Below are positions 1 through 56,379 of a stretch of 56,379 nucleotides of DNA, piece after piece. Source of the stretch: an uncultured Synergistales bacterium (GTDB lineage Bacteria > Synergistota > Synergistia > Synergistales > Aminobacteriaceae); contig CALCQG010000168.1 of the NCBI GenBank assembly GCA_937897575.1, positions 1 to 56,379 of the forward strand. The letters are read 5' to 3'. Below the pieces are notes generated by a model. That model saw only the letters and a program-made list of their open reading frames with translations, was not told the origin of the DNA and searched no databases. How positions within the stretch are numbered: position 1 is the first letter of the stretch; every line of letters starts with the position of its first letter. Both the position numbers and the translations under genes were made by a program.

Positions 1-52
1 GTTAAGCACGCCGCCAGCGTTCGTCCTGAGCCAGGATCAAACTCTCAAAAAA
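1..52 (-). rRNA. rrs: 16S rRNA gene, 5' end (runs off the window edge)
   Basis: Reverse complement of 1-45 reads AGAGTTTGATCCTGGCTCAGGACGAACGCTGGCGGCGTGCTTAAC, the universal 16S start including the 27F site. The exact mature 5' end is estimated. Confidence 0.97.
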
Positions 53-174
53 ATTACTTCGGCTCGCGTTACCTTTTTTTCCCTACCTATAAAACTGTCA
101 AGGTTCTTTATATCACTGCGATCACGCTCAATTTCGGGCCGGATCGCCGCACCGTTTTCGGCGGTGCAAGGGGT

Positions 175-202
175 ATATTACCATGTTTGGGAAAGAAGTC
201 AA
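175..202 (-). promoter_or_regulatory. sigma70-type rRNA operon promoter
   Basis: Minus strand TTGACT-16 nt-TAATAT with an extended TG motif, about 120 nt upstream of the 16S start. A 16-nt spacer is typical of rrn promoters. Confidence 0.75.
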
Positions 203-294
203 CCCCGTCAACGCTTTTTCGTTCTTCGGGTCAAATTGGCTCCACGACTGATCGTATGGCCCTTCTTGCGACTTCCCCCTCACTTTTTGATTCT

Positions 295-3910
<3,616 letters not shown>

Positions 3911-4025
3911 GACCACTCCTCCCGTCGGAGGCTGAGATTCTCCGCCGTAGATAGGGCATATCCTAACAGAAAAACGCCGTCTCCTGCAATTCGATGAGGA
4001 GGAAAGACACGTGCAGCGGGGAGGT

Positions 4026-4493
4026 TTACTCCGGGAGCTCCCCGTGTTCGAGAAACTCAAGGACGATGGCCCATGCCGCGAAGTCGTCCATCTCGCTCCT
4101 GGGAGGGACGCGCAGCCCCTTGGGGATCAGTCGTTGGACTCCCTTCGGCGGGTAGAGCCTCCAGTACAGCTCCCGGGCACGAAGCGTCGTCCCCTTCTCC
4201 CGAACGGACCGGACATGGGGGCAGACCGCCCTCATGAGGTCGATCATGGGGCGACTGCCCGTCCCGTCGCCCACCAGACACTGATCGACGGTGAAGAGGT
4301 CGTCCCGTGCTCCGGCCCCTGTCTCGCGGGTACAGCTGCTCAACGCCTGGAGGGAATTTTTGGCCACGGCACTGAGGAACGCCTCTGCGTCCGACGTCGC
4401 GAAAATACCCGCCGCCACGAGTTCTCCGCTCTCTTCGACAAGGGCCCACCCCGTCTTGTCCCGTCCGGGGTCAATGCCGAGGATCATGTTCAT
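4026..4493 (-). CDS. YqgF/RuvX-like RNase H-fold nuclease (pre-16S rRNA processing family)
   Basis: ILGIDPGRDKTGWA, VGDGTGS, EKGTT..AR and DDFAA motifs. Confidence 0.75.
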   Translation of the reverse strand: MNMILGIDPGRDKTGWALVEESGELVAAGIFATSDAEAFLSAVAKNSLQALSSCTRETGAGARDDLFTVDQCLVGDGTGSRPMIDLMRAVCPHVRSVREKGTTLRARELYWRLYPPKGVQRLIPKGLRVPPRSEMDDFAAWAIVLEFLEHGELPE

Positions 4494-5364
4494 CCTCCAT
4501 GGCGCGGGGCCACCGCCGCGCCATCCACATCCACTGTTCGGGGTACTTCGTTATCCATTCGCTCACTACGTCATTGCAAAGGGTCATGGCGTCCTCCATG
4601 GACTCCTCCGGCTCGGGGTGCCCCTTCGGCCAGGGCGGCGGAAGCAGCCAGAGGTCGTGGTATATGGACGTGCCCCGCCGGATCATAAAGGAGGGCAAGA
4701 GAGCGCACCCGTACTTCGCCGCGATCTTGGCCGGTCCGTAGGGCGTGCTGGCTGGGATCCCGAGAAAGGGGACCAGGACCCCCTTCTCCTTGGCGTCCTG
4801 GTCGATGAGGATGGCCAGGACTTCGCCCCTTTGGAGGCAGCGGATCGCCGACTTGAGGTCGAACCCCTTGCTGACCGTCCGGACGCCCAGGGCCTCCCGT
4901 TTCTCCATGATGAGGTTGGTTATCCGTTCGTCCCTCTGATCCGCGCCGATGGCGTTCATGGGGTACCCTCGGCTCGCCAGGACCCCCGCGCCCATCTCCC
5001 AGTTGCCCAGGTGGGCGGAGAGCAGGATGACACCCTTGCCCCTCTCGTAGGCACTGCGCAGGTTCTCCTCGCCGTGGACGGTGATGAAGGAGTCCAGTCG
5101 CCCGCGAAACTTCGAAAAATGGACAACCTCCGCCACGGATCGACCCATGTTGCCGTAGGAGGCCCGGACGATCGTCCGCGCTCTTCCCCCATCCACGGCA
5201 AGAGCCCTGGCGCAGCGCCGCTCCGCCGCCGCCACCCGTCTGCCGCTGAACACCCGGAGCAGATGCCCGAGCCCGCCGCCGACCAGGACCGCAAGGCGGT
5301 GCGGCAGAGCTTCGATCCCCTTGCAGAGGACGGTGACTACTCGCCACGCCCTGTCTTTATCCAT
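4471..5364 (-). CDS. lpxL: Lipid A late acyltransferase (LpxL/HtrB family)
   Basis: AHLGNWE catalytic motif, LIDQD, VPFLG, C-terminal PEQWMWMARRW. Confidence 0.85.
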   Translation of the reverse strand: MDKDRAWRVVTVLCKGIEALPHRLAVLVGGGLGHLLRVFSGRRVAAAERRCARALAVDGGRARTIVRASYGNMGRSVAEVVHFSKFRGRLDSFITVHGEENLRSAYERGKGVILLSAHLGNWEMGAGVLASRGYPMNAIGADQRDERITNLIMEKREALGVRTVSKGFDLKSAIRCLQRGEVLAILIDQDAKEKGVLVPFLGIPASTPYGPAKIAAKYGCALLPSFMIRRGTSIYHDLWLLPPPWPKGHPEPEESMEDAMTLCNDVVSEWITKYPEQWMWMARRWPRAMEDEHDPRH

Positions 5365-5397
5365 GGTCTCTTCCTCTCAGCCCGTCTGTCCCTCGGG

Positions 5398-6486
5398 TCA
5401 TCGTGCCGCTCCATCCTCGGGGATAAGGTCGTCCATTCTGTACCGGAGGAGCATCTCGACAAATCCCTCGTTCCTCAGCGGCGATCCGGAGAACAGGAAG
5501 ATCCTTCGGCCGTCCTCCTGACTCTCGCCGTCGGCAAGCAGCGCCAGATCGCTCAGGACATTCCCCTCTCGATTTTTTTCCCCTCGGATGGGCAGGACAA
5601 CCCGTCTGCCCTCAAGAAGGGACGGGACCCGACGAAGGGCAGCTCCGCTCTCGAGCCCCCTGAGGACGCGGGCGAGGGGGTCACCCCAGCCGGCCGTACC
5701 GAACCAACCCTGCTCTCCGTCCTGGCCGAGCACGATGTAGTTTCCTCTGTCGCCGGCCTCGTCCTCGAAGATATCCCACGGGACGGTGAGCACGGCAGGT
5801 GATCCCTCGAACGCCATATTCTCCCCCCACGAGATGCCGCATGGGATGATCCGAAGATGTCCGCGAGCTTCGTAGAGCTCCTGGGCGAAGGCAAAGTCCG
5901 TGTGGAAATCGGGCAGAAAGAAGCGGGGTTCGGAGGACTGCACGAGAAAGAGGACCGCCGCCTCGTAGCCCTCATGCACGAGGTGAAGAAGCTCTTCCAC
6001 ATGTTTTTTCGCTCGGGCCGACGGTGCATCGGGGAACATGGCGACACGCCTGGTGAAGAGGGTACAGGATTTCACCTCGAGCAAAAGGCGCCGCTCTCCG
6101 CGCCCGAGCAGAAAGTCGAATCTCGATCGTCCGAAGGGGACCTCCCGTCGAAGGACATTGTACTCCTCAAGGCCGGGGATTTTTTTGTCTATAAGGAGCT
6201 TTTCGACGACGGCGTTCGTGTGGTGGGTGTGCAGGAGCACCGGACGACCGTATCGTTCCCCTCCGATCACGGTATATCGCGTCGTTCGGGGCGAAGAGGG
6301 CGCGGCCTCAGCCACATACAGCGTCGAACCCGGCAGCAGAAGTTCCCAGAGCCGACCCGGGTTCGGGAGGTAGGCCTCGATGAGCTCGTCGCCCAGTTGG
6401 CAGCGCACCAGAAACCGATTTGGCCGCTCGATAAAACGGGCCGCGTGCAACGGTGCCCCATCAAAAGAATTCCCGTCCTGATGCAT
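5398..6486 (-). CDS. sfsA: SfsA family nuclease with a C-terminal extension
   Basis: RPNRF, PNPGRLWEL, SRFDFLL, LLEVKSCTL and MFPDAPSARAKKH motifs, plus about 120 extra C-terminal residues. Confidence 0.88.
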   Translation of the reverse strand: MHQDGNSFDGAPLHAARFIERPNRFLVRCQLGDELIEAYLPNPGRLWELLLPGSTLYVAEAAPSSPRTTRYTVIGGERYGRPVLLHTHHTNAVVEKLLIDKKIPGLEEYNVLRREVPFGRSRFDFLLGRGERRLLLEVKSCTLFTRRVAMFPDAPSARAKKHVEELLHLVHEGYEAAVLFLVQSSEPRFFLPDFHTDFAFAQELYEARGHLRIIPCGISWGENMAFEGSPAVLTVPWDIFEDEAGDRGNYIVLGQDGEQGWFGTAGWGDPLARVLRGLESGAALRRVPSLLEGRRVVLPIRGEKNREGNVLSDLALLADGESQEDGRRIFLFSGSPLRNEGFVEMLLRYRMDDLIPEDGAAR

Positions 6487-6649
6487 CGAATCAAGCCCTT
6501 CTTTGGAAGAAATCGCCCTAATGATACTACGTCCGCCCTTGTCCGGTCACTCTTTGTCGTTGAAAACCGGCTTCCGCCCATCGATTCCCCGCGTCGGCAC
6601 CTGATTTTTACGGAAACTTCTGCATAACAAACGGTATAAAGCGCATCAC

Positions 6650-7300
6650 GAAGGCAATTGAGAGATACGCAAGAGATACATATTTCTGAGACTGTCTCCC
6701 CCGGGAGGCTCGAGTTTCTCGTGCCCGATTTGTCAGCGACCCGGACCTGGCATTGCCGGGTTCGACCGCAACACGGCCCATCGATACCTCAATGCGTTCC
6801 GAGAGAACAAAGGAGATCCGCGCAGGAGAAACCCAGGTATTGGATGTGAGGGTGCTCTTGCGGGCTAAAGAGAGCGCGAGGCAAAAGAGATCGCGCATCC
6901 TGTGACAATGAGGTTTTTTGACTTTTTGAAGCGAGGCGATACAGTCATACAGCCGTTACGTCTGGTGCTTCACGTCATGCCCTTCACGGGATCATCCGCA
7001 CCGGCGTCGATCAGGAAGGCGTCATTCATTTCGTTGACCGGCAGGAGTAGGACGGTCTTGCCGGCATGGGCTGCGACAAGCGGGCTCCCGTTCATCGCGA
7101 TAAAAGCGAATTTCCAAAGGGCTAGAAACCTATCAACGGAATCAGGCGTTTCCCGGGTGTTCTCAAACGAGGCTGACCAATCCCGTGGCTTAACGAGGAG
7201 AGGTTTTCGTCGCCCCTGAAAACGTGCGCGTTTCCCTGCCATCACGGCAATGGAGGGGGAGCAAGCAGTTACCCGAGTCCTTTCGTGATGATCCGTTTTT
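6650..7300 (+). mobile_element. Decayed IS1595-family (ISXO2-like) transposase remnant
   Basis: Switching frames gives HISE..DLSAT..GFDRNTAHRYLNAFRE..KRARGKR..LHGIIRTGVDQEGVIH..DGLAGMGCDK..VHRDKSEFPKG*KPINGI..LKTCAF, collinear with the IS1595 transposase consensus as I recall it. Several stops and frameshifts; ends are approximate. Confidence 0.8.
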
Positions 7301-7437
7301 GGCCAAACCCCTGTCAAACAATGAATAAAAGGGTATGGGGGTCAGAGATGGAGGCGTTTCAGCCATCGCACCCCGTTCTTCCGTGCGATAGGGGACAGCA
7401 ATTGGCGCGGGAGAGGCACCTCCCCCGCGCCATGGAG

Positions 7438-8916
7438 TCATTTTCGTTCTCTGAGGACTCGCCTCAGAATCTTCCCCGTGGGCGACAGGGGCAGCTCGCC
7501 CACGAACTCCATAGTTCTGGGGACCTTGAAATGAGCCAGACTCTGTTTACAGAACTTTATGAGCTCCTGGGACGTGATCTGCTGCCCCTCCTTTAGCTGG
7601 ACGAAGGCCTTGGGGACCTCGCCGTTGACCGGATGAGGAATCCCGATGACGGCAGCCTGCTGGACGGCGGGGTGCGCGTTGAGTATGGCCTCCACCTCCT
7701 GAGGGTAGACGTTGAACACGCCGACGATGATTATGTCCGTCACCCTGTCGAGGATATGAACGCACCCGTCCTCCATCCGGACATAGTCGCCCGTGTCGAA
7801 CCAGCCATCCTTGAACCGCTCCGCCGTCTTTTCCGGATCACGGAAGTAGCCCGAGGTCACGGAGGGGCCTTTCACCCAGAGGACGCCCTCGCCCTCTTTC
7901 GTGTGGTCCTCCTCTCCGTCGCGGCTCATCAGCTTCCAGTCATACCCCTCGAGGATCGGGCCCACGGTCCCGAGGCGTCGCATCTCGAAATTCCGGTTCA
8001 CCGCCACGACGGGCGAGCATTCGGTGAGCCCGTACCCCTCGATGACCCCCGCCCCGAACGTCGCCATGACCTTCTCCTCGAGCTGCACGCTGTACCGGTC
8101 GCCGCCGGCCACGATCATCTTGAGGTCGACGGGTTTCGGGGCACCCTTCTGGGCAGCCACGGTCATGAAGTAGACCATGGCGGGCACGGCGATAATGACG
8201 TTCACCTCACCGTCGTGAATCGTGCGCATCGCCTCCATGGGGGGAAGGAACGAGGCGAGGATCACCTGCTTCATGTTCTTGACGAGAGGGAGCATGCCCG
8301 ACACCGTATAGCCGAAGGAGTGGAAGTTCGGGAGCACGTTCAGCAGCCGGTCTCCCTCCTGAAGCAGCGTCAGGGCCTCGAACATCCGGTCGACGTTGTC
8401 GAGCAGATTTCCGTGGCTCAGAGGCACGGCCTTCGGCAACCCAGTCGTCCCCGATGTGGCGAAGATGACCGCCATGGACCGGTCCTCGGAAGCCGTCGGC
8501 CTGGTGGATATCTTCGGGAACACCTCCGACAGGGAGGTCGGGACCGCTGTGGGAATTCCCTTCTCCTCCAGGGCAGACTGAAGTTCGTCAAGTCCCTGGG
8601 CGAGGACGACGGCACAGGGTTCTATAAGATCAATGGTCCTGGTGAGAGAGATGGTGCCGGCCTTCGCGTTCAGGGGCGCGATAGCGCCACCGAGGTTCCA
8701 CGCGGCGAGAGACAGGGCGAGCACGAGGGGCGAGTTGGGCAGGAGGACGGCGATTCTCTGTCCTTCTCGAAATCCTCCGGCGCGCAGGGTCTCTGTCGCC
8801 GTCTCCACAAAAGCGAGAAAGTCGTCGGACGTCCACCACCTCCCCTCCCACCAGAGGCATCGTTCATTTGGGTGTTTTTTCAGAACGGCACCAATCGTCT
8901 GTTCAAGTCGTCCCAT
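7438..8916 (-). CDS. Long-chain acyl-CoA ligase (AMP-binding family)
   Basis: ATSGTTGLPKAV, EGYGLTE, GWFDTGD, NVYPQEVE and LPLSPTGKILRR motifs. Confidence 0.9.
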   Translation of the reverse strand: MGRLEQTIGAVLKKHPNERCLWWEGRWWTSDDFLAFVETATETLRAGGFREGQRIAVLLPNSPLVLALSLAAWNLGGAIAPLNAKAGTISLTRTIDLIEPCAVVLAQGLDELQSALEEKGIPTAVPTSLSEVFPKISTRPTASEDRSMAVIFATSGTTGLPKAVPLSHGNLLDNVDRMFEALTLLQEGDRLLNVLPNFHSFGYTVSGMLPLVKNMKQVILASFLPPMEAMRTIHDGEVNVIIAVPAMVYFMTVAAQKGAPKPVDLKMIVAGGDRYSVQLEEKVMATFGAGVIEGYGLTECSPVVAVNRNFEMRRLGTVGPILEGYDWKLMSRDGEEDHTKEGEGVLWVKGPSVTSGYFRDPEKTAERFKDGWFDTGDYVRMEDGCVHILDRVTDIIIVGVFNVYPQEVEAILNAHPAVQQAAVIGIPHPVNGEVPKAFVQLKEGQQITSQELIKFCKQSLAHFKVPRTMEFVGELPLSPTGKILRRVLRERK

Positions 8917-9066
8917 TCATATCTCTCCTTTCTTGCGGCAGGTTCTCAGATGGGCCGACGACAAAGAACGCCATCGACACGGAGGAAATGGTATCATGCT
9001 ACCATATTCCGGCGGGTCTGAACATGTTTTTCCTGCCCTTGCACCATCCGATCATGGGAGGAGAGA

Positions 9067-9825
9067 ATGAGACACATGGATGAACAGAAGCTGGCCGCCC
9101 TTATCAGGCAGGTCAAGGAGGGCACGGTGGACGAGGCCGAACTCGTCCGAGCGATACAGGCCGCCCCATTCAAGGACCTGGGCGAGGTGCGCCTCGACAC
9201 CCACCGGGCGCTCAGAAAGGGCTTCTCGGAGATCGTGTACTGCCCCGGCAAGAGCGACGAACAGCTCACCGCCATCGCGGAGGCCTTCGTCGACGAGGAG
9301 GCGAACATCCTCTTTTCCAGGGCGACGCGGGCGCAGTACGATCTTGTCGCCCGTGTCCTCCCCGACGCCCGGTTCCACGAGAAGGCGAGAATCGTTGCCC
9401 TCGGGCGAGCCGTAATGCCCTCCTGCCCCGGGCTCACCGTCGTGACGGCCGGCAGCAGCGACGTCCCCGTGGCCGAGGAGGCCGCGGTGACGGCGGAGTA
9501 CATGGGCTGCGCCGTGGAACGGCTGTACGACGTCGGCGTGGCGGGACTTCACAGACTGCTCGCCCATGTGGACATACTCCAAAGCTCCCGGGCGATCGTC
9601 GCCGTGGCCGGCATGGAGGGTGCCCTGCCGAGCGTCGTGGGAGGGCTCGTATCCTGCCCCGTCGTGGCCGTCCCGACGAGCACGGGGTACGGAGCCAATC
9701 TCGGGGGGCTGGCTCCCCTTCTCACTATGCTGAACTCCTGCGCCACGGGCGTTTCCGTCGTGAACGTGGACAACGGGCTCGGCGCCGGCTACTTCGCCGC
9801 CCTCATCGTCCGCCAGTCTCGATGA
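9067..9825 (+). CDS. larB: Nickel-pincer cofactor biosynthesis protein LarB
   Basis: DTHRALRKGFSEIVYCPGK, AGSSDVPVAEE, DVGVAGLHRL, AGMEGALPSVV, PTSTGYG, MLNSC..NVDNG (PurE-like LarB). Confidence 0.9.
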   Translation: MRHMDEQKLAALIRQVKEGTVDEAELVRAIQAAPFKDLGEVRLDTHRALRKGFSEIVYCPGKSDEQLTAIAEAFVDEEANILFSRATRAQYDLVARVLPDARFHEKARIVALGRAVMPSCPGLTVVTAGSSDVPVAEEAAVTAEYMGCAVERLYDVGVAGLHRLLAHVDILQSSRAIVAVAGMEGALPSVVGGLVSCPVVAVPTSTGYGANLGGLAPLLTMLNSCATGVSVVNVDNGLGAGYFAALIVRQSR

Positions 9826-9826
9826 A

Positions 9827-9852
9827 GAGGGCGGGGAGTCTCCCCGCCCTCT
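9827..9852. terminator. Hairpin between convergent larB and pepT
   Basis: AGAGGGCGGGGA...TCCCCGCCCTCT inverted repeat. Confidence 0.65.
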
Positions 9853-9862
9853 GTACTCCCCC

Positions 9863-11095
9863 TTATGCTTTTTTCGCCCCGTAGAGTTCGACGATCTTCA
9901 GCAGATGCTCCACGGCTTTTTCCATGGACTGGACGGAGACGAACTCGTGCTTGCCGTGGGGGTACTGCCCCCCGGTGAAGATATTCGGCGTCGGCAGCCC
10001 CCGGCAGGAGAGCTGCGAACCGTCGGTCCCTCCGCGGATCGGGAGGATGTTCGGCGTGATGCCGAGAGCCTTCATGGCTGCGAGGGCCGTCTCGACGATG
10101 TGCATCTCGGGCTCGATCCTGTCGCGCATGTTGTAGTACTGGTCGGACATTGCCAACTCCACTGTCCCCTTGCCGTACCGGGCGTTCATGGCGCCCACGG
10201 CGCGTTCCATGAGCGATTTGCGCTCCAGGAACCGCTCCTTCGAGTGATCCCGAATGATGTAGTCCATCACCGTTGTCTCCACGTTGCCCGAGAAACCCAG
10301 AAGGTGAAAGAACCCCTCGTACCCCTCCGTGGTGGCCGGTGTCTCGTCGGCGGGGAAACGCGCCGCCAGCTCCATTCCCAGCAGGATGGAGTTCACCATC
10401 TTGTTCTTCGACTTCCCGGGATGGACGCTCCGGCCGTGGACCGTGACGCGGGCCTTCGCGGCGTTGAAGGTCTCGTAGCTGATATCCCCGACGGCCCCGC
10501 CGTCCACCGTGTAGGCGAAATCGGCGCCCAGGGCTTCGATGTCGAGGAGGGACGCCCCGTGCCCGACCTCCTCGTCGGGCGTAAAGACGACCTTGACGGC
10601 TCCGTGTTTGAACTCCGGGTGGGTCATCATATACTCCACGGTCGTCATGATCTCCGCAACACCCGCCTTGTCATCGGCCCCGAGGAGCGTGGTGCCGTCG
10701 GTGACCACGAGCGTTTCCCCCTTGTAGTTCAGCAGGGAGGGGAAGACTTCCGGCGAGAGGACGACGTTCTCCGAAGCGTTCAGCACAATATCGCCGCCAT
10801 CGTAGTTCTCCACCAGCCTTGGTCGGACGTTCTCGTCCGTCACCTCGCAGGCAGTGTCGATATGGGCGATGAACGCGATGGTGGGGGTCTTGTGCGACAC
10901 GTTCGACGGAACGGTGCCCGTTACGTAGGCGTGTTCATCCGCCACGGCGTCGACGACGCCCATGGCCCTCAGCTCTTCGGCAAGCACCTTCGCGACCGTC
11001 ATCTGGCCAGGCGTGCTCGGCACCACATCCCGGTCGGTGGCGGATTGACTCGGTATCTGAACGTATCGCAGGAAACGATCCAGTACGGATGGCAT
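9863..11095 (-). CDS. pepT: Peptidase T (M20B)
   Basis: Start MPSVLDRFLRYV after a GAAGGA SD; FIAHIDT, TLLGADDKAG, FTPDEEVG and IRGGTDG motifs. Confidence 0.93.
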   Translation of the reverse strand: MPSVLDRFLRYVQIPSQSATDRDVVPSTPGQMTVAKVLAEELRAMGVVDAVADEHAYVTGTVPSNVSHKTPTIAFIAHIDTACEVTDENVRPRLVENYDGGDIVLNASENVVLSPEVFPSLLNYKGETLVVTDGTTLLGADDKAGVAEIMTTVEYMMTHPEFKHGAVKVVFTPDEEVGHGASLLDIEALGADFAYTVDGGAVGDISYETFNAAKARVTVHGRSVHPGKSKNKMVNSILLGMELAARFPADETPATTEGYEGFFHLLGFSGNVETTVMDYIIRDHSKERFLERKSLMERAVGAMNARYGKGTVELAMSDQYYNMRDRIEPEMHIVETALAAMKALGITPNILPIRGGTDGSQLSCRGLPTPNIFTGGQYPHGKHEFVSVQSMEKAVEHLLKIVELYGAKKA

Positions 11096-11097
11096 GG

Positions 11098-12171
11098 TTA
11101 CAATTCCTTCCTTTCGGTCGTGAGATAGGCGGCCAGAAGCTGACCGCTGGCCTCGATGGCCCTCATGGTCGTTCGCTCGTAGGAGTGCGAGGCGTCCACG
11201 CCCGGGCCGAAACATGCGAAATCGGCGTCGAAACCCGCCGCGGCGGCGAGGCTCGCGTCGGAACCGTAGCGGTAGTGGGTGTCCACCCGGTGCGGGATGG
11301 CGTGCTGCCCGGCGAGAGCGGAAAGAAAACGGCGGAATTCGACGCCGTAGGGGGTCCGGCTGTCCTTGGCGATGATCGTCACCGAATCCTCCCTGGAGTT
11401 CGTGCCCGGGGCCACTATCCCGACATCGAGGGCGAGGTGCTCGCCCACACCTTGAGGAAGCACGGAGATGCCATGTCCCACCTCTTCGTAGTTCGTCACG
11501 GCGAAATATGTGCTCCGGACGGGCCGCAGACCGGCATCCCTCATGGCTCTTATGGCCGCGAACATGAAGGCCACGCAGGCCTTGTCGTCCAGGAAGCGGG
11601 ATTTGACGAACCCCGAGGGCGTGACCTCGTATCGCGGTTCGAAGAAGACGAAGTCCCCCACCTCGATCCCGAGGGCTCGAACCTCCTCCGGAGTCGACGC
11701 TGCCTCGTCGAGACGCACCTCCACCGTGTCGTCCGTCCTGAGGGTCTCACGCGCCGCTTCAGAAAAGGCGTGGATCGAGGCCTTGTCCGGGAGGAGCGAT
11801 CCGCGGATCTCCCTGTCCCCGTCGGTTCGGACGACGAGGTTCTCCCCCTCGAAGGAGCTCCACGCGAACCCTCCTATCTGAAGGAGGCGGAGCCGCCCGT
11901 CGGGTTTGATCTCCCGAACCTGGGCGCCAAGGGTGTCCACATGGCATGACACCATGCGACCCGGTCGGTCGCTCGTGCCCTTCATCGCCGCCAGCAGGGC
12001 CCCCTTGTTTGTTCGTTCGACAGGGAGCTCCAGCGCCACGAACTCGCTCTCCACTCGGTCCATGATCGCCCGGCAGTCTCCGGCAACGGAGGGGATGGCG
12101 ATCAACTCCCTCATCAGCCGTTCCGCGTACTCCATATCCATCGTCACGGGGCTCGTGGGTCTCGTCCTCAC
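11098..12171 (-). CDS. M42 family metallo-aminopeptidase
   Basis: CHVDTLG, SRFLDDKA, NYEEVGHG, YGSDA and DASHSYER motifs. GTG start overlaps the oppF stop; an alternative ATG lies at 12141. Confidence 0.88.
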   Translation of the reverse strand: MRTRPTSPVTMDMEYAERLMRELIAIPSVAGDCRAIMDRVESEFVALELPVERTNKGALLAAMKGTSDRPGRMVSCHVDTLGAQVREIKPDGRLRLLQIGGFAWSSFEGENLVVRTDGDREIRGSLLPDKASIHAFSEAARETLRTDDTVEVRLDEAASTPEEVRALGIEVGDFVFFEPRYEVTPSGFVKSRFLDDKACVAFMFAAIRAMRDAGLRPVRSTYFAVTNYEEVGHGISVLPQGVGEHLALDVGIVAPGTNSREDSVTIIAKDSRTPYGVEFRRFLSALAGQHAIPHRVDTHYRYGSDASLAAAAGFDADFACFGPGVDASHSYERTTMRAIEASGQLLAAYLTTERKEL

Positions 12172-13178
12172 GCCGTCCGACCTCCCTGCGCGACGAGCTC
12201 CCTCGCAAAGTGGCACGCCACAAACCGGCCGGGCTCTATCTCCCGCAGCTCCGGGGTCTCCCGCCCGCAGCGCTCCTGCCGGTAGAAGCACCGCCCCAGG
12301 AACCGGCACCCTTCGGGCGGCTCGATGGGGCTCGGCACATCGCCCTCCAGGATGATCCGGTCCCGCCGCACGCCCACCTTCGGAATGGGGATGGCCGAGA
12401 GAAGGGCCTGGGTATAGGGGTGCAGAGGGTCTTTGAAGAGAATCTTGTAGTCCGACAGCTCCACGATCTTGCCGAGGTACATGACGGCGATTCTGTCCGA
12501 CACGTGTTTCACCACGCTCAGGTTGTGGGAGATGAAGATGTAGGTGTATCCGAACTGCTTCTGAAGGCTGTTGAGCAGGTTCAGTATCTGGGCCTGGATG
12601 CACACGTCGAGGGCCGAGACCGGCTCGTCGAGGACGATGAACTCCGGATCGAGGGCGAGGGATCGGGCGATGCCGATGCGCTGCCGACGACCTCCGTCCA
12701 GTTCGTGGGGAAAGCTGTTCTCGAGGCGCTCGGCAAGGCCGACGATGCTCATCAGCTCACGGACGCGCCTCTGCATTGACGCCTTGTCCCGAAAAACTCG
12801 GTTGACGATGAGAGGCTCGGCGATAAGCTCCCGAACGGGCAAACGGGGATTCAGACAGGAGTAGGGATCCTGAAAGACGATCTGGACCCGCTTGCGGAGC
12901 TCCTTCATCTGGGACGCGCTGACCTTCGTGATGTCCGTATAGCCGTCTGTGCCTTTTTCGTCCGTTATGAGGACCCTGCCCGAGGTGCTCTCCAGAAGAC
13001 GGATGATGCACCGGCCCAGGGTGGACTTGCCGCAGCCGGACTCGCCGACGAGGCCGAGCGTCTCGCCCTTCTGGACCGAGAATGAGACGTCGTCCACGGC
13101 ATGGAGCATGCCGCTCTTGGTGTGAAAGTATTTTTTGAGGTTCTCGACTCGAATGTAGGGTGCGCTCTTCTCGCTCAT
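12168..13178 (-). CDS. Oligo/dipeptide ABC transporter ATP-binding protein (OppF/DppF-like)
   Basis: [27 protein letters not shown] and the C-terminal oligo_HPY cysteine cluster. Confidence 0.92.
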
Positions 13179-13189
13179 ATCCGTCCCCC

Positions 13190-14182
13190 CTATGCTTTGC
13201 CCAGAGCGCGGGCGCGCACGGGACAGGCAATGAAATGCCCCGGCTCTATCTCGATCATGACGGGTCGCTCGCGGGAACAGGCCTCCTCGGCATGGGAGCA
13301 CCGGGGATGGAACGCGCACCCCGACGGAAGGTCCATGGGGTCAGGCATCAGGCCCGGAATGACCGACAGCTCGTCGCAGTCCTCCTCAAGATCCGGGACG
13401 GATTTGAAGAGACCGACGGTATAGGGGTGGTTCGGATTGTCGTAGAGGCTTTTCGTATCTCCATACTCCACCAGCCGTCCGGCGTACATGATGCCGACCT
13501 TGTCGCAGGTCTCCGCCACGATGCCGAGATCGTGGGTGATGAGGATCATGGATGTCCCGAACTGCCTCTTCAGGTTCTTCATGAGCTCGAGCACCTGGGC
13601 CTGGATCGTCACGTCGAGGGCCGTGGTCGGCTCGTCGGCGATGAGCAGCTTCGGGTCGCAGGCCAGCGCGATGGCGATGACCACCCGCTGCTTCATGCCG
13701 CCGGAGAACTGATGGGGGTAGTCCCTGAGCCTCTCGCGGCGGATTCCGACCAAGTCCAGCATCTCGGCCGCCTGTTCGAGCGCCTCGGACTCCGAGACCT
13801 TTCTGTGGAGCTTGATCATCTCGGCAACCTGCTTATCCACCGTCATCACGGGGTTCAGGCTCGTCATGGGGTCCTGGAAGATCATGGCGATCTTCCCGCC
13901 CCGGATGGAGCGCATCTCCTCCTCGTCCTTCAGGAGCACGTCCTCGCCGTCGAAGAGTATCTGGCCGCCGCGGACGACGCCGGGCGGAACAGGCAGCAGC
14001 CGTGTTATTCCGAGAGCGGTGGTGGTCTTGCCCGCCCCCGTCTCTCCGACGAGGCCGAGGGTCTCGCCCCGACCGAGCTCCAGGTTCAGCCCTTCCACGG
14101 CGTGCACGGTGCCGTTGTCCGTCACGTAGTGGATCGTCAGTTCCCGGATGTCGAGAAGGAGATCGTTCGCGTTCATCGTCAT
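13190..14182 (-). CDS. Oligo/dipeptide ABC transporter ATP-binding protein (OppD/DppD-like)
   Basis: GETGAGKT, FSGGMKQR, ADEPTTALD and HPYT motifs. Confidence 0.92.
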   Translation of the reverse strand: MTMNANDLLLDIRELTIHYVTDNGTVHAVEGLNLELGRGETLGLVGETGAGKTTTALGITRLLPVPPGVVRGGQILFDGEDVLLKDEEEMRSIRGGKIAMIFQDPMTSLNPVMTVDKQVAEMIKLHRKVSESEALEQAAEMLDLVGIRRERLRDYPHQFSGGMKQRVVIAIALACDPKLLIADEPTTALDVTIQAQVLELMKNLKRQFGTSMILITHDLGIVAETCDKVGIMYAGRLVEYGDTKSLYDNPNHPYTVGLFKSVPDLEEDCDELSVIPGLMPDPMDLPSGCAFHPRCSHAEEACSRERPVMIEIEPGHFIACPVRARALGKA

Positions 14183-14200
14183 AAAATCACCCTCCCTCTC

Positions 14201-15097
14201 TCAGCGCTTCAGCTTCGGGTCCAGCGCGTCGCGCAGACCGTCGCCGAGGAAGTTCAGCGCCAGAATGGTGATCATGATCGCGAGCCCCGGGTAGAGGGTC
14301 AGATGGGGGTAGTCGCGGATGTACTGTCGCCCTCCGGAGAGCATGGCCCCCCACTCCGGGTAGGGCGGCTGGATGCCCAGCCCGATGAAGGACAAGCCCG
14401 CCGCGTTCAGGATGGCCGACGCCACGCCGAGGGTGGACTGCACGATGATCGGCGCCATGCTGTTCGGCAGAATATGCTTCAGGATGATCCGGATGTCCGG
14501 GCTGCCCACCGCCCTGGCCGCCTCGATGAACTCCATGCCCCGGATGGAGAGCACGGAGCTCCGCACGATCCGCGCGTAGTTCGGGACCGCCGAGATGCCG
14601 ACGGCGATCATCAGGTTCATGAGCCCCGGCCCGAGGGCCGCCACGATGGCTATGGCGAGGAGCGTCTGGGGGATGGAGAGCAGGACGTCCATGACGCGCA
14701 TGATGCCGTTGTCGATCCACCCTCCGTAGTAGCCCGAGACGGCTCCGAGAAGGCCGCCCACAAAAAGGGCGATGCCGACGGCGATGAACCCGACCTGCAG
14801 GGAGACGCGGGCGCCGTAGATCAGGCGGCTCAGGATATCCCGGCCGAACTCGTCCGTCCCGAGCAGGTACTGCCTCGACGGCGCTTCGAACATGTGGGAC
14901 AGGTTCTGTTTCGAGTAGCTGTGGGGCGCTATGACGTCGGCGAAGAGGGCGCAGAAGATCAGAATCAGGACGACGGCAAGGCCGAACATGGCCAATGGAC
15001 TTTTGCGAAGCCTGAAGAGCACCTCGCCAAGCTGGCTTCTCGTCTTCCGTCCTCCGGTCGTCGCGACCATTTCAACGTTTTCATTCATCGCCGCCAC
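14201..15097 (-). CDS. Peptide ABC transporter permease (OppC/DppC-like)
   Basis: LGTDEFGRD, EAARAVG loop, NFLGDGLRDALDP. Confidence 0.92.
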   Translation of the reverse strand: MAAMNENVEMVATTGGRKTRSQLGEVLFRLRKSPLAMFGLAVVLILIFCALFADVIAPHSYSKQNLSHMFEAPSRQYLLGTDEFGRDILSRLIYGARVSLQVGFIAVGIALFVGGLLGAVSGYYGGWIDNGIMRVMDVLLSIPQTLLAIAIVAALGPGLMNLMIAVGISAVPNYARIVRSSVLSIRGMEFIEAARAVGSPDIRIILKHILPNSMAPIIVQSTLGVASAILNAAGLSFIGLGIQPPYPEWGAMLSGGRQYIRDYPHLTLYPGLAIMITILALNFLGDGLRDALDPKLKR

Positions 15098-15100
15098 CCC

Positions 15101-16030
15101 CTACCGGTACTGCGCCTTGATGCGCGGGTCGATATAGGCGTAGAGCAGGTCGACCAGAAGATTGACGATGCTGAACGCCACGGCGACGAAGAGCACGCCG
15201 CCCTGGACCATCGGGTAGTCGCGCGTTTTGATGGCATCCACCATCAGGCGCCCCACGCCCGGGATGGCGAAGATGGACTCCGTGAGGATCGCGCCCGAGA
15301 GCAGATGGCCGAACTGAAGGCCGCAGAGGGTCACCACCGGGATCAGGGCGTTGCGGAGAGCGTGGACCCAGATCACGATGGACTCTTTCTGTCCCTTCGA
15401 TCGGGCCGTCCGGATGTAGTCCGCCCGGATGACCTCCAGCATGGAGGACCTCGTCATGCGGGTCACCATGGAGATGGACTGGGCCGCCAGCGCGACGGAG
15501 GGCAGTATCATGGCCTGGAAGGTGTCGAAGCCAGACGACGGCAGCCAGCGCAGGTGAACCGAGAAGAGGATGATCAACAGCAACCCCAGCCAGAAGACGG
15601 GCATGGAGAGGCCGATCATGGCGAAGATCATGGTCAGGGTGTCGAAGATGGAGTACTGTTTGATGGCCGAGAGGATGCCGCAGGGAACGCCCACCAGAAT
15701 GGCGATCACCATGGCGAAGGCCGCCAGTTTGAGCGTGTAGGGGAAGGCCACGAGGATCTCGCTCATGACCGGGCGTTTCGTGACGTAGGAGCGCCCTATG
15801 TCGCCATGGAACACCGCTTTGTAGAGATAGTTGCCGAACTGGACCAGATAGGGCTGATCCAACCCCTCCTTCGCTCTGAACTCTTGCAGTGCCGACTCCG
15901 TCGCCAGGTCGCCCAGCACCATTCTGGCCGGGTCGCCGGGCGTAAGGTACAGCAGGGTGAAGACGCAGAACGCCACGCCGACCAGGACGGGAATCAAAAA
16001 AAGGACGCGTCGGACGATGTATCGAATCAT
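15101..16030 (-). CDS. Peptide ABC transporter permease (OppB/DppB-like)
   Basis: PGDPA, DYIRTARSKG, NLLVDLLYAYIDPRI. Confidence 0.92.
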   Translation of the reverse strand: MIRYIVRRVLFLIPVLVGVAFCVFTLLYLTPGDPARMVLGDLATESALQEFRAKEGLDQPYLVQFGNYLYKAVFHGDIGRSYVTKRPVMSEILVAFPYTLKLAAFAMVIAILVGVPCGILSAIKQYSIFDTLTMIFAMIGLSMPVFWLGLLLIILFSVHLRWLPSSGFDTFQAMILPSVALAAQSISMVTRMTRSSMLEVIRADYIRTARSKGQKESIVIWVHALRNALIPVVTLCGLQFGHLLSGAILTESIFAIPGVGRLMVDAIKTRDYPMVQGGVLFVAVAFSIVNLLVDLLYAYIDPRIKAQYR

Positions 16031-16235
16031 CGCAAAATATCCATCCTTTCACCAGAACTTCAGTAGCCGAATGGGCAAAAGGCCCCTTCCCATCCGAAAG
16101 AGCCGGGCTCGCCCATCCGAAGAGGGCGCGATCCCTTCATTTCTGAGCAATGCCGGCAGAGATGGCTCCCTGCCGGCAAAGATGGACCATCTATGGCTTC
16201 GCTTCTTTATCTCGCGTCGCGCTCTTGCGTGGCGA

Positions 16236-17756
16236 CTAGTCCTCGAAGTAGACCTCGCGGAAGGAGTGGATCTCGTTGGCCTTCACGTTGAATCCCTTCA
16301 CGTTCTTCTGCGTTCCGGCGATGGACTCGTCGTTGTGCAGGTAGCACATGGGAACCTGGTCGTTGATGTAGAGCTGCATCTCCCGGTACACCTGGGCGCG
16401 CTCCTCGCCGTCGGGCATGCTGCGTCCTTTGGCCAGAAGCTCATCCATCTTCTTGTCGGCGTAGAACGTGTAGTTCGAGCCAGCGGTGGACTCAAGCAGC
16501 CCCGAAACGGCAAAATTGGGGTCGGGCACGGTGGAGACCCAGCCGAGCAGGAACAGGTCGTGCGTCTTCTCCTGGAGCCCGTTCAGATAGGCGCCCCACT
16601 CCAACACCTTGATCTCGGCCTTTATGCCGAGCTCCTCGAGCTGGGCCTGGATGATCGTCGCCATGTCGACCCGCTCCTTGCGCTCGTTTGTCCATATCTG
16701 GAGCGTGAAGGTCTTCGGGTCGATTCCGGCCTCGGCGAAGAGTTTTTTGGCCAGTTCGACATCCTGCACATGGGGCGGCAGCTCCTGGGCGATGGAGTAC
16801 TTGATCGCCTCAGGGATCAGGGAGCTGGGGGCCTTCCCCACGCCGCGCCACACGGCCTTCTGGATGCCGACCGTGTCAAGCGCCGCATAGATTGCCCGCC
16901 GGACGCGCACGTCGTCGAAGGGCTTTTTGGTGCAGTTGAAGCCCATGTAGGTGATGGACGTCTGCGGCCTGCGAAGGAGCACGAGATTCTTGTTCTCCTC
17001 AATGCGCTTGATCTCGTTGGTGATGATCGGGTAGGCGATATCGACGGCGCCCGTTTCGAGCTCGATGGTCCTGTTCGTCGGCTCGGGGATGGAGCGAACC
17101 TCCAGGGTCTTGTACTTGGCCTTCGCTCCCCAGTAGTCGTCAAATCGCTCCAGCGTGTACTTGTTGCCCTTCTGCCAGCTCACGAACTTGAAGGGGCCGG
17201 CGCCCACCGGATTCATGCCGAAATTCTCCCCCGCGGCCTCCACGGCCTTCTTGCTGACGATGGAACCCCAGCTGTGGGCCAGGGACGGGAAGAAGGAGAA
17301 GTCCACGCTCTTCAGGTGGATGACGACCGTGTAGTCGTCGACTACTTCCACTTCCTTCAGGTTCTGGGAGTAGGTCCTGATTTTCGCGCCGAGGTCCGTC
17401 GTGGCCCGCTCGAGGGAGTACTTCACGTCGCTGGCCTTCATCTCCTCGCCGTTGTGGAACTTGACGCCATGCCGAAGGAAGAGCTTATATTCCGTCCCGG
17501 AAAGAAACTCCCATTTCTCGGCCAGTCCCGGCAGGATCGTGCCGTCCTCGGCGAGAAACACCAGCGTGTCGTACACTTCGAAGCATGCGCGAGAGCTGGG
17601 AACGTCGTTATGTCCGATGGGATCCATGGTCGTGGCGTCGTACTGGTCCGCAACGACGAGAGTATCCTTTGCAAAGGCTGGAATCGCCAAAATGCCAAGA
17701 ACCATCATAACGCAGAGGAACATCATCACCGGCTTGCCTTTTAAAACCCGCTTCAT
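16236..17756 (-). CDS. Peptide ABC transporter substrate-binding protein (family 5)
   Basis: Signal peptide; PGLAEKW, LRHGVKFHNG and GAGPFKF motifs. Confidence 0.92.
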   Translation of the reverse strand: MKRVLKGKPVMMFLCVMMVLGILAIPAFAKDTLVVADQYDATTMDPIGHNDVPSSRACFEVYDTLVFLAEDGTILPGLAEKWEFLSGTEYKLFLRHGVKFHNGEEMKASDVKYSLERATTDLGAKIRTYSQNLKEVEVVDDYTVVIHLKSVDFSFFPSLAHSWGSIVSKKAVEAAGENFGMNPVGAGPFKFVSWQKGNKYTLERFDDYWGAKAKYKTLEVRSIPEPTNRTIELETGAVDIAYPIITNEIKRIEENKNLVLLRRPQTSITYMGFNCTKKPFDDVRVRRAIYAALDTVGIQKAVWRGVGKAPSSLIPEAIKYSIAQELPPHVQDVELAKKLFAEAGIDPKTFTLQIWTNERKERVDMATIIQAQLEELGIKAEIKVLEWGAYLNGLQEKTHDLFLLGWVSTVPDPNFAVSGLLESTAGSNYTFYADKKMDELLAKGRSMPDGEERAQVYREMQLYINDQVPMCYLHNDESIAGTQKNVKGFNVKANEIHSFREVYFED

Positions 17757-17836
17757 GCAACCATCTCCTCCTTAACGGTTTTTGTGTCCGTTTTCCGAGA
17801 CCAACGGGCGAAACGTCTTCTCTTCCGTGTAATTTC

Positions 17837-17865
17837 ATTATGGAGGAGAAGGTAAATTCCGTCAA
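17837..17865 (-). promoter_or_regulatory. Putative sigma70 promoter of the peptide ABC/peptidase operon
   Basis: Minus strand TTGACG-17 nt-CATAAT. Confidence 0.6.
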
Positions 17866-18001
17866 CAAGCGGGCTTGATGAACAAAAGTGCATTCCCGCA
17901 GCGCTCTTGTACTTCCGTTCACAAAGACTTCGACCAGGTATCCCTTCGTCCCCCCTTATCCCGTATAATAAGGCAACGTGCACAAAGGAGGTCTTGAATC
18001 C

Positions 18002-19228
18002 ATGATAACCCGCTCCCTTATCGATCTCGTCTTCTCGGCGTCGAGCATGGAACGATGGAACGACCACCCTCACCCCGCGACCTTCACGGAGCTCGGGAAG
18101 CAGGCTCACAAGATGATCATGGCATGGGTCATCTATCGGTACGAATCCGAGGTTCGCGAGACTCCGCAGAATTGGGGGTTCCTCATCGAGGGGGGCATCT
18201 TCGAGTTTCTCCACCGCGTCGTCCTCACGGATATCAAACCGCCGGTGTTTCATAAGCTCATGCAGGACACGAACCAGAGAGAGAAGCTCAACGCCTGGGT
18301 GGCGGACCGCCTCGAGGAGGATCTGACCAGGCTCTCGCCCGACTTTGCCCGTCGTTTCAGGGCGTATTTCGCGGAGCCCGAGGGCTCCTCCCTCGAACGA
18401 AAGGCCCTTCGGGCCGCCCACTACCTCGCCACAAAGTGGGAGTTCGACTTCGTCCATCACTGGAGCGACTCAAAATCCATGTTCGGCATCGAGAGCACGC
18501 GGGGGGAAATCTCGCGGCAGATCAACGAGCACAGAGACCTGAGGGCCGTGGACGAGATCCTGGCGGCGCGGGACCTTCCGGACAGGGACCAGGGCCTGTG
18601 GGGCTTCCTGTCCCTCGTGGGGCAGCTCGGGTTCCAGAAGCGTTGGGCGCAGACACCCCGCATCCCCCAGACCTCCGTCCTCGGCCACCTTCTCTTTGTG
18701 GCCATGCTCTCCTACTTTGTGTCCATGGAGATCGGGAGCTGTCCGAGGCGAAGGTACAACAACTTCTTCGGCGGGCTGCTCCACGACCTGCCCGAGGTCC
18801 TGACCCGGGACATCGTGTCGCCGGTGAAGAACTCCGTGGAGGGGCTTGACGATCTCATCAAGCGATATGAAAAGGAGGCCATGGAGGAGAAGCTGCTGCC
18901 CCTTCTGCCCTCCTCCTGGCGCGACGAGATCCGGTATTTCACCGAGGATGAGTTCGCCAGCAAGATCCGGCCCAAGGGGAGCCCCGTCGCCGTCCTCCTC
19001 CCATCCGATCTGACGGAAACGCAGAACAGGGACGAGCTTGACCCCATGGACGGACGGGTCATCGAGGCCTGCGACAAGCTTGCGGCCTACATCGAGGCCT
19101 CGCACTCCATCCGGCTGGGGCTTGCCCCCCAGGCCCTGGTGGATGGCAAGAAGAACATCTACAGCCGTTTCGGGAAATCGATGATCTCGGGGTTTCCCAT
19201 GGGGCAGCTCTTCGACTACTTCTGGTAG
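18002..19228 (+). CDS. Double HD-domain protein (YfbR-like hydrolase)
   Basis: ATG after AAGGAGG; MERWNDH..., QKRWAQTPR.P.TSVLGH, LLHDLPEVLTRDI, CDKLAAYIEA. Confidence 0.8.
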   Translation: MITRSLIDLVFSASSMERWNDHPHPATFTELGKQAHKMIMAWVIYRYESEVRETPQNWGFLIEGGIFEFLHRVVLTDIKPPVFHKLMQDTNQREKLNAWVADRLEEDLTRLSPDFARRFRAYFAEPEGSSLERKALRAAHYLATKWEFDFVHHWSDSKSMFGIESTRGEISRQINEHRDLRAVDEILAARDLPDRDQGLWGFLSLVGQLGFQKRWAQTPRIPQTSVLGHLLFVAMLSYFVSMEIGSCPRRRYNNFFGGLLHDLPEVLTRDIVSPVKNSVEGLDDLIKRYEKEAMEEKLLPLLPSSWRDEIRYFTEDEFASKIRPKGSPVAVLLPSDLTETQNRDELDPMDGRVIEACDKLAAYIEASHSIRLGLAPQALVDGKKNIYSRFGKSMISGFPMGQLFDYFW

Positions 19229-20415
19229 CCCCCCTCAAGGAACGAGAGGGCCGTCCCGGCCAGGATCTCTATCCCGACCGGCAGACACTCCTCGTCGGGA
19301 TCGAAGCGCGGGCTGTGGAGCGGAGGCTCTTCCCGTCCGTCGCCGTGAGCCGTTCCGAGGAGAAAGTAGCACCCCGGTATCTCCCTGAGAAAGTACGCGA
19401 AGTCGTCCACGGCGAGCTGCGGCCTGGTGAGCGTCACGGCCTTTCCCTCCCCGAGGAGGGCCTCCGCCGTCCGGAGCACCAGGGCCGTCATGGCGGAGTC
19501 GTTCCGGAGCATCGGATACCCCTCGGTGAACCGGACCTCCCCCACCGCGCCGAGCACATCGGGGATGTTCATCACCGTTCGTCGGATTTTCGCTTTGAGG
19601 GACATCCTCGTCCCATCGTCCAGGGTTCTGAGAATGCCGGAGAACTCCGCCCGCTCGGGGAGGATGTTCCGGGCCGTCCCGGCCCGGAAGGTCCCCACGG
19701 ACAGGACCACCGGCTCCGCGGGGTCCGTCGTGCGGGGCACCAGATGATGCAGGGCACTGATCACCTGGCAGGATAGGGCGATGACGTCCGTCCCGTTCTG
19801 GGGCTCCGCCCCGTGTGCTCCGCGCCCCTTGACGGTGCAGTCGAACATGTCCGACGCTGCACAGAAAGTGCCGCTGTAGGCTCCCACGAAGCCCACCCTC
19901 AGGGCCGGCGAACAGTGCAGCGCAAAGGCTGCGGAGGGGGTGCCTCCGGCGAACAGCCCGTCCTGCATCATGGGCAGGGCGCCACCCGATGTCTCCTCGG
20001 CCGGTTGGAAGACGAGGAGGATGCTGCCGCACAGATCTTTTCGGACGGAGGCCAGGACCTCCGCCGCGCCGAGCAGGCACGCCGTATGGATATCATGGCC
20101 GCAGCCGTGCATGAAACCGTCCCGTTTCGACCGCCAGGGGACGTCCGTCTCCTCGAAGACCGGCAGAGCGTCCATGTCCGCCCGAAGCAGCACCGTCTCT
20201 CCCGGAGCGTCCCCTTCCACCAGAGCGGCGACACCGGCCTTCCCCACCGCTCTCCAGGGGAGACCCAGCTCCTCAAGGCGTCCCGTCACCAGCGCGAGGG
20301 TCTCCTTGAGATCGAAATCCACCTCGGGACAAGCGTGCATCGCCCTCCGGAGGAGAATCGCCCGTTCCGCCGCCTTTTGCACCCTGAGCGCCAAATCGTC
20401 GCGGTTCATCGTCAT
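19216..20415 (-). CDS. M20D amidohydrolase (aminoacylase/carboxypeptidase)
   Basis: RADMDALP, MHGCGHDIH, FQPAEE and LHSPRF motifs. Confidence 0.9.
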   Translation of the reverse strand: MTMNRDDLALRVQKAAERAILLRRAMHACPEVDFDLKETLALVTGRLEELGLPWRAVGKAGVAALVEGDAPGETVLLRADMDALPVFEETDVPWRSKRDGFMHGCGHDIHTACLLGAAEVLASVRKDLCGSILLVFQPAEETSGGALPMMQDGLFAGGTPSAAFALHCSPALRVGFVGAYSGTFCAASDMFDCTVKGRGAHGAEPQNGTDVIALSCQVISALHHLVPRTTDPAEPVVLSVGTFRAGTARNILPERAEFSGILRTLDDGTRMSLKAKIRRTVMNIPDVLGAVGEVRFTEGYPMLRNDSAMTALVLRTAEALLGEGKAVTLTRPQLAVDDFAYFLREIPGCYFLLGTAHGDGREEPPLHSPRFDPDEECLPVGIEILAGTALSFLEGGYQK

Positions 20416-20546
20416 GTCACCTCGTTTCTTCTCTCGGTAATTCTACCGAAAAACAGGGAAAAAGGACACATTCCATTGACCCGCTTTCCTTCAGGACGAT
20501 ACAATATGGTCAGTATCGGAGCGATGGATACAGAGGAGGGATGTTC

Positions 20547-20930
20547 ATGAAAATATTCAATTGCCGTTTCGTTGCGATCGTCCTTTCCGTCGCAATTATC
20601 GCGCTCCTTCCGGCCACCGGCTTGGCGGCGGCGGAGGCACCGAAGGGGCCGAAGCTCATAGAGCTGATGACGACGACCTGTCCGGCCTGCGCGGAGATGG
20701 CGAAAGTGCTTGAACAGTTCACGAAGAAGCATGGCGACAAGATCGCCGTTCAGGTGGTCGATGTCCAGAAGTACCCCGACGTGGCGGGGCTCTACCGGGT
20801 GCGCTACGTTCCAACCCTCGTCTTCCTTGACGAGTCCGGGAAGGTCCTCGACAAGCGGGTGGGGTACATGCCGCTGGACGCGCTGGAGAAGTACTGGGCT
20901 GAGCTCGGATACGACCTGAAGGGCAAATAG
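20547..20930 (+). CDS. Exported thioredoxin-family protein
   Basis: Signal peptide, CPAC active site, VPT cis-Pro motif. Confidence 0.85.
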   Translation: MKIFNCRFVAIVLSVAIIALLPATGLAAAEAPKGPKLIELMTTTCPACAEMAKVLEQFTKKHGDKIAVQVVDVQKYPDVAGLYRVRYVPTLVFLDESGKVLDKRVGYMPLDALEKYWAELGYDLKGK

Positions 20931-20942
20931 CACAGCGTACCC

Positions 20943-21647
20943 ATGTCGTCGCTCTATGACGTTCTCTATGGCCTTTTCCACGGGAACGGCGCCGTAGCCT
21001 TCGCGGCTGTTTTTGTCTGGGGAATTATGGGGATGGTGCTGAGCCCGTGCAGCGTCTCCACAATTCCCCTTGTCGTAGGGTACGTCAGCAGTTCGGACGA
21101 CCCGGGAATATGGACGGCCTTCCGTTTATCAATGGCCTTTTCCGTCGGGGTCTTCGTGAACCTCCTCTTTCTCGGCGGTCTTCTCACGTCCGCAGGGGTC
21201 TTCCTCGGCGGGATCGACCGGTACACGAACTACATCGTGGCCGCGGCGTTCGTCCTCTTCGGCCTCCATTTGATGGGCATCATCAACCTCCCCTGGTTCA
21301 GAGGAGGGAGCGGCCCATCGACGAAGCGCAAGGGCGTCAAGGGGGCACTCGTGCTCGGGACGCTTTCTGGCCTCGCCCTTGGACCCTGCAGCTTCGCCTA
21401 CTCCGCCCCCGTGATCCTCCTGACGATCAAGACCGCCGCCACGGACCTCACACGAGCCCTGCTCATGCTCCTCTTCTACGGCCTCGGCCAGAGTGCCGTA
21501 CTCGTCGCCGCCGGGACGGCCGCTGACGTCTTCTCTCGCCTCTTCTCCCTGGGCAGTCCGGGCAGGACATCGTGGATGAGCCGCATCTGCGGGGTCGTCC
21601 TGCTCGCCGCCGCCCTGTACCTCATCCGGAACTCCGCCGTCATCTGA
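20943..21647 (+). CDS. ccdA: CcdA/DsbD-type transmembrane disulfide reductase
   Basis: LSPC and GPC transmembrane cysteine motifs; hydrophobic; follows the thioredoxin gene. Confidence 0.8.
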   Translation: MSSLYDVLYGLFHGNGAVAFAAVFVWGIMGMVLSPCSVSTIPLVVGYVSSSDDPGIWTAFRLSMAFSVGVFVNLLFLGGLLTSAGVFLGGIDRYTNYIVAAAFVLFGLHLMGIINLPWFRGGSGPSTKRKGVKGALVLGTLSGLALGPCSFAYSAPVILLTIKTAATDLTRALLMLLFYGLGQSAVLVAAGTAADVFSRLFSLGSPGRTSWMSRICGVVLLAAALYLIRNSAVI

Positions 21648-21661
21648 GCGGCAGAACAGAC

Positions 21662-22201
21662 ATGGACTTCCTTCTTCTGACGCAACGCCGGTACAGCCTG
21701 CGGCGATACAGCGACTCTCCGGTCTCCGACTCCGTCATCGACCGCTGCCTCGAGGCCGCCAGGAACGCCCCTTCGGCGTGTAACTCCCAGCCCTGGAGCT
21801 TTGTCGTCGTCCGAACGCCCGAGAGGGTCGCCGACCTCGCACGAGTCGCCTTCGGCGGCGTGTACTCCATGAACGCCTTCGCCGCGAAAGCCCCCGTCAT
21901 CATCGTCGTGGCCACCGAGCGGGCAGGGTATGCGGCCTCCGTGGGCGGCATGCTCCGCGGGACGCGGTTCAGCCTCATGGACGTCGGCATAGCCTGCGAA
22001 CATATCGCGCTCCAGGCTGCCGAACTCGGCCTCGGGTCCTGCATGTTCGGCTGGTTCAACGAACGCGGCGTCAAGAGAGCCCTCTCCCTCGGACGATCGC
22101 AGAAGGTCGACATCCTGATGGCCCTCGGGTACCCCGAGGAGGGCGCCCCCGTCCCCGTCAAAAAACGAAGGACACTGGACGAGATACGCCGGTTCGCCTG
22201 A
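21662..22201 (+). CDS. Nitroreductase family protein
   Basis: RRYSLRRY, APSACNSQPW, GLGSC and LGYP motifs. Confidence 0.88.
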   Translation: MDFLLLTQRRYSLRRYSDSPVSDSVIDRCLEAARNAPSACNSQPWSFVVVRTPERVADLARVAFGGVYSMNAFAAKAPVIIVVATERAGYAASVGGMLRGTRFSLMDVGIACEHIALQAAELGLGSCMFGWFNERGVKRALSLGRSQKVDILMALGYPEEGAPVPVKKRRTLDEIRRFA

Positions 22202-22281
22202 GTAAAAAAGATGCGTCAACGGGGCTTGCCCGTGCTACAATGCTATGGGACACCCATCTGCGTCCGTAAGGAGGAAACCAT

Positions 22282-22833
22282 ATGACCGCACTGTATGTAC
22301 TTCTGGGAATCGCCGCGCTCGTCGTGCTGTGGGCCATCTCCGTCTACAACCGACTCATCCGCATGCGCAACGTGAAGGACGAGGCGTGGAGCGGCATCGA
22401 CGTCCAGTTGAAGCGCCGTTTCGACCTCATTCCGAACCTCATGGAGACTGTCAAAGGGTACGCCGCACACGAGCAGGAGACCTTCCAGAAGGTCACGGAG
22501 GCCCGGGCAGCCGTCATGAAGTCCGGCTCCATCCTCGAGCGGGCCCAGTCGGAGAACATGCTCTCCGGCGCTCTGAAGTCCCTCTTCGCCGTGGCGGAGA
22601 ACTACCCGGAGCTGAAGGCGAGCACCAACTTCCTTCATCTTCAGGAGCAGCTGACCGGCCTCGAGGACGACATTCAGATGTCGCGGCGATACTATAACGG
22701 TGCGGCCCGCGACTTCAACATCGGCATCGCGACCTTCCCCGCCGTGCTCATCGCCCAGAAGTTCGGCTTCCACAAGGCGGAGTTCTTCGAGGCCGACGAG
22801 GCCGACCGGGAGACGCCGCAGGTCCAGTTCTGA
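22282..22833 (+). CDS. lemA: LemA family protein
   Basis: YNRL, WSGIDVQLKRRFDLIPNL, ENYPELKA and RRYYN motifs. Confidence 0.93.
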   Translation: MTALYVLLGIAALVVLWAISVYNRLIRMRNVKDEAWSGIDVQLKRRFDLIPNLMETVKGYAAHEQETFQKVTEARAAVMKSGSILERAQSENMLSGALKSLFAVAENYPELKASTNFLHLQEQLTGLEDDIQMSRRYYNGAARDFNIGIATFPAVLIAQKFGFHKAEFFEADEADRETPQVQF

Positions 22834-22926
22834 CAAGCGAGCGCCCTCCCCTGTCCCGCTGAGGGGCGGGGTGACGCGACGGACCGTGCAGAAGAAGGCT
22901 CGGAGGGCTGACGGAGTTTTTTCCCG

Positions 22927-23883
22927 TCAGCCCTCATCCTGTCTTTCGTCGATGGGAAAGAGCTCCCCCTGGACGCCCTCTCCCGCACGACACGAGACGC
23001 CCATGAGGCACTGCATGCGCAGCGCGTTGCGGACGGCGAAGTCCCGATAGCAGTTGTTGAACATGAGAAAGACCGTCTCCGCCAGAGCTGTTCCCTCCTG
23101 AACGGAGGTCCTCCACTCGAGCATCTCCCCGTCCGAGTAGAGGTACCGGAAACGCTCGGCCACCAAGGGTTGTCGCTTCATCCAGGCCTCCTTGTTCCGC
23201 CCGTGGAAGCGGACGACCATACCCCAGGATGCCGTCACAGGGGCGTCCCGTCCCACGGTCCAGTCCAGCTCGGGTTCGTCCACGGCCACGTAGGCCATAT
23301 TCCCCGCCCTCAGCAGCGAGAGGAAGGACTCCCTGTTCTCCGCCGTCATCCACGTCCTGTTCCGCACCTCCACGGCGATCCGAAAGGGACGGACGATGTC
23401 GCTGACCCGCTCCAGGTACCGGAGGGCCGGTGGCGAGAACTCGACCTTCGGGGGGAGCTGGAAGAGAAGATAGCCCATCCTGTCCATCTGGCGGAGGGGC
23501 TCGATGGCCGACGTAAACTCGCGCCACAGGTGGGGGCGCATCTCCTTCGGCAGGCCGCGGTAGTCGATCTGCCCCGACTCCGGGCGCGGGATATGATCCC
23601 GCGCCCACCGGGGAAGCGTCTCGTAGCGCATGGAGTGCAGGGTGAAGAGGCCCCAGGCCTTCACGTTGAACAGGAAGCCGGCGTAGGTTCGGGCGGCCCA
23701 GTGATAGACCTGGGACTGGTCGGGCACAGCGTAGAAGGTGCTGTCCACCTCCACGGTGTCGAAGTGCCGGGCGTACTGCCGGAGACGGGTCGCCGGCGTT
23801 GTGGCGTCGCCGCGGTACCACCCGCTCCCCATCAGGCTGCGGTCCGACCACGAACAGGTCCCGATCCGGATTTTTCCGTTCAT
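22927..23883 (-). CDS. DUF72 (YecE-like) protein
   Basis: IGTCSW, VEVDSTFY, FQLPP, VEVR, VRFHGRN and FNN motifs. Confidence 0.88.
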   Translation of the reverse strand: MNGKIRIGTCSWSDRSLMGSGWYRGDATTPATRLRQYARHFDTVEVDSTFYAVPDQSQVYHWAARTYAGFLFNVKAWGLFTLHSMRYETLPRWARDHIPRPESGQIDYRGLPKEMRPHLWREFTSAIEPLRQMDRMGYLLFQLPPKVEFSPPALRYLERVSDIVRPFRIAVEVRNRTWMTAENRESFLSLLRAGNMAYVAVDEPELDWTVGRDAPVTASWGMVVRFHGRNKEAWMKRQPLVAERFRYLYSDGEMLEWRTSVQEGTALAETVFLMFNNCYRDFAVRNALRMQCLMGVSCRAGEGVQGELFPIDERQDEG

Positions 23884-24036
23884 GCGGTCACCCCCTTCCA
23901 TGTTTATTCATTGTCCCATATTTTTCCGCGCCCCGCAGGGGGGACCGTGAAAACATGACAGTCGGGTCTTGCATCACGTGACGCCAGGTTGTATCATGCT
24001 TCCCTGCGGGCTTTGCCCCATCGAAGGAGAATGACC

Positions 24037-25908
24037 ATGAAACGAGCGGACACCATACGAAATATCGCCATCATCGCCCATATCGACCACGGGAAGACGA
24101 CGCTGATCGACTCCATCTTCCGGGCTGCCCAGGTCTTCAGGCAGAACGCCCGGGTCGAAGAGCGGGTCATGGACAGTAACGAGCTCGAACGGGAGAAGGG
24201 CATCACCATCCGGGCGAAGCACTGCACGGTGCAGTGGCACGGGCACCACATCAACATCGTGGACACGCCGGGGCACGCCGACTTCTCGGGCGAGGTGGAG
24301 CGCATCCTCTCCACCGTCGACTCGGTCCTCCTCCTTGTGGACGCCGGGGAGGGGCCCATGCCCCAGACACGCTACGTCCTCTCCCGGGCTCTGGCCATGG
24401 GGATCGACCCCATCGTGTTCATCAACAAGGTGGACAGAAAGGAGGCCGATGTGATCACGGCGCTGAACGCCACCTTCGACCTCTTTCTCGAGCTGGGCGC
24501 CACGGACAAGCAGGCGGACTTCCCCGTGCTCTACGGATCGGGGCTCGCCGGCTGGGCCGTCAAGGATATGAACGATATCCCCCGTGGGCCGGAGAAGGGC
24601 ATGGACGCCCTGTTCGACACCGTCATATCCTACGTCCCGCCCCCCTTGGCCGACGTGGATGCGCCCTTCCTCATGCAGGTGAGCACCATCACCTGGAACG
24701 AATACACCGGCCGGATCGGGTGCGGAAAGATCCTTCAGGGGAGGATCCGGAAGGGCGAAGAGTTCCTTCGGACGAGCACGCGGTGGGACCAGGAGGACGG
24801 GACGGGGTTCTCCATCGTCGGCTCGGAGCTGACGAAGGCCGTCCAGGTCTCCATGATCCAGGGGCTCGACCATATCGAGGCCGAGGAGGCAACGGCGGGC
24901 AATATCGTCTGGATATCGGGGCCCAAGGAGATCGACATCGGCGACACCTTCTCGTCGCCGGCGTTGGAGGGACACCCCCTTCCCCCTCTGAACATCGAAG
25001 ATCCCACGGTATCCATGTTCTTCCTCGTGAACAACGGCCCCTTCGCCGGGCAGGAGGGGCAGGCCGCCACGCTCCGGCAGCTCAAGGCGCGGCTGCAGAG
25101 GGAGATGCACGCCAACGTGGCGCTCAGGATGGAGGACCTCGGCCGCCCCGATGGCATCAAGGTTTCTGGGCGCGGGGAGCTCCAGCTCGCCATCCTCATC
25201 GAGGAGATGCGACGTGAGGGCATGGAGTTCTGCGTCTCGAAGCCCGAGGTCATCACCACGACGAAGGGCGGCGTGCTCTGCGAACCCATGGAGGAGCTCG
25301 TGGTGGACGTCCCCGATGAGTTCCAGGGCATCGTATTCGAGAAGATCGCCCAGCGAAAGGGACGAGTCCGGGAGATCCAGAACCTCAGGACCGGCCTCAT
25401 CCGGATCCTCTTCGCCATCCCGACGCGGGGGCTCATCGGCTATCGGGGCGAGTTCCTCACGGACACCCGGGGCTTGGGCATCATGACCTCCCGGTTCACG
25501 GGGTACGCCCCCTGGCTCGGAGAGATATCGTCGAGGAACAGGGGTTCCCTGGTCAGCATGGACACGGGCGAGGCGACGAGCTACCAGCTCGAGAACCTCC
25601 AGCAGAGGGGCGTTCTGTTCATATCGCCCATGGACATGGTCTATGCCGGCATGATCGTGGGCGAGAACTCGAGGGGAAAGGACATGCCCTGCAACCCGAC
25701 GAAGCGGAAGCACGCTACGAACATTCGCTCCTCCACGAAGGAGTTCACCACGAAGCTCGACGTCCCGAGGAGAATGACCCTGGAGAAGGCCCTCGAGTGG
25801 ATCGCCGAGGACGAACTGGTGGAGGTCACGCCCAAGTCCATCCGTCTGCGGAAATCCATACTCGACGAGCTTGAACGGCGCAAGGCGGCGAAGCGGCTCC
25901 CCTCGTGA
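24037..25908 (+). CDS. typA: Translational GTPase TypA/BipA
   Basis: [28 protein letters not shown] and [11 protein letters not shown] motifs. Confidence 0.95.
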
Positions 25909-26074
25909 CGGAACGGCATCGGTCCTTCGTCACGCATCGGCGGTACGCGGGACACTCTCTGCATCGCCCTATGGTTCTGCGCGCCGAACCAACCGCGCCG
26001 CGCGGTCGGAAAAGGGTGCGCCGCGCGCCGGTTTTTTCATTCCGTCCGGTGTAGAATAGGACGAACCGCTTCGT

Positions 26075-27280
26075 GTGATCTTCGGGAAAGGGGGGAATGT
26101 TTTGGTCGTCGTGCTCCTGCTCGGATGGGGTATTCTCTATGCGAACCGGACGGCGTTCTACCCTCTGCTCCCCGTCATCTCCCAGTCCCTCGGCATCTCA
26201 TCGGCCCGGACCGGCGGACTGATGAGCGCCTATTTTTTCTTCTACGTCCTGATGCAGATACCGAGCGGCATGGCGGCGGACCGATGGGGGACAAGACGGG
26301 TGCTCGTGACCATGTACGCCGTCGCGGCGGCGGGCATGCTCGGCATCGGGCTCTTTGGGGGGACCTATCCGCTGCTCCTCCTCTTCTCCGCGATTCACGG
26401 GTTCGGCGCCGGCGCGTACTACCCCTGCAGCTACGGGACGCTCCTCAACGCGGTGCCTCCGGAGAAAAGAGGCAGCAGCTCCGGGTACATCGGCATGGGG
26501 ATGGCCCTCGGCATTCTGGGCGGCATGACGGCAAGCGGCCCCCTCTACGCCGCCTTCGGCAACTATCGGGTGCCCTTCCTCATTCTGGCGATCCCCGCCT
26601 TTCTGATGCTCCCCCTCTTCCGGCGGTACATTCCACAGGTGCGGCAGCCCGCCCCTCCCTCCCTCGCCGCGTACGCCGCCCTCTTCCGGGACCGGGACAT
26701 CTGGACGATCAACCTGGCGACCTTCTGCTCGCTCTACGGCTTCTGGGTGGCGGCCACGTGGGGCCCCACATTCCTCCAGGTGGAACGCGGCTTCTCTCTG
26801 TCCACATCGGGAGCATATACGGGGCTGATCGCCCTCACGGCGCTCCCTGGCGGCGTTCTGTGGGGGAAACTGTCGGACCGGGTCGGCCGCAAAAAAATCG
26901 CCCTGCTCGTGCTCCCTTGCGGCGCAGCGGCGCTCTTTCTGCTCACGAGGGTGCAGTCCGCCGCAGGGATTGTCGCCACATTCCTGCTCTTCGGCGCCTT
27001 CAGCAACACGGCTCTATCGCCCGTCGCCGTCTCGTGGATCGGGGACATCGTGGCCAAAAGGTACCCCGGCTCCATGAACGCAGCCGTGGGGCTCTTCAAC
27101 GGCGTCATCATGTCCTCGGCGGTCATCGCCCCCATTCTCTCGGGCATGCTGCGCGACGCGACGGACTCGCTCATCCCGGCCATCCTCGGGGCATGTCTTC
27201 TCATGGCGTCCGGGACGTTGCTCCTCCTCCGGACGCCCGACGGGCGGTCCGTATCCCACGGACGGCGGCAGGACCAATAA
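26075..27280 (+). CDS. MFS transporter
   Basis: About 12 hydrophobic segments; ADRWGTRR and SDRVGRKK motif A copies. Confidence 0.88.
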   Translation: MIFGKGGNVLVVVLLLGWGILYANRTAFYPLLPVISQSLGISSARTGGLMSAYFFFYVLMQIPSGMAADRWGTRRVLVTMYAVAAAGMLGIGLFGGTYPLLLLFSAIHGFGAGAYYPCSYGTLLNAVPPEKRGSSSGYIGMGMALGILGGMTASGPLYAAFGNYRVPFLILAIPAFLMLPLFRRYIPQVRQPAPPSLAAYAALFRDRDIWTINLATFCSLYGFWVAATWGPTFLQVERGFSLSTSGAYTGLIALTALPGGVLWGKLSDRVGRKKIALLVLPCGAAALFLLTRVQSAAGIVATFLLFGAFSNTALSPVAVSWIGDIVAKRYPGSMNAAVGLFNGVIMSSAVIAPILSGMLRDATDSLIPAILGACLLMASGTLLLLRTPDGRSVSHGRRQDQ

Positions 27281-27293
27281 GGAGGTACACACC

Positions 27294-28339
27294 ATGGCAA
27301 CGTTGACCATCTTTGGAGCGGGAAGCTGGGGGACGGCCATCGCCCACACGGCGGCCGGCGCAGGGCACGACGTGGCCCTCTGGTGCAGGCGGGACGCTCT
27401 TGCCCGACAGATCAACAACACAGGGAGAAACACGGACTACCTGCCCGACATGACGATCCCCCCCGAGTCCAGGCGACGTCGGACGTGGCCGAGGCTGCCC
27501 GGTTCAGCCCATTCTGGGTTCTCGCCCTGCCCACTCAGATGATCCGGGCCTTCCTCCCGGCTGCTGCCCCCTTCGTCACGGAGAGGACAACGCTCTGCAA
27601 CGTCGCCAAGGGGATCGAAATCGCCACGACCAAGCGGATCAGCGAGATAGCGTCGGAGCTACTTCCCTCGATCCGCTACTCCGTCCTCTCGGGCCCGAGC
27701 TTCGCCGAGGAGGTGGTCCGCGGTCTTCCCACCGTCGTCTCCGTGGCCTCCGAGGACAACCAATCGGCGGCGCTCTGGCAGAGGCTTCTGAGCACACCGC
27801 GGTTCCGGATCTACACGTCCGCCGACGTCACCGGGACGGAGATCGGTGGGGCCGTCAAGAACATCATGGCCATCGCATCGGGCATGGGTGCCGCACTCGG
27901 CCTCGGTGACAACGGCCGGGCCGGCCTCGTCAGCCGCGGACTCGCCGAGATCATGCGTCTGGGAGAGCCTCTCGGAGCCCATCCGCTGACCTTCGCAGGG
28001 CTCGCCGGGATGGGGGATCTCGTCCTGACCTGCTACAGCACGAAATCCCGGAACTACCGGCTCGGGTTCGCCATGGGCGAGGGACGGTCCCTCAGCGAAG
28101 CCGAGGAGGCCGTGGGGCAGGTGTCCGAAGGGGCGTACACCGTTCGGGCGGTGGTTCGCCTCGCCCAGAAGCTTGGTGTCGAGCTGCCCATCGCCCAGGC
28201 CATCCACCGCCTTCTGTACGAGAACTCCTCACCGGAGGAGGAGCTCGAGCGGCTCATGGGGCGCGGGCTCAAGGCCGAGTACCCGCCGTCCATCCTGTGG
28301 GGAAACCAACGTTGCCCGGAAGGCGAAAGTAAGCTATAA
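27294..28339 (+). CDS. gpsA: NAD(P)H-dependent glycerol-3-phosphate dehydrogenase, frameshifted at a C7 run (27458-27464)
   Basis: The N-terminal GAGSWGTA lies in ORF 27294..27542; AKGIE, SGPSFA, GGAVKN, GMGDLVLTC and SRN lie in ORF 27383..28339. One extra C joins the frames. Confidence 0.92.
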
Positions 28340-28390
28340 TCCGGACCAGTGACAATTTGTCCAGAATACCCTTTCGAGGAGGAATGACCT

Positions 28391-28561
28391 ATGGCAAAGG
28401 CAGTAGTGGATAAGGAGGCATGCGTCGGCTGCGAGACCTGCGTCGGGACCTGCCCCGTGGAGGCCATCTCCATGGTGGACGGCAAGGCCGTGGTTGCAGA
28501 AGACTGCATCGAGTGTGGCAGCTGCGTGTCCGTCTGCCCGGTGAACGCGATCAGCCAGTAA
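28391..28561 (+). CDS. Clostridial-type 2[4Fe-4S] ferredoxin, 56 aa (absent from the ORF track)
   Basis: GAGGAGG SD; MAKAVVDKEACVGCETCVGTCPVEAISMVDGKAVVAEDCIECGSCVSVCPVNAISQ has two CxxCxxCxxxCP motifs. Confidence 0.95.
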   Translation: MAKAVVDKEACVGCETCVGTCPVEAISMVDGKAVVAEDCIECGSCVSVCPVNAISQ

Positions 28562-28580
28562 GCTCTGTATCGCACGAACG

Positions 28581-28619
28581 ACCGGCTCCCTCCCGCTTCG
28601 GGAAGGAGCCGGTTTTTTT
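28581..28619 (+). terminator. Intrinsic terminator after the ferredoxin gene
   Basis: ACCGGCTCC...GGAGCCGGT stem followed by a T run. Confidence 0.85.
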
Positions 28620-28663
28620 ATCGCCGCCACGGGGCGGACGGGTGGTCCATCCTACTCCATTGC

Positions 28664-29410
28664 CTACTTCATCGCGCGGATGCGGACGTCTATCCCGCTG
28701 TCCGCCAGTCTCGCGACGAGCTCCTTCGTATCGGTGTCGCCGTAGTGGTAGGGGTAGAGGATCTTCGGCCTGAAAGCCAGCGCCCCGTCGGCCACCATCT
28801 CGGGCGTCATGGTGTAGGGCAGGTTCATCGGCAGGAAGGCGACGTCGATGTCCTGCATAGCGCTCATCTCCTGGCTGTTCTCCGTATCGCCGGCGATATA
28901 GAACCGCATGCCGCCGTAGGTCAGGATGTAGCCGTTGTGGGCCCCTTTGGGGTGGAAGGGCTGTCCGTTTTCCCTCTTGTGAACCACATTATAGGCAGGG
29001 ACGGCCTCCACGGCGATCCCTGCGACGGTCCCCCGCTCGCCGTTCTTCATGACCCGGCCCTTTCCGAGGACCTCGGCACTGGCGGCGTTGAGCACCAGAT
29101 CCGTCTCGGGCGTCATGATGAGGGCGAGGGCCGAGGTGTCGAGGTGATCCCCGTGTTCGTGGGTTATCAGAACACCGTCGGCCTTGGGCAGGGCGCCGTA
29201 GTCCGCCACCTTGCCATAGGGGTCCACGTGGATCACCGTGCCGCCGAAGGAGAAGAGCAGCGTCCCGTGTCCCAGAAAGGTGACCGTCACCTCCCCCGCG
29301 GGCGTGACGAAGCGGTCCACCTCGAAGGAGGCCGCGAAACAGGCGCCGCGGGGTACTGCAAGCAAACCCAGAATCAACGTACACCATAACAATGCCTTCA
29401 TTCGTACCAC
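28664..29410 (-). CDS. Exported MBL-fold metallo-hydrolase
   Basis: Signal peptide; LGHG, THEHGDH, AGDT and YPYHY motifs. Confidence 0.85.
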   Translation of the reverse strand: MVRMKALLWCTLILGLLAVPRGACFAASFEVDRFVTPAGEVTVTFLGHGTLLFSFGGTVIHVDPYGKVADYGALPKADGVLITHEHGDHLDTSALALIMTPETDLVLNAASAEVLGKGRVMKNGERGTVAGIAVEAVPAYNVVHKRENGQPFHPKGAHNGYILTYGGMRFYIAGDTENSQEMSAMQDIDVAFLPMNLPYTMTPEMVADGALAFRPKILYPYHYGDTDTKELVARLADSGIDVRIRAMK

Positions 29411-29435
29411 ACTCCCCTCTCTGCTCTTGAAGCCG

Positions 29436-29696
29436 CTATGTTATTCGCGCAAGCAGCGCGAACTCCGCGATGGCGATGACGGGCAACCCATAGGCGAAAA
29501 GAACGTGCTTCGTCTTGTGCCGGAACTGCTTCATCCCGAGCCATGCCCCGACCCCTCCCCCCAAGAGGGCAAGGCCGAGGAGCGTTTTTTCAGGAATGCG
29601 GCGCCCTCCGCTTCGGGCCAAGTGCTTGTCCCACCCCATGGCACCGAAAGCGGCGCAGTTCATGACGAAAAAATAGGCAAGAAGGCTTGAGTTCAT
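29436..29696 (-). CDS. DUF1294 membrane protein
   Basis: MGWDKHLA...RIPEKTL...GG..GA...FRHKTK. Confidence 0.85.
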   Translation of the reverse strand: MNSSLLAYFFVMNCAAFGAMGWDKHLARSGGRRIPEKTLLGLALLGGGVGAWLGMKQFRHKTKHVLFAYGLPVIAIAEFALLARIT

Positions 29697-29777
29697 GGGC
29701 GACGTCCTCCATCGGGAAAATGCATCTCTTCCCCCGGATTATACAACGAACCGAGGTGCGCTGGACGGCGCCCTCTC

Positions 29778-29806
29778 TTGACAGCGCTGAACCCAGTGTT
29801 TATTCT
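29778..29806 (+). promoter_or_regulatory. Putative sigma70 promoter of the esterase/ATP-grasp pair
   Basis: TTGACA-17 nt-TATTCT. Confidence 0.6.
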
Positions 29807-29845
29807 GAACCGAACTGCCGGGACCGCGACCGAGGAGAGTCAGCC

Positions 29846-30583
29846 ATGCACAGAGAACACAGAAGCTGGTACAGCCCGGCCCTTGGGCGCCCCATGAATC
29901 TCATGACCTATGGAACGTCGGGGAAGGCGATGATCGTCTTTCCGACCTCCGGGGGACGGTTCTACGAGTACGAGGACTTCGGCATGGTGGAGGCCGTCGC
30001 CCCTTTCATCGAGAAGGGCGCACTGTGTCTGTGCACCGTGGACAGCCTGGACAACGAAACCTGGCTGGCCCGGGGCAAGGGCGCGGCGGAGAAGGTCTCC
30101 CTGCATGAACGCTATGAACGATATGTCCTCGACGAGGTTCTCCCCTATGTGCGCGGCGTTCTCTCCAATAACGACCGCGTCGCCCTCACGGGGTGCAGCC
30201 TGGGAGCCTATCACGCCGTCAACTTTTTCTTCCGGCACCCCGACCGGTTCGACCTCGTCGTCGCGCTGAGCGGGGTCTACGATCTTCAGTTCAGCGTCGG
30301 TGGAGCTCTCGACGGAGGGAGCTACTTCCACTCCCCCGTGCACTACATGGCCCATCTGACGGACCCACGGTACCTCGATCGGATCCGCGAGGGCCGGTTG
30401 GTGCTGTGCTGCGGTCAGGGAGCCTGGGAGGACGAATCACTGCGGGATATGCGGACCCTCGAGGGAATCGCGTCGAACAAGGGAATCCCCGCATGGTTCG
30501 ACTACTGGGGGTACGATGTGAACCACGATTGGCCCTGGTGGCGACGCCAGATGCCCTACTTTCTCGGGAAACTCGGGTTCTGA
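29846..30583 (+). CDS. Alpha/beta-hydrolase esterase family protein
   Basis: GCSLG nucleophile elbow; GQGAWE and HDWPWW motifs. Confidence 0.85.
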   Translation: MHREHRSWYSPALGRPMNLMTYGTSGKAMIVFPTSGGRFYEYEDFGMVEAVAPFIEKGALCLCTVDSLDNETWLARGKGAAEKVSLHERYERYVLDEVLPYVRGVLSNNDRVALTGCSLGAYHAVNFFFRHPDRFDLVVALSGVYDLQFSVGGALDGGSYFHSPVHYMAHLTDPRYLDRIREGRLVLCCGQGAWEDESLRDMRTLEGIASNKGIPAWFDYWGYDVNHDWPWWRRQMPYFLGKLGF

Positions 30584-30615
30584 TCGCCTACCGACCGAAA
30601 GGAGCAAAAGGCACG

Positions 30616-31782
30616 ATGAACGTTGTCATGGTCTCCCCGCACTTTCCCTCCAACTTCGCCCTCTTCTCCATCCGCCTCCGTGCCTGCGGCGTCAACGTGC
30701 TTGGCATAGGCGACCCGAACAGGGAGCTCCTCCCTCCGGGCCTCGGCGACGCCCTGACGGACTACTACCGCGTGGACGATCTCGTCCGCTTCGACCAGAT
30801 GATGTCCGCGTGCTCCTATTTTCGGGAGAAGTACGGCCCATTGGACCGCCTGGAGTCACACAACGAGTTTTGGCTCGAGAGCGATGCCAGGCTCAGGGAG
30901 GCCTTCGCGATCCCGGGACTGAAGACGGCCGACCTCGCCGCGGCGCAGCCCAAGTCGAAGATGAAGGAGATCTTCCTCCGCGAAGGGATCCCCGTGGCCA
31001 AGGGGCGGCTCGTCGCCACCCTAGAGGAGGCGAGGGCCTTCGCCCGTGAGACGGGGTATCCGGCCATACTGAAGCCCGACCGGGGCGTCGGGGCGAATGA
31101 CGCGCGGAAGATCTCCAGCAAACGGGACCTGGAGGACTTTTTCTCCCGTCCAAAGACAACGGCTATGTTCATGGAGGAGTTCGTGCACGGCGCCCTCGTG
31201 ACCTTCGACGGGTTGACGGACAGGAAGGGGAACATCGTCTTCGCCTCCTCCATGGGCTACTCCGACGGCATGATGGAGATGAGCGGGCAACGCCTCGACA
31301 TCTTCCTCCACACCGTCCGGAAGCTGGAGCCCGACCTCGAGGACGCCGGCCGCAGAATCGTCGCCGCCTTCGGACTGAAGGAGCGGTTCTTTCACGTGGA
31401 GTTCTTCAGGGCATGGGACGATAAACGCCTCGTAGCGCTCGAGATCAACATCCGCCCTCCCGGCGGCATGCTCCTCGACCTGTACAACTTCTCCGCGGAC
31501 GTCGATCTCTACGCTGAATGGGCGCGGATCACCGCCTGGCCGGACTACACTCCGCCGCCCTTCGAACGGAAATACCACGGCGCCTTCTTCGGCCGACGGA
31601 AGAACCGGAACTACGCTCACAGCCATGAGCAGGTGGTGGCCGCATTTCCGGCTAAACTCATGCATCAGTCCGCCATCCCCGAGGCCTTCAGCGCGCCCAT
31701 GGGCGATATGTGCTACATCTTCCGGGCGCCCTCCCTTCAGGAGATCGAGGAGATCGCGCGGTACGTGCTCGAGAGGGCGTAG
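30616..31782 (+). CDS. ATP-grasp carboxylate-amine ligase family protein
   Basis: SPHFP, ESHNEFW, KSKMK, KPDRGVGA, FFHVEFF and EINIRPPG motifs. Confidence 0.85.
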   Translation: MNVVMVSPHFPSNFALFSIRLRACGVNVLGIGDPNRELLPPGLGDALTDYYRVDDLVRFDQMMSACSYFREKYGPLDRLESHNEFWLESDARLREAFAIPGLKTADLAAAQPKSKMKEIFLREGIPVAKGRLVATLEEARAFARETGYPAILKPDRGVGANDARKISSKRDLEDFFSRPKTTAMFMEEFVHGALVTFDGLTDRKGNIVFASSMGYSDGMMEMSGQRLDIFLHTVRKLEPDLEDAGRRIVAAFGLKERFFHVEFFRAWDDKRLVALEINIRPPGGMLLDLYNFSADVDLYAEWARITAWPDYTPPPFERKYHGAFFGRRKNRNYAHSHEQVVAAFPAKLMHQSAIPEAFSAPMGDMCYIFRAPSLQEIEEIARYVLERA

Positions 31783-31870
31783 TTTTTTCCTGGTAACACG
31801 TTCGACCAACCTGCACAAGAAAAGAACTCATGCTTTCACCCTGCAACCTCGAAAAGGACAGGAACAAAAG

Positions 31871-31935
31871 GGACCGCCTTCGAACAGCATCGCCGAAGGC
31901 GGTTCAAGGCGGTTCAAGGCGGTTCAGGGTGGTTC
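31871..31935. repeat. Hairpin whose right arm is tandemly repeated (10-bp unit AAGGCGGTTC x3 plus one degenerate copy)
   Basis: GGACCGCCTTCG (31871-82) pairs with CGAAGGCGGTTC; repeat units span 31896-31935, between convergent genes. Confidence 0.85.
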
Positions 31936-31948
31936 AAAGAGCGACGCT

Positions 31949-33469
31949 CTATACTCTTTGACGAATCACATCGATAATGGACCCATCCCGGTATTCCACT
32001 ATGCCGATGATTCTTTCTCCGAAGGGAGGCATGGAGGGCACGCCTGTCATATTCTCCGCCATCTTCTTCAGGTCATGAATATCCATGAGAGGAAGCCCCT
32101 TCCCCCTCAAATTATCGAGAAGATCCTTTCTCCCCGGATTCACTGCGATTCCTCGTTCGGTAACCACCACATCCACCGTATTTCCCGGAGTTGTCCGCGT
32201 TATCACCTGATCGACCACCATGGGCATTCGTCCTCGGAAAAGTGGAGTGACGATGACCGTGATCTTTGCTCCGGCTGCGGTATCCATATGTCCGCCTATA
32301 CCGTGCAGAAGAACGCCGTCCGATTCAGTGTTCACATTTACATTGAAATCCGTGTCCACTTGGGTAGCGCCGAGAACTGCCACGTCGAGCATATCGACAA
32401 CACACCCCTTAGCGGCAGTGTTTGCATAAAACGACGCACTCATCTCCACATGATTGGGGTTGCACGCAAGGGAGGCCACAGCCTCGAGGTCAAAGGACTG
32501 GACATCGAGCAGTGTCCGGAAAAGTCCCTCTTTGAGCATATCCACACTCTGCCCCGTAATGCCTCCCGATATGAAACTCCCCCTGACTCCTCTTTTTTTC
32601 ATGCTCTCTCTGATGCATGCGGAAGCAGCGAGGGAAATCCCCCCGGCTCCAGCTTGCATGGAAAATCCGTCAATAAGAAGACCGCTTTCTTCCACAACTC
32701 GAGCAACCTGTTCCGCAATAAGAAGCCTCATGGGATCCTGCGTTATTTTGAGCGTCCCGGAGACGATTTTCTCCGGGACACCGATCTTCTCCACCGGAAC
32801 AACCCAATCCACTTCCGTTTGGAGCAGGGAGAACGGAGTTACGGGATAGGGAAGCAAATTATCTGTGATGGCTATGACAGTATCGGCGTACTGTGCATCC
32901 GTAAAAGCGTACCCAAGGGATCCACAGGCAGAAGGGCCGATGACTCCCGAAACGTTCCCCATCTGGTCAGCCGATGGTGCAGCGAGTATTGCGATGTCAA
33001 CGTGGAGATCGCCTGTCTGAATGGCCCGGACTCTGCCTCCATGTGACCTGAGCACAACGGGGGCTACAAACTCGCCATGAGAAGCGGCCTGTCCAACAGG
33101 CCCGTTCACGCTGCCCTGAATCGTCCGTATAACACCGTTTTTCACGTGTCTCAACAGTGCCTCGTGAACCGGGAAAAGAGCCGATGGAGCAAGCGTGATA
33201 TCCCTGATGCCCATCTCGGCAACGATATCCAGCACCATATTCACCACGAGGTCTCCATTCCGGAGGTGATGATGGAAGGAGAGGGTCATTCCGTCCCGTA
33301 TTCCCGCTCTATGGAGCGCTTCGCGTACCGTTGAGACGATTTTCCCACATCGTTTGGGAGTACGAGGCATCTCGGCCAAGGACGAGGTAGCTCCGGCTTG
33401 AAAGGAACGGACATTCTTTATCCCAGGGAGCGTGTCCGGTATTACACGGACATTTTTGTCCAATGTCAT
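31949..33469 (-). CDS. citF: Citrate-lyase-type alpha subunit (acyl-ACP transferase)
   Basis: SFHHHLRNGD, RSHGGR, CGSLGY, QAGAGG, GGHMDTA and EYRDG motifs. Confidence 0.92.
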   Translation of the reverse strand: MTLDKNVRVIPDTLPGIKNVRSFQAGATSSLAEMPRTPKRCGKIVSTVREALHRAGIRDGMTLSFHHHLRNGDLVVNMVLDIVAEMGIRDITLAPSALFPVHEALLRHVKNGVIRTIQGSVNGPVGQAASHGEFVAPVVLRSHGGRVRAIQTGDLHVDIAILAAPSADQMGNVSGVIGPSACGSLGYAFTDAQYADTVIAITDNLLPYPVTPFSLLQTEVDWVVPVEKIGVPEKIVSGTLKITQDPMRLLIAEQVARVVEESGLLIDGFSMQAGAGGISLAASACIRESMKKRGVRGSFISGGITGQSVDMLKEGLFRTLLDVQSFDLEAVASLACNPNHVEMSASFYANTAAKGCVVDMLDVAVLGATQVDTDFNVNVNTESDGVLLHGIGGHMDTAAGAKITVIVTPLFRGRMPMVVDQVITRTTPGNTVDVVVTERGIAVNPGRKDLLDNLRGKGLPLMDIHDLKKMAENMTGVPSMPPFGERIIGIVEYRDGSIIDVIRQRV

Positions 33470-34362
33470 GAGAGCACCCCCTCATCGCGATATCCTGCCG
33501 CCTCGGCAAGTGCAATGATTTTTCGAGCTTTAGTCACGACCGGGGCATCGATCATTTTCCCGTTCAGGGCTATGACGCCCGATTTTTTCTGTTTTGCCTC
33601 CTCTATGGCATGTACGACACGGCGAGCAAAGGATATTTCCTTTTGAGACGGCGTAAACGCCCTGTGTACTACGGGTATCTGTCGGGGGTGTATCACCGAT
33701 TTTCCGTCGAATCCGAGGCGGCGGGCAGCATAGGCCTCGTCGAAGAGCCCGTCACTATCGTTTACATCCGCAAAAACGCTGTCCAATGCATGGACACCGG
33801 CTATTCTGGCGGCTACGACAATTTTCGCGCGAATATCGTCTAATTCCCGACCCTCTTTTGTTCGGACAGCTCCGATGTCTGCGGTGTAGTCCTCGGCGCC
33901 ATAATTCACACCGGTAATCCTCCGGCTCGATCGCACAATATCCAAGAGGTTGATACCCCCTAACGCAGATTCGATCATCGGGATGATCTTGACGGAACCG
34001 ATCTCTATACCATTTTTTCGTTCGATCTCCGTTATGAGCTGATCGGCCTGTACCACATCTTCTGGGGCCTCACACTTGGGGAGACGGACGGCATCAGGTT
34101 TCATGGGGATGATCTCCATGAAATCCTCCTGTCCGAAGTGTGTGGATAGTGCGTTGACCCGAACGGTCACTTCCGTAGTGCCGTACCTAATGGAGCGGAG
34201 TGCATTTCGGACGAGTATCCGGGCCGAATCTTTCTCTGTGACAGTAATGGCATCCTCGAGGTCCAGGATGATACAGTCGGCACCATATACGGATGCATTT
34301 TGCAGCATACTCGGATTATTGCCCGGAATATAGAGAGAGGTCCGGCGTAACCCCGTCTTCAT
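33466..34362 (-). CDS. citE: Citrate-lyase-type beta subunit (citryl-ACP lyase)
   Basis: RRTSLYIPGNNP, DLEDA, VRVN, GAEDY, GFDGKSVIHPRQ and GKMID motifs. Confidence 0.92.
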   Translation of the reverse strand: MKTGLRRTSLYIPGNNPSMLQNASVYGADCIILDLEDAITVTEKDSARILVRNALRSIRYGTTEVTVRVNALSTHFGQEDFMEIIPMKPDAVRLPKCEAPEDVVQADQLITEIERKNGIEIGSVKIIPMIESALGGINLLDIVRSSRRITGVNYGAEDYTADIGAVRTKEGRELDDIRAKIVVAARIAGVHALDSVFADVNDSDGLFDEAYAARRLGFDGKSVIHPRQIPVVHRAFTPSQKEISFARRVVHAIEEAKQKKSGVIALNGKMIDAPVVTKARKIIALAEAAGYRDEGVLS

Positions 34363-34652
34363 GGCCGTTCACTTCCTTCCGGGAGAGCCGCAAGAGCTCT
34401 CCGAACAGCTGTTTCCACGCGTGCGCGCAGCGTACAGTCCAAGGCCCCTCTATCCTGGACCTTCAGAACTCCGCACATGACGTTCAATTCCTGAAGTACA
34501 CCGGTGATTGCATCGCGCATCTCCTTCTCAAAGGAGACAAGGGACGGGCTGTCTAACTGTATCTCTATACCCTCCCCCTCCGATGGTATTGTCGCTATTA
34601 CCAAAGCGTCGCAGGATTCGAGCGTTCCTGCCTGTCCAACTTTGTTCGTCAT
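34359..34652 (-). CDS. citD: Citrate-lyase-type acyl carrier protein (gamma subunit)
   Basis: AGTLESCD (attachment Ser retained) and DRGALDCTLRARVETA. Confidence 0.92.
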   Translation of the reverse strand: MTNKVGQAGTLESCDALVIATIPSEGEGIEIQLDSPSLVSFEKEMRDAITGVLQELNVMCGVLKVQDRGALDCTLRARVETAVRRALAALPEGSERP

Positions 34653-34700
34653 TGTTCTGCCTCCAAGGGTACGTTGCCCTCTATGATTGATCGGAACCCT

Positions 34701-35531
34701 TTACTCATGCGCGGCGTAATGTAAGGGCATCGCAGACCCTGTGTATTTATGCACATTGAACATGGCTTCGACAACTCCCCCAGCTATGGAAAAGGCTTTG
34801 TCTGAGATCGTTTGCCAACTTCCTTCTACGTTTCTCGGGTCAATGTCGCCGATTTTCATGCCTTTATGAACGGGAACCGCCGGATGAATCAGCCCTCTGA
34901 TAAGCCCAGCGATATTCGCTGTTATGGGTACGTCTCCAACATATCCAAGAAAATCTCCCTGAGACACGACATCTCCGATCTCCCGATGCGCTGCAAAGAA
35001 ACCGGCGCCTGGAGAACGAATTACACGGCGCTCTCCCTCGCCACCAATGATGCCGGGAACACCGGTATTTGGAATGGCGCAACCGCGGTCAATGACCCTG
35101 CCTAAAAAATGTCCTCGTTTTGTTTCGATCACGTAATGAACATCTTTCCCGGCGGTGAAACCTGGCCCCAGTCCGATCACGAGAGGAGCCATATCACGCG
35201 ATGTGCCAGTATTTCGCTTTGCTATGATGGCATCCACTACGCATTGCGGCTGCATTTGACGTATGTAGGCGCCCTTCGGATCGACCCAGACAGGAACGTA
35301 CGACCAATCCGTCGGCAGTACACCTGCCTGTTGGACCGCAAATCGCAACCCCTCCACCGTCACTTCGCCTTGAAAAACAGCTTCAGCAGCGCTGACGGTA
35401 CGTCTGATTACCGTCGGCAACTCGACTTCCAGACATACAATCCGAAACCCCATGCGGTGAAGACGCCAGATGACTCCTGTAGCAAGGTCACCTCCACCTC
35501 GTACTATGACAAGATCATTGAGACGGGGCAG
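34701..35531 (-). CDS. yqeB: Selenium-dependent molybdenum hydroxylase system protein YqeB (probable CTG start)
   Basis: The frame extends upstream of the ATG at 35453 through LVIVRGGGDLATG; IRRTVS, ETKRGHFLGR, PNTGVPG, KIGDIDPR and ISDKA motifs. Confidence 0.9.
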   Translation of the reverse strand: MPRLNDLVIVRGGGDLATGVIWRLHRMGFRIVCLEVELPTVIRRTVSAAEAVFQGEVTVEGLRFAVQQAGVLPTDWSYVPVWVDPKGAYIRQMQPQCVVDAIIAKRNTGTSRDMAPLVIGLGPGFTAGKDVHYVIETKRGHFLGRVIDRGCAIPNTGVPGIIGGEGERRVIRSPGAGFFAAHREIGDVVSQGDFLGYVGDVPITANIAGLIRGLIHPAVPVHKGMKIGDIDPRNVEGSWQTISDKAFSIAGGVVEAMFNVHKYTGSAMPLHYAAHE

Positions 35532-36123
35532 GGGGACACACCTCTTTTCCTTTCAGCAACTCATAATCCCGAGGGGTATCGACGTCAAAAAAACAGTAAT
35601 CGGCGCCTGAAATAAACGATACTTCATCCTTATATCGTCCAATGATCTCCCGTCCTCCCATATCCCCCGATGACTCCAGCAATCGGTGTTTCCATATCGG
35701 GCGGAACCACGAGGGGTGGCCGAAACGACCATCACGGACCGGGATCATAGCGCTCTTGTTTTGGGGAAGTTCGAGAAATGAAGATCGAAGCCCCCTTAGT
35801 ACCTCGCTCGTAACCATGGGCATATCCCCAAGGAGAATACAGAATGAGTCCTCTTTCGATTCAATGGCGCGAAGCCCAAGCTGTAATGAGCCGGACTGTC
35901 CCGCTTCCGGTTTTTCATTGAGAACGAACTGTACGCGGTTGTACCCCCACGACGTTACGACGGACAAGGTCTCCCGGGAAACTACTACGTACGTCATGTC
36001 AAAATCACTCTTCTGGGCAGAGTCGATAACAGCGGAGAGGAGAGTTCCTCCCATATAGGGGAGAAGAAGTTTGTTCGTCCCCATCCGCATCGATCTGCCC
36101 GCTGCCAAAATCAGTGCGTCCAT
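35515..36123 (-). CDS. mocA: Molybdenum cofactor cytidylyltransferase (MocA-like, NTP_transf_3)
   Basis: LAAGRSMRMGTNKLLLP, LGDMP, GHP, GDMGGR and DVDTPRDY motifs. Confidence 0.85.
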   Translation of the reverse strand: MDALILAAGRSMRMGTNKLLLPYMGGTLLSAVIDSAQKSDFDMTYVVVSRETLSVVTSWGYNRVQFVLNEKPEAGQSGSLQLGLRAIESKEDSFCILLGDMPMVTSEVLRGLRSSFLELPQNKSAMIPVRDGRFGHPSWFRPIWKHRLLESSGDMGGREIIGRYKDEVSFISGADYCFFDVDTPRDYELLKGKEVCPPAPSQ

Positions 36124-36856
36124 CCTCTTTCCACCTCAGGGATCCTGCATATATTTCATCAAATCTGGTCAACGAGGCCACCGTCTCTCGTACTCGCAGC
36201 ATATCCTCTTTATCTTCTACAATATCCATCTTGTTGATGAAAAGAATACGGCGACGGCCAGGTCGGTCTTTGCTCCCTTTCAGGAAAATCTCAGGGTGCT
36301 CCAATATCTCTGCCAGTTTCAACGCCTTCGGCTTTATGTTCGCTTCCAGACCGCTTGAAGCAAGAAAGCGGGCATATCTGAACACTATTTCCTCGTTCAA
36401 CGGCATACAAAAAAGTTCCGCTCCCACAACGACTATATGGCATGTTGTCTTATCGGGAATGACCGGTTCGTGGGCCTCGTATCCTTTGACTGGGAACCCT
36501 TTCGCTCCATCGGCCTCAACAATAACAAAGTCTGCCACTCCTGATTGATAGAACCTATCGACCTCTTCGGCCCCGAATCCTGTCAACTTCTCTTCGGAAG
36601 TACCACTGAAAACTCCGACACAGAAAGATTGCCTGAAGGCATGAGGTATCGTCTTGTCAATACACTCGAAAGGGCCGGAAACGACTTTCATGTAGGAAGG
36701 AATCTGATTCCTTCCTACATGGGTCGTGGTCGTAAACAGAGCGCGTTTTCCGCCCCGTCCGCCTGATTCACAGAGAGAGAAGGCAAGTGACGATTTGCCA
36801 CCCGCTCCTGTTATCGATATGAGTTCCCTCTCCCGAAGATCAAGGCATTGGGACAT
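36005..36856 (-). CDS. yqeC: Selenium cofactor biosynthesis protein YqeC
   Basis: ITGAGGKSS, TTTTH and VEADGAKGFPVK...HEPVIP motifs; the 3' end overlaps mocA by 119 nt. Confidence 0.88.
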   Translation of the reverse strand: MSQCLDLRERELISITGAGGKSSLAFSLCESGGRGGKRALFTTTTHVGRNQIPSYMKVVSGPFECIDKTIPHAFRQSFCVGVFSGTSEEKLTGFGAEEVDRFYQSGVADFVIVEADGAKGFPVKGYEAHEPVIPDKTTCHIVVVGAELFCMPLNEEIVFRYARFLASSGLEANIKPKALKLAEILEHPEIFLKGSKDRPGRRRILFINKMDIVEDKEDMLRVRETVASLTRFDEIYAGSLRWKEDGRTDFGSGQIDADGDEQTSSPLYGRNSPLRCYRLCPEE

Positions 36857-36876
36857 GACAACTTCTCTATCTCATA

Positions 36877-39351
36877 CTACAGACGCGTGACTTTGAGCAC
36901 GTCGCACCGCAGGCAACGGCATGTCTCATGAATCATCTGTTCTTCCGTCAACCCCTCTTCTATTTCATCGAAACAGACCTCTCTGTTGCAGACAGGGACA
37001 GACTTCATCACGGCTCGTTTTGACGGGGTCTCGTCCACCGGTTTGGAGAGCGAACGTACGTAGGTGACCCTATCGACAACTTGTCCGTCACCACCAAGGT
37101 ATCTGTCGATGGATGAAGCCGCCTGTTTACCTCCGTTGACGGCGCGAACTACGGAATCAGGACCTGTGATACAGTCACCACCGGCGAAGAGATACGGGAT
37201 ATTCGTATTCCCATCGTAGGTCGCAGCGAATGCATTACCGCGGCGTTCAATTCTTTCCTCCAGTTTTTCCTGGAAGGAGTCATCCAAGCTCTGACCTATG
37301 GCAACAATGACAAAGTCCGCGTCCACTTCCATGGTTTGAGAATCATCGCAGACCGGTGCGAAGCGCCCCTCCTTGTTGAAGACGGAGAGACACTTTCTGA
37401 ACACAACGCTTTTCACGCCATTGGAATCTCCCTTGATCTCCATAGGGCTCCAGCTGCAGTTCACTTCAGCGTCCTCCGAACAACACTCCTGTACTTCCCA
37501 TTCGTGAGCCGGCATTTCATCAAGCTTTTCCAAGCAGTAGAGGCCCACTTTTTCCGCCCCAAGCCGTATGGCGCTCCGGGCGCAATCAATTGCCACGTTG
37601 CCTCCCCCGACAACGATCACGGACTTCCCTTTCAAGTCGATCTGCTCACCAAGGTTAATGCTTCTCAGGAAGCGTACTCCGGAGAGGACATTGGGATACT
37701 CCTCTCCTGGAATCCCAAGTTTTCGCTCTCCATGGGAGCCGACTCCCATATAGACCGCAACAAACCCCATATCCCTCAGGGATTCGAGCGTAAAATCCAC
37801 TCCGAGTTTCTTGTTTGTTTCAAACTTGACCCCCATGGATCTGTAGACATCAAGCTCTTTCTCAAATATCTCCCGGGGCAGTCTATACGCAGGAAGCCCA
37901 AGAACCAGCATGCCACCAATCTTCGAGGTCTCTTCGAAAACTGTCACGCTGTACCCCTTCTTCTGGAGATAGAACGCGCAGGAGAGCCCGGATGGGCCCG
38001 AACCGATCACAGCGATCTTCTTCCCGTTCGATTTTGCCACCTCCGGGACTGGAAGCACGCCGTTTTGCTTAAGAAGCACGTCCGTGATAAAACGTTTCAC
38101 CCCGTTAATGGCGATCGGTTCGTCGATCTTCACCCTGTTGCACAGATCCTCGCAGGGGTGGTTACATACCCTGCCGCAGGCCAGAACAAGCGGGTTTTCC
38201 GCCTGAATAACCCTGTATGCCTCTTCGTATCGCTTCTGTCGTGCCAGATCAAGATAAATGGGGACTGGGACATTGGAAGGGCATGCATTCTGGCAGGTAT
38301 AGCGCATACAGTGCACCGGAGCCTTGGGATCGTGTCGTTCGTAGAGACACTCCGTGCAGTAGAGACACTCCTTGATATGATCGTATCTCCTGTCTCTGGC
38401 CTTTTTCAGCCACATGGAGTCTGCGATGAGCGGTCTGGCCAATGCGACCATATCCGCTCTCCCGGACTCGATGACCTCGTTTGCAAATTTTGGATCTCCA
38501 AGCTTTCCTACTGTTACGACCGGCACATTGACATGTTTTTTGATATCCTCGGCCAGGTATACGTTCGGGCCATCCGGGTATTCGATTCCAGGTTTCCCCC
38601 GCTGGTCACTGTACCCCTTCACAGGCGCATCATCAAAACGGACCCCCGCAGAGACATCCATGCAGTCAACACCGTTTGCCACCAGCTCTTTGGCGAAAAT
38701 ACGGCTCTGGACAATAGTGTTACCTCCCACGACGAACTCTTCGGCACTGATCCTGGCAAAGACGGGATAGTCGGGGCCCACCAACGCTCGAACACGTTTT
38801 AATATCTCAAGGTGGATGAACATTCGGCCGTACACGTCGCCTCCGAATTCATCGGTACGCGTGTTCGTCCTTCTTGAGATGAAATCCGCCATGGTATACG
38901 TGTGGGCATAATGGAGTTCCAGAACGTCGAACCCCGCCTTGACCGCCCGCTCGGCACCGGCGACGAAGTCATCGATTATTCCGTAGCAGTCTGCATTCGT
39001 CAGCTCATCGATCTTGACGCCGGCACCATAAATGGAGTGGGCTATCTGAAGGCCGATCAGGCAGTTCTCCTGATGGACCGCTGCTACCAGACGATTCAGG
39101 CCGGCAATATGTTCGTCGGAGCTCACCTGCAATCTTTGTCCCGCGTGGATGTATTTCGAACTTACGCTCGTATGCTCGGTCATGATGAGCCCCACGCCGG
39201 AACGAGCCCGATCGACGTAGTGTTTGATGGTATCTGGAGAGACGAAACCGCCCGGCGCCGCCGAATTCGTGAACATAGGCGACATGATGACTCTATTGGG
39301 GATCGTGAGACGATTAATCGTTATTGGAGAAAAAAGATTCGGTCTGTCCAC
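36877..39351 (-). CDS. Old-yellow-enzyme (NADH:flavin oxidoreductase) domain fused to a GltD/PreT-like Fe-S/FAD module
   Basis: NRVIMSPM, AGFDVLELHYAHTY, NTRTDEFGG, ARPLIAD, CLYCTEC..C; then CQNACP, CGRVCNHPCEDLCNR, GSGPSG, GGGNVAIDCAR, AGGD and CRCLRC. Confidence 0.85.
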   Translation of the reverse strand: MDRPNLFSPITINRLTIPNRVIMSPMFTNSAAPGGFVSPDTIKHYVDRARSGVGLIMTEHTSVSSKYIHAGQRLQVSSDEHIAGLNRLVAAVHQENCLIGLQIAHSIYGAGVKIDELTNADCYGIIDDFVAGAERAVKAGFDVLELHYAHTYTMADFISRRTNTRTDEFGGDVYGRMFIHLEILKRVRALVGPDYPVFARISAEEFVVGGNTIVQSRIFAKELVANGVDCMDVSAGVRFDDAPVKGYSDQRGKPGIEYPDGPNVYLAEDIKKHVNVPVVTVGKLGDPKFANEVIESGRADMVALARPLIADSMWLKKARDRRYDHIKECLYCTECLYERHDPKAPVHCMRYTCQNACPSNVPVPIYLDLARQKRYEEAYRVIQAENPLVLACGRVCNHPCEDLCNRVKIDEPIAINGVKRFITDVLLKQNGVLPVPEVAKSNGKKIAVIGSGPSGLSCAFYLQKKGYSVTVFEETSKIGGMLVLGLPAYRLPREIFEKELDVYRSMGVKFETNKKLGVDFTLESLRDMGFVAVYMGVGSHGERKLGIPGEEYPNVLSGVRFLRSINLGEQIDLKGKSVIVVGGGNVAIDCARSAIRLGAEKVGLYCLEKLDEMPAHEWEVQECCSEDAEVNCSWSPMEIKGDSNGVKSVVFRKCLSVFNKEGRFAPVCDDSQTMEVDADFVIVAIGQSLDDSFQEKLEERIERRGNAFAATYDGNTNIPYLFAGGDCITGPDSVVRAVNGGKQAASSIDRYLGGDGQVVDRVTYVRSLSKPVDETPSKRAVMKSVPVCNREVCFDEIEEGLTEEQMIHETCRCLRCDVLKVTRL

Positions 39352-39381
39352 TGTGCCTTCATCCTTCCTGCTAGGTTGTGT

Positions 39382-39864
39382 TTAGGTCTTGATACCTTTG
39401 TGCCTTATTTTTTGCGCGGCCAAGTGGACCGCATCATAAAACTGAAGGTACCCGGTGCATCGGCAGAGATGTCCGGAGAGCTCCTCCATGATTTCCTGCT
39501 TTGTGGGATTCTCATACTTATCAAGCAGGTATTTCGCGCTCAGAATGACCCCGGGGGTACAAAAACCGCACTGCACCGCGCCGGCTTCGATAAAGGCCTC
39601 TTGTATGGGGTGTAGTTCGCCGTTGTCAGCGAGGCCTTCTATGGTAAGAATCTCACGACCGTTGGCCGTCATCACGGGGATGATACAGGAGTTTACCGGC
39701 AGGCCGTCCAAAAGCACCGTACAAGCACCGCACTCCCCCTCTCCGCACCCTTTTTTCGCTCCCGTCAGATGTAAATCCTTGCGAAGGACGTCCAGCAGCG
39801 ATTTCGAAGGATCGACTTCAATGTGTACCGGCTTTCCATTAATTGTGCATGCGAAGTTCTGCAT
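39382..39864 (-). CDS. Xanthine dehydrogenase family [2Fe-2S] subunit
   Basis: GCGEGECGACTV, QCGFCTPG and LCRCTGY motifs. Confidence 0.93.
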   Translation of the reverse strand: MQNFACTINGKPVHIEVDPSKSLLDVLRKDLHLTGAKKGCGEGECGACTVLLDGLPVNSCIIPVMTANGREILTIEGLADNGELHPIQEAFIEAGAVQCGFCTPGVILSAKYLLDKYENPTKQEIMEELSGHLCRCTGYLQFYDAVHLAAQKIRHKGIKT

Positions 39865-39879
39865 GGTCGTACTTCCCTC

Positions 39880-40749
39880 CTATCCTATCTGCTCCACGGC
39901 CTTGATGAGCGCGCGCTCGACAATGTCCTTCACGAGAGACTTCCTGTATTCTCCCGATCCGCGAACTTTAGAATCTCTCGGCTGGGCCTCCCGCTCGGCC
40001 AATTGTGCTGCAGCGCCAAGAGCGCTCAGATCGTCGACATGTTTGCCGATGAGCGAACTTTCTGCTCTTTTCGTCCTGAAAGGCACGACTGCAACGGGGG
40101 AAGTTACAATACGAGCCTCTGTGATCGTTCCATCCCGGGCAACAACCATGACGGCCGCATTGACAACCGGGAGGGCCATGGCATCCCGCGGTGCCATCCT
40201 GACGTATCCCGTGCCGTATCTTCCCGCGGGCTTCGACACGTAGATTTCCGTTATTAACTCTCTTGAAGGATCAACACTGCTTTTACCGACGCCTTTGAAC
40301 AGATTCTCGATATCCTCGGTCCTTTTTCCCGATGCGCTTATGATCATGCATTTCGCATTCATCGCCACAAGGGGGACAACTGCATCTGCGGCCGGCTGTG
40401 CGCTAACGATATTGCCCCCTAATGTGCCGATGTTTCGAATCTGCGGGGAACCGACGTTCCGGCAGCCATCGGCAAGTGCAACGAAACAACTCTTCACCGT
40501 TTCGTGCGCAGCGACCTCGGCATGAGTGAGAGCGGCTCCGAGTATCATTCGTTTGTCATCGCTCTCAAAGTGCTTCAGTTCTTCGATCAATGAGATGTCG
40601 ACAAGCGTTTCTGCCTGCGCCTTTCCCTCTTTTAGCCATAGGAAAAGATCCGTTCCTCCCGCAAGCACTCGCGCTTTTCCTTCATGTTCAACAAGTAGGG
40701 CAATGCACTCCTCTATGGTCTTAGGAAATAGCTGCTGTTTTATTCTCAT
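39880..40749 (-). CDS. Xanthine dehydrogenase family FAD-binding subunit
   Basis: ATG at 40749 after GGAGG; AGGTDL, GSPQIRNIGTLGGN and SGEYR motifs. Confidence 0.92.
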   Translation of the reverse strand: MRIKQQLFPKTIEECIALLVEHEGKARVLAGGTDLFLWLKEGKAQAETLVDISLIEELKHFESDDKRMILGAALTHAEVAAHETVKSCFVALADGCRNVGSPQIRNIGTLGGNIVSAQPAADAVVPLVAMNAKCMIISASGKRTEDIENLFKGVGKSSVDPSRELITEIYVSKPAGRYGTGYVRMAPRDAMALPVVNAAVMVVARDGTITEARIVTSPVAVVPFRTKRAESSLIGKHVDDLSALGAAAQLAEREAQPRDSKVRGSGEYRKSLVKDIVERALIKAVEQIG

Positions 40750-42661
40750 CCTTGCCCCTCCTCCCCAAAGAACTCTGAAGCATATACAGTGCAACGAACA
40801 GACCCAGACCAACGAAGTCCGATATCGTCTCAGGGTACATGAGCAATACGCCTGCGGCCAGGAGAAGAATTCGTTTCACGATTCCAATCTCCGTCTTCAG
40901 GTAGCCTTCAATGCCGGAGCACAACGCGTATACACCTAAAACACCCGTACACATGATCCACAGGCTATACACGCTGAAATTGGAGGGGAGAATCATCATC
41001 TTAGGCTGGAAAACGAACATGAAAGGAACGAGGAAAGAGGTCAGTCCGATGAAACAGGCCTTCCAACCGACTCGAGCCGCATCTGCACCTGCTATGCCTG
41101 CAGCAGCATATGATGCAACGGCGACAGGGGGGGTGATGGCGGAAAGCGTTGAAAAATAGACGACGAACATATGCGCCTCAAGGGGTTGAAGTCCAAGCTC
41201 ATACAGAGACGGAATGCAGAGTGCTGCCGTCAAGGTGTATGCAGCGGCCACAGGCATCCCCATCCCAAGAAGTGTGCAAATAAGAGCGGTCAATAACAAT
41301 GCGGGGAGAAGCTTGCCTCCACCGATGCTCAGTATGAGACTGGCGAGTTTTCCGCTGAGGCCTGTTGTCATCAGTCCAGCGATGACACAGCCCGCCACGG
41401 CGCAGGACAGGGAGACGATGATCGAAGAGAGCGCCCCATCCTCAAGGGCTTTGATAATGGTCTGCAACGACATCCGTGTCGATTTCCGCAGCGCCGCTGT
41501 CACTATGACGGCGATAATGCCGACGAATGCCGACAGAGAAGCCGTGTATCCGCGCATCAGCATGACCACGAGAACCAGTATCGGGAGCAGAAATATGCCG
41601 CCCTCCTTGAGGGTCTTCATCGCGTTAGGCAGATCCTTCTGTTCGAGTCCCTGCAAGTTGCGTTTCTTCGCCCTGAAATGCACCACGAGCAGAAGGGCGA
41701 GATAGTACAGAACACCGGGGAATGCCGCAGCGAGCGCAATCGTCCGGTAGGGGATTCCTGCCATCTCCACCATGAGAAATGCAGCTGTTCCCATGATAGG
41801 AGGCATTATTCCGCCACCAGTGGCGGCAACGGCATTGATCGCTCCGGCAAACTCGGAGTCGTACCCCGAACGTTTCATCATCGGTATCGTGAAGGATCCG
41901 GTCGTTACGACGTTTGCCGTCGGACTGCCATTGATCATGCCGAACAGTCCGCTGGTGACGATCGCAACCTTTCCCGCGCCACCGGCGTAGCGTCCTGCTA
42001 CGGCCATGGAGAACTTGTAGAAGAAATCGCCAGCGCCGGAAAGGGCAAAGAAGGAGCCGAAGAGGACGAACATGAACACGTACGTCGATGCTGCGACCAG
42101 TGGCGATGAGAATATGCCGTTGATAGTGAAGACGACCTGGTCAAGCAGATCTACTGGCAACAGACGTCTGTGGTAGAGCGTACCAGGAAGCAGGTGACCG
42201 AAAAATGCATAGGCAAGGAAGATCAGCCCTATCAGAGGGAGGATGTACCCCATGGCGCGCCTCGTCAAACAGAACACGAGGACGAGTATGGTGATCCCGA
42301 TGACAATATCCGGCATCGACAGAGGGTCTACTTGAGGCCATCGGGTGATGAATCTGGCCATATTCATGAAAAAGTACACACCTGTCGCCATCGCAGCACC
42401 GCCAATTACATAGTCGCGTACTGGGATGCGCGTCCGATCGCTGCTGGCAAAAGGAGTATACATGAGCGATGCGAGAATAAGAATAAACGTCAGGTGAATG
42501 CTGTAATGCAGCATCGGTTGCACTGTGAGGAACGTAGCCTGGGCAAGTTGATAGAGCGACATGACGACTGCGATCACGCGCACGATCTGCTTGTCCGTTC
42601 CAGAAAGTTTTCTTTTCGCACCTTGCTCTTTCAGCTCTTTGAGTTTCACGTTCAGCACCAT
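40721..42661 (-). CDS. TRAP transporter fused 4TM/12TM permease (TAXI type)
   Basis: GGAGKVA, NVVTTGSFTIPMMKR, GGGIMPPIMG, LGMGMP and ITPPVA motifs. Confidence 0.9.
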   Translation of the reverse strand: MVLNVKLKELKEQGAKRKLSGTDKQIVRVIAVVMSLYQLAQATFLTVQPMLHYSIHLTFILILASLMYTPFASSDRTRIPVRDYVIGGAAMATGVYFFMNMARFITRWPQVDPLSMPDIVIGITILVLVFCLTRRAMGYILPLIGLIFLAYAFFGHLLPGTLYHRRLLPVDLLDQVVFTINGIFSSPLVAASTYVFMFVLFGSFFALSGAGDFFYKFSMAVAGRYAGGAGKVAIVTSGLFGMINGSPTANVVTTGSFTIPMMKRSGYDSEFAGAINAVAATGGGIMPPIMGTAAFLMVEMAGIPYRTIALAAAFPGVLYYLALLLVVHFRAKKRNLQGLEQKDLPNAMKTLKEGGIFLLPILVLVVMLMRGYTASLSAFVGIIAVIVTAALRKSTRMSLQTIIKALEDGALSSIIVSLSCAVAGCVIAGLMTTGLSGKLASLILSIGGGKLLPALLLTALICTLLGMGMPVAAAYTLTAALCIPSLYELGLQPLEAHMFVVYFSTLSAITPPVAVASYAAAGIAGADAARVGWKACFIGLTSFLVPFMFVFQPKMMILPSNFSVYSLWIMCTGVLGVYALCSGIEGYLKTEIGIVKRILLLAAGVLLMYPETISDFVGLGLFVALYMLQSSLGRRGKDENKTAAIS

Positions 42662-42688
42662 CCTTATGGTTAATGGAAAACCTACGCG

Positions 42689-45001
42689 CTACTCGGTCCT
42701 GATGGGAATCCGCGGTGACTCGGCCGTCTCTTTCTGGACGGCCTTCAATGCCTGATAGACCTTCTCGGGGGTGATCGGCAGATCCGTTATCCGAATACCA
42801 CACGCATTCTCTATGGCATTCGCTATTGCAGGCGCCGTAGGGATGAGCGTGGGTTCTCCCACACCTTTCGCGCCGTACGGCCCGATCGGATCGTTGGTCT
42901 CGACGATGATGCTCTGAACTTCCGGCATATCGGCGATGGTCATGAGGGTGTACCCATGCAGCCCCTTGCTCAGCGGTTGTCCCTTATCGAACTGCATGTT
43001 CTCGTAGAGGCACCAACCGACTCCCTGCGCCACACCACCCGTGATTTGTCCCTGAAGCCCCAGGGTGTTTATTGCCTTTCCCACATCGTGCGCTGCGACT
43101 ACACGGAGCACCTTGACCTTGCCCGTAACAGTATCCACTTCGACTTCGACAGCGTGCGCTCCATAGGTGTATGCGCTGGAGTAATCTCCGTAGAACTCGC
43201 TGTCAGAGCCTTCTGTGGGTGGATCGTAGGTTATGTAGGCCGTCAACGGCACTCCGGCATTGCTCCGTATCGCTTTCTGCGCTACTTCTTTCAGAGAGAG
43301 TGTCAGATTCTCGTCTTCCGAGCTGTGTATCACTCCGTTCTCCATGGTAAGCGACTGAACAGGGTGTCCGGTCATATTCGCTGCCAGATCCAGAACCTGT
43401 GTCTTAACCTGCTGGGCGGCAAGCTGGACCGCTTTGCCTCCGACCGTTGTGACGCGACTCGAATATGTCCCGAGACAGAATGGGCTCACATCCGTATCGA
43501 TTGGCATGAGGGTTATGGTATCGATCGGTACCCCCAGCGTCTCAGCAGCAATCTGTGCAAAAACAGTCTTCGAACCCTGTCCTAAATCTGCTTCGCCGGA
43601 AAAGACAAATACATTGCCGTCCTCATGAATGCGAATCATGGCGGATGAGCCATCAAACTTCTCGCCACTCCGATTTCCAGAGACATGAGTCATGCACGCC
43701 ACACCTATGCCGCGCCGAATCCGACCGCCTTGGTCGACGGCGGGGAGACGGTCTCTTTTGATCGCCTCCGAGGCTTTTTCGACGCACTCAGACAATCCGC
43801 AACTTCGTATCTTCCATTTATGAAGGGTGACGTCTCCCTGTCGGATAGCGTTTTTCAGACGCACCTCCACCGGGTCAAGGCCGATCTCTCTGCAGCACAT
43901 ATCTATAAAGGATTCCAGGGCAAAGTGCATCTGACTGTTGCCATAGCCCCGAAAACCACTTGTAGGGATGAGGTTCGTATAAACAAGATAGGCATCCGCT
44001 TTGCTTGATTTAAAACGATAAAGACAGTCGGTTCTCATGGCCATATTTAGGAGAACCTTGGGAGCGGCCCAAGAGTAGGCACCGTTGTCCGCAATGATTT
44101 TCGATTCTTTGCAGACCATCGTGCCGTCTTTCATCATTCCAAGCTTCACGTGCATGCGAGGCGCAACTCTGGGACGTGTCGTCAACTGTTCTTCTTCCCG
44201 AGTGAGCACTATCTTTACCGGTTGTCCCGCTTTCTGCGCCAGAATCGCCGCGATAGGATGAAAATTTCTCAGCCATATCTTCGCGCCAAATCCTCCTCCT
44301 ACGTAGGGGGATTTCAACGTAATCCGGCTGGGGTCAATTCCGAGAGCACGGGCCAACTCGTTACGACCTTGGAACATGGCCTGGAGCCCCGTCCACATGG
44401 TCAGGCGACCGTCGCTGCCCCACCAAGCCACTGCGCCGAAGGGCTCGAGATACAAACCGGAAACTCGGTGCGTACTGAATTCATGCTCGAAAACATAGTC
44501 GCACGATGCGAAATCCGCCTCAACATTCCCCCTGCTCAGGTGGTACTCTTTTGCTATGTTATTTTTAGCGTTCTCGTGGACCAGAGGGGCTCCCGGCTTC
44601 ATCGCAGTCTCAGGATCATCCACAACAGGGAGAAGCTCATATTCGACCTCAATACGGCTTATGGCCTCTTCGGCAATATCCTCTGTGTCGGCCGCAACAG
44701 CCGCTACTTCGTCGCCGACATATCGAACCTTGTCGACAGCTAAGACATCCACATCAGGAATCTCCATGCCGAACTTGCGCCCCGGGGTGTCCTTTGCAGT
44801 GATGATGGCTTTTACACCAGGTACTGCCTCCGCTTTGGATGTATCGATGTGAAGGATCCGGGCATGGGGATGAGGCGACCGAAGGATCTTCCCATAGAGC
44901 AGATTCGGGAACTCCATGTCGTCAAGATATTTGGCTGTTCCGGTGACCTTCTCTTTAGCATCGATAAAAACCTGTTTAACTCCAAGATTAGTCGACTTCA
45001 T
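42689..45001 (-). CDS. Xanthine dehydrogenase family molybdopterin-binding (large) subunit
   Basis: KVTGTAKY, GGGFGAK, FRGYG, DLGQG, GTYSSRVT, GGVAQG and AKGVGEP (catalytic Glu) motifs. Confidence 0.93.
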   Translation of the reverse strand: MKSTNLGVKQVFIDAKEKVTGTAKYLDDMEFPNLLYGKILRSPHPHARILHIDTSKAEAVPGVKAIITAKDTPGRKFGMEIPDVDVLAVDKVRYVGDEVAAVAADTEDIAEEAISRIEVEYELLPVVDDPETAMKPGAPLVHENAKNNIAKEYHLSRGNVEADFASCDYVFEHEFSTHRVSGLYLEPFGAVAWWGSDGRLTMWTGLQAMFQGRNELARALGIDPSRITLKSPYVGGGFGAKIWLRNFHPIAAILAQKAGQPVKIVLTREEEQLTTRPRVAPRMHVKLGMMKDGTMVCKESKIIADNGAYSWAAPKVLLNMAMRTDCLYRFKSSKADAYLVYTNLIPTSGFRGYGNSQMHFALESFIDMCCREIGLDPVEVRLKNAIRQGDVTLHKWKIRSCGLSECVEKASEAIKRDRLPAVDQGGRIRRGIGVACMTHVSGNRSGEKFDGSSAMIRIHEDGNVFVFSGEADLGQGSKTVFAQIAAETLGVPIDTITLMPIDTDVSPFCLGTYSSRVTTVGGKAVQLAAQQVKTQVLDLAANMTGHPVQSLTMENGVIHSSEDENLTLSLKEVAQKAIRSNAGVPLTAYITYDPPTEGSDSEFYGDYSSAYTYGAHAVEVEVDTVTGKVKVLRVVAAHDVGKAINTLGLQGQITGGVAQGVGWCLYENMQFDKGQPLSKGLHGYTLMTIADMPEVQSIIVETNDPIGPYGAKGVGEPTLIPTAPAIANAIENACGIRITDLPITPEKVYQALKAVQKETAESPRIPIRTE

Positions 45002-45019
45002 CGTGAAAAACCTCCCACA

Positions 45020-45913
45020 CTATTCTCGATCTTTGTATGAGGACAATTTTTCCAGGGAGAAAGGCATTGCTTTTCCTCGCCATCGCAGCTCCATACGTCC
45101 AGCTACAAATAAAACCGCACCCTCGATCATATCCCGCGAGCATAACTCAGAAGCCCTTTCAGCACCGGACATCAGCGCGTGCGCTATCGCTTCGTCACTC
45201 ATATTCCCTATTGCACGCGTTACGCTTAATCCTCGAATGTCAGTGTCATAATCTATCTCTTCGGCTAAACACTTTTGCACTGCGGGGTCTTGGACATCGC
45301 ATGAGTTGGCAATGGAAGTCGCGGCGGCATCAGCCAACGCGCTGCTTTTTGCCATAACTGTCACGGCCGATGCCACCCCCCGTGTAAGACTCCGCCCTCC
45401 GAAACCACTTGTCGCGACCCCAGTGATACCGCTTTCGTACGGAATGACCAATCTGTACGTAGGAATACCGTTAGCGAGATCAGAGACAATGCCAACCCGA
45501 ATCTCTTTTCTTGTTTGCGACAACCTGAAGGCTATGTCTCCACCGTTATTCGCCATGGCATATTCCGCGCCGGCCTGGGCCATTTCTCCTACCGCCAAAT
45601 CTGAAAGTGTTCCCGCAACAGCTGCCATAGCAGTAAAATCGTTTTCTCCGAGCGCCCGGACCGCATGAATCATCATCTGAAGGACATGAGGATACGCCGT
45701 ATCTTTTCCCTCATGAAACGGGACCATCTTCTTTGCTGCTGGCAGCATAGTCGTTAACGTTTCAAAATGGTGCAAGACGCTTTTCGCGCCGAGGTAGGCA
45801 AGAGCCGTATCCGGACCACCATTGCGCGCAGCCTCAAGGACCATGGTGACAGGGCCATACTCTAATAATAGAGCGCCCTCTTTCAGCACTGTAGCGTACA
45901 GGCGAATATCCAT
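45020..45913 (-). CDS. UPF0280 / ApbE-like protein (putative cytoplasmic flavin transferase)
   Basis: YGP, TAMAAVAG, NNGGDIA, ATSGFGGRSLTRG and ADAAATSIAN motifs; no signal peptide. Confidence 0.85.
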   Translation of the reverse strand: MDIRLYATVLKEGALLLEYGPVTMVLEAARNGGPDTALAYLGAKSVLHHFETLTTMLPAAKKMVPFHEGKDTAYPHVLQMMIHAVRALGENDFTAMAAVAGTLSDLAVGEMAQAGAEYAMANNGGDIAFRLSQTRKEIRVGIVSDLANGIPTYRLVIPYESGITGVATSGFGGRSLTRGVASAVTVMAKSSALADAAATSIANSCDVQDPAVQKCLAEEIDYDTDIRGLSVTRAIGNMSDEAIAHALMSGAERASELCSRDMIEGAVLFVAGRMELRWRGKAMPFSLEKLSSYKDRE

Positions 45914-45923
45914 CTCTGCTTTG

Positions 45924-45961
45924 AAAAAGCATGAGTACGCACTTCAAGTGCGTACTCATGC
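45924..45961 (-). terminator. Intra-cluster terminator-like hairpin after the TAXI binding-protein gene
   Basis: GCATGAGTACGCACTT / AAGTGCGTACTCATGC perfect inverted repeat followed by TTTTT on the minus strand. Confidence 0.8.
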
Positions 45962-45976
45962 GCTTTTCGCGTGTAC

Positions 45977-46975
45977 TTACTTCGCGCTCTTCTCCGCAAA
46001 GTATTTTTCCGCACCCGGGTGGAGCGGTGCGGGGGCTACATCGTGCAGAGATTCGAGCGTCAGATCTTTCAGAGAGCTATGGATACTCTTGAAATACTCG
46101 AAGTTCTCGTCGATCGCCTTAACAACCGCGTACGCGGCATCGTCCGAAAGATCGGCGTTCGTGAATAGGACAACGGTCGCACCGACGGTGGGGACATCCG
46201 CTGTCAGGAAGTTGTACTTATCCTTTGGGATCACCGTTGAATAGGTTCCCAATTTGTCATTCACCGTCTTCTGAGCACCCTCCGACATCCCAAACAGATT
46301 CAAGCCCACGTTCGTCGAAATATCGACGACATGGCTGGAAGGGACCTGGATAACGTTGCTGTAGGCCTGGATCTTGCCATCTCTCATCAGATCGAGCGAG
46401 GCCCCCATGGACATGAAGTCCGCATTTCCGCCCCACTTTTTAAGGTCATCGTAGGTTATACCGTAGGCAGCGAGCACTTCGCGTCCAACGATTTCCATAA
46501 AGGAGTCCTTCGTATTGAAATTCACCTTCAAGGGGAACTGCTTTTCCTTCAGCTGTTCGAAGCTTTCCACCCCGCTGTCCCGACGTACGATGAAATGTTC
46601 CACTGCCTCTTTGTAGAGGACACAGAGTGCACGGAGATTGTCATACTTCTCTTTGAAGGGAGGAACACCTTCCATCCCCATCTTCAGAAGCTGCGCGTGG
46701 GCTATACCAAGCTCAATCTTTCCTCGGGAGACCAGTGCAAGGTTAGCCGCTTCCTGTCCGACTTCATACGCCGTGTTCGAACCAGGGAAGCTTCTGCGTA
46801 TAACCTCTCCTACACCTTCGCCGATCGCCGCCCATGCTCCGCCGATCGAACCACCGCATATGGACAGGTTGTACTTCTCAGCGGCTTGCCCCACCGCGGC
46901 GCTCATGCATCCCACACCCACAAACACGGCAAGAACAGACAACATTACGAACTTCACGCAAATCTTTTTCATCAT
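45977..46975 (-). CDS. TAXI family TRAP solute-binding protein
   Basis: Signal peptide; GGSIGGAW, YKEAVEH, IPKDKY and C-terminal APLHPGAEKYF. Confidence 0.9.
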   Translation of the reverse strand: MMKKICVKFVMLSVLAVFVGVGCMSAAVGQAAEKYNLSICGGSIGGAWAAIGEGVGEVIRRSFPGSNTAYEVGQEAANLALVSRGKIELGIAHAQLLKMGMEGVPPFKEKYDNLRALCVLYKEAVEHFIVRRDSGVESFEQLKEKQFPLKVNFNTKDSFMEIVGREVLAAYGITYDDLKKWGGNADFMSMGASLDLMRDGKIQAYSNVIQVPSSHVVDISTNVGLNLFGMSEGAQKTVNDKLGTYSTVIPKDKYNFLTADVPTVGATVVLFTNADLSDDAAYAVVKAIDENFEYFKSIHSSLKDLTLESLHDVAPAPLHPGAEKYFAEKSAK

Positions 46976-47121
46976 TTCGACCCCTCTCTTTTGTCAAAAG
47001 AAATCACCACTTTGAATCGTCAGCGCAACCATTCGGGACAATAAACTGAGGGTTTTAAACGGCATCGGTGGACTGTTTGCCTTACCCGCCCCCTTTCATT
47101 GAATAAAAAGAGATTCGCGGA

Positions 47122-48648
47122 TCAGTCTTTTTTCTTCGCGTAGTGTTGGTATCGTCCCTCTTCATAAACTTCATCGAGTGTTCGCATTGCATGAACATGT
47201 CCCTTGATTTTCCTGTACTCATCCACTGTCATCGTATATTCGATCGGCGCGACGACGGCAGGCGAAGGAGTATACGTAAACGGCCTATCCACCATCTTTT
47301 CCACATCGGCAAGGAACGTGATTCCCCCGCCGGGCATCAGGAACGTAGGGGCTCCTGCTATTGAAAGAACCGCATCTCCTCTATGGACTGCCTTCGTAAT
47401 CTGTATGGGATCCGGGGTTACGCCTGCTCTTGCACTGCCTCCCACTCCTGCGTAATACATCGCAGACACTCTGCTGTCCTCGCAAGAATCAGCGGCCATT
47501 TTCCTGAATTCCTCAAGTTCTTTTGGTATTGAGATCTGGAAAGGCTGCCCTTTTTCGTCAACTTCAAAAAGAGCAATCTGCCGCCACGTTGTTTCGGCGA
47601 CAAGAATCTTCAGCCCAGGATGCGCAATGGACATGTCAATATCTTTGATTGCCTCAATCGGATTTTGAATCGCGGTTCCGCCCCAACCATCCCCATGATC
47701 GAAGAAATACCGCCCTGGAGTGGCAAATCTGCCGACAGGAGTGACCCCGCTATAGGCCTTCAATTCGGCTCCTGCCGGATGCTTTGTGAAGAGTCCTGTA
47801 ATATGGTGATCGATAATGATCGCTTCATCCACAAGAGGCGCAAGGGATTTTGCAAACAGGCCACAGCAAGCTCCACCGCATCCTACGCGCATTTTTTCAT
47901 CCACGATGCCGTTGATGACCGGATGATGGCCGACTTGGATCTCCAACGTCGCACCTTTTTCAACAGTGAATTTTATCCGCTCCTGATTACCTATGGCGGA
48001 CATAGCTTTCACAACGTACATGCCATCCGGGCCTTTGACCTTGTTCACCCCGCCAAGTATGAGAATCTGTGATCCGTACTGTTCCACCGATACGGAGCCC
48101 ACCGGTTTCCCTTCGTACTTGACAGCGGCCCCCTCGTCGCCGATATGGGCGTTCGTGTCGATCTTCACCATCATGGAACTGTAGGAAATAGGCGCCTCTG
48201 TCACAACCGTGACGACATCGATATCGTCCCTCTTCTGCGTCACAATATAAGGTGCCGGTTTATAATCCGGATAGCCCGCTCCTGCGCCAACAGCCGAGAT
48301 GACCGGATAGGAGATCGCAACTTGTTTCCTGGAGGGTTCGCCATCGCTGGGGATCTGCAGAGGCCGATTCCGGACAAGTTCCCCTGAATGATTCGAAAAA
48401 CGCTTGCAGGCGCCATACTTCCCCTCAGGGATGAGGCACTTCACGCCGCAATTCTTACAGAGGAGCTTCACCTCTGTTTCAGCAGTCTCATGTATCGCAT
48501 CAAATTTGCAGTATTTTACGCAGGAGAGACAGTTCACGCAGTCACCGGCAAGGTATGCTTTCTTATCCCGCATCTCCAAGGCGCCCATGGGGCACACCTT
48601 CGTGCATACCGTGCAGCCAACGCATTTTCCCTTATCGACGGATATCAT
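47122..48648 (-). CDS. 6-hydroxynicotinate reductase (Hnr) homologue
   Basis: N-terminal 2x[4Fe-4S]; CxxCxxxC..GAC.R; GAG..YPDYKPAPYIV, VTVVTEAPISYS, MRVGCG, DHHITGL, TPGRYF, GGSARAGV, PGGGI and VAPIEYTM match the Eubacterium barkeri Hnr family as I recall it. Confidence 0.88.
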   Translation of the reverse strand: MISVDKGKCVGCTVCTKVCPMGALEMRDKKAYLAGDCVNCLSCVKYCKFDAIHETAETEVKLLCKNCGVKCLIPEGKYGACKRFSNHSGELVRNRPLQIPSDGEPSRKQVAISYPVISAVGAGAGYPDYKPAPYIVTQKRDDIDVVTVVTEAPISYSSMMVKIDTNAHIGDEGAAVKYEGKPVGSVSVEQYGSQILILGGVNKVKGPDGMYVVKAMSAIGNQERIKFTVEKGATLEIQVGHHPVINGIVDEKMRVGCGGACCGLFAKSLAPLVDEAIIIDHHITGLFTKHPAGAELKAYSGVTPVGRFATPGRYFFDHGDGWGGTAIQNPIEAIKDIDMSIAHPGLKILVAETTWRQIALFEVDEKGQPFQISIPKELEEFRKMAADSCEDSRVSAMYYAGVGGSARAGVTPDPIQITKAVHRGDAVLSIAGAPTFLMPGGGITFLADVEKMVDRPFTYTPSPAVVAPIEYTMTVDEYRKIKGHVHAMRTLDEVYEEGRYQHYAKKKD

Positions 48649-48700
48649 TTTATTCTCTCCTTCCGGGCTCCCATCAAAGCGGTATGAAACATTTTGGAAG

Positions 48701-49951
48701 TTATATCTTCCCCGCTTTTCTAGCCCCAAGAATCGTCAGCAGGCGCTGCTGCTCGTTGTTTACGATCATGACTCCTTCGTCGACGCCCATGCCCGGCTTC
48801 CCCGCCATGGCGAACGGTTTGGTTGCAACTGCGAGATTGACGCAGACCAAGGCGGACTTGTCCGTCTCGTTGCATGTCCCGCCCTGGTATGCCAGAACAC
48901 CGTGTTTCTTACAGTACAGCACAGCCTCGACGATATTGTTAATGCCTCCGAGGTCAATGGTCTTTACCTGAACCATATCTGCGCCCTTCGCGTCGACCCA
49001 CTGAACGATCTCTTCATAGGTGTTCGCATATTCGTCGATGATCAGCTTCAGCTTTGAGCCGGCCTCGTCCAATTTTCTGCGAAGATACTTCATCCCCTCG
49101 AGCTGTTTGTCATTGCTCTTGAGGTCGATGGGCATTTCTATGAACACCTCGTACGGCGAGCACGCTTCTTCGACTTTAAGGAGGTACTCCACAACCTTGT
49201 CAAGATCGTCATTGAAGGCCTTTCCCATACACCCGTACACGTCATACCGCATCACTGGCTTATAGTCCGGGGTGCCAATCTCTTGAATGCGGTTTTTCAC
49301 CCATTTCACCCATTTCAGGAAGATTTCGCCGTCCTTGCCGAGTTTTTCCTCGACATTATTGATAAGACCGTGGGGCATCATACCTACTTTCTTGAGGATC
49401 ATCTTGTCGACGTTTGTGTACCGTTCGTCGCCAGACTGAGCGTTGATCCGGACAGGCGTGAGGTCAAGAGGGAGCTTGTACTCCTTCATGATGACTTCAG
49501 TCATGGTGCACTTGTTCGTCTTGGCAACCGTCTCAAGCACTGCTTGGGTCACACCGTACCGTATAGAAGCGGGCAGCTGATGACCGTCGAAGAGCTTCTT
49601 ATCGAACTGCTCCGCTGTAGCCTTGAACTCGGTGATATCCTTTCCCTCAAAATAGGGAACAACATATTTCTCAATGACATCCATCAGGGCTTTCCCAGTG
49701 TTCGGAACCTCCCTACCACCGCTCGCCGCATACTGGGCAACAGAACAGTCACCGTACGCTATCTCGCCGTTTTCCAGAACGAACATGACGGATACTGCCA
49801 CTCCCGGCTGGCGTATCGTTTTGAAACCCGCAGTCAGAGGTTCTCCCTTGTATATGAAACCGTCAGATTTGGCTCCAGCCTTTATAGCCTCTTTGTCATC
49901 CATATAGAACCCCGTCATACACTCACAGCACAGTACTTTTTTCACCTTCAT
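48701..49951 (-). CDS. Methylaspartate ammonia-lyase homologue with an altered substrate pocket
   Basis: GFYMDD, GDC..QY, AQSGDERY, PHGLINN, DVYG, IE.P, DEYANT, QVKTIDLGG, YQGGTCNET and KPGMGVDEG motifs. Confidence 0.9.
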   Translation of the reverse strand: MKVKKVLCCECMTGFYMDDKEAIKAGAKSDGFIYKGEPLTAGFKTIRQPGVAVSVMFVLENGEIAYGDCSVAQYAASGGREVPNTGKALMDVIEKYVVPYFEGKDITEFKATAEQFDKKLFDGHQLPASIRYGVTQAVLETVAKTNKCTMTEVIMKEYKLPLDLTPVRINAQSGDERYTNVDKMILKKVGMMPHGLINNVEEKLGKDGEIFLKWVKWVKNRIQEIGTPDYKPVMRYDVYGCMGKAFNDDLDKVVEYLLKVEEACSPYEVFIEMPIDLKSNDKQLEGMKYLRRKLDEAGSKLKLIIDEYANTYEEIVQWVDAKGADMVQVKTIDLGGINNIVEAVLYCKKHGVLAYQGGTCNETDKSALVCVNLAVATKPFAMAGKPGMGVDEGVMIVNNEQQRLLTILGARKAGKI

Positions 49952-50009
49952 CGTATATTCCCTCCGTTAATTGTTTAGATTTATATTTGGGCCCTCTTGT
50001 GCAGTTTTT

Positions 50010-51359
50010 CTATCGAAGAACTTTACCGTCCTTTGCCACGAGCTTCCCGCCGACATAAACCCTCTCTACGTTTTTGATCTCGGGGTAGGACGTGACAAGA
50101 ATGTCCGCTCCGAACCCTTTTTTCAGCTGGCCTAGATTTGGCGCAATCAACGGCAGAGCCTCTGTCACTTTTGTGGTTCCCTGAGCAACCGCCTTCGCGA
50201 AACCAACCAATTTCTTCTCCAAGCTGGCATGCTGGATTCCTTCCAACATGGAATCGCTCGCCCCAGCTGCAAAATCCGTCGAAATGATGTCCACCAAGTC
50301 GTTTTCATAGAAGGCAAAGAGGTTCTCGGGAGTCGCAACAAGCTTTTTGGCACCGAAGGGATCATGCACTGCTGCGTCGAGAATGACGCCGGGGAACTGC
50401 TTGAGGTACTTTCCATTTTCAACGCACTCATCCTTTGTGAAAAGATAGTTCGAGTGACAAGCGATAAGTGTGTTCAGCCCCATCTTCGCGATTTCATGGA
50501 CGATATATTTTGACGTGGGTGCATTGTGGATCATCAACGGCATGTTATATTTCTTTGCAAGATCTGCCGCCTCACGATAACCGTCCAATGCGACCTTGAC
50601 GGAAGAGAGGGTCGTCTTGTATACGATATCCCTCGTCTCCTCAGGTGTCAGGAAATCGTCCAGTTTATGTTCTTTTAGAGCTGCGGCAACACGGTCTCTG
50701 TCATAGTAACTTTCTTCTATGTATCGTCCAAGCACGGACAACTTCATTGCCCGTGCCTGAAGGTAGTCAATATCCTTTCCTTTCAGAGCTTTAACGGCTC
50801 TCGGAATATAAAGATAATCCTGACCGCCACCACCCAGAGTATGCCCTCCACCGACCTCTCCTATACACACAGCGCCCTCGGACAGCATTTTCTCGACTGT
50901 CATGGTGCGGTGTTCTTCTTTCAATCCTTTTCCGTCACAGAGATCAGCCGCCTTGAGATTAATCGGTGCGTGCGTCGTAGCAGCCTTTATGCGAATGGGA
51001 TGATGCCGCTGCGTCTCTTTGACCTCATCCATCGTGACGAAACCGTCGATATTAAGAACCGTCGTATGTCCCTGCAGAAGGCTGCGATCAAGGTGGTTCA
51101 TAATAAAATCGCGTCCGTAGTTCTCGCAACCACTGGCGAACATCGGGCCAAAGGTGATGCCGTGTTGGTGATGATTGATCATTCCGGGCAGAACACACTT
51201 TCCGGTACAATCAATGACCTCCTCCGCATATGCATCGAGCGACGGGTCCAGACTCTGCTCCACGCCCACTATCGTGTCATCAACGACGACGACTGCGCCG
51301 TTTTCGTACATCGTCTTCCCGTCTCCCGTAACCACTACGCCGTTCTTGAAAATCTTCAC
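50010..51359 (-). CDS. Metal-dependent amidohydrolase (putative lactamase)
   Basis: PGMINHHQHG (HxH), GEVG, IHNAP, CHSN, STDF and GQLKKGFGADI amidohydrolase-fold motifs. Confidence 0.82.
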   Translation of the reverse strand: MKIFKNGVVVTGDGKTMYENGAVVVVDDTIVGVEQSLDPSLDAYAEEVIDCTGKCVLPGMINHHQHGITFGPMFASGCENYGRDFIMNHLDRSLLQGHTTVLNIDGFVTMDEVKETQRHHPIRIKAATTHAPINLKAADLCDGKGLKEEHRTMTVEKMLSEGAVCIGEVGGGHTLGGGGQDYLYIPRAVKALKGKDIDYLQARAMKLSVLGRYIEESYYDRDRVAAALKEHKLDDFLTPEETRDIVYKTTLSSVKVALDGYREAADLAKKYNMPLMIHNAPTSKYIVHEIAKMGLNTLIACHSNYLFTKDECVENGKYLKQFPGVILDAAVHDPFGAKKLVATPENLFAFYENDLVDIISTDFAAGASDSMLEGIQHASLEKKLVGFAKAVAQGTTKVTEALPLIAPNLGQLKKGFGADILVTSYPEIKNVERVYVGGKLVAKDGKVLR

Positions 51360-51378
51360 GCCAGGTCCCTCCCGTGTT

Positions 51379-52242
51379 CTAGAATGTAAAATTCGTCACA
51401 GCCCGTCGCGGGTCAAAGCAACATCCAGTTCTCAGCGAAACGACGCGTATACCACTCGCCCGTTGTGGTCCCACCTTGACAAAAGTCCCTAAAACGGTCG
51501 TGTCACCTCCGAGGCCTAACGCACCGACTGCGGATTGGTTCACGCCTTGCGTTATCCGTTGTTCAATCTCAGATTGCTGGGAGAAATTCCCCTTTGCCAT
51601 CGCTTCAAGACTAAGAGAAGCTGCCTCAAGATGCGAACGCCCTATGCCGTATGCAAGAACACACGGTTGGCAGCCCAGCATCTTCGCCCCCTCTGTTCCC
51701 CAGGCGATCATTTCATTGATCACGGTATCAGCCGAGTGTTTGTGAAAAACGCGCAATGTTTTTCCACGAATTTCGGGGCCTCCTCCGTACATGAGCACCG
51801 TAAGGGCAATCGAGCCACCTTCAACACGACGGATTTGAACAGGTGCCATCGCGAGGGCACCTGAGTCCTCATAGAGTCCTCTGGACTGAGATAGACGCTC
51901 CAGATCGCCTCCACGGACAGCCATTGGTCTGCCGGGCAGTTTCCGAAGCCCCGAAGCAATTCCGTCTTCCACAGCTTTCAGAAATCCCGCCGGGACAGCG
52001 GCAGCGTCGCCTATTTCAAGCAGCACATGAGGAATACCGGTATCGTCGCAAAGAGGAAGTTGCATCTTCTCCGCCATTTCGGCGTTTTGGAGAATGGTCT
52101 CGAGCACCCACTTAGCGTGCTCATTCGATTCCGATGCGTGCGCTCGCTGGTATGCTTCTTTCTGATCCTCTCCGAAAGAGGTGCTCGCCTTCACAAGAGT
52201 TTCGGCTGTCTTTACCGTGACGTCCTTAAGCGTATTCATCAC
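51379..52242 (-). CDS. Class I fumarate hydratase / tartrate dehydratase-like alpha subunit
   Basis: PLCDDTG, GGGPE, GCQP, GALGLGG and terminal GCC Fe-S ligand motifs. Confidence 0.85.
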   Translation of the reverse strand: MMNTLKDVTVKTAETLVKASTSFGEDQKEAYQRAHASESNEHAKWVLETILQNAEMAEKMQLPLCDDTGIPHVLLEIGDAAAVPAGFLKAVEDGIASGLRKLPGRPMAVRGGDLERLSQSRGLYEDSGALAMAPVQIRRVEGGSIALTVLMYGGGPEIRGKTLRVFHKHSADTVINEMIAWGTEGAKMLGCQPCVLAYGIGRSHLEAASLSLEAMAKGNFSQQSEIEQRITQGVNQSAVGALGLGGDTTVLGTFVKVGPQRASGIRVVSLRTGCCFDPRRAVTNFTF

Positions 52243-52757
52243 TTGTCACCCTTATCATCGAATATTGACTGACCGTGTGCGATCGCCACGATAGCAGAGA
52301 AATTTTTCACCTGAAGGACATGCATCGCCTCCATCCCTTCCTCTTCGAAAGCGACGATTTTTTTGTTCTGAATCGTGGAGGTGAGCAGTGCGGAGACGGG
52401 GGGATTAACGGCAAAAATCGAATTATACTCTTTCAACACATCCACTGTGGTTTGAGAGAGCCTGCCCTTTCCGATGTGAATTTTCACGCCGGCTTTGGAG
52501 AGCATTGGGATGGAACCTTCGATATCGAGTTTGTTGCTTGAAGTCGGACCTATGCCAGCAGGACTCACAGCAGTGTGAAATATTATGCTGCCATTCAGGT
52601 TGATTCCGTACTTCTCCAGCTCGTCTTTTTCAATCATTTGTACTAATTTTGGCAGAGCAGCATCACGCCCCGTATAAATCGAACCTGTTATTTCCAGTTT
52701 ATCGTAAATTTTCAGTGAGCTTATGACGGAATCAGCGACCGGGGTTAAAATCAGCAT
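52239..52757 (-). CDS. Class I fumarate hydratase-like beta subunit
   Basis: TGRDAA, GPTSS, IGKG and EEGMEA motifs. Confidence 0.85.
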   Translation of the reverse strand: MLILTPVADSVISSLKIYDKLEITGSIYTGRDAALPKLVQMIEKDELEKYGINLNGSIIFHTAVSPAGIGPTSSNKLDIEGSIPMLSKAGVKIHIGKGRLSQTTVDVLKEYNSIFAVNPPVSALLTSTIQNKKIVAFEEEGMEAMHVLQVKNFSAIVAIAHGQSIFDDKGDK

Positions 52758-52802
52758 TTAAAGTCCCTTCTTTCCATGAAAGTAAACAAAAAACAAGCTT
52801 AA

Positions 52803-52817
52803 TTCCAATATATGGAA
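52803..52817. promoter_or_regulatory. Putative IclR-family operator
   Basis: TTCCA-ATATA-TGGAA dyad between the promoter and the first gene of the cluster. Confidence 0.6.
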
Positions 52818-52842
52818 GTTGATTTCTTAGTTTGGTAATGCG

Positions 52843-52872
52843 ATTATATTATTCCACGAGCATTTCTGTCAA
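52843..52872 (-). promoter_or_regulatory. sigma70 promoter of the catabolic cluster
   Basis: Minus strand TTGACA-18 nt-TATAAT, both hexamers perfect consensus. Confidence 0.8.
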
Positions 52873-53097
52873 GAAACCAGCCGTGGATACACGAAAACAT
52901 GTACAGCCGAGTACCTTACAATGTTTTTCTTCAGCGGATACCACACTGTTTTCGCTTTGCCGTAATTGAAAGCGCCATCGTAGCCAAAGGGAAATTGATA
53001 TAATAACAGCTATAACTCAATGATTACGATTGATTGAGAGCGTACCTCATGACCCTGTTCGCTTATATTTGCCCGTGTACAGTACGAGGAGTGGGAG

Positions 53098-53895
53098 ATG
53101 TACATGAAGAACAAGCGTTCGCCGGAAGGCACGAATTCATTAAAAAAAGGGCTCTCCGTGCTCTCCTGTTTCACGTGGGAGAACACATCGCTTACACTGA
53201 CTGAAATAGCAAGATGTCTTGATCTTCCGATGCCTACAGCATCGAGGATAGCAAGGGCACTCGAAGAAGAGGGTTTTTTGGAGAGAGACAGGAACACAAA
53301 AGCCTATCATTTGGGTTTTAAATGCTATCTCTTTGGTTCCATGGCTAAAAAAACGGGAGGCCTTCGTAATCTTGTTCTTCCATACATGCAGGATCTTAAA
53401 GAGCGTTTTAACGAGACGGTGAATTTTTATGTTCGCGAAGGCTTTATGAGGACCTGCTACGAGCAGGTCGAGAGCTCTTGGGATTTAAAGCGTACTGCGA
53501 AACTCGGAGCGAAATTTACACTTTGGGCGGGTGCAGCTGGGCGCTGCTTCTTGGCTTTTATGAAAGAACAAGACGTCGCGTTGATTCTTGAGGAAGCGGA
53601 AGCTCTGACGGAAAACACGATTCTGAATAAATCAACCGTCTACGCCCTCTTGGAAAAAATTCGTATTGAAGGGTTCTCCACCAGCAACTCCGAAAGAGAG
53701 CGCGGCGTATACTCTATTGCGGTCCCCATCATGAACGACGAACAACAGGTGGTGGGATGTATGACCCTCTCGGGGCCCACGGTCCGTTTCACCGATGACG
53801 TGACCCGGGCGATGATACCCGCCATAAAGGAGGCCTGCCTGCTTATCTCCTTGAAGCTGGGGGCACCCGTGGACTTCATCGGCTTCCTGAGGTAG
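53098..53895 (+). CDS. IclR family transcriptional regulator
   Basis: SLKKGLSVL...LTEIA...TASRI...GFLER HTH; ETVNF, GAAGRCFLA and GVYSIAVPI...SGPTVRF effector domain. Confidence 0.92.
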   Translation: MYMKNKRSPEGTNSLKKGLSVLSCFTWENTSLTLTEIARCLDLPMPTASRIARALEEEGFLERDRNTKAYHLGFKCYLFGSMAKKTGGLRNLVLPYMQDLKERFNETVNFYVREGFMRTCYEQVESSWDLKRTAKLGAKFTLWAGAAGRCFLAFMKEQDVALILEEAEALTENTILNKSTVYALLEKIRIEGFSTSNSERERGVYSIAVPIMNDEQQVVGCMTLSGPTVRFTDDVTRAMIPAIKEACLLISLKLGAPVDFIGFLR

Positions 53896-53947
53896 GGTTC
53901 ATTCCCGAAGAGTCGTCCGGAGAGGTACCCATACCGTTCATGACATC

Positions 53948-53994
53948 AATGAGGGGCACGCCGCAGAGAAAAGGCATGCCCCTCGATGTTTTTA
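53948..53994 (+). terminator. Hairpin between convergent iclR and the DAACS gene
   Basis: GAGGGGCACGCC...GGCATGCCCCTC imperfect stem followed by a T-rich tail. Confidence 0.5.
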
Positions 53995-54025
53995 TGCTGG
54001 ATCAGAATCTACTTCCGATGAACTG

Positions 54026-55339
54026 CTAACGCCATTTCGCGAGGTCGAGCTCCCCCTCGCTCTTCGCAACAATGGCCGATCCCGCGATGTCCCCCGTGAT
54101 GTTGACGCATGTACGTCCCATGTCGAGGAGCGCGTCGATGCCCAGGATCATGGCGTAGGCCGCCGCCACGGCCGAGCCCTCCGTCACCTTCAGGCCGATG
54201 GACTCGAGGACCATGAGCAGCATGATGGCCCCCGCTCCAGGGACTCCGGCTGTTCCGATGCTTGCAAGGGTGGCCGTCAGCACGACTATGGCCTGTTGGT
54301 TGAACGTGAGCGGGAGGCCGACGGCGTTGCCGATGAACATGGCGCAGACACCGAGGTAGATCGCCGTGCCGTCCATGTTGATCGTGGCCCCGAGCGGCAG
54401 GGTGAAGGAACAGATGCTCCGCGGCACACCGAGGTTTTCCTCCGCGCATCGCATGGTCACGGGCAGGGTTCCGCTGGATGACCTGGTCACGAAGGCGGTC
54501 ACCATGGCCTCATTGGCTCCCTTGAGGAAGCGAATGAGCCCGAGCTTCCACATGGCCAGGAATCCGCCGTAGCACACTATCACATGGACTATGAGACCGA
54601 GGTAGACGGCCACCGTCACCATGAGCAGCGGCCCTATGGCCCTGGGTCCCTGCTGGGCGAAGACCTGGGCGATGAGGACGAAGACGCCTATTGGGGCGTA
54701 CTGCATGATCCCCGTCACCATCTTGTAGATCGTCTCGGCCGACGCGTTCACCACATCGAGCAGCATCGAGCCGATCCGCGCAAGTTCAGGTTTGTTCGAC
54801 GTCTTGATATAGGACAGGGCGAGACCGAAGACCACAGCGAAGAAGATGATCGGCAGAACATCGCCCTTCGCGAGGGACTCGATCGGGTTGGTGGGGACGA
54901 TGTTCAGCAGGACCTGGGAGATGGCCGGGGCCTCCGCCAGACGCCCCTTGACGGCCGCGTCGCCCACGACGTTGAAACCCGCTCCGGGCTTCAGAAGATT
55001 TGCGAAGAGCAGGCCGAAAACGACGGCCAAAGCGCTCGTGAAGAGGTAGTAACTCATGATCTTGGCGCCCACGCGCCCCAAGCGGGACGGTTCAATGCTT
55101 GCCGCGCCGGCGATGAGGGAGAACAGGATGACCGGGACGACGATCATCTTCAGCAGCCGGATGAACAGGTCGCCGAAGAACTTCGTCCAGGCGACGAAGG
55201 GCGCTACGGCGTTGGGGAAGAAACCGCCCAGGACGATGCCCACCACTGCTCCTAGTATGAGACCGATAAGAATTCTCGCCAAAAGGTTGGACTTGAAGTA
55301 CCAATCAAGGGCTCCGCGCTTCTCGTTCTGCTCTTCCAT
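54026..55339 (-). CDS. Dicarboxylate/amino acid:cation symporter (DAACS, GltP/GltT-like)
   Basis: FIRLLKMIVVP, TRSSSGTLP, GATINMDGT, GTAGVPG and DMGRTCVNITGD motifs. Confidence 0.93.
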   Translation of the reverse strand: MEEQNEKRGALDWYFKSNLLARILIGLILGAVVGIVLGGFFPNAVAPFVAWTKFFGDLFIRLLKMIVVPVILFSLIAGAASIEPSRLGRVGAKIMSYYLFTSALAVVFGLLFANLLKPGAGFNVVGDAAVKGRLAEAPAISQVLLNIVPTNPIESLAKGDVLPIIFFAVVFGLALSYIKTSNKPELARIGSMLLDVVNASAETIYKMVTGIMQYAPIGVFVLIAQVFAQQGPRAIGPLLMVTVAVYLGLIVHVIVCYGGFLAMWKLGLIRFLKGANEAMVTAFVTRSSSGTLPVTMRCAEENLGVPRSICSFTLPLGATINMDGTAIYLGVCAMFIGNAVGLPLTFNQQAIVVLTATLASIGTAGVPGAGAIMLLMVLESIGLKVTEGSAVAAAYAMILGIDALLDMGRTCVNITGDIAGSAIVAKSEGELDLAKWR

Positions 55340-56379
55340 AACGGCATCTCCTCCTCAGATAAAAATGATAGTGCGAAGGCACGATTACCGAAGATAAAAC
55401 CCAGCGTTCGAGAGGAAAATCTGTGACGGAACACTCGCCCGGGCACAGCATAAAAAAAGTTCAGGAGCCGCGGGCCCGGCCGCGAATCCATCGTCCCCTT
55501 GCCATCGGGTCGCTCAGTTCATGACGGTCACCATCTTTCGCTCATATCGTACTCTATCGAGCACATGACCAACGCCGAAGCTTTCGCCGTATTCAACGTA
55601 TCGTCGAGCGGGACAATGGGTGCACCTGTTTCCGGAACAATTCTGAAAATCATGAGGGACAGAAGCACTCTCCTGTACAGCGTATTCTATCATCTTTTGC
55701 GCAATACTTGCCTATCTCTCATTCAAAGAGCGTTTCGTCGGAATGGCGAACTCAAGAGAGAAGCCGCGGCCACAATACGTATTTTCCGCTGTTGTGGACA
55801 AGACAGAGTTGATACAATACCCCCAGGGGGTGATTGATCATGCGTAAGAGAGAGGGTTTCGTCTGCCCGCCGTGAATCCTCATTGTTTTGGTCGCGGCGG
55901 TCGTCGCGGGAATTTCATGGCTCGTACAGTGGTTGAAGCAGTAGACCGACGCCCCTGGATGCACAGGGGCGTCCGCTTTTTCGTACACCCCGCGCCCCTC
56001 TGTGATACGATATTCCTGTTCTCCATGATCGGGGCACCTCTCGAAGAAGCGTGGACATGACCGGCAGGAGGTGCTCTCCTTGGACCAAAAGTTCAGGTGA
56101 TCGAAGGGTGGAGGAAGTTCCTGAAGGGGGATGTCCCCGAGGTCTGTTTTGCAGGGGTGGACTTTCTCGGCCTCAAACCGGACGCCGTCATTGCCACGAG
56201 AGATGCTCAGGGAGACACATCGGGGGGGCCGATCACATAACGCGAGCGACTTTTTGATCCCGTTCGACGCCGTGGGGTCTCTGAGATGACGCTGACGCGC
56301 AATGTCCCTCTTTTTCAGGTAGAACGCAGGCGGTGCACGTCGGTTTCGACAACCCATCAAACTTCGCACCCATAAGGAG

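Follow-up and report, generated by a model that had tools for sequence, protein, structure and literature searches.

The analysed window, a 56,379-nucleotide contig of an uncultured Synergistales bacterium, carries a gene cluster that very probably encodes the anaerobic breakdown of a nitrogen heterocycle by way of a 3-substituted aspartate, which would be deaminated, hydrated and split by enzymes resembling those of glutamate fermentation. Judging from the enzymes encoded, the substrate that is fermented is on balance probably quinolinate (pyridine-2,3-dicarboxylate), because it alone among the pyridine carboxylates gives a 3-substituted aspartate. The original prediction, quinolinate degradation via homoaconitate and homocitrate, had deduced the same substrate, and it gains support from two observations described below, the rebuilt active-site pocket of a MAL-family ammonia-lyase and the exchange of unrelated lyases at the end of the pathway. 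Quinolinic acid is a neuroactive product of tryptophan and a precursor of NAD. No anaerobic quinolinate route of this kind was found described in the literature searched; the route seems to be undescribed, and its carriers are oxygen-avoiding bacteria of the gut and of digesters.

A conserved, low-GC gene island

As originally proposed, the genes form one co-directional cluster with a divergent IclR gene, and every predicted open reading frame was found in place: 18 genes lie on the minus strand (52757 to 31949), with intergenic gaps of -119 to +146 bp, and the IclR-family regulator (PF01614/PF09339) lies on the plus strand at 53098-53895. The gene list had, however, missed a UPF0280 gene that travels with Hnr (45020-45913). 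All 19 genes were judged real, and the start positions of Hnr and of the FAD subunit of the Mo hydroxylase were corrected to their likely starts at 48648 and 40749. The 340-bp divergent intergenic region (52758-53097) is AT-rich, with a GC content of about 0.4, and presumably holds the promoters and operator. With a GC content of 0.52 versus 0.62, the 19 genes make up a low-GC island, and the operon was likely acquired laterally; MAL is found in 0 of 60 relatives, a patchy spread.

The cluster is more than a chance arrangement, because the same genes recur together in all 25 close loci. The amidohydrolase gene lies beside MAL in 25/25 loci at ≥56% identity and in 0/18 loci at ≤44%. The cluster core occurs in Synergistota and Bacillota, and a 268-genome scan of the phylum found the amidohydrolase in 20 genomes and Hnr in 19, all of them among those 20. 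Co-occurrence without glutamate mutase, the check that the original prediction had proposed, thus bears it out: the combination is conserved and 21 of the 25 genomes lack the mutase, while in the other four glutamate mutase E never adjoins the cluster. In the host genome assembly, which is 96% complete, neither glutamate mutase E nor PrpF/Mii was found, and family profiles detected no Hgd, Hmd, methyleneglutarate mutase, Mii, Dmd or Dml among the cluster genes, in agreement with the earlier observation that the window holds no glutamate mutase and no enzymes of the lower nicotinate pathway; the host's own LeuC is located in a leucine operon.

A MAL variant with a rebuilt substrate pocket

The MAL-family ammonia-lyase (48701-49951) scores 482 bits against TIGR01502, well over the cut-off of 286 bits for the methylaspartase equivalog, and the cluster MALs form a clade of their own (support 98). 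Residues equivalent to Q73, Q172, H194, Q329, K331, Y356, T360 and C361 of CtMAL, together with the Mg ligands D238/E273/D307, are kept in 25/25 cluster MALs, which indicates that an aspartate backbone with a free amine is still bound. In contrast to these catalytic residues, the C3-substituent pocket carries natural L384A, F170N and H236R substitutions in all 25, seen as N170, R235 and A383, where other MALs have F/L/Y/H, H (42/54) and L (39/54), respectively; R/K168 is found in 24/25. F170, Y356 and L384 are reported to form the hydrophobic methyl pocket of MAL (PMC7241714); these positions read N, Y and A in 25/25 cluster MALs, so that the methyl pocket is lost.

The L384A exchange is reported to widen this pocket (PMC7241714; PMC7586795), and the top PDB match of the cluster MAL is indeed the engineered CtMAL-L384A (3ZVI; PMC7586795), at 443 bits versus 440 for the wild type. 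Both have Ala at 384, but the cluster enzyme is natural and has the further polar or basic changes N170, R235 and R168, which, by strand periodicity, probably face the pocket. These changes point to a carboxylated substituent, and the rebuilt pocket appears to suit a carboxyalkyl group rather than methyl. Strict specificity for methylaspartate, an outcome that the original prediction had named as counting against it, is thereby made unlikely. One cluster genome provides an internal control, a second, canonical MAL (F170, L384) beside its glutamate mutase.

Hydratase and interchangeable terminal lyases

The next step is assigned to a two-subunit class I fumarase-type enzyme, a putative trans-homoaconitate hydratase, whose alpha subunit (51379-52242) exceeds the TIGR00722 cut-off and whose beta subunit (52239-52757; PF05683) falls below that of TIGR00723 and is conserved in the cluster loci. 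It belongs to a separate subfamily, with 25-34% identity to mutase-linked class I hydratases, in which an invariant CDD motif stands where fumarate hydratase 7XKY has CQD. The three cysteines for the [4Fe-4S] cluster are kept (C65, C191, C274/C275), and the substrate is not readable from the motif. The subfamily is also found in a paralogous cluster (L081), next to CitDEF, PrpD and a flavoprotein; this cluster appears to serve tricarboxylate use.

The cluster ends with the acyl carrier protein CitD (34359-34652; TIGR01608 over cut-off, GTLES motif kept), a CitE-family lyase, proposed to act on (S)-homocitryl-ACP (33466-34362; TIGR01588 354 bits, below the equivalog cut-off of 443), and the acyl-ACP transferase CitF (31949-33469; TIGR01584 over cut-off), the sole copy in the assembly; CitC and CitX/G homologues lie on another host contig (C165). 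CitE sits on a long branch, with a best identity of 53% among 31 rows, and its tree gives no citrate-specific placement. Cluster-adjacent CitE copies are scattered over several lineages without a shared signature (6 changes), and the clade adjacent in some relatives is widespread (97/268 genomes) rather than cluster-specific, which counts against our reading. We know of no sequence determinant of citrate specificity in CitDEF.

CitDEF, the lyase originally predicted, is present here, but not every related cluster has it. It is adjacent in 4 of the 25 clusters and in 4/6 further genomes; four clusters have a SucCD-like ligase with citryl-CoA lyase and four have CmlAB homologues, so that homologues of citryl-CoA synthetase/lyase (PRK06224) or of the citramalate lyase CmlAB (PDB 9ERQ/9EVF; bioRxiv 2026.01.16.699985) replace CitDEF in 8/25, neither being found in this window. 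Against our reading, seven clusters end without an adjacent lyase, these seven genomes holding CitF elsewhere; six more clusters are cut by contig ends. That three unrelated lyases replace one another at the final step indicates a citrate/citramalate-type cleavage as the end of the route. Cluster CmlA derives from a citramalate lyase family and has Lys near a conserved motif where mutase-linked CmlA and 9ERQ have Tyr. In one metagenome locus (L109), the same MAL and hydratase are joined to PrpD, a LeuCD pair whose loop carries a basic residue, as in homoaconitase, and an ICL-family lyase.

Proposed hydroxylation, reduction and opening of the ring

The putative quinolinate 6-hydroxylase is a three-subunit Mo enzyme with a large subunit (42689-45001; E716 in KGVGE kept), an FAD subunit (39880-40749, or from 40812 if read from the first start codon; PF00941) and a 2Fe-2S subunit (39382-39864; PF01799, PF00111). 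It is accompanied by YqeC (36005-36856; TIGR03172 over cut-off), a MocA-like molybdenum cofactor cytidylyltransferase (35515-36123; TIGR03310 149 bits, below the cut-off of 186) and YqeB (34701-35453; TIGR03309 over cut-off); with a SelD homologue on contig C48, the markers YqeB, YqeC and SelD of a selenium-dependent Mo hydroxylase system are all present in the host. The large subunit is a single 770-aa chain, as against the split L/M Mo subunits of nicotinate dehydrogenase (NDH), and is not closer to that enzyme (255+193 bits versus 447 for 4-hydroxybenzoyl-CoA reductase). The alpha subunit of the latter is its best single match among solved structures and NCBIfam models, but identity with this reductase was rejected: scores fall below the TIGR03194/03195 cut-offs (654 vs 995 and 104 vs 405 bits), and the FAD subunit (289 aa from the likely start, 4 Cys) has no Cys-rich insert and thus none of the extra Fe-S inserts of the HcrB type. 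R245, K315, R323 and R444 are found in 21/21 cluster-type rows and are absent from three paralogues; they sit in segments that in relatives line the pocket. N319 (21/21 rows) takes the place of R319, a substrate-binding residue of NDH. Against our reading, one cluster genome (G018) lacks an orthologue of the large subunit (best match 41%).

The Hnr-family Fe-S reductase (47122-48648; 48729 from the first start codon) forms a distinct subfamily, set apart from the wider family by 27 diagnostic positions. Its label comes from source names, "6-hydroxynicotinate reductase", on relatives with 50-62% identity, and thus holds at family level only and through relatives rather than E. barkeri Hnr. Only its ferredoxin domain gave a match in family profile searches and among solved folds (AF2 model, pLDDT 92.5). 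Its constant partner, the UPF0280 protein (PRK04334 family; PDB 2O34 at E 1e-8), presumably resembles ApbE and is possibly a flavin-attachment or maturation factor. The candidate enamide reductase is an OYE-type ene-reductase fused to a GltD-type FAD/4Fe-4S module (36877-39351; PF00724, PF14691 and PF07992) with a His-x-x-His-x-Tyr motif at residues 148-153; in four loci its N-terminal half is paired with MetV and MetF. MetV/MetF, MeTr-like, MtmB-like and UbiD/UbiX genes were seen in several loci and are not needed by the proposed scheme.

The amidohydrolase (50010-51359), a putative lactamase, represents a new family of binuclear enzymes in which H64, H66, E168, H278 and H302 are invariant and D362 nearly so. 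The nearest fold to its AF2 model (pLDDT 95.5) is D-aminoacylase (Z 32.8, rmsd 3.5, 338 aligned), followed by dihydroorotase (Z 32.1), isoaspartyl dipeptidase (31.4) and enamidase (29.8), all at ≤20% identity. An enamidase profile matches positions 3-173 (E 1e-10), but phmmer gave no match to 2VUN and structural identity is 19%, and orthology with enamidase (Ena) was rejected.

The proposed route and its known counterparts

From these enzymes we infer the substrates and intermediates, which of the two reductions comes first, and in which direction the route runs. Quinolinate would be imported by the TAXI/TRAP system and converted to the 6-pyridone by the selenium-dependent Mo hydroxylase. The Hnr-type enzyme, with ferredoxin, and the OYE fusion, with NAD(P)H, would add two electron pairs to give 6-oxopiperidine-2,3-dicarboxylate, a cyclic N-acyl-aspartate, which the amidohydrolase would open to 3-(2-carboxyethyl)aspartate. 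From this the MAL variant would release ammonia and trans-homoaconitate, the Fe-S hydratase would form (S)-homocitrate, and the citrate/citramalate-type lyase would yield 2-oxoglutarate and acetate (or acetyl-CoA). By established stereochemistry, anti-reduction of the cyclic enamide should give the threo isomer preferred by MAL, and fumarase-type hydration the (S)-form accepted by CitE, citryl-CoA lyase and Cml. Oxidation of 2-oxoglutarate would regain reduced ferredoxin and provide ATP via succinyl-CoA; a PRK08659-type 2-oxoacid:ferredoxin oxidoreductase, common in these phyla, occurs in 22/25 cluster genomes and the host. The computed atom balance closes, as does the redox balance: quinolinate + 4 H2O -> acetate + succinate + CO2 + NH3.

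The nicotinate fermentation of Eubacterium barkeri reportedly (Alhapel is said to have described it in 2006) employs Ndh, Hnr, Ena, Hgd, Hmd, Mgm, Mii, DmdAB and Dml. The proposed route shares its selenium-linked Mo hydroxylation beside the ring nitrogen, an Hnr-family reductase and a binuclear ring-opening amidohydrolase. The likeness to an E. barkeri-type upper half, as originally predicted, is nevertheless loose: the hydroxylase has three subunits and lacks R319, in contrast to the four-subunit NDH (PMC10331938), the amidohydrolase is only 19% identical to Ena, and the B12 mutase and lower nicotinate enzymes are missing from the cluster. The second reductase moreover suggests that nitrogen leaves by MAL elimination, not by enamide hydrolysis. 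With the methylaspartate pathway by which glutamate is fermented (glutamate mutase, MAL, mesaconase and citramalate lyase; PMC4682846, PMC8473912), the cluster shares MAL, a two-subunit class I hydratase, a CitDEF or CmlAB lyase and the reaction order, but it lacks the mutase, its amino acid would come from a heterocycle, its MAL pocket is rebuilt and its hydratase subfamily is separate. Aerobic picolinate catabolism (pic cluster) likewise begins, as reported, with 6-hydroxylation by a three-subunit Mo dehydrogenase (bioRxiv 10.1101/530550); its later steps need oxygenases, whereas the route proposed here would reduce and hydrolyse the ring.

Alternative substrates and directions

An aerobic quinolinate route via 6-hydroxyquinolinate exists in Alcaligenes. 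The same architecture could serve another heterocycle yielding a 3-substituted aspartate, such as a 4-/5-substituted quinolinate or pyrrole-2,3-dicarboxylate, the latter leading via 3-carboxyglutamate and trans-aconitate to citrate, a substrate of ordinary citrate lyases; we regard this as unlikely but worth weighing. Any carboxyalkyl group would fit the changes in the MAL pocket, the lyases have on many occasions been drawn from lineages of ordinary appearance, and the hydratase subfamily recurs in the tricarboxylate-type L081 cluster. Citramalate is reported not to be cleaved by E. coli citrate lyase (PMC4682846), so that broad promiscuity may not be assumed and citrate may yet be the actual product. 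A five-membered ring, however, needs one reduction, yet both Hnr and the OYE fusion are kept; the PrpD and homoaconitase-like pair of L109 would seem needless for prochiral citrate, and cluster CmlA stems from a citramalate lyase family. Quinolinate is also a far commoner metabolite than these heterocycles.

Nicotinate (or trigonelline) is an improbable substrate, although the Hnr family and the Se/Mo accessory genes recall its fermentation: its full reduction to 6-oxopiperidine-3-carboxylate and opening to 2-(aminomethyl)glutarate would end in a MAL-type elimination to 2-methyleneglutarate, with the C1 genes of several loci handling a one-carbon product. The carboxyethyl side chain would suit the same pocket, but the T360/C361 site that takes the C1 carboxylate is retained in MAL, Asn replaces R319 of NDH, and neither the mutase nor PrpF was found in the host genome; by established chemistry, 2-methyleneglutarate is no analogue of fumarate, and the 3-hydroxy-3-carboxy-acyl group that all three lyases require is missing from its hydrates. 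Still less probable is a juxtaposition of two unrelated gene sets, one for hydroxylating and reducing a heterocycle and the other an ordinary one for methylaspartate, mesaconate and citramalate, as the MAL score and the known citramalate lyase types CitDEF and CmlAB might suggest, since the genes are intermixed along the cluster and show near-perfect co-occurrence, the methyl pocket is gone, and most cluster genomes lack the mutase, the canonical set having its own MAL where present. We give least credence to a reversed route, a new quinolinate synthesis for NAD from 2-oxoglutarate, acetyl-CoA and ammonia in which the Mo enzyme would remove a hydroxyl group like 4-hydroxybenzoyl-CoA reductase, its best match. 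No nadA was found in the host, but its nadC-like match is below cut-off, both CitDEF and Cml work by cleavage, no extra Fe-S insert is present in the FAD subunit, the importer belongs to most loci, and the patchy distribution is in keeping with a catabolic accessory.

Transport and regulation

The importer, which most loci include in the cluster, consists of a TAXI-type TRAP solute-binding protein (45977-46975; TIGR02122 over cut-off), whose gene is followed by a long hairpin with a T-run (45961-45929), and a fused TRAP permease (40721-42661; TIGR02123 627 bits, over cut-off). The IclR protein is only 33-37% identical to the IclRs of other clusters, and in many Bacillota clusters a sigma-54 activator takes its place.

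Organization of the Cluster and its Host Genome

Eighteen closely spaced genes, all on the minus strand (31949-52757), make up the cluster and are accompanied by a divergent IclR gene (53098-53895). In the order of transcription, they encode the beta and alpha subunits of a class I hydratase, an amidohydrolase (AH), a member of the methylaspartate ammonia-lyase (MAL) family, a homologue of 6-hydroxynicotinate reductase (Hnr), a TAXI protein, UPF0280, the Mo subunit of a hydroxylase and a TRAP permease, followed by the FAD and 2Fe-2S subunits, an OYE-type ene-reductase fused to a GltD-type module, YqeC, a MocA-like protein, YqeB, and CitD, CitE and CitF. Right at the cluster boundaries, GC content drops from some 0.62 to some 0.52. 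As MAL is found in none of 60 relatives, and AH and Hnr in none of the 106 genomes of the host family, we regard the cluster as a lateral island; its closest homologues carry the names Synergistales or Synergistaceae.

The host genome (96% complete) yielded no glutamate mutase E, PrpF or nadA. Outside the cluster it encodes CitC, CitX/G, SelD, 2-oxoacid:ferredoxin oxidoreductases and SucCD homologues, and its LeuC sits within a leucine operon. A promoter scan of 31600-51000 found no excess over shuffled sequences (11 against 15.3). A hairpin of 15 pairs with a T-run lies 3′ of the TAXI gene (45929-45961, minus strand) and may serve to stabilise the transcript upstream of it or to terminate it, and a dicarboxylate/amino acid symporter with host-like GC (54026-55339, minus strand) is encoded immediately outside the island.

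Conservation across Genomes

Scanning GTDB genomes with an alignment of AH gave 43 loci. The original prediction called for a check on whether Hnr, MAL, the hydratase, CitDEF and the Mo hydroxylase recur together without glutamate mutase. For the 25 loci with an AH identity of at least 56%, whose records bear the names of Synergistota and Bacillota (among them Lutispora, Ca. Formimonas, Cuneatibacter, Oscillospiraceae, Desulfovirgula and Dethiobacter), the core of this stood: MAL is present in all of them, the hydratase in 24 (the remaining contig begins at AH) and Hnr in 24, and glutamate mutase E occurs in four of the genomes (three over the cut-off), always on a contig other than that of the cluster. 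The outer members did not hold to the same degree, as CitDEF accompanies four of the 25 clusters and one genome, G018, lacks a Mo subunit orthologue (best match 41%). None of the 18 loci with an AH identity of 44% or less has MAL, hydratase or Hnr. The cluster is real and conserved. Within the host phylum, AH is found in 20 of 268 genomes and Hnr in 19, all of them among those 20, a co-occurrence that amounts to no statistical test because kin are not independent. One of the four genomes with glutamate mutase E carries a complete canonical set of MutL, MutE, a second MAL (47%), CmlAB and fumarase (L255) and provides a control. Distant members of the AH family (34-40%; L032-L043), from Actinomycetota and others, are encoded with peptide-type ABC transporters, a DAO-family oxidase and PrpD, and belong to a different pathway.

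The Ammonia-Lyase Pocket

A single gap suffices to align the MAL of the window to that of Clostridium tetanomorphum (CtMAL); among PDB entries, the engineered L384A variant scores highest, with a lead of 3 bits. We compared residues between 25 full-length cluster MALs (the window and 24 loci, leaving out one partial sequence and one cluster-type representative) and 54 others, comprising the canonical MAL of locus L069 and 53 representatives of 370-480 residues among the first 70 sequences. All catalytic, metal-binding and backbone-binding residues are conserved in the 25 cluster MALs. The methyl pocket, formed in CtMAL by F170, Y356 and L384 (PMC7241714), is rebuilt: all 25 carry N170, A383 (equivalent to L384), G or S384, A381 and R235 (equivalent to H236), and 24 have R or K at position 168. 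Residues 170, 235 and 383 each lie two positions ahead of an active-site residue, each on its own strand, and should therefore share one layer of the barrel. Cluster MALs form a single clade (32 sequences, FastTree support 98), and the L384A exchange admits large C3 substituents (PMC7586795). We read this as pointing to an aspartate substrate whose amine is free and whose C3 group is larger and probably carboxylated; if so, the enzyme would be a natural counterpart of an engineered biocatalyst.

The Upper Enzymes and the Hydratase

The Mo subunit is equidistant from nicotinate dehydrogenase (NDH) and 4-hydroxybenzoyl-CoA reductase and exceeds no equivalog cut-off. It retains the Glu of the KGVGE motif, has N319 aligned to R319 of NDH, and carries R245, K315, R323 and R444, which are present in all 21 cluster-type sequences and in none of three paralogues. 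Judged from the alignment, these extra basic residues would suit a dicarboxylate substrate. No Mo subunit is in view in a further metagenome locus, L112; a single genome (G005) encodes at least 26 homologues of the Mo-hydroxylase large subunit.

The Hnr-like protein (47122-48648) belongs to a large family of at least 5786 relatives and is 50-62% identical to proteins labelled 6-hydroxynicotinate reductase; 27 diagnostic positions mark the subfamily to which it belongs (29 versus 44 sequences, two in-between sequences being left out). In whole-protein fold searches, solved structures matched its ferredoxin domain only and none matched the catalytic part. AH has a Glu-bridged binuclear site. Its predicted model is confident and comes closest in fold to hydrolases that act on N-acyl amino acids or on cyclic amides, none of them more than 20% identical. 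The OYE fusion carries a His-His-Tyr set, which we take to be the ene-reductase motif; a second, shorter OYE copy, 84% identical to that of the window, lies upstream of the hydratase in L001 (6219-8243).

The hydratase has CDD in place of CQD. Its subfamily is found elsewhere with PrpD, citryl-CoA lyase, CmlAB or a LigK-type aldolase, contexts that point loosely to tricarboxylates. If these assignments are true, the cluster would offer a new amidohydrolase family and a tricarboxylate-type class I hydratase.

Three Unrelated Lyases at the Proposed Last Step

A C-C lyase is encoded in or adjoining the cluster in 12 of the 25 genomes and comes in three unrelated kinds. The substrate type that these share is a 3-hydroxy-3-carboxy acid, which they split into a 2-oxo acid and either acetate or acetyl-CoA. 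CitDEF is found in G005, G019, G021 and G022; a SucCD-like ligase with a citryl-CoA lyase (PRK06224, over cut-off), placed between hydratase and AH, in G015, G016, G020 and G023; and a pair of AtuA and DUF4387 proteins, directly after OYE, in G004, G012, G014 and G018. This last pair is homologous to citramalate lyase CmlAB (structure 9ERQ; 482 and 110 bits), for which pyruvate and acetate are the direct products of citramalate cleavage (bioRxiv 2026.01.16.699985). The cluster CmlA carries Lys where the mutase-linked copy and 9ERQ carry Tyr (four cluster sequences, two of them identical, and three hydratase-linked sequences). Seven clusters end without a lyase, and in six cases the contig stops first; CitDEF is adjacent in four of six additional genomes. 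If true, three non-homologous C-C lyases serving one step would make a clean case.

The CitE copies adjacent to the cluster are scattered over several lineages, with 6 changes (as low in 17 of 500 shuffles), and their alignment has no residue common to the adjacent copies. The Synergistota CitE clade that is adjacent in four cluster cases failed as a cluster-specific marker, since its presence in 97 of 268 genomes identifies it as a general enzyme. Citramalate is not cleaved by Escherichia coli citrate lyase (PMC4682846). The alternatives are that homocitrate is a substrate of these CitDEFs or that the pathway product is citrate. The host family is nearly devoid of this CitE clade (1 of 106 genomes) and the island CitDEF is the only one in the assembly, which speaks in favour of a genuine need for a lyase that the island itself supplied.

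A Proposed Route for Quinolinate

The genes constrain the substrate to one whose ring nitrogen becomes a lactam, followed by a pair of reductions, the hydrolysis of one amide, an aspartate that bears a carboxyalkyl group at C3, a fumarate-type hydration and a citrate-type cleavage. We hold it very likely that the cluster has this architecture, a catabolic one leading from a heterocycle through a 3-substituted aspartate to C-C cleavage. Among pyridine carboxylates, only the 2,3-diacid, quinolinate, satisfies these constraints: on paper, none of the 2-, 4-, 2,4-, 2,5-, 2,6-, 3,4- and 3,5-acids employs MAL, hydratase and lyase without extra enzymes, nor do these three ever suffice for pyrimidine, pyrazine and imidazole acids. 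Degradation of pyridinediol (DHP) by Synergistes jonesii, whose AH homologues are 80% identical, was considered as well and rejected, as DHP yields no 3-substituted aspartate; the accessible part of PMC12366334 names no such cluster. Quinolinate is, on balance, the substrate we favour.

Quinolinate would be hydroxylated to 6-hydroxyquinolinate, reduced to a tetrahydro lactam and then to 6-oxopiperidine-2,3-dicarboxylate, and opened to 3-(2-carboxyethyl)aspartate, from which MAL would release NH3 and trans-homoaconitate; hydration would give (S)-homocitrate and cleavage 2-oxoglutarate and acetate. Every substrate in this route is inferred. By established rules, the anti-reduced cyclic aminomaleate would be the threo isomer preferred by MAL, and the hydratase would yield the (S)-form that the lyases take. 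The hydroxylase would supply one electron pair and the two reductases would consume two, the second being supplied by oxidation of 2-oxoglutarate as reduced ferredoxin. The overall conversion, quinolinate + 4 H2O to acetate + succinate + CO2 + NH3, balances on paper. Stereochemistry and redox balance, neither of which had been among the checks originally made, thus agree with the quinolinate route. A PRK08659-type oxidoreductase, common anyway, is encoded in 22 of the 25 genomes and adjoins the cluster in L015.

For the full proposal we lean slightly to the positive side: a self-contained, redox-balanced quinolinate fermentation in gut and digester Synergistota and Bacillota, in which (S)-homocitrate is cleaved by any of three unrelated lyases and side entries may exist. 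Four of its activities would be undescribed: 6-hydroxylation of quinolinate together with enamide reduction, opening of the 6-oxopiperidine-2,3-dicarboxylate lactam, release of ammonia from carboxyethyl-aspartate by a natural lyase, and hydration of trans-homoaconitate.

Relation to Known Pathways

The cluster works like the top part of the Eubacterium barkeri nicotinate fermentation and like the bottom part of the methylaspartate pathway, but is a member of neither. An aerobic quinolinate route exists, as does an anaerobic dipicolinate co-culture; to our knowledge, anaerobic breakdown of pyridine carboxylates is understood at the gene level mainly for nicotinate. Quinolinate itself is a neuroactive product of the kynurenine pathway and a precursor of NAD. 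In line with the original prediction, whose author knew of no characterised route of this kind in anaerobes, a literature search covering a minority of subscription journals, partly as titles and abstract openings, and taking in PMC8473912, PMC10331938, PMC11406416, PMC10142695, bioRxiv 10.1101/530550 and bioRxiv 2026.02.13.705874, found no account of the cluster or of anaerobic quinolinate use, and the cluster is apparently undescribed. If right, the proposal would explain at the level of genes how bacteria of gut, rumen and digester remove quinolinate anaerobically; databases would misread their genomes as those of glutamate or nicotinate fermenters. Cultured strains carry the cluster, among them Lutispora saccharofermentans m25, Cuneatibacter sp. 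NSJ-177 and Ca. Formimonas warabiya DCMF, which makes immediate testing possible.

Variations in Related Loci

In the four clusters with citryl-CoA lyase, OYE is reduced to its N-terminal half; the GltD-type NAD(P)H module is missing, and MetV and MetF stand in its place (L014, 12674-15939; L015; L019, 12703-15936; L023). Ring reduction may be coupled to methyl-THF oxidation by an OYE-MetVF complex, and our guess is that this oxidation feeds the reductase in acetyl-CoA oxidisers. An MtmB-family protein (with no in-frame stop), a corrinoid protein and AcsV or MeTr-like genes occur in or near clusters (L023, 14731-16750; L105, 1-7588; L017, 17601-18410; L081, 18630-19433).

UbiD and UbiX with a tripartite tricarboxylate transporter (TctABC) adjoin the cluster in G005, G018 and G020 (L017, 1194-6440; L020, 763-8196; L084), and in G020 a second Mo hydroxylase set adjoins UbiD. 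As a lead, UbiD might provide a side entry by carboxylating 6-hydroxypicolinate para to the hydroxyl to give 6-hydroxyquinolinate, with picolinate as a possible entry; this would explain the hydroxylase missing from G018.

One metagenome locus, L109 (281-10864), from 80 retained of 214 matches, places the hydratase and a MAL of the same pocket type beside PrpD, a LeuCD pair and a lyase of the ICL/PrpB family, with IS remnants in between; L110 is a further locus noted for these genes. We take the LeuCD pair of L109 to be homoaconitase-like from a loop of its small subunit, which reads YTKT, as against YLRT in homoaconitase 2PKP and YLVY in isopropylmalate isomerase 3VBA. The gene set fits conversion of a chiral tricarboxylate to its iso-form, but in a single locus that contains IS remnants and in which no upper genes are seen.

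Other combinations were also seen. In Ca. Formimonas (L081, 435-13321), a paralogous cluster immediately downstream encodes GntR, CitDEF, TAXI/TRAP, PrpD, an Fe-S protein, a FAD flavoprotein, the hydratase (51-55%) and cytochrome b, and looks like one for tricarboxylate use; L122 resembles it, with citryl-CoA ligase and lyase. L111 (396-7791) combines a divergent set of glutamate mutase S/L/E genes with an Ldh_2 dehydrogenase and two class I hydratases that differ from each other; no MAL is in view there, and the locus may encode a hydroxy-acid mutase pathway. A recurring cluster of LysR, a DUF1932 dehydrogenase, this hydratase subfamily, DUF6282 and TAXI/TRAP, often with an RraA/LigK-type aldolase (L129, L132, L134, L135, L139, L157, L160, L167, L168, L170, L173), represents another putative catabolic pathway. 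PrpD, an unassigned protein, hydratase alpha and citryl-CoA lyase stand right ahead of an archaeal-type ATP synthase operon in L125, L130, L136, L138, L140 and L165, and the hydratase subfamily also occurs within glycan/phosphonate biosynthesis loci with phosphonopyruvate decarboxylase, ATP-grasp and glycosyltransferase genes (L133, L137, L153, L156, L161, L171).

Follow-up and report, generated by a model that had tools for sequence, protein, structure and literature searches.

The window, a 56,379-nucleotide stretch from an uncultured Synergistales bacterium, encodes a methylaspartate ammonia-lyase (MAL) family protein with a rebuilt methyl pocket. The pocket and the gene neighbourhood indicate that this protein is likely to work in the manner of MAL on a larger 3-substituted aspartate. 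Judged by two features, the altered methyl pocket and the lack of glutamate mutase as a substrate source, it is very probably not the 3-methylaspartase of glutamate fermentation. The best reading, toward which we lean somewhat, is that it would deaminate 3-(2-carboxyethyl)aspartate in the anaerobic breakdown of quinolinate (pyridine-2,3-dicarboxylate). The literature searched, mostly outside subscription journals, yielded no description of such an enzyme or of an anaerobic quinolinate route.

Residues are numbered as in Clostridium tetanomorphum MAL, and signatures such as F/H/L or N/R/A give residues 170, 236 and 384. The 416-aa protein scored 482 bits against the TIGR01502 profile (cut-off 286.15) and matched both PF07476 and PF05034. 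HMMER aligned its residues 1–412 with the C. tetanomorphum chains 1KCZ, 3ZVI and 3ZVH, and residues 1–409 with the C. amalonaticus chain 1KKO, at 45–49% identity to the two enzymes; the top PDB sequence match was the engineered L384A mutant 3ZVI (443.1 bits, versus 440.2 for the wild type). An AlphaFold model (pLDDT 95.2) had the MAL-like capping domain and barrel of the enolase superfamily, with a TM score of 0.97 and an rmsd of 1.1 relative to 1KKO and TM scores of 0.94–0.97 across the C. tetanomorphum and C. amalonaticus structures. As originally predicted, the catalytic, metal-binding and substrate-binding residues are intact: the Mg ligands D238, E273 and D307, the catalytic residues K331, H194 and Q329, and Q73, Q172, T360 and C361 all aligned. 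These residues, Y356 and the fold are shared with 1KCZ and 1KKO; K386 and M389 were also kept. T360 and C361, which presumably act at the substrate alpha-carboxylate, were retained in 120 of the best 120 of 5954 homologs. Both are among the substrate hydrogen-bonding residues described in the available part of PMC7241714. The protein is thus a member of the MAL family with the MAL fold and a whole catalytic set.

The original prediction named F170N, L384A and a new arginine in the pocket, and alignment to the MAL structures confirmed all three, the arginine being H236R. Conservation was assessed in the best 120 of 5954 homologs (70–100% identity, the query included). N170 and R236 were each present in 120/120, and position 384 was A in 116, G in 2 and S in 2. 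Subfamily-wide changes beyond this triad were V191M, G274M, W309Y, R271F, A385G and P168R/K, together with an altered 70–85 loop (VQYSGAGGRD to AQYAASGGRE); A75, M191, M274 and Y309 were fixed in the same best 120. Among 41 variant loci, some representing one genome twice, R236 and A384 were each specified by four synonymous codons. We regard the triad as neither chance nor drift.

According to the available part of PMC7241714, the hydrophobic methyl pocket consists of F170, Y356 and L384, of which only Y356 is retained here (N170, Y356, A384). The same source gives a 1760-fold decrease in kcat on 3-methylaspartate for CaMAL L384A, and the conserved A384 therefore counts against methylaspartate being what the enzyme acts on in nature. 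Like engineered CtMAL-L384A (3ZVI), the natural enzyme has Ala at 384; unlike it, the natural enzyme also has Asn170 and Arg236. The substituents listed for CtMAL-L384A in the available part of PMC7586795 are alkyl, aryl, ether and thioether groups with no carboxyalkyl among them, so the case for a polar substituent rests on N170, R236 and context. The prediction of a larger polar C3 side chain such as carboxyethyl consequently survives in part. The pocket speaks strongly for a substituent other than methyl, but it is not the independent pointer to carboxyethyl that it was taken to be; that identity would follow from a strongly conserved, chemically coherent gene cluster.

R236 lies two residues before D238 on model strand E233-237. 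Because the same spacing separates F170 from Q172 and Q329 from K331, its side chain should face inward. The alignment and model suggest no acidic partner at the inward strand positions. Muconate-lactonising-type enzymes often have an arginine two residues ahead of their first metal ligand; by analogy R236 may be structural. Compensation for R271F was also considered and was weakened by the finding that 16 of 70 H236 loci (duplicates included) lack R271 and yet lack R236. The available parts of PMC7241714 and bioRxiv 10.1101/583088 make no mention of H236.

Alignment and phylogeny with canonical MALs placed the variant in its own clade, apart from glutamate-mutase-linked MALs. In a 57-row quick tree this clade held 16 rows (SH-aLRT 98), and its sisters were soil-type H/R/S-A and N/R/S sequences (L076, L078, L090), P0123 and a Y170/H236/A384 group. 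One representative of a 50%-cluster library matched at 76%, the next best at 45–46%. The other full-length representatives, 66 of the 149 listed once 83 of other lengths had been set aside, included A384 in none, R236 in one and N170 in three. Nor are the substituted residues common in bona fide methylaspartases, as 52/52 glutamate-mutase-linked loci had F170/H236/L384. F170N, H236R, L384A, G274M, the altered 70–85 loop and the separate clade thus distinguish the variant from canonical MAL.

Other pocket classes were also observed. A second subfamily, on metagenome loci L077 and L079–L087, combines Y170/H236/A384 with Q329N, Y356M and M274; at L081, L083 and L086 its gene comes after one for a GntR/FCD regulator and lies next to TctC- or NMT1-type transporter genes, without glutamate mutase. 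The sister group at L076:1906-6393, L078:17-3281 and L090:1267-2499 has H170 or N170, R236, and S or A384. A class-V PLP enzyme (SufS-like) gene adjoins MAL in L076 and L078, and L076 also has variant-type FumAB, AFOR and a CoA-ligase fragment. P0123 is a distant relative (45%) with G170, R236, M274, Q384, V73 and A361, and the MAL-like representatives P0121–P0269 have varied pockets (H170, Q170, L170, Y170; H329). This variety suggests many uncharacterised MAL specificities among P0121–P0269, and several specificity classes, the N/R/A clade among them, would have gone unrecognised. The ‘methylaspartate ammonia-lyase’ equivalog appears to take in at least one large misannotated subfamily and the pocket classes H/R/S, Y/H/A and G/R/Q.

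The variant gene lies within a low-GC island that holds the whole cluster (Table 1). The minus-strand order is fumarase-like beta and alpha, amidohydrolase, MAL, Hnr-like, TAXI, UPF0280-like, Mo-hydroxylase large subunit, TRAP permease, FAD subunit, 2Fe-2S subunit, OYE-GltD, yqeC, mocA, yqeB, citD, citE and citF; citC, citX and citG were not found among the island ORFs scanned, although citDEF is present. The Hnr-like ORF as called spans 47122-48729, the tabulated ATG start at 48687 being a guess. The PRK04334-like protein is presumably the one labelled UPF0280, and the annotated cluster of L062 has a hypothetical gene after Hnr that resembles the UPF0280-like gene by length alone. A dicarboxylate/amino acid:cation symporter gene (54026-55339) lies just past the island edge.

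Table 1. Features of the variant MAL gene and its cluster in the window
Feature	Position	Strand	Basis or remark
Low-GC island	31900..54000		22 kb, 52.1% GC vs 62.3% genome-wide
IclR-family regulator, divergent	53098..53895	+	profile matches
Sigma-70 consensus 12/12, TTGACA-18-TATAAT, before first operon gene	52843..52872	-	pattern match only
Class I fumarase-like hydratase beta, divergent motifs	52239..52757	-	profiles, motif comparison
Class I fumarase-like hydratase alpha, CDDTG for CQDTG, YGGGPEIR for KGFGSEN	51379..52242	-	profiles, motifs
Amidohydrolase-superfamily protein, proposed lactam hydrolase	50010..51359	-	profiles; no enamidase match
MAL-family ammonia-lyase, N170/R236/A384 subfamily	48701..49951	-	single ORF, 416 aa
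Asn170 codon (F170N; methyl pocket, barrel strand 1)	49442..49444	-	alignment; homolog conservation
Arg235 codon (= H236R; two before Mg ligand D238)	49247..49249	-	alignment; homolog conservation; model strand
Ala383 codon (= L384A)	48803..48805	-	alignment; homolog conservation
6-Hydroxynicotinate reductase-like (Hnr-like) Fe-S protein	47122..48687	-	similarity to annotated Hnr
TAXI-TRAP solute-binding protein	45977..46975	-	profile, plasmid-protein comparison
PRK04334-like protein	45020..45913	-	profile
Xanthine-dehydrogenase-family molybdenum (Mo) hydroxylase, large subunit	42689..45001	-	profiles
Fused TRAP permease	40721..42661	-	TIGR02123 above cut-off
Mo-hydroxylase FAD subunit	39880..40812	-	profiles
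Mo-hydroxylase 2Fe-2S subunit	39382..39864	-	profiles
Old-yellow-enzyme (OYE) domain (HYAHTY) fused to GltD/DPD-type Fe-S flavin module, proposed ene-reductase	36877..39351	-	profiles
yqeC, mocA-like, yqeB: accessory genes for selenium/MCD molybdenum hydroxylase	34701..36856	-	profile
citD-citE-citF-like citrate/citramalate-type lyase, proposed homocitrate cleavage	31949..34652	-	profiles, trees

The Hnr-like protein shared 42% identity with an annotated 6-hydroxynicotinate reductase across 467 aa. A Mo-hydroxylase is paired with Hnr in the nicotinate pathway of Eubacterium barkeri, and the presence of both types of enzyme here points to a pyridine ring. The amidohydrolase has no close characterised relative, its Atlas clusters being generic amidohydrolases only, and its identification as an enamidase was rejected because none of its 10 PDB matches at E≤0.01 is an enamidase. 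This result, together with an OYE domain whose HxxHxY motif is intact, is most naturally read as complete reduction to a lactam, from which an amino acid is then released. A citramalate-type lyase needs a 2-substituted malate, which implies a 3-substituted aspartate as the substrate of MAL. Quinolinate was chosen because, among the pyridine acids considered, only the 2,3-dicarboxylate yields such a skeleton; dipicolinate, picolinate, and 2,4- and 2,5-pyridinedicarboxylate were ruled out, as their ring-opened products lack the aspartate skeleton.

In the proposed route, quinolinate would be taken up by the TAXI-TRAP system and hydroxylated by the Mo-enzyme to 6-hydroxyquinolinate, which the Hnr-like protein would then reduce. 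The OYE would reduce the C2=C3 enamide to 6-oxopiperidine-2,3-dicarboxylate, and hydrolysis of this lactam would give 3-(2-carboxyethyl)aspartate. OYE reduction is a trans-addition; by Newman-projection reasoning it would produce a trans lactam, from which anti elimination after ring opening would give a fumarate-type alkene. The variant MAL would remove the C3 proton via K331, the enolate being held by Mg, H194 and Q329, and loss of ammonia would leave trans-homoaconitate; the N170/A384 cavity, close to R236, would accommodate the additional carboxylate. Hydration of trans-homoaconitate by the fumarase-like pair would give (S)-homocitrate, and a CitDEF- or CmlAB-type lyase would cleave the latter to acetate and 2-oxoglutarate. 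A fumarase-like hydratase followed by a citramalate-type lyase also lies downstream of canonical MAL, so that the second half would be the mesaconate/citramalate route with carboxyethyl replacing methyl. The hydratase motifs were shifted (CQDTG to CDDTG, KGFGSEN to GGGPEIR and PTTSGRMD to PTSSNKLD-like) in 6/6 variant-side sequences versus five canonical ones; by these motifs the hydratase has co-diverged with the variant MAL.

Depending on the genome, the cluster is closed by a CitDEF-type lyase or by one resembling the CmlAB citramalate lyase (9ERQ/9EVF), the proposed substrate being homocitrate rather than the citramalate of their known role. CitEF occupies this slot in the window, L010, L050, L051, L059 and L074, and lies beside OYE in L168 and L170. 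The unrelated CmlAB type was found in L008/L066 (E = 1.2e-143 for L066 versus 9ERQ) and L150; it occurs in G269, where the CitE search found none. The stretches covered in G011, G193, G227, G236 and G240 showed no lyase, although CitE occurs elsewhere in all five genomes. A 13-row tree hinted at a single dedicated ‘homocitrate lyase’ CitE clade, which was not upheld with 31 rows; in the larger tree the cluster-linked CitE proteins formed three separate lineages. Such polyphyletic proteins could be ordinary citrate lyases, as would suit an alternative that we consider possible but unlikely. In this alternative the same chemistry is applied to another 3-substituted aspartate, for example 3-(carboxymethyl)aspartate, converted via trans-aconitate to citrate, or a compound derived from a substituted quinolinate or another N-heteroaromatic diacid. 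Several clusters adjoin TctABC tricarboxylate transporter genes, aconitase-family genes are paired with the enzyme in L072, and the pocket alone does not fix the chain length. However, the Hnr-like reductase and Mo-hydroxylase imply a six-membered pyridone and with it a three-carbon side chain. A pyrrole, being electron-rich, serves poorly as a substrate for a Mo-hydroxylase, and a pyrimidine route needs more than one amidohydrolase.

Some loci depart from the cluster of the window. L072 and L139 encode N/R/S enzymes (75%) that fall inside the clade. In place of the amidohydrolase and Hnr, both loci carry PrpD, HacAB and a PrpB-like lyase. In L072:881-15116 the N/R/S enzyme is accompanied by TctA/TctC, PrpD, the HacAB-like hydratase, the PrpB-like lyase and variant FumAB, and the exit may possibly run from homoaconitate through homoisocitrate to glyoxylate and glutarate. 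No Mo-hydroxylase was found in the 20 kb of L074. These three loci may feed or drain the same tricarboxylate by other routes, or they may indicate a different substrate. In L008/L066 (42-18731), UbiD and UbiX replace the Mo-hydroxylase, and CmlAB, a Tct transporter and a pterin-binding methyltransferase-like gene are present. The closest solved chain for this UbiD is 7PDA, which we take to be phenazine-1-carboxylate decarboxylase. A UbiD-like 6-hydroxyquinolinate decarboxylase, for which the reverse reaction could not be shown, is described in the available part of PMC6644310, and the UbiD/UbiX replacement is in keeping with the quinolinate reading. Two OYE gene copies, one shorter (675 aa), flank the cluster in L001 (4821-6848 and 17704-20175).

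The fermentation of nicotinate by E. barkeri employs a Mo-hydroxylase with Se/MCD accessory genes, an Hnr-type reductase and an amidohydrolase. Of these, the Mo-hydroxylase and, by similarity to annotated proteins, the Hnr-type reductase were found in the window at family level, whereas an enamidase (10 PDB matches) and the methyleneglutarate branch (22 ORFs scanned) were not found. In addition, the window cluster differs in having an OYE, in a nitrogen exit via a MAL-type lyase and in having no methyleneglutarate mutase branch. This resemblance, which extends to yqeB/yqeC, would suit nicotinate as the substrate, giving 2-(aminomethyl)glutarate after reduction and ring opening for the enzyme to deaminate to 2-methyleneglutarate; its carboxyethyl chain would suit R236 as well. 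We consider this improbable: T360 and C361 are invariant, 2-methyleneglutarate could not be used by the fumarase-like hydratase and citramalate-type lyase, and none of the 22 ORFs scanned belongs to the methyleneglutarate pathway. For quinolinate, the preferred substrate, 6-hydroxy intermediates are known from aerobic quinolinate and picolinate degradation in Alcaligenes, where Mo-enzyme 6-hydroxylation was shown for picolinate (available parts of PMC6644310 and bioRxiv 10.1101/530550). According to the same sources, Alcaligenes decarboxylates 6-hydroxyquinolinate and passes 6-hydroxypicolinate to a monooxygenase; the window route, in contrast, appears to reduce and hydrolyse the ring with both carboxyls kept.

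Context was counted in 94 loci of 1.6 to 21 kb after removal of 8 identical ones; they comprise metagenome loci, five Clostridia loci and two of Synergistota, with most canonical Clostridia MALs outside, and many genomes are kin, so that neither locus nor genome counts are independent. Glutamate mutase was present at 52/57 F/H/L loci and 0/25 N/R/A loci, whereas an amidohydrolase or Hnr-like gene was present at 0/57 and 25/25, respectively; 12 loci with other signatures had neither. Thus, unlike canonical MAL, the variant is linked to ring-degradation genes and lacks glutamate mutase as a source of its substrate. We give very little credence to a conventional 3-methylaspartase (or aspartase) in which the substitutions are tolerated or compensated and 3-methylaspartate comes from another source: the protein passes the TIGR01502 equivalog cut-off, retains Y356 and every catalytic residue, has downstream fumarase and lyase genes of methylaspartate-route types, and R236 might offset R271F, but glutamate mutase was not found in G000 (96% complete), G193, G195 and five further genomes while positive controls (G209 and G236, where it lies beside both canonical MAL genes) were detected, L384A greatly reduces kcat in CaMAL, and H236 loci without R271 do without such compensation.

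A MAL above the cut-off was found in 20 of 268 genomes of the phylum, of which 19 carry the variant and two the canonical type; G236 has both, each in its own context. The variant MAL, the amidohydrolase and the Hnr-like gene occurred in the same 19/268 genomes, with one extra amidohydrolase fragment in G029. FumAB and the amidohydrolase, Hnr-like and UPF0280-like genes were kept in 11/11 loci from named genomes. The cluster was probably acquired sideways, because the amidohydrolase and Hnr-like gene occurred in 0/106 genomes of the same family. The gap between the MAL and Hnr-like genes is about 3 kb in G240:C6 (L053 10511-13805) and about 8 kb in G189:C11 (323263-331047).

The pathway around the variant MAL is probably new. 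Cluster bearers include Lutispora saccharofermentans m25, Cuneatibacter sp. NSJ-177 and a human gut metagenome contig (L073). Quinolinic acid is a neuroactive kynurenine-pathway metabolite. If the favoured reading holds, for which the balance is slightly positive, digester and gut anaerobes would carry out an undescribed complete fermentation of quinolinic acid to acetate, 2-oxoglutarate and ammonia, an anaerobic sink that is open to test. The enzyme would then be the first natural MAL-family member with a non-methyl, carboxylate-bearing substrate, and a natural C-N lyase for carboxyalkyl-substituted aspartates, beyond the listed scope of engineered L384A.

Among 366 plasmid records, the best E-value for the TAXI protein was to an A. 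aromaticum EbN1 protein (1e-42, 31% identity), and a small, biased tree placed the two together (support 80/80). The EbN1 protein is encoded in a UbiD/CoA-transferase cluster of the o-phthalate type (available part of PMC13040137); this link agrees weakly with the quinolinate reading. The L066 UbiD was 24% alike to that of EbN1. L157:3651-11870 encodes a TAXI-TRAP protein 50% like the EbN1 protein, near nadC (quinolinate phosphoribosyltransferase) with transposase remnants between. Relatives of the amidohydrolase (35%) occur on Agrobacterium/Rhizobium plasmids (L158:8980-19332 and L159:8980-19323) with quorum-sensing regulators, MmgE/PrpD, ornithine cyclodeaminase, TauD and ABC genes as neighbours; our guess is that these loci serve opine catabolism with a lactamase.
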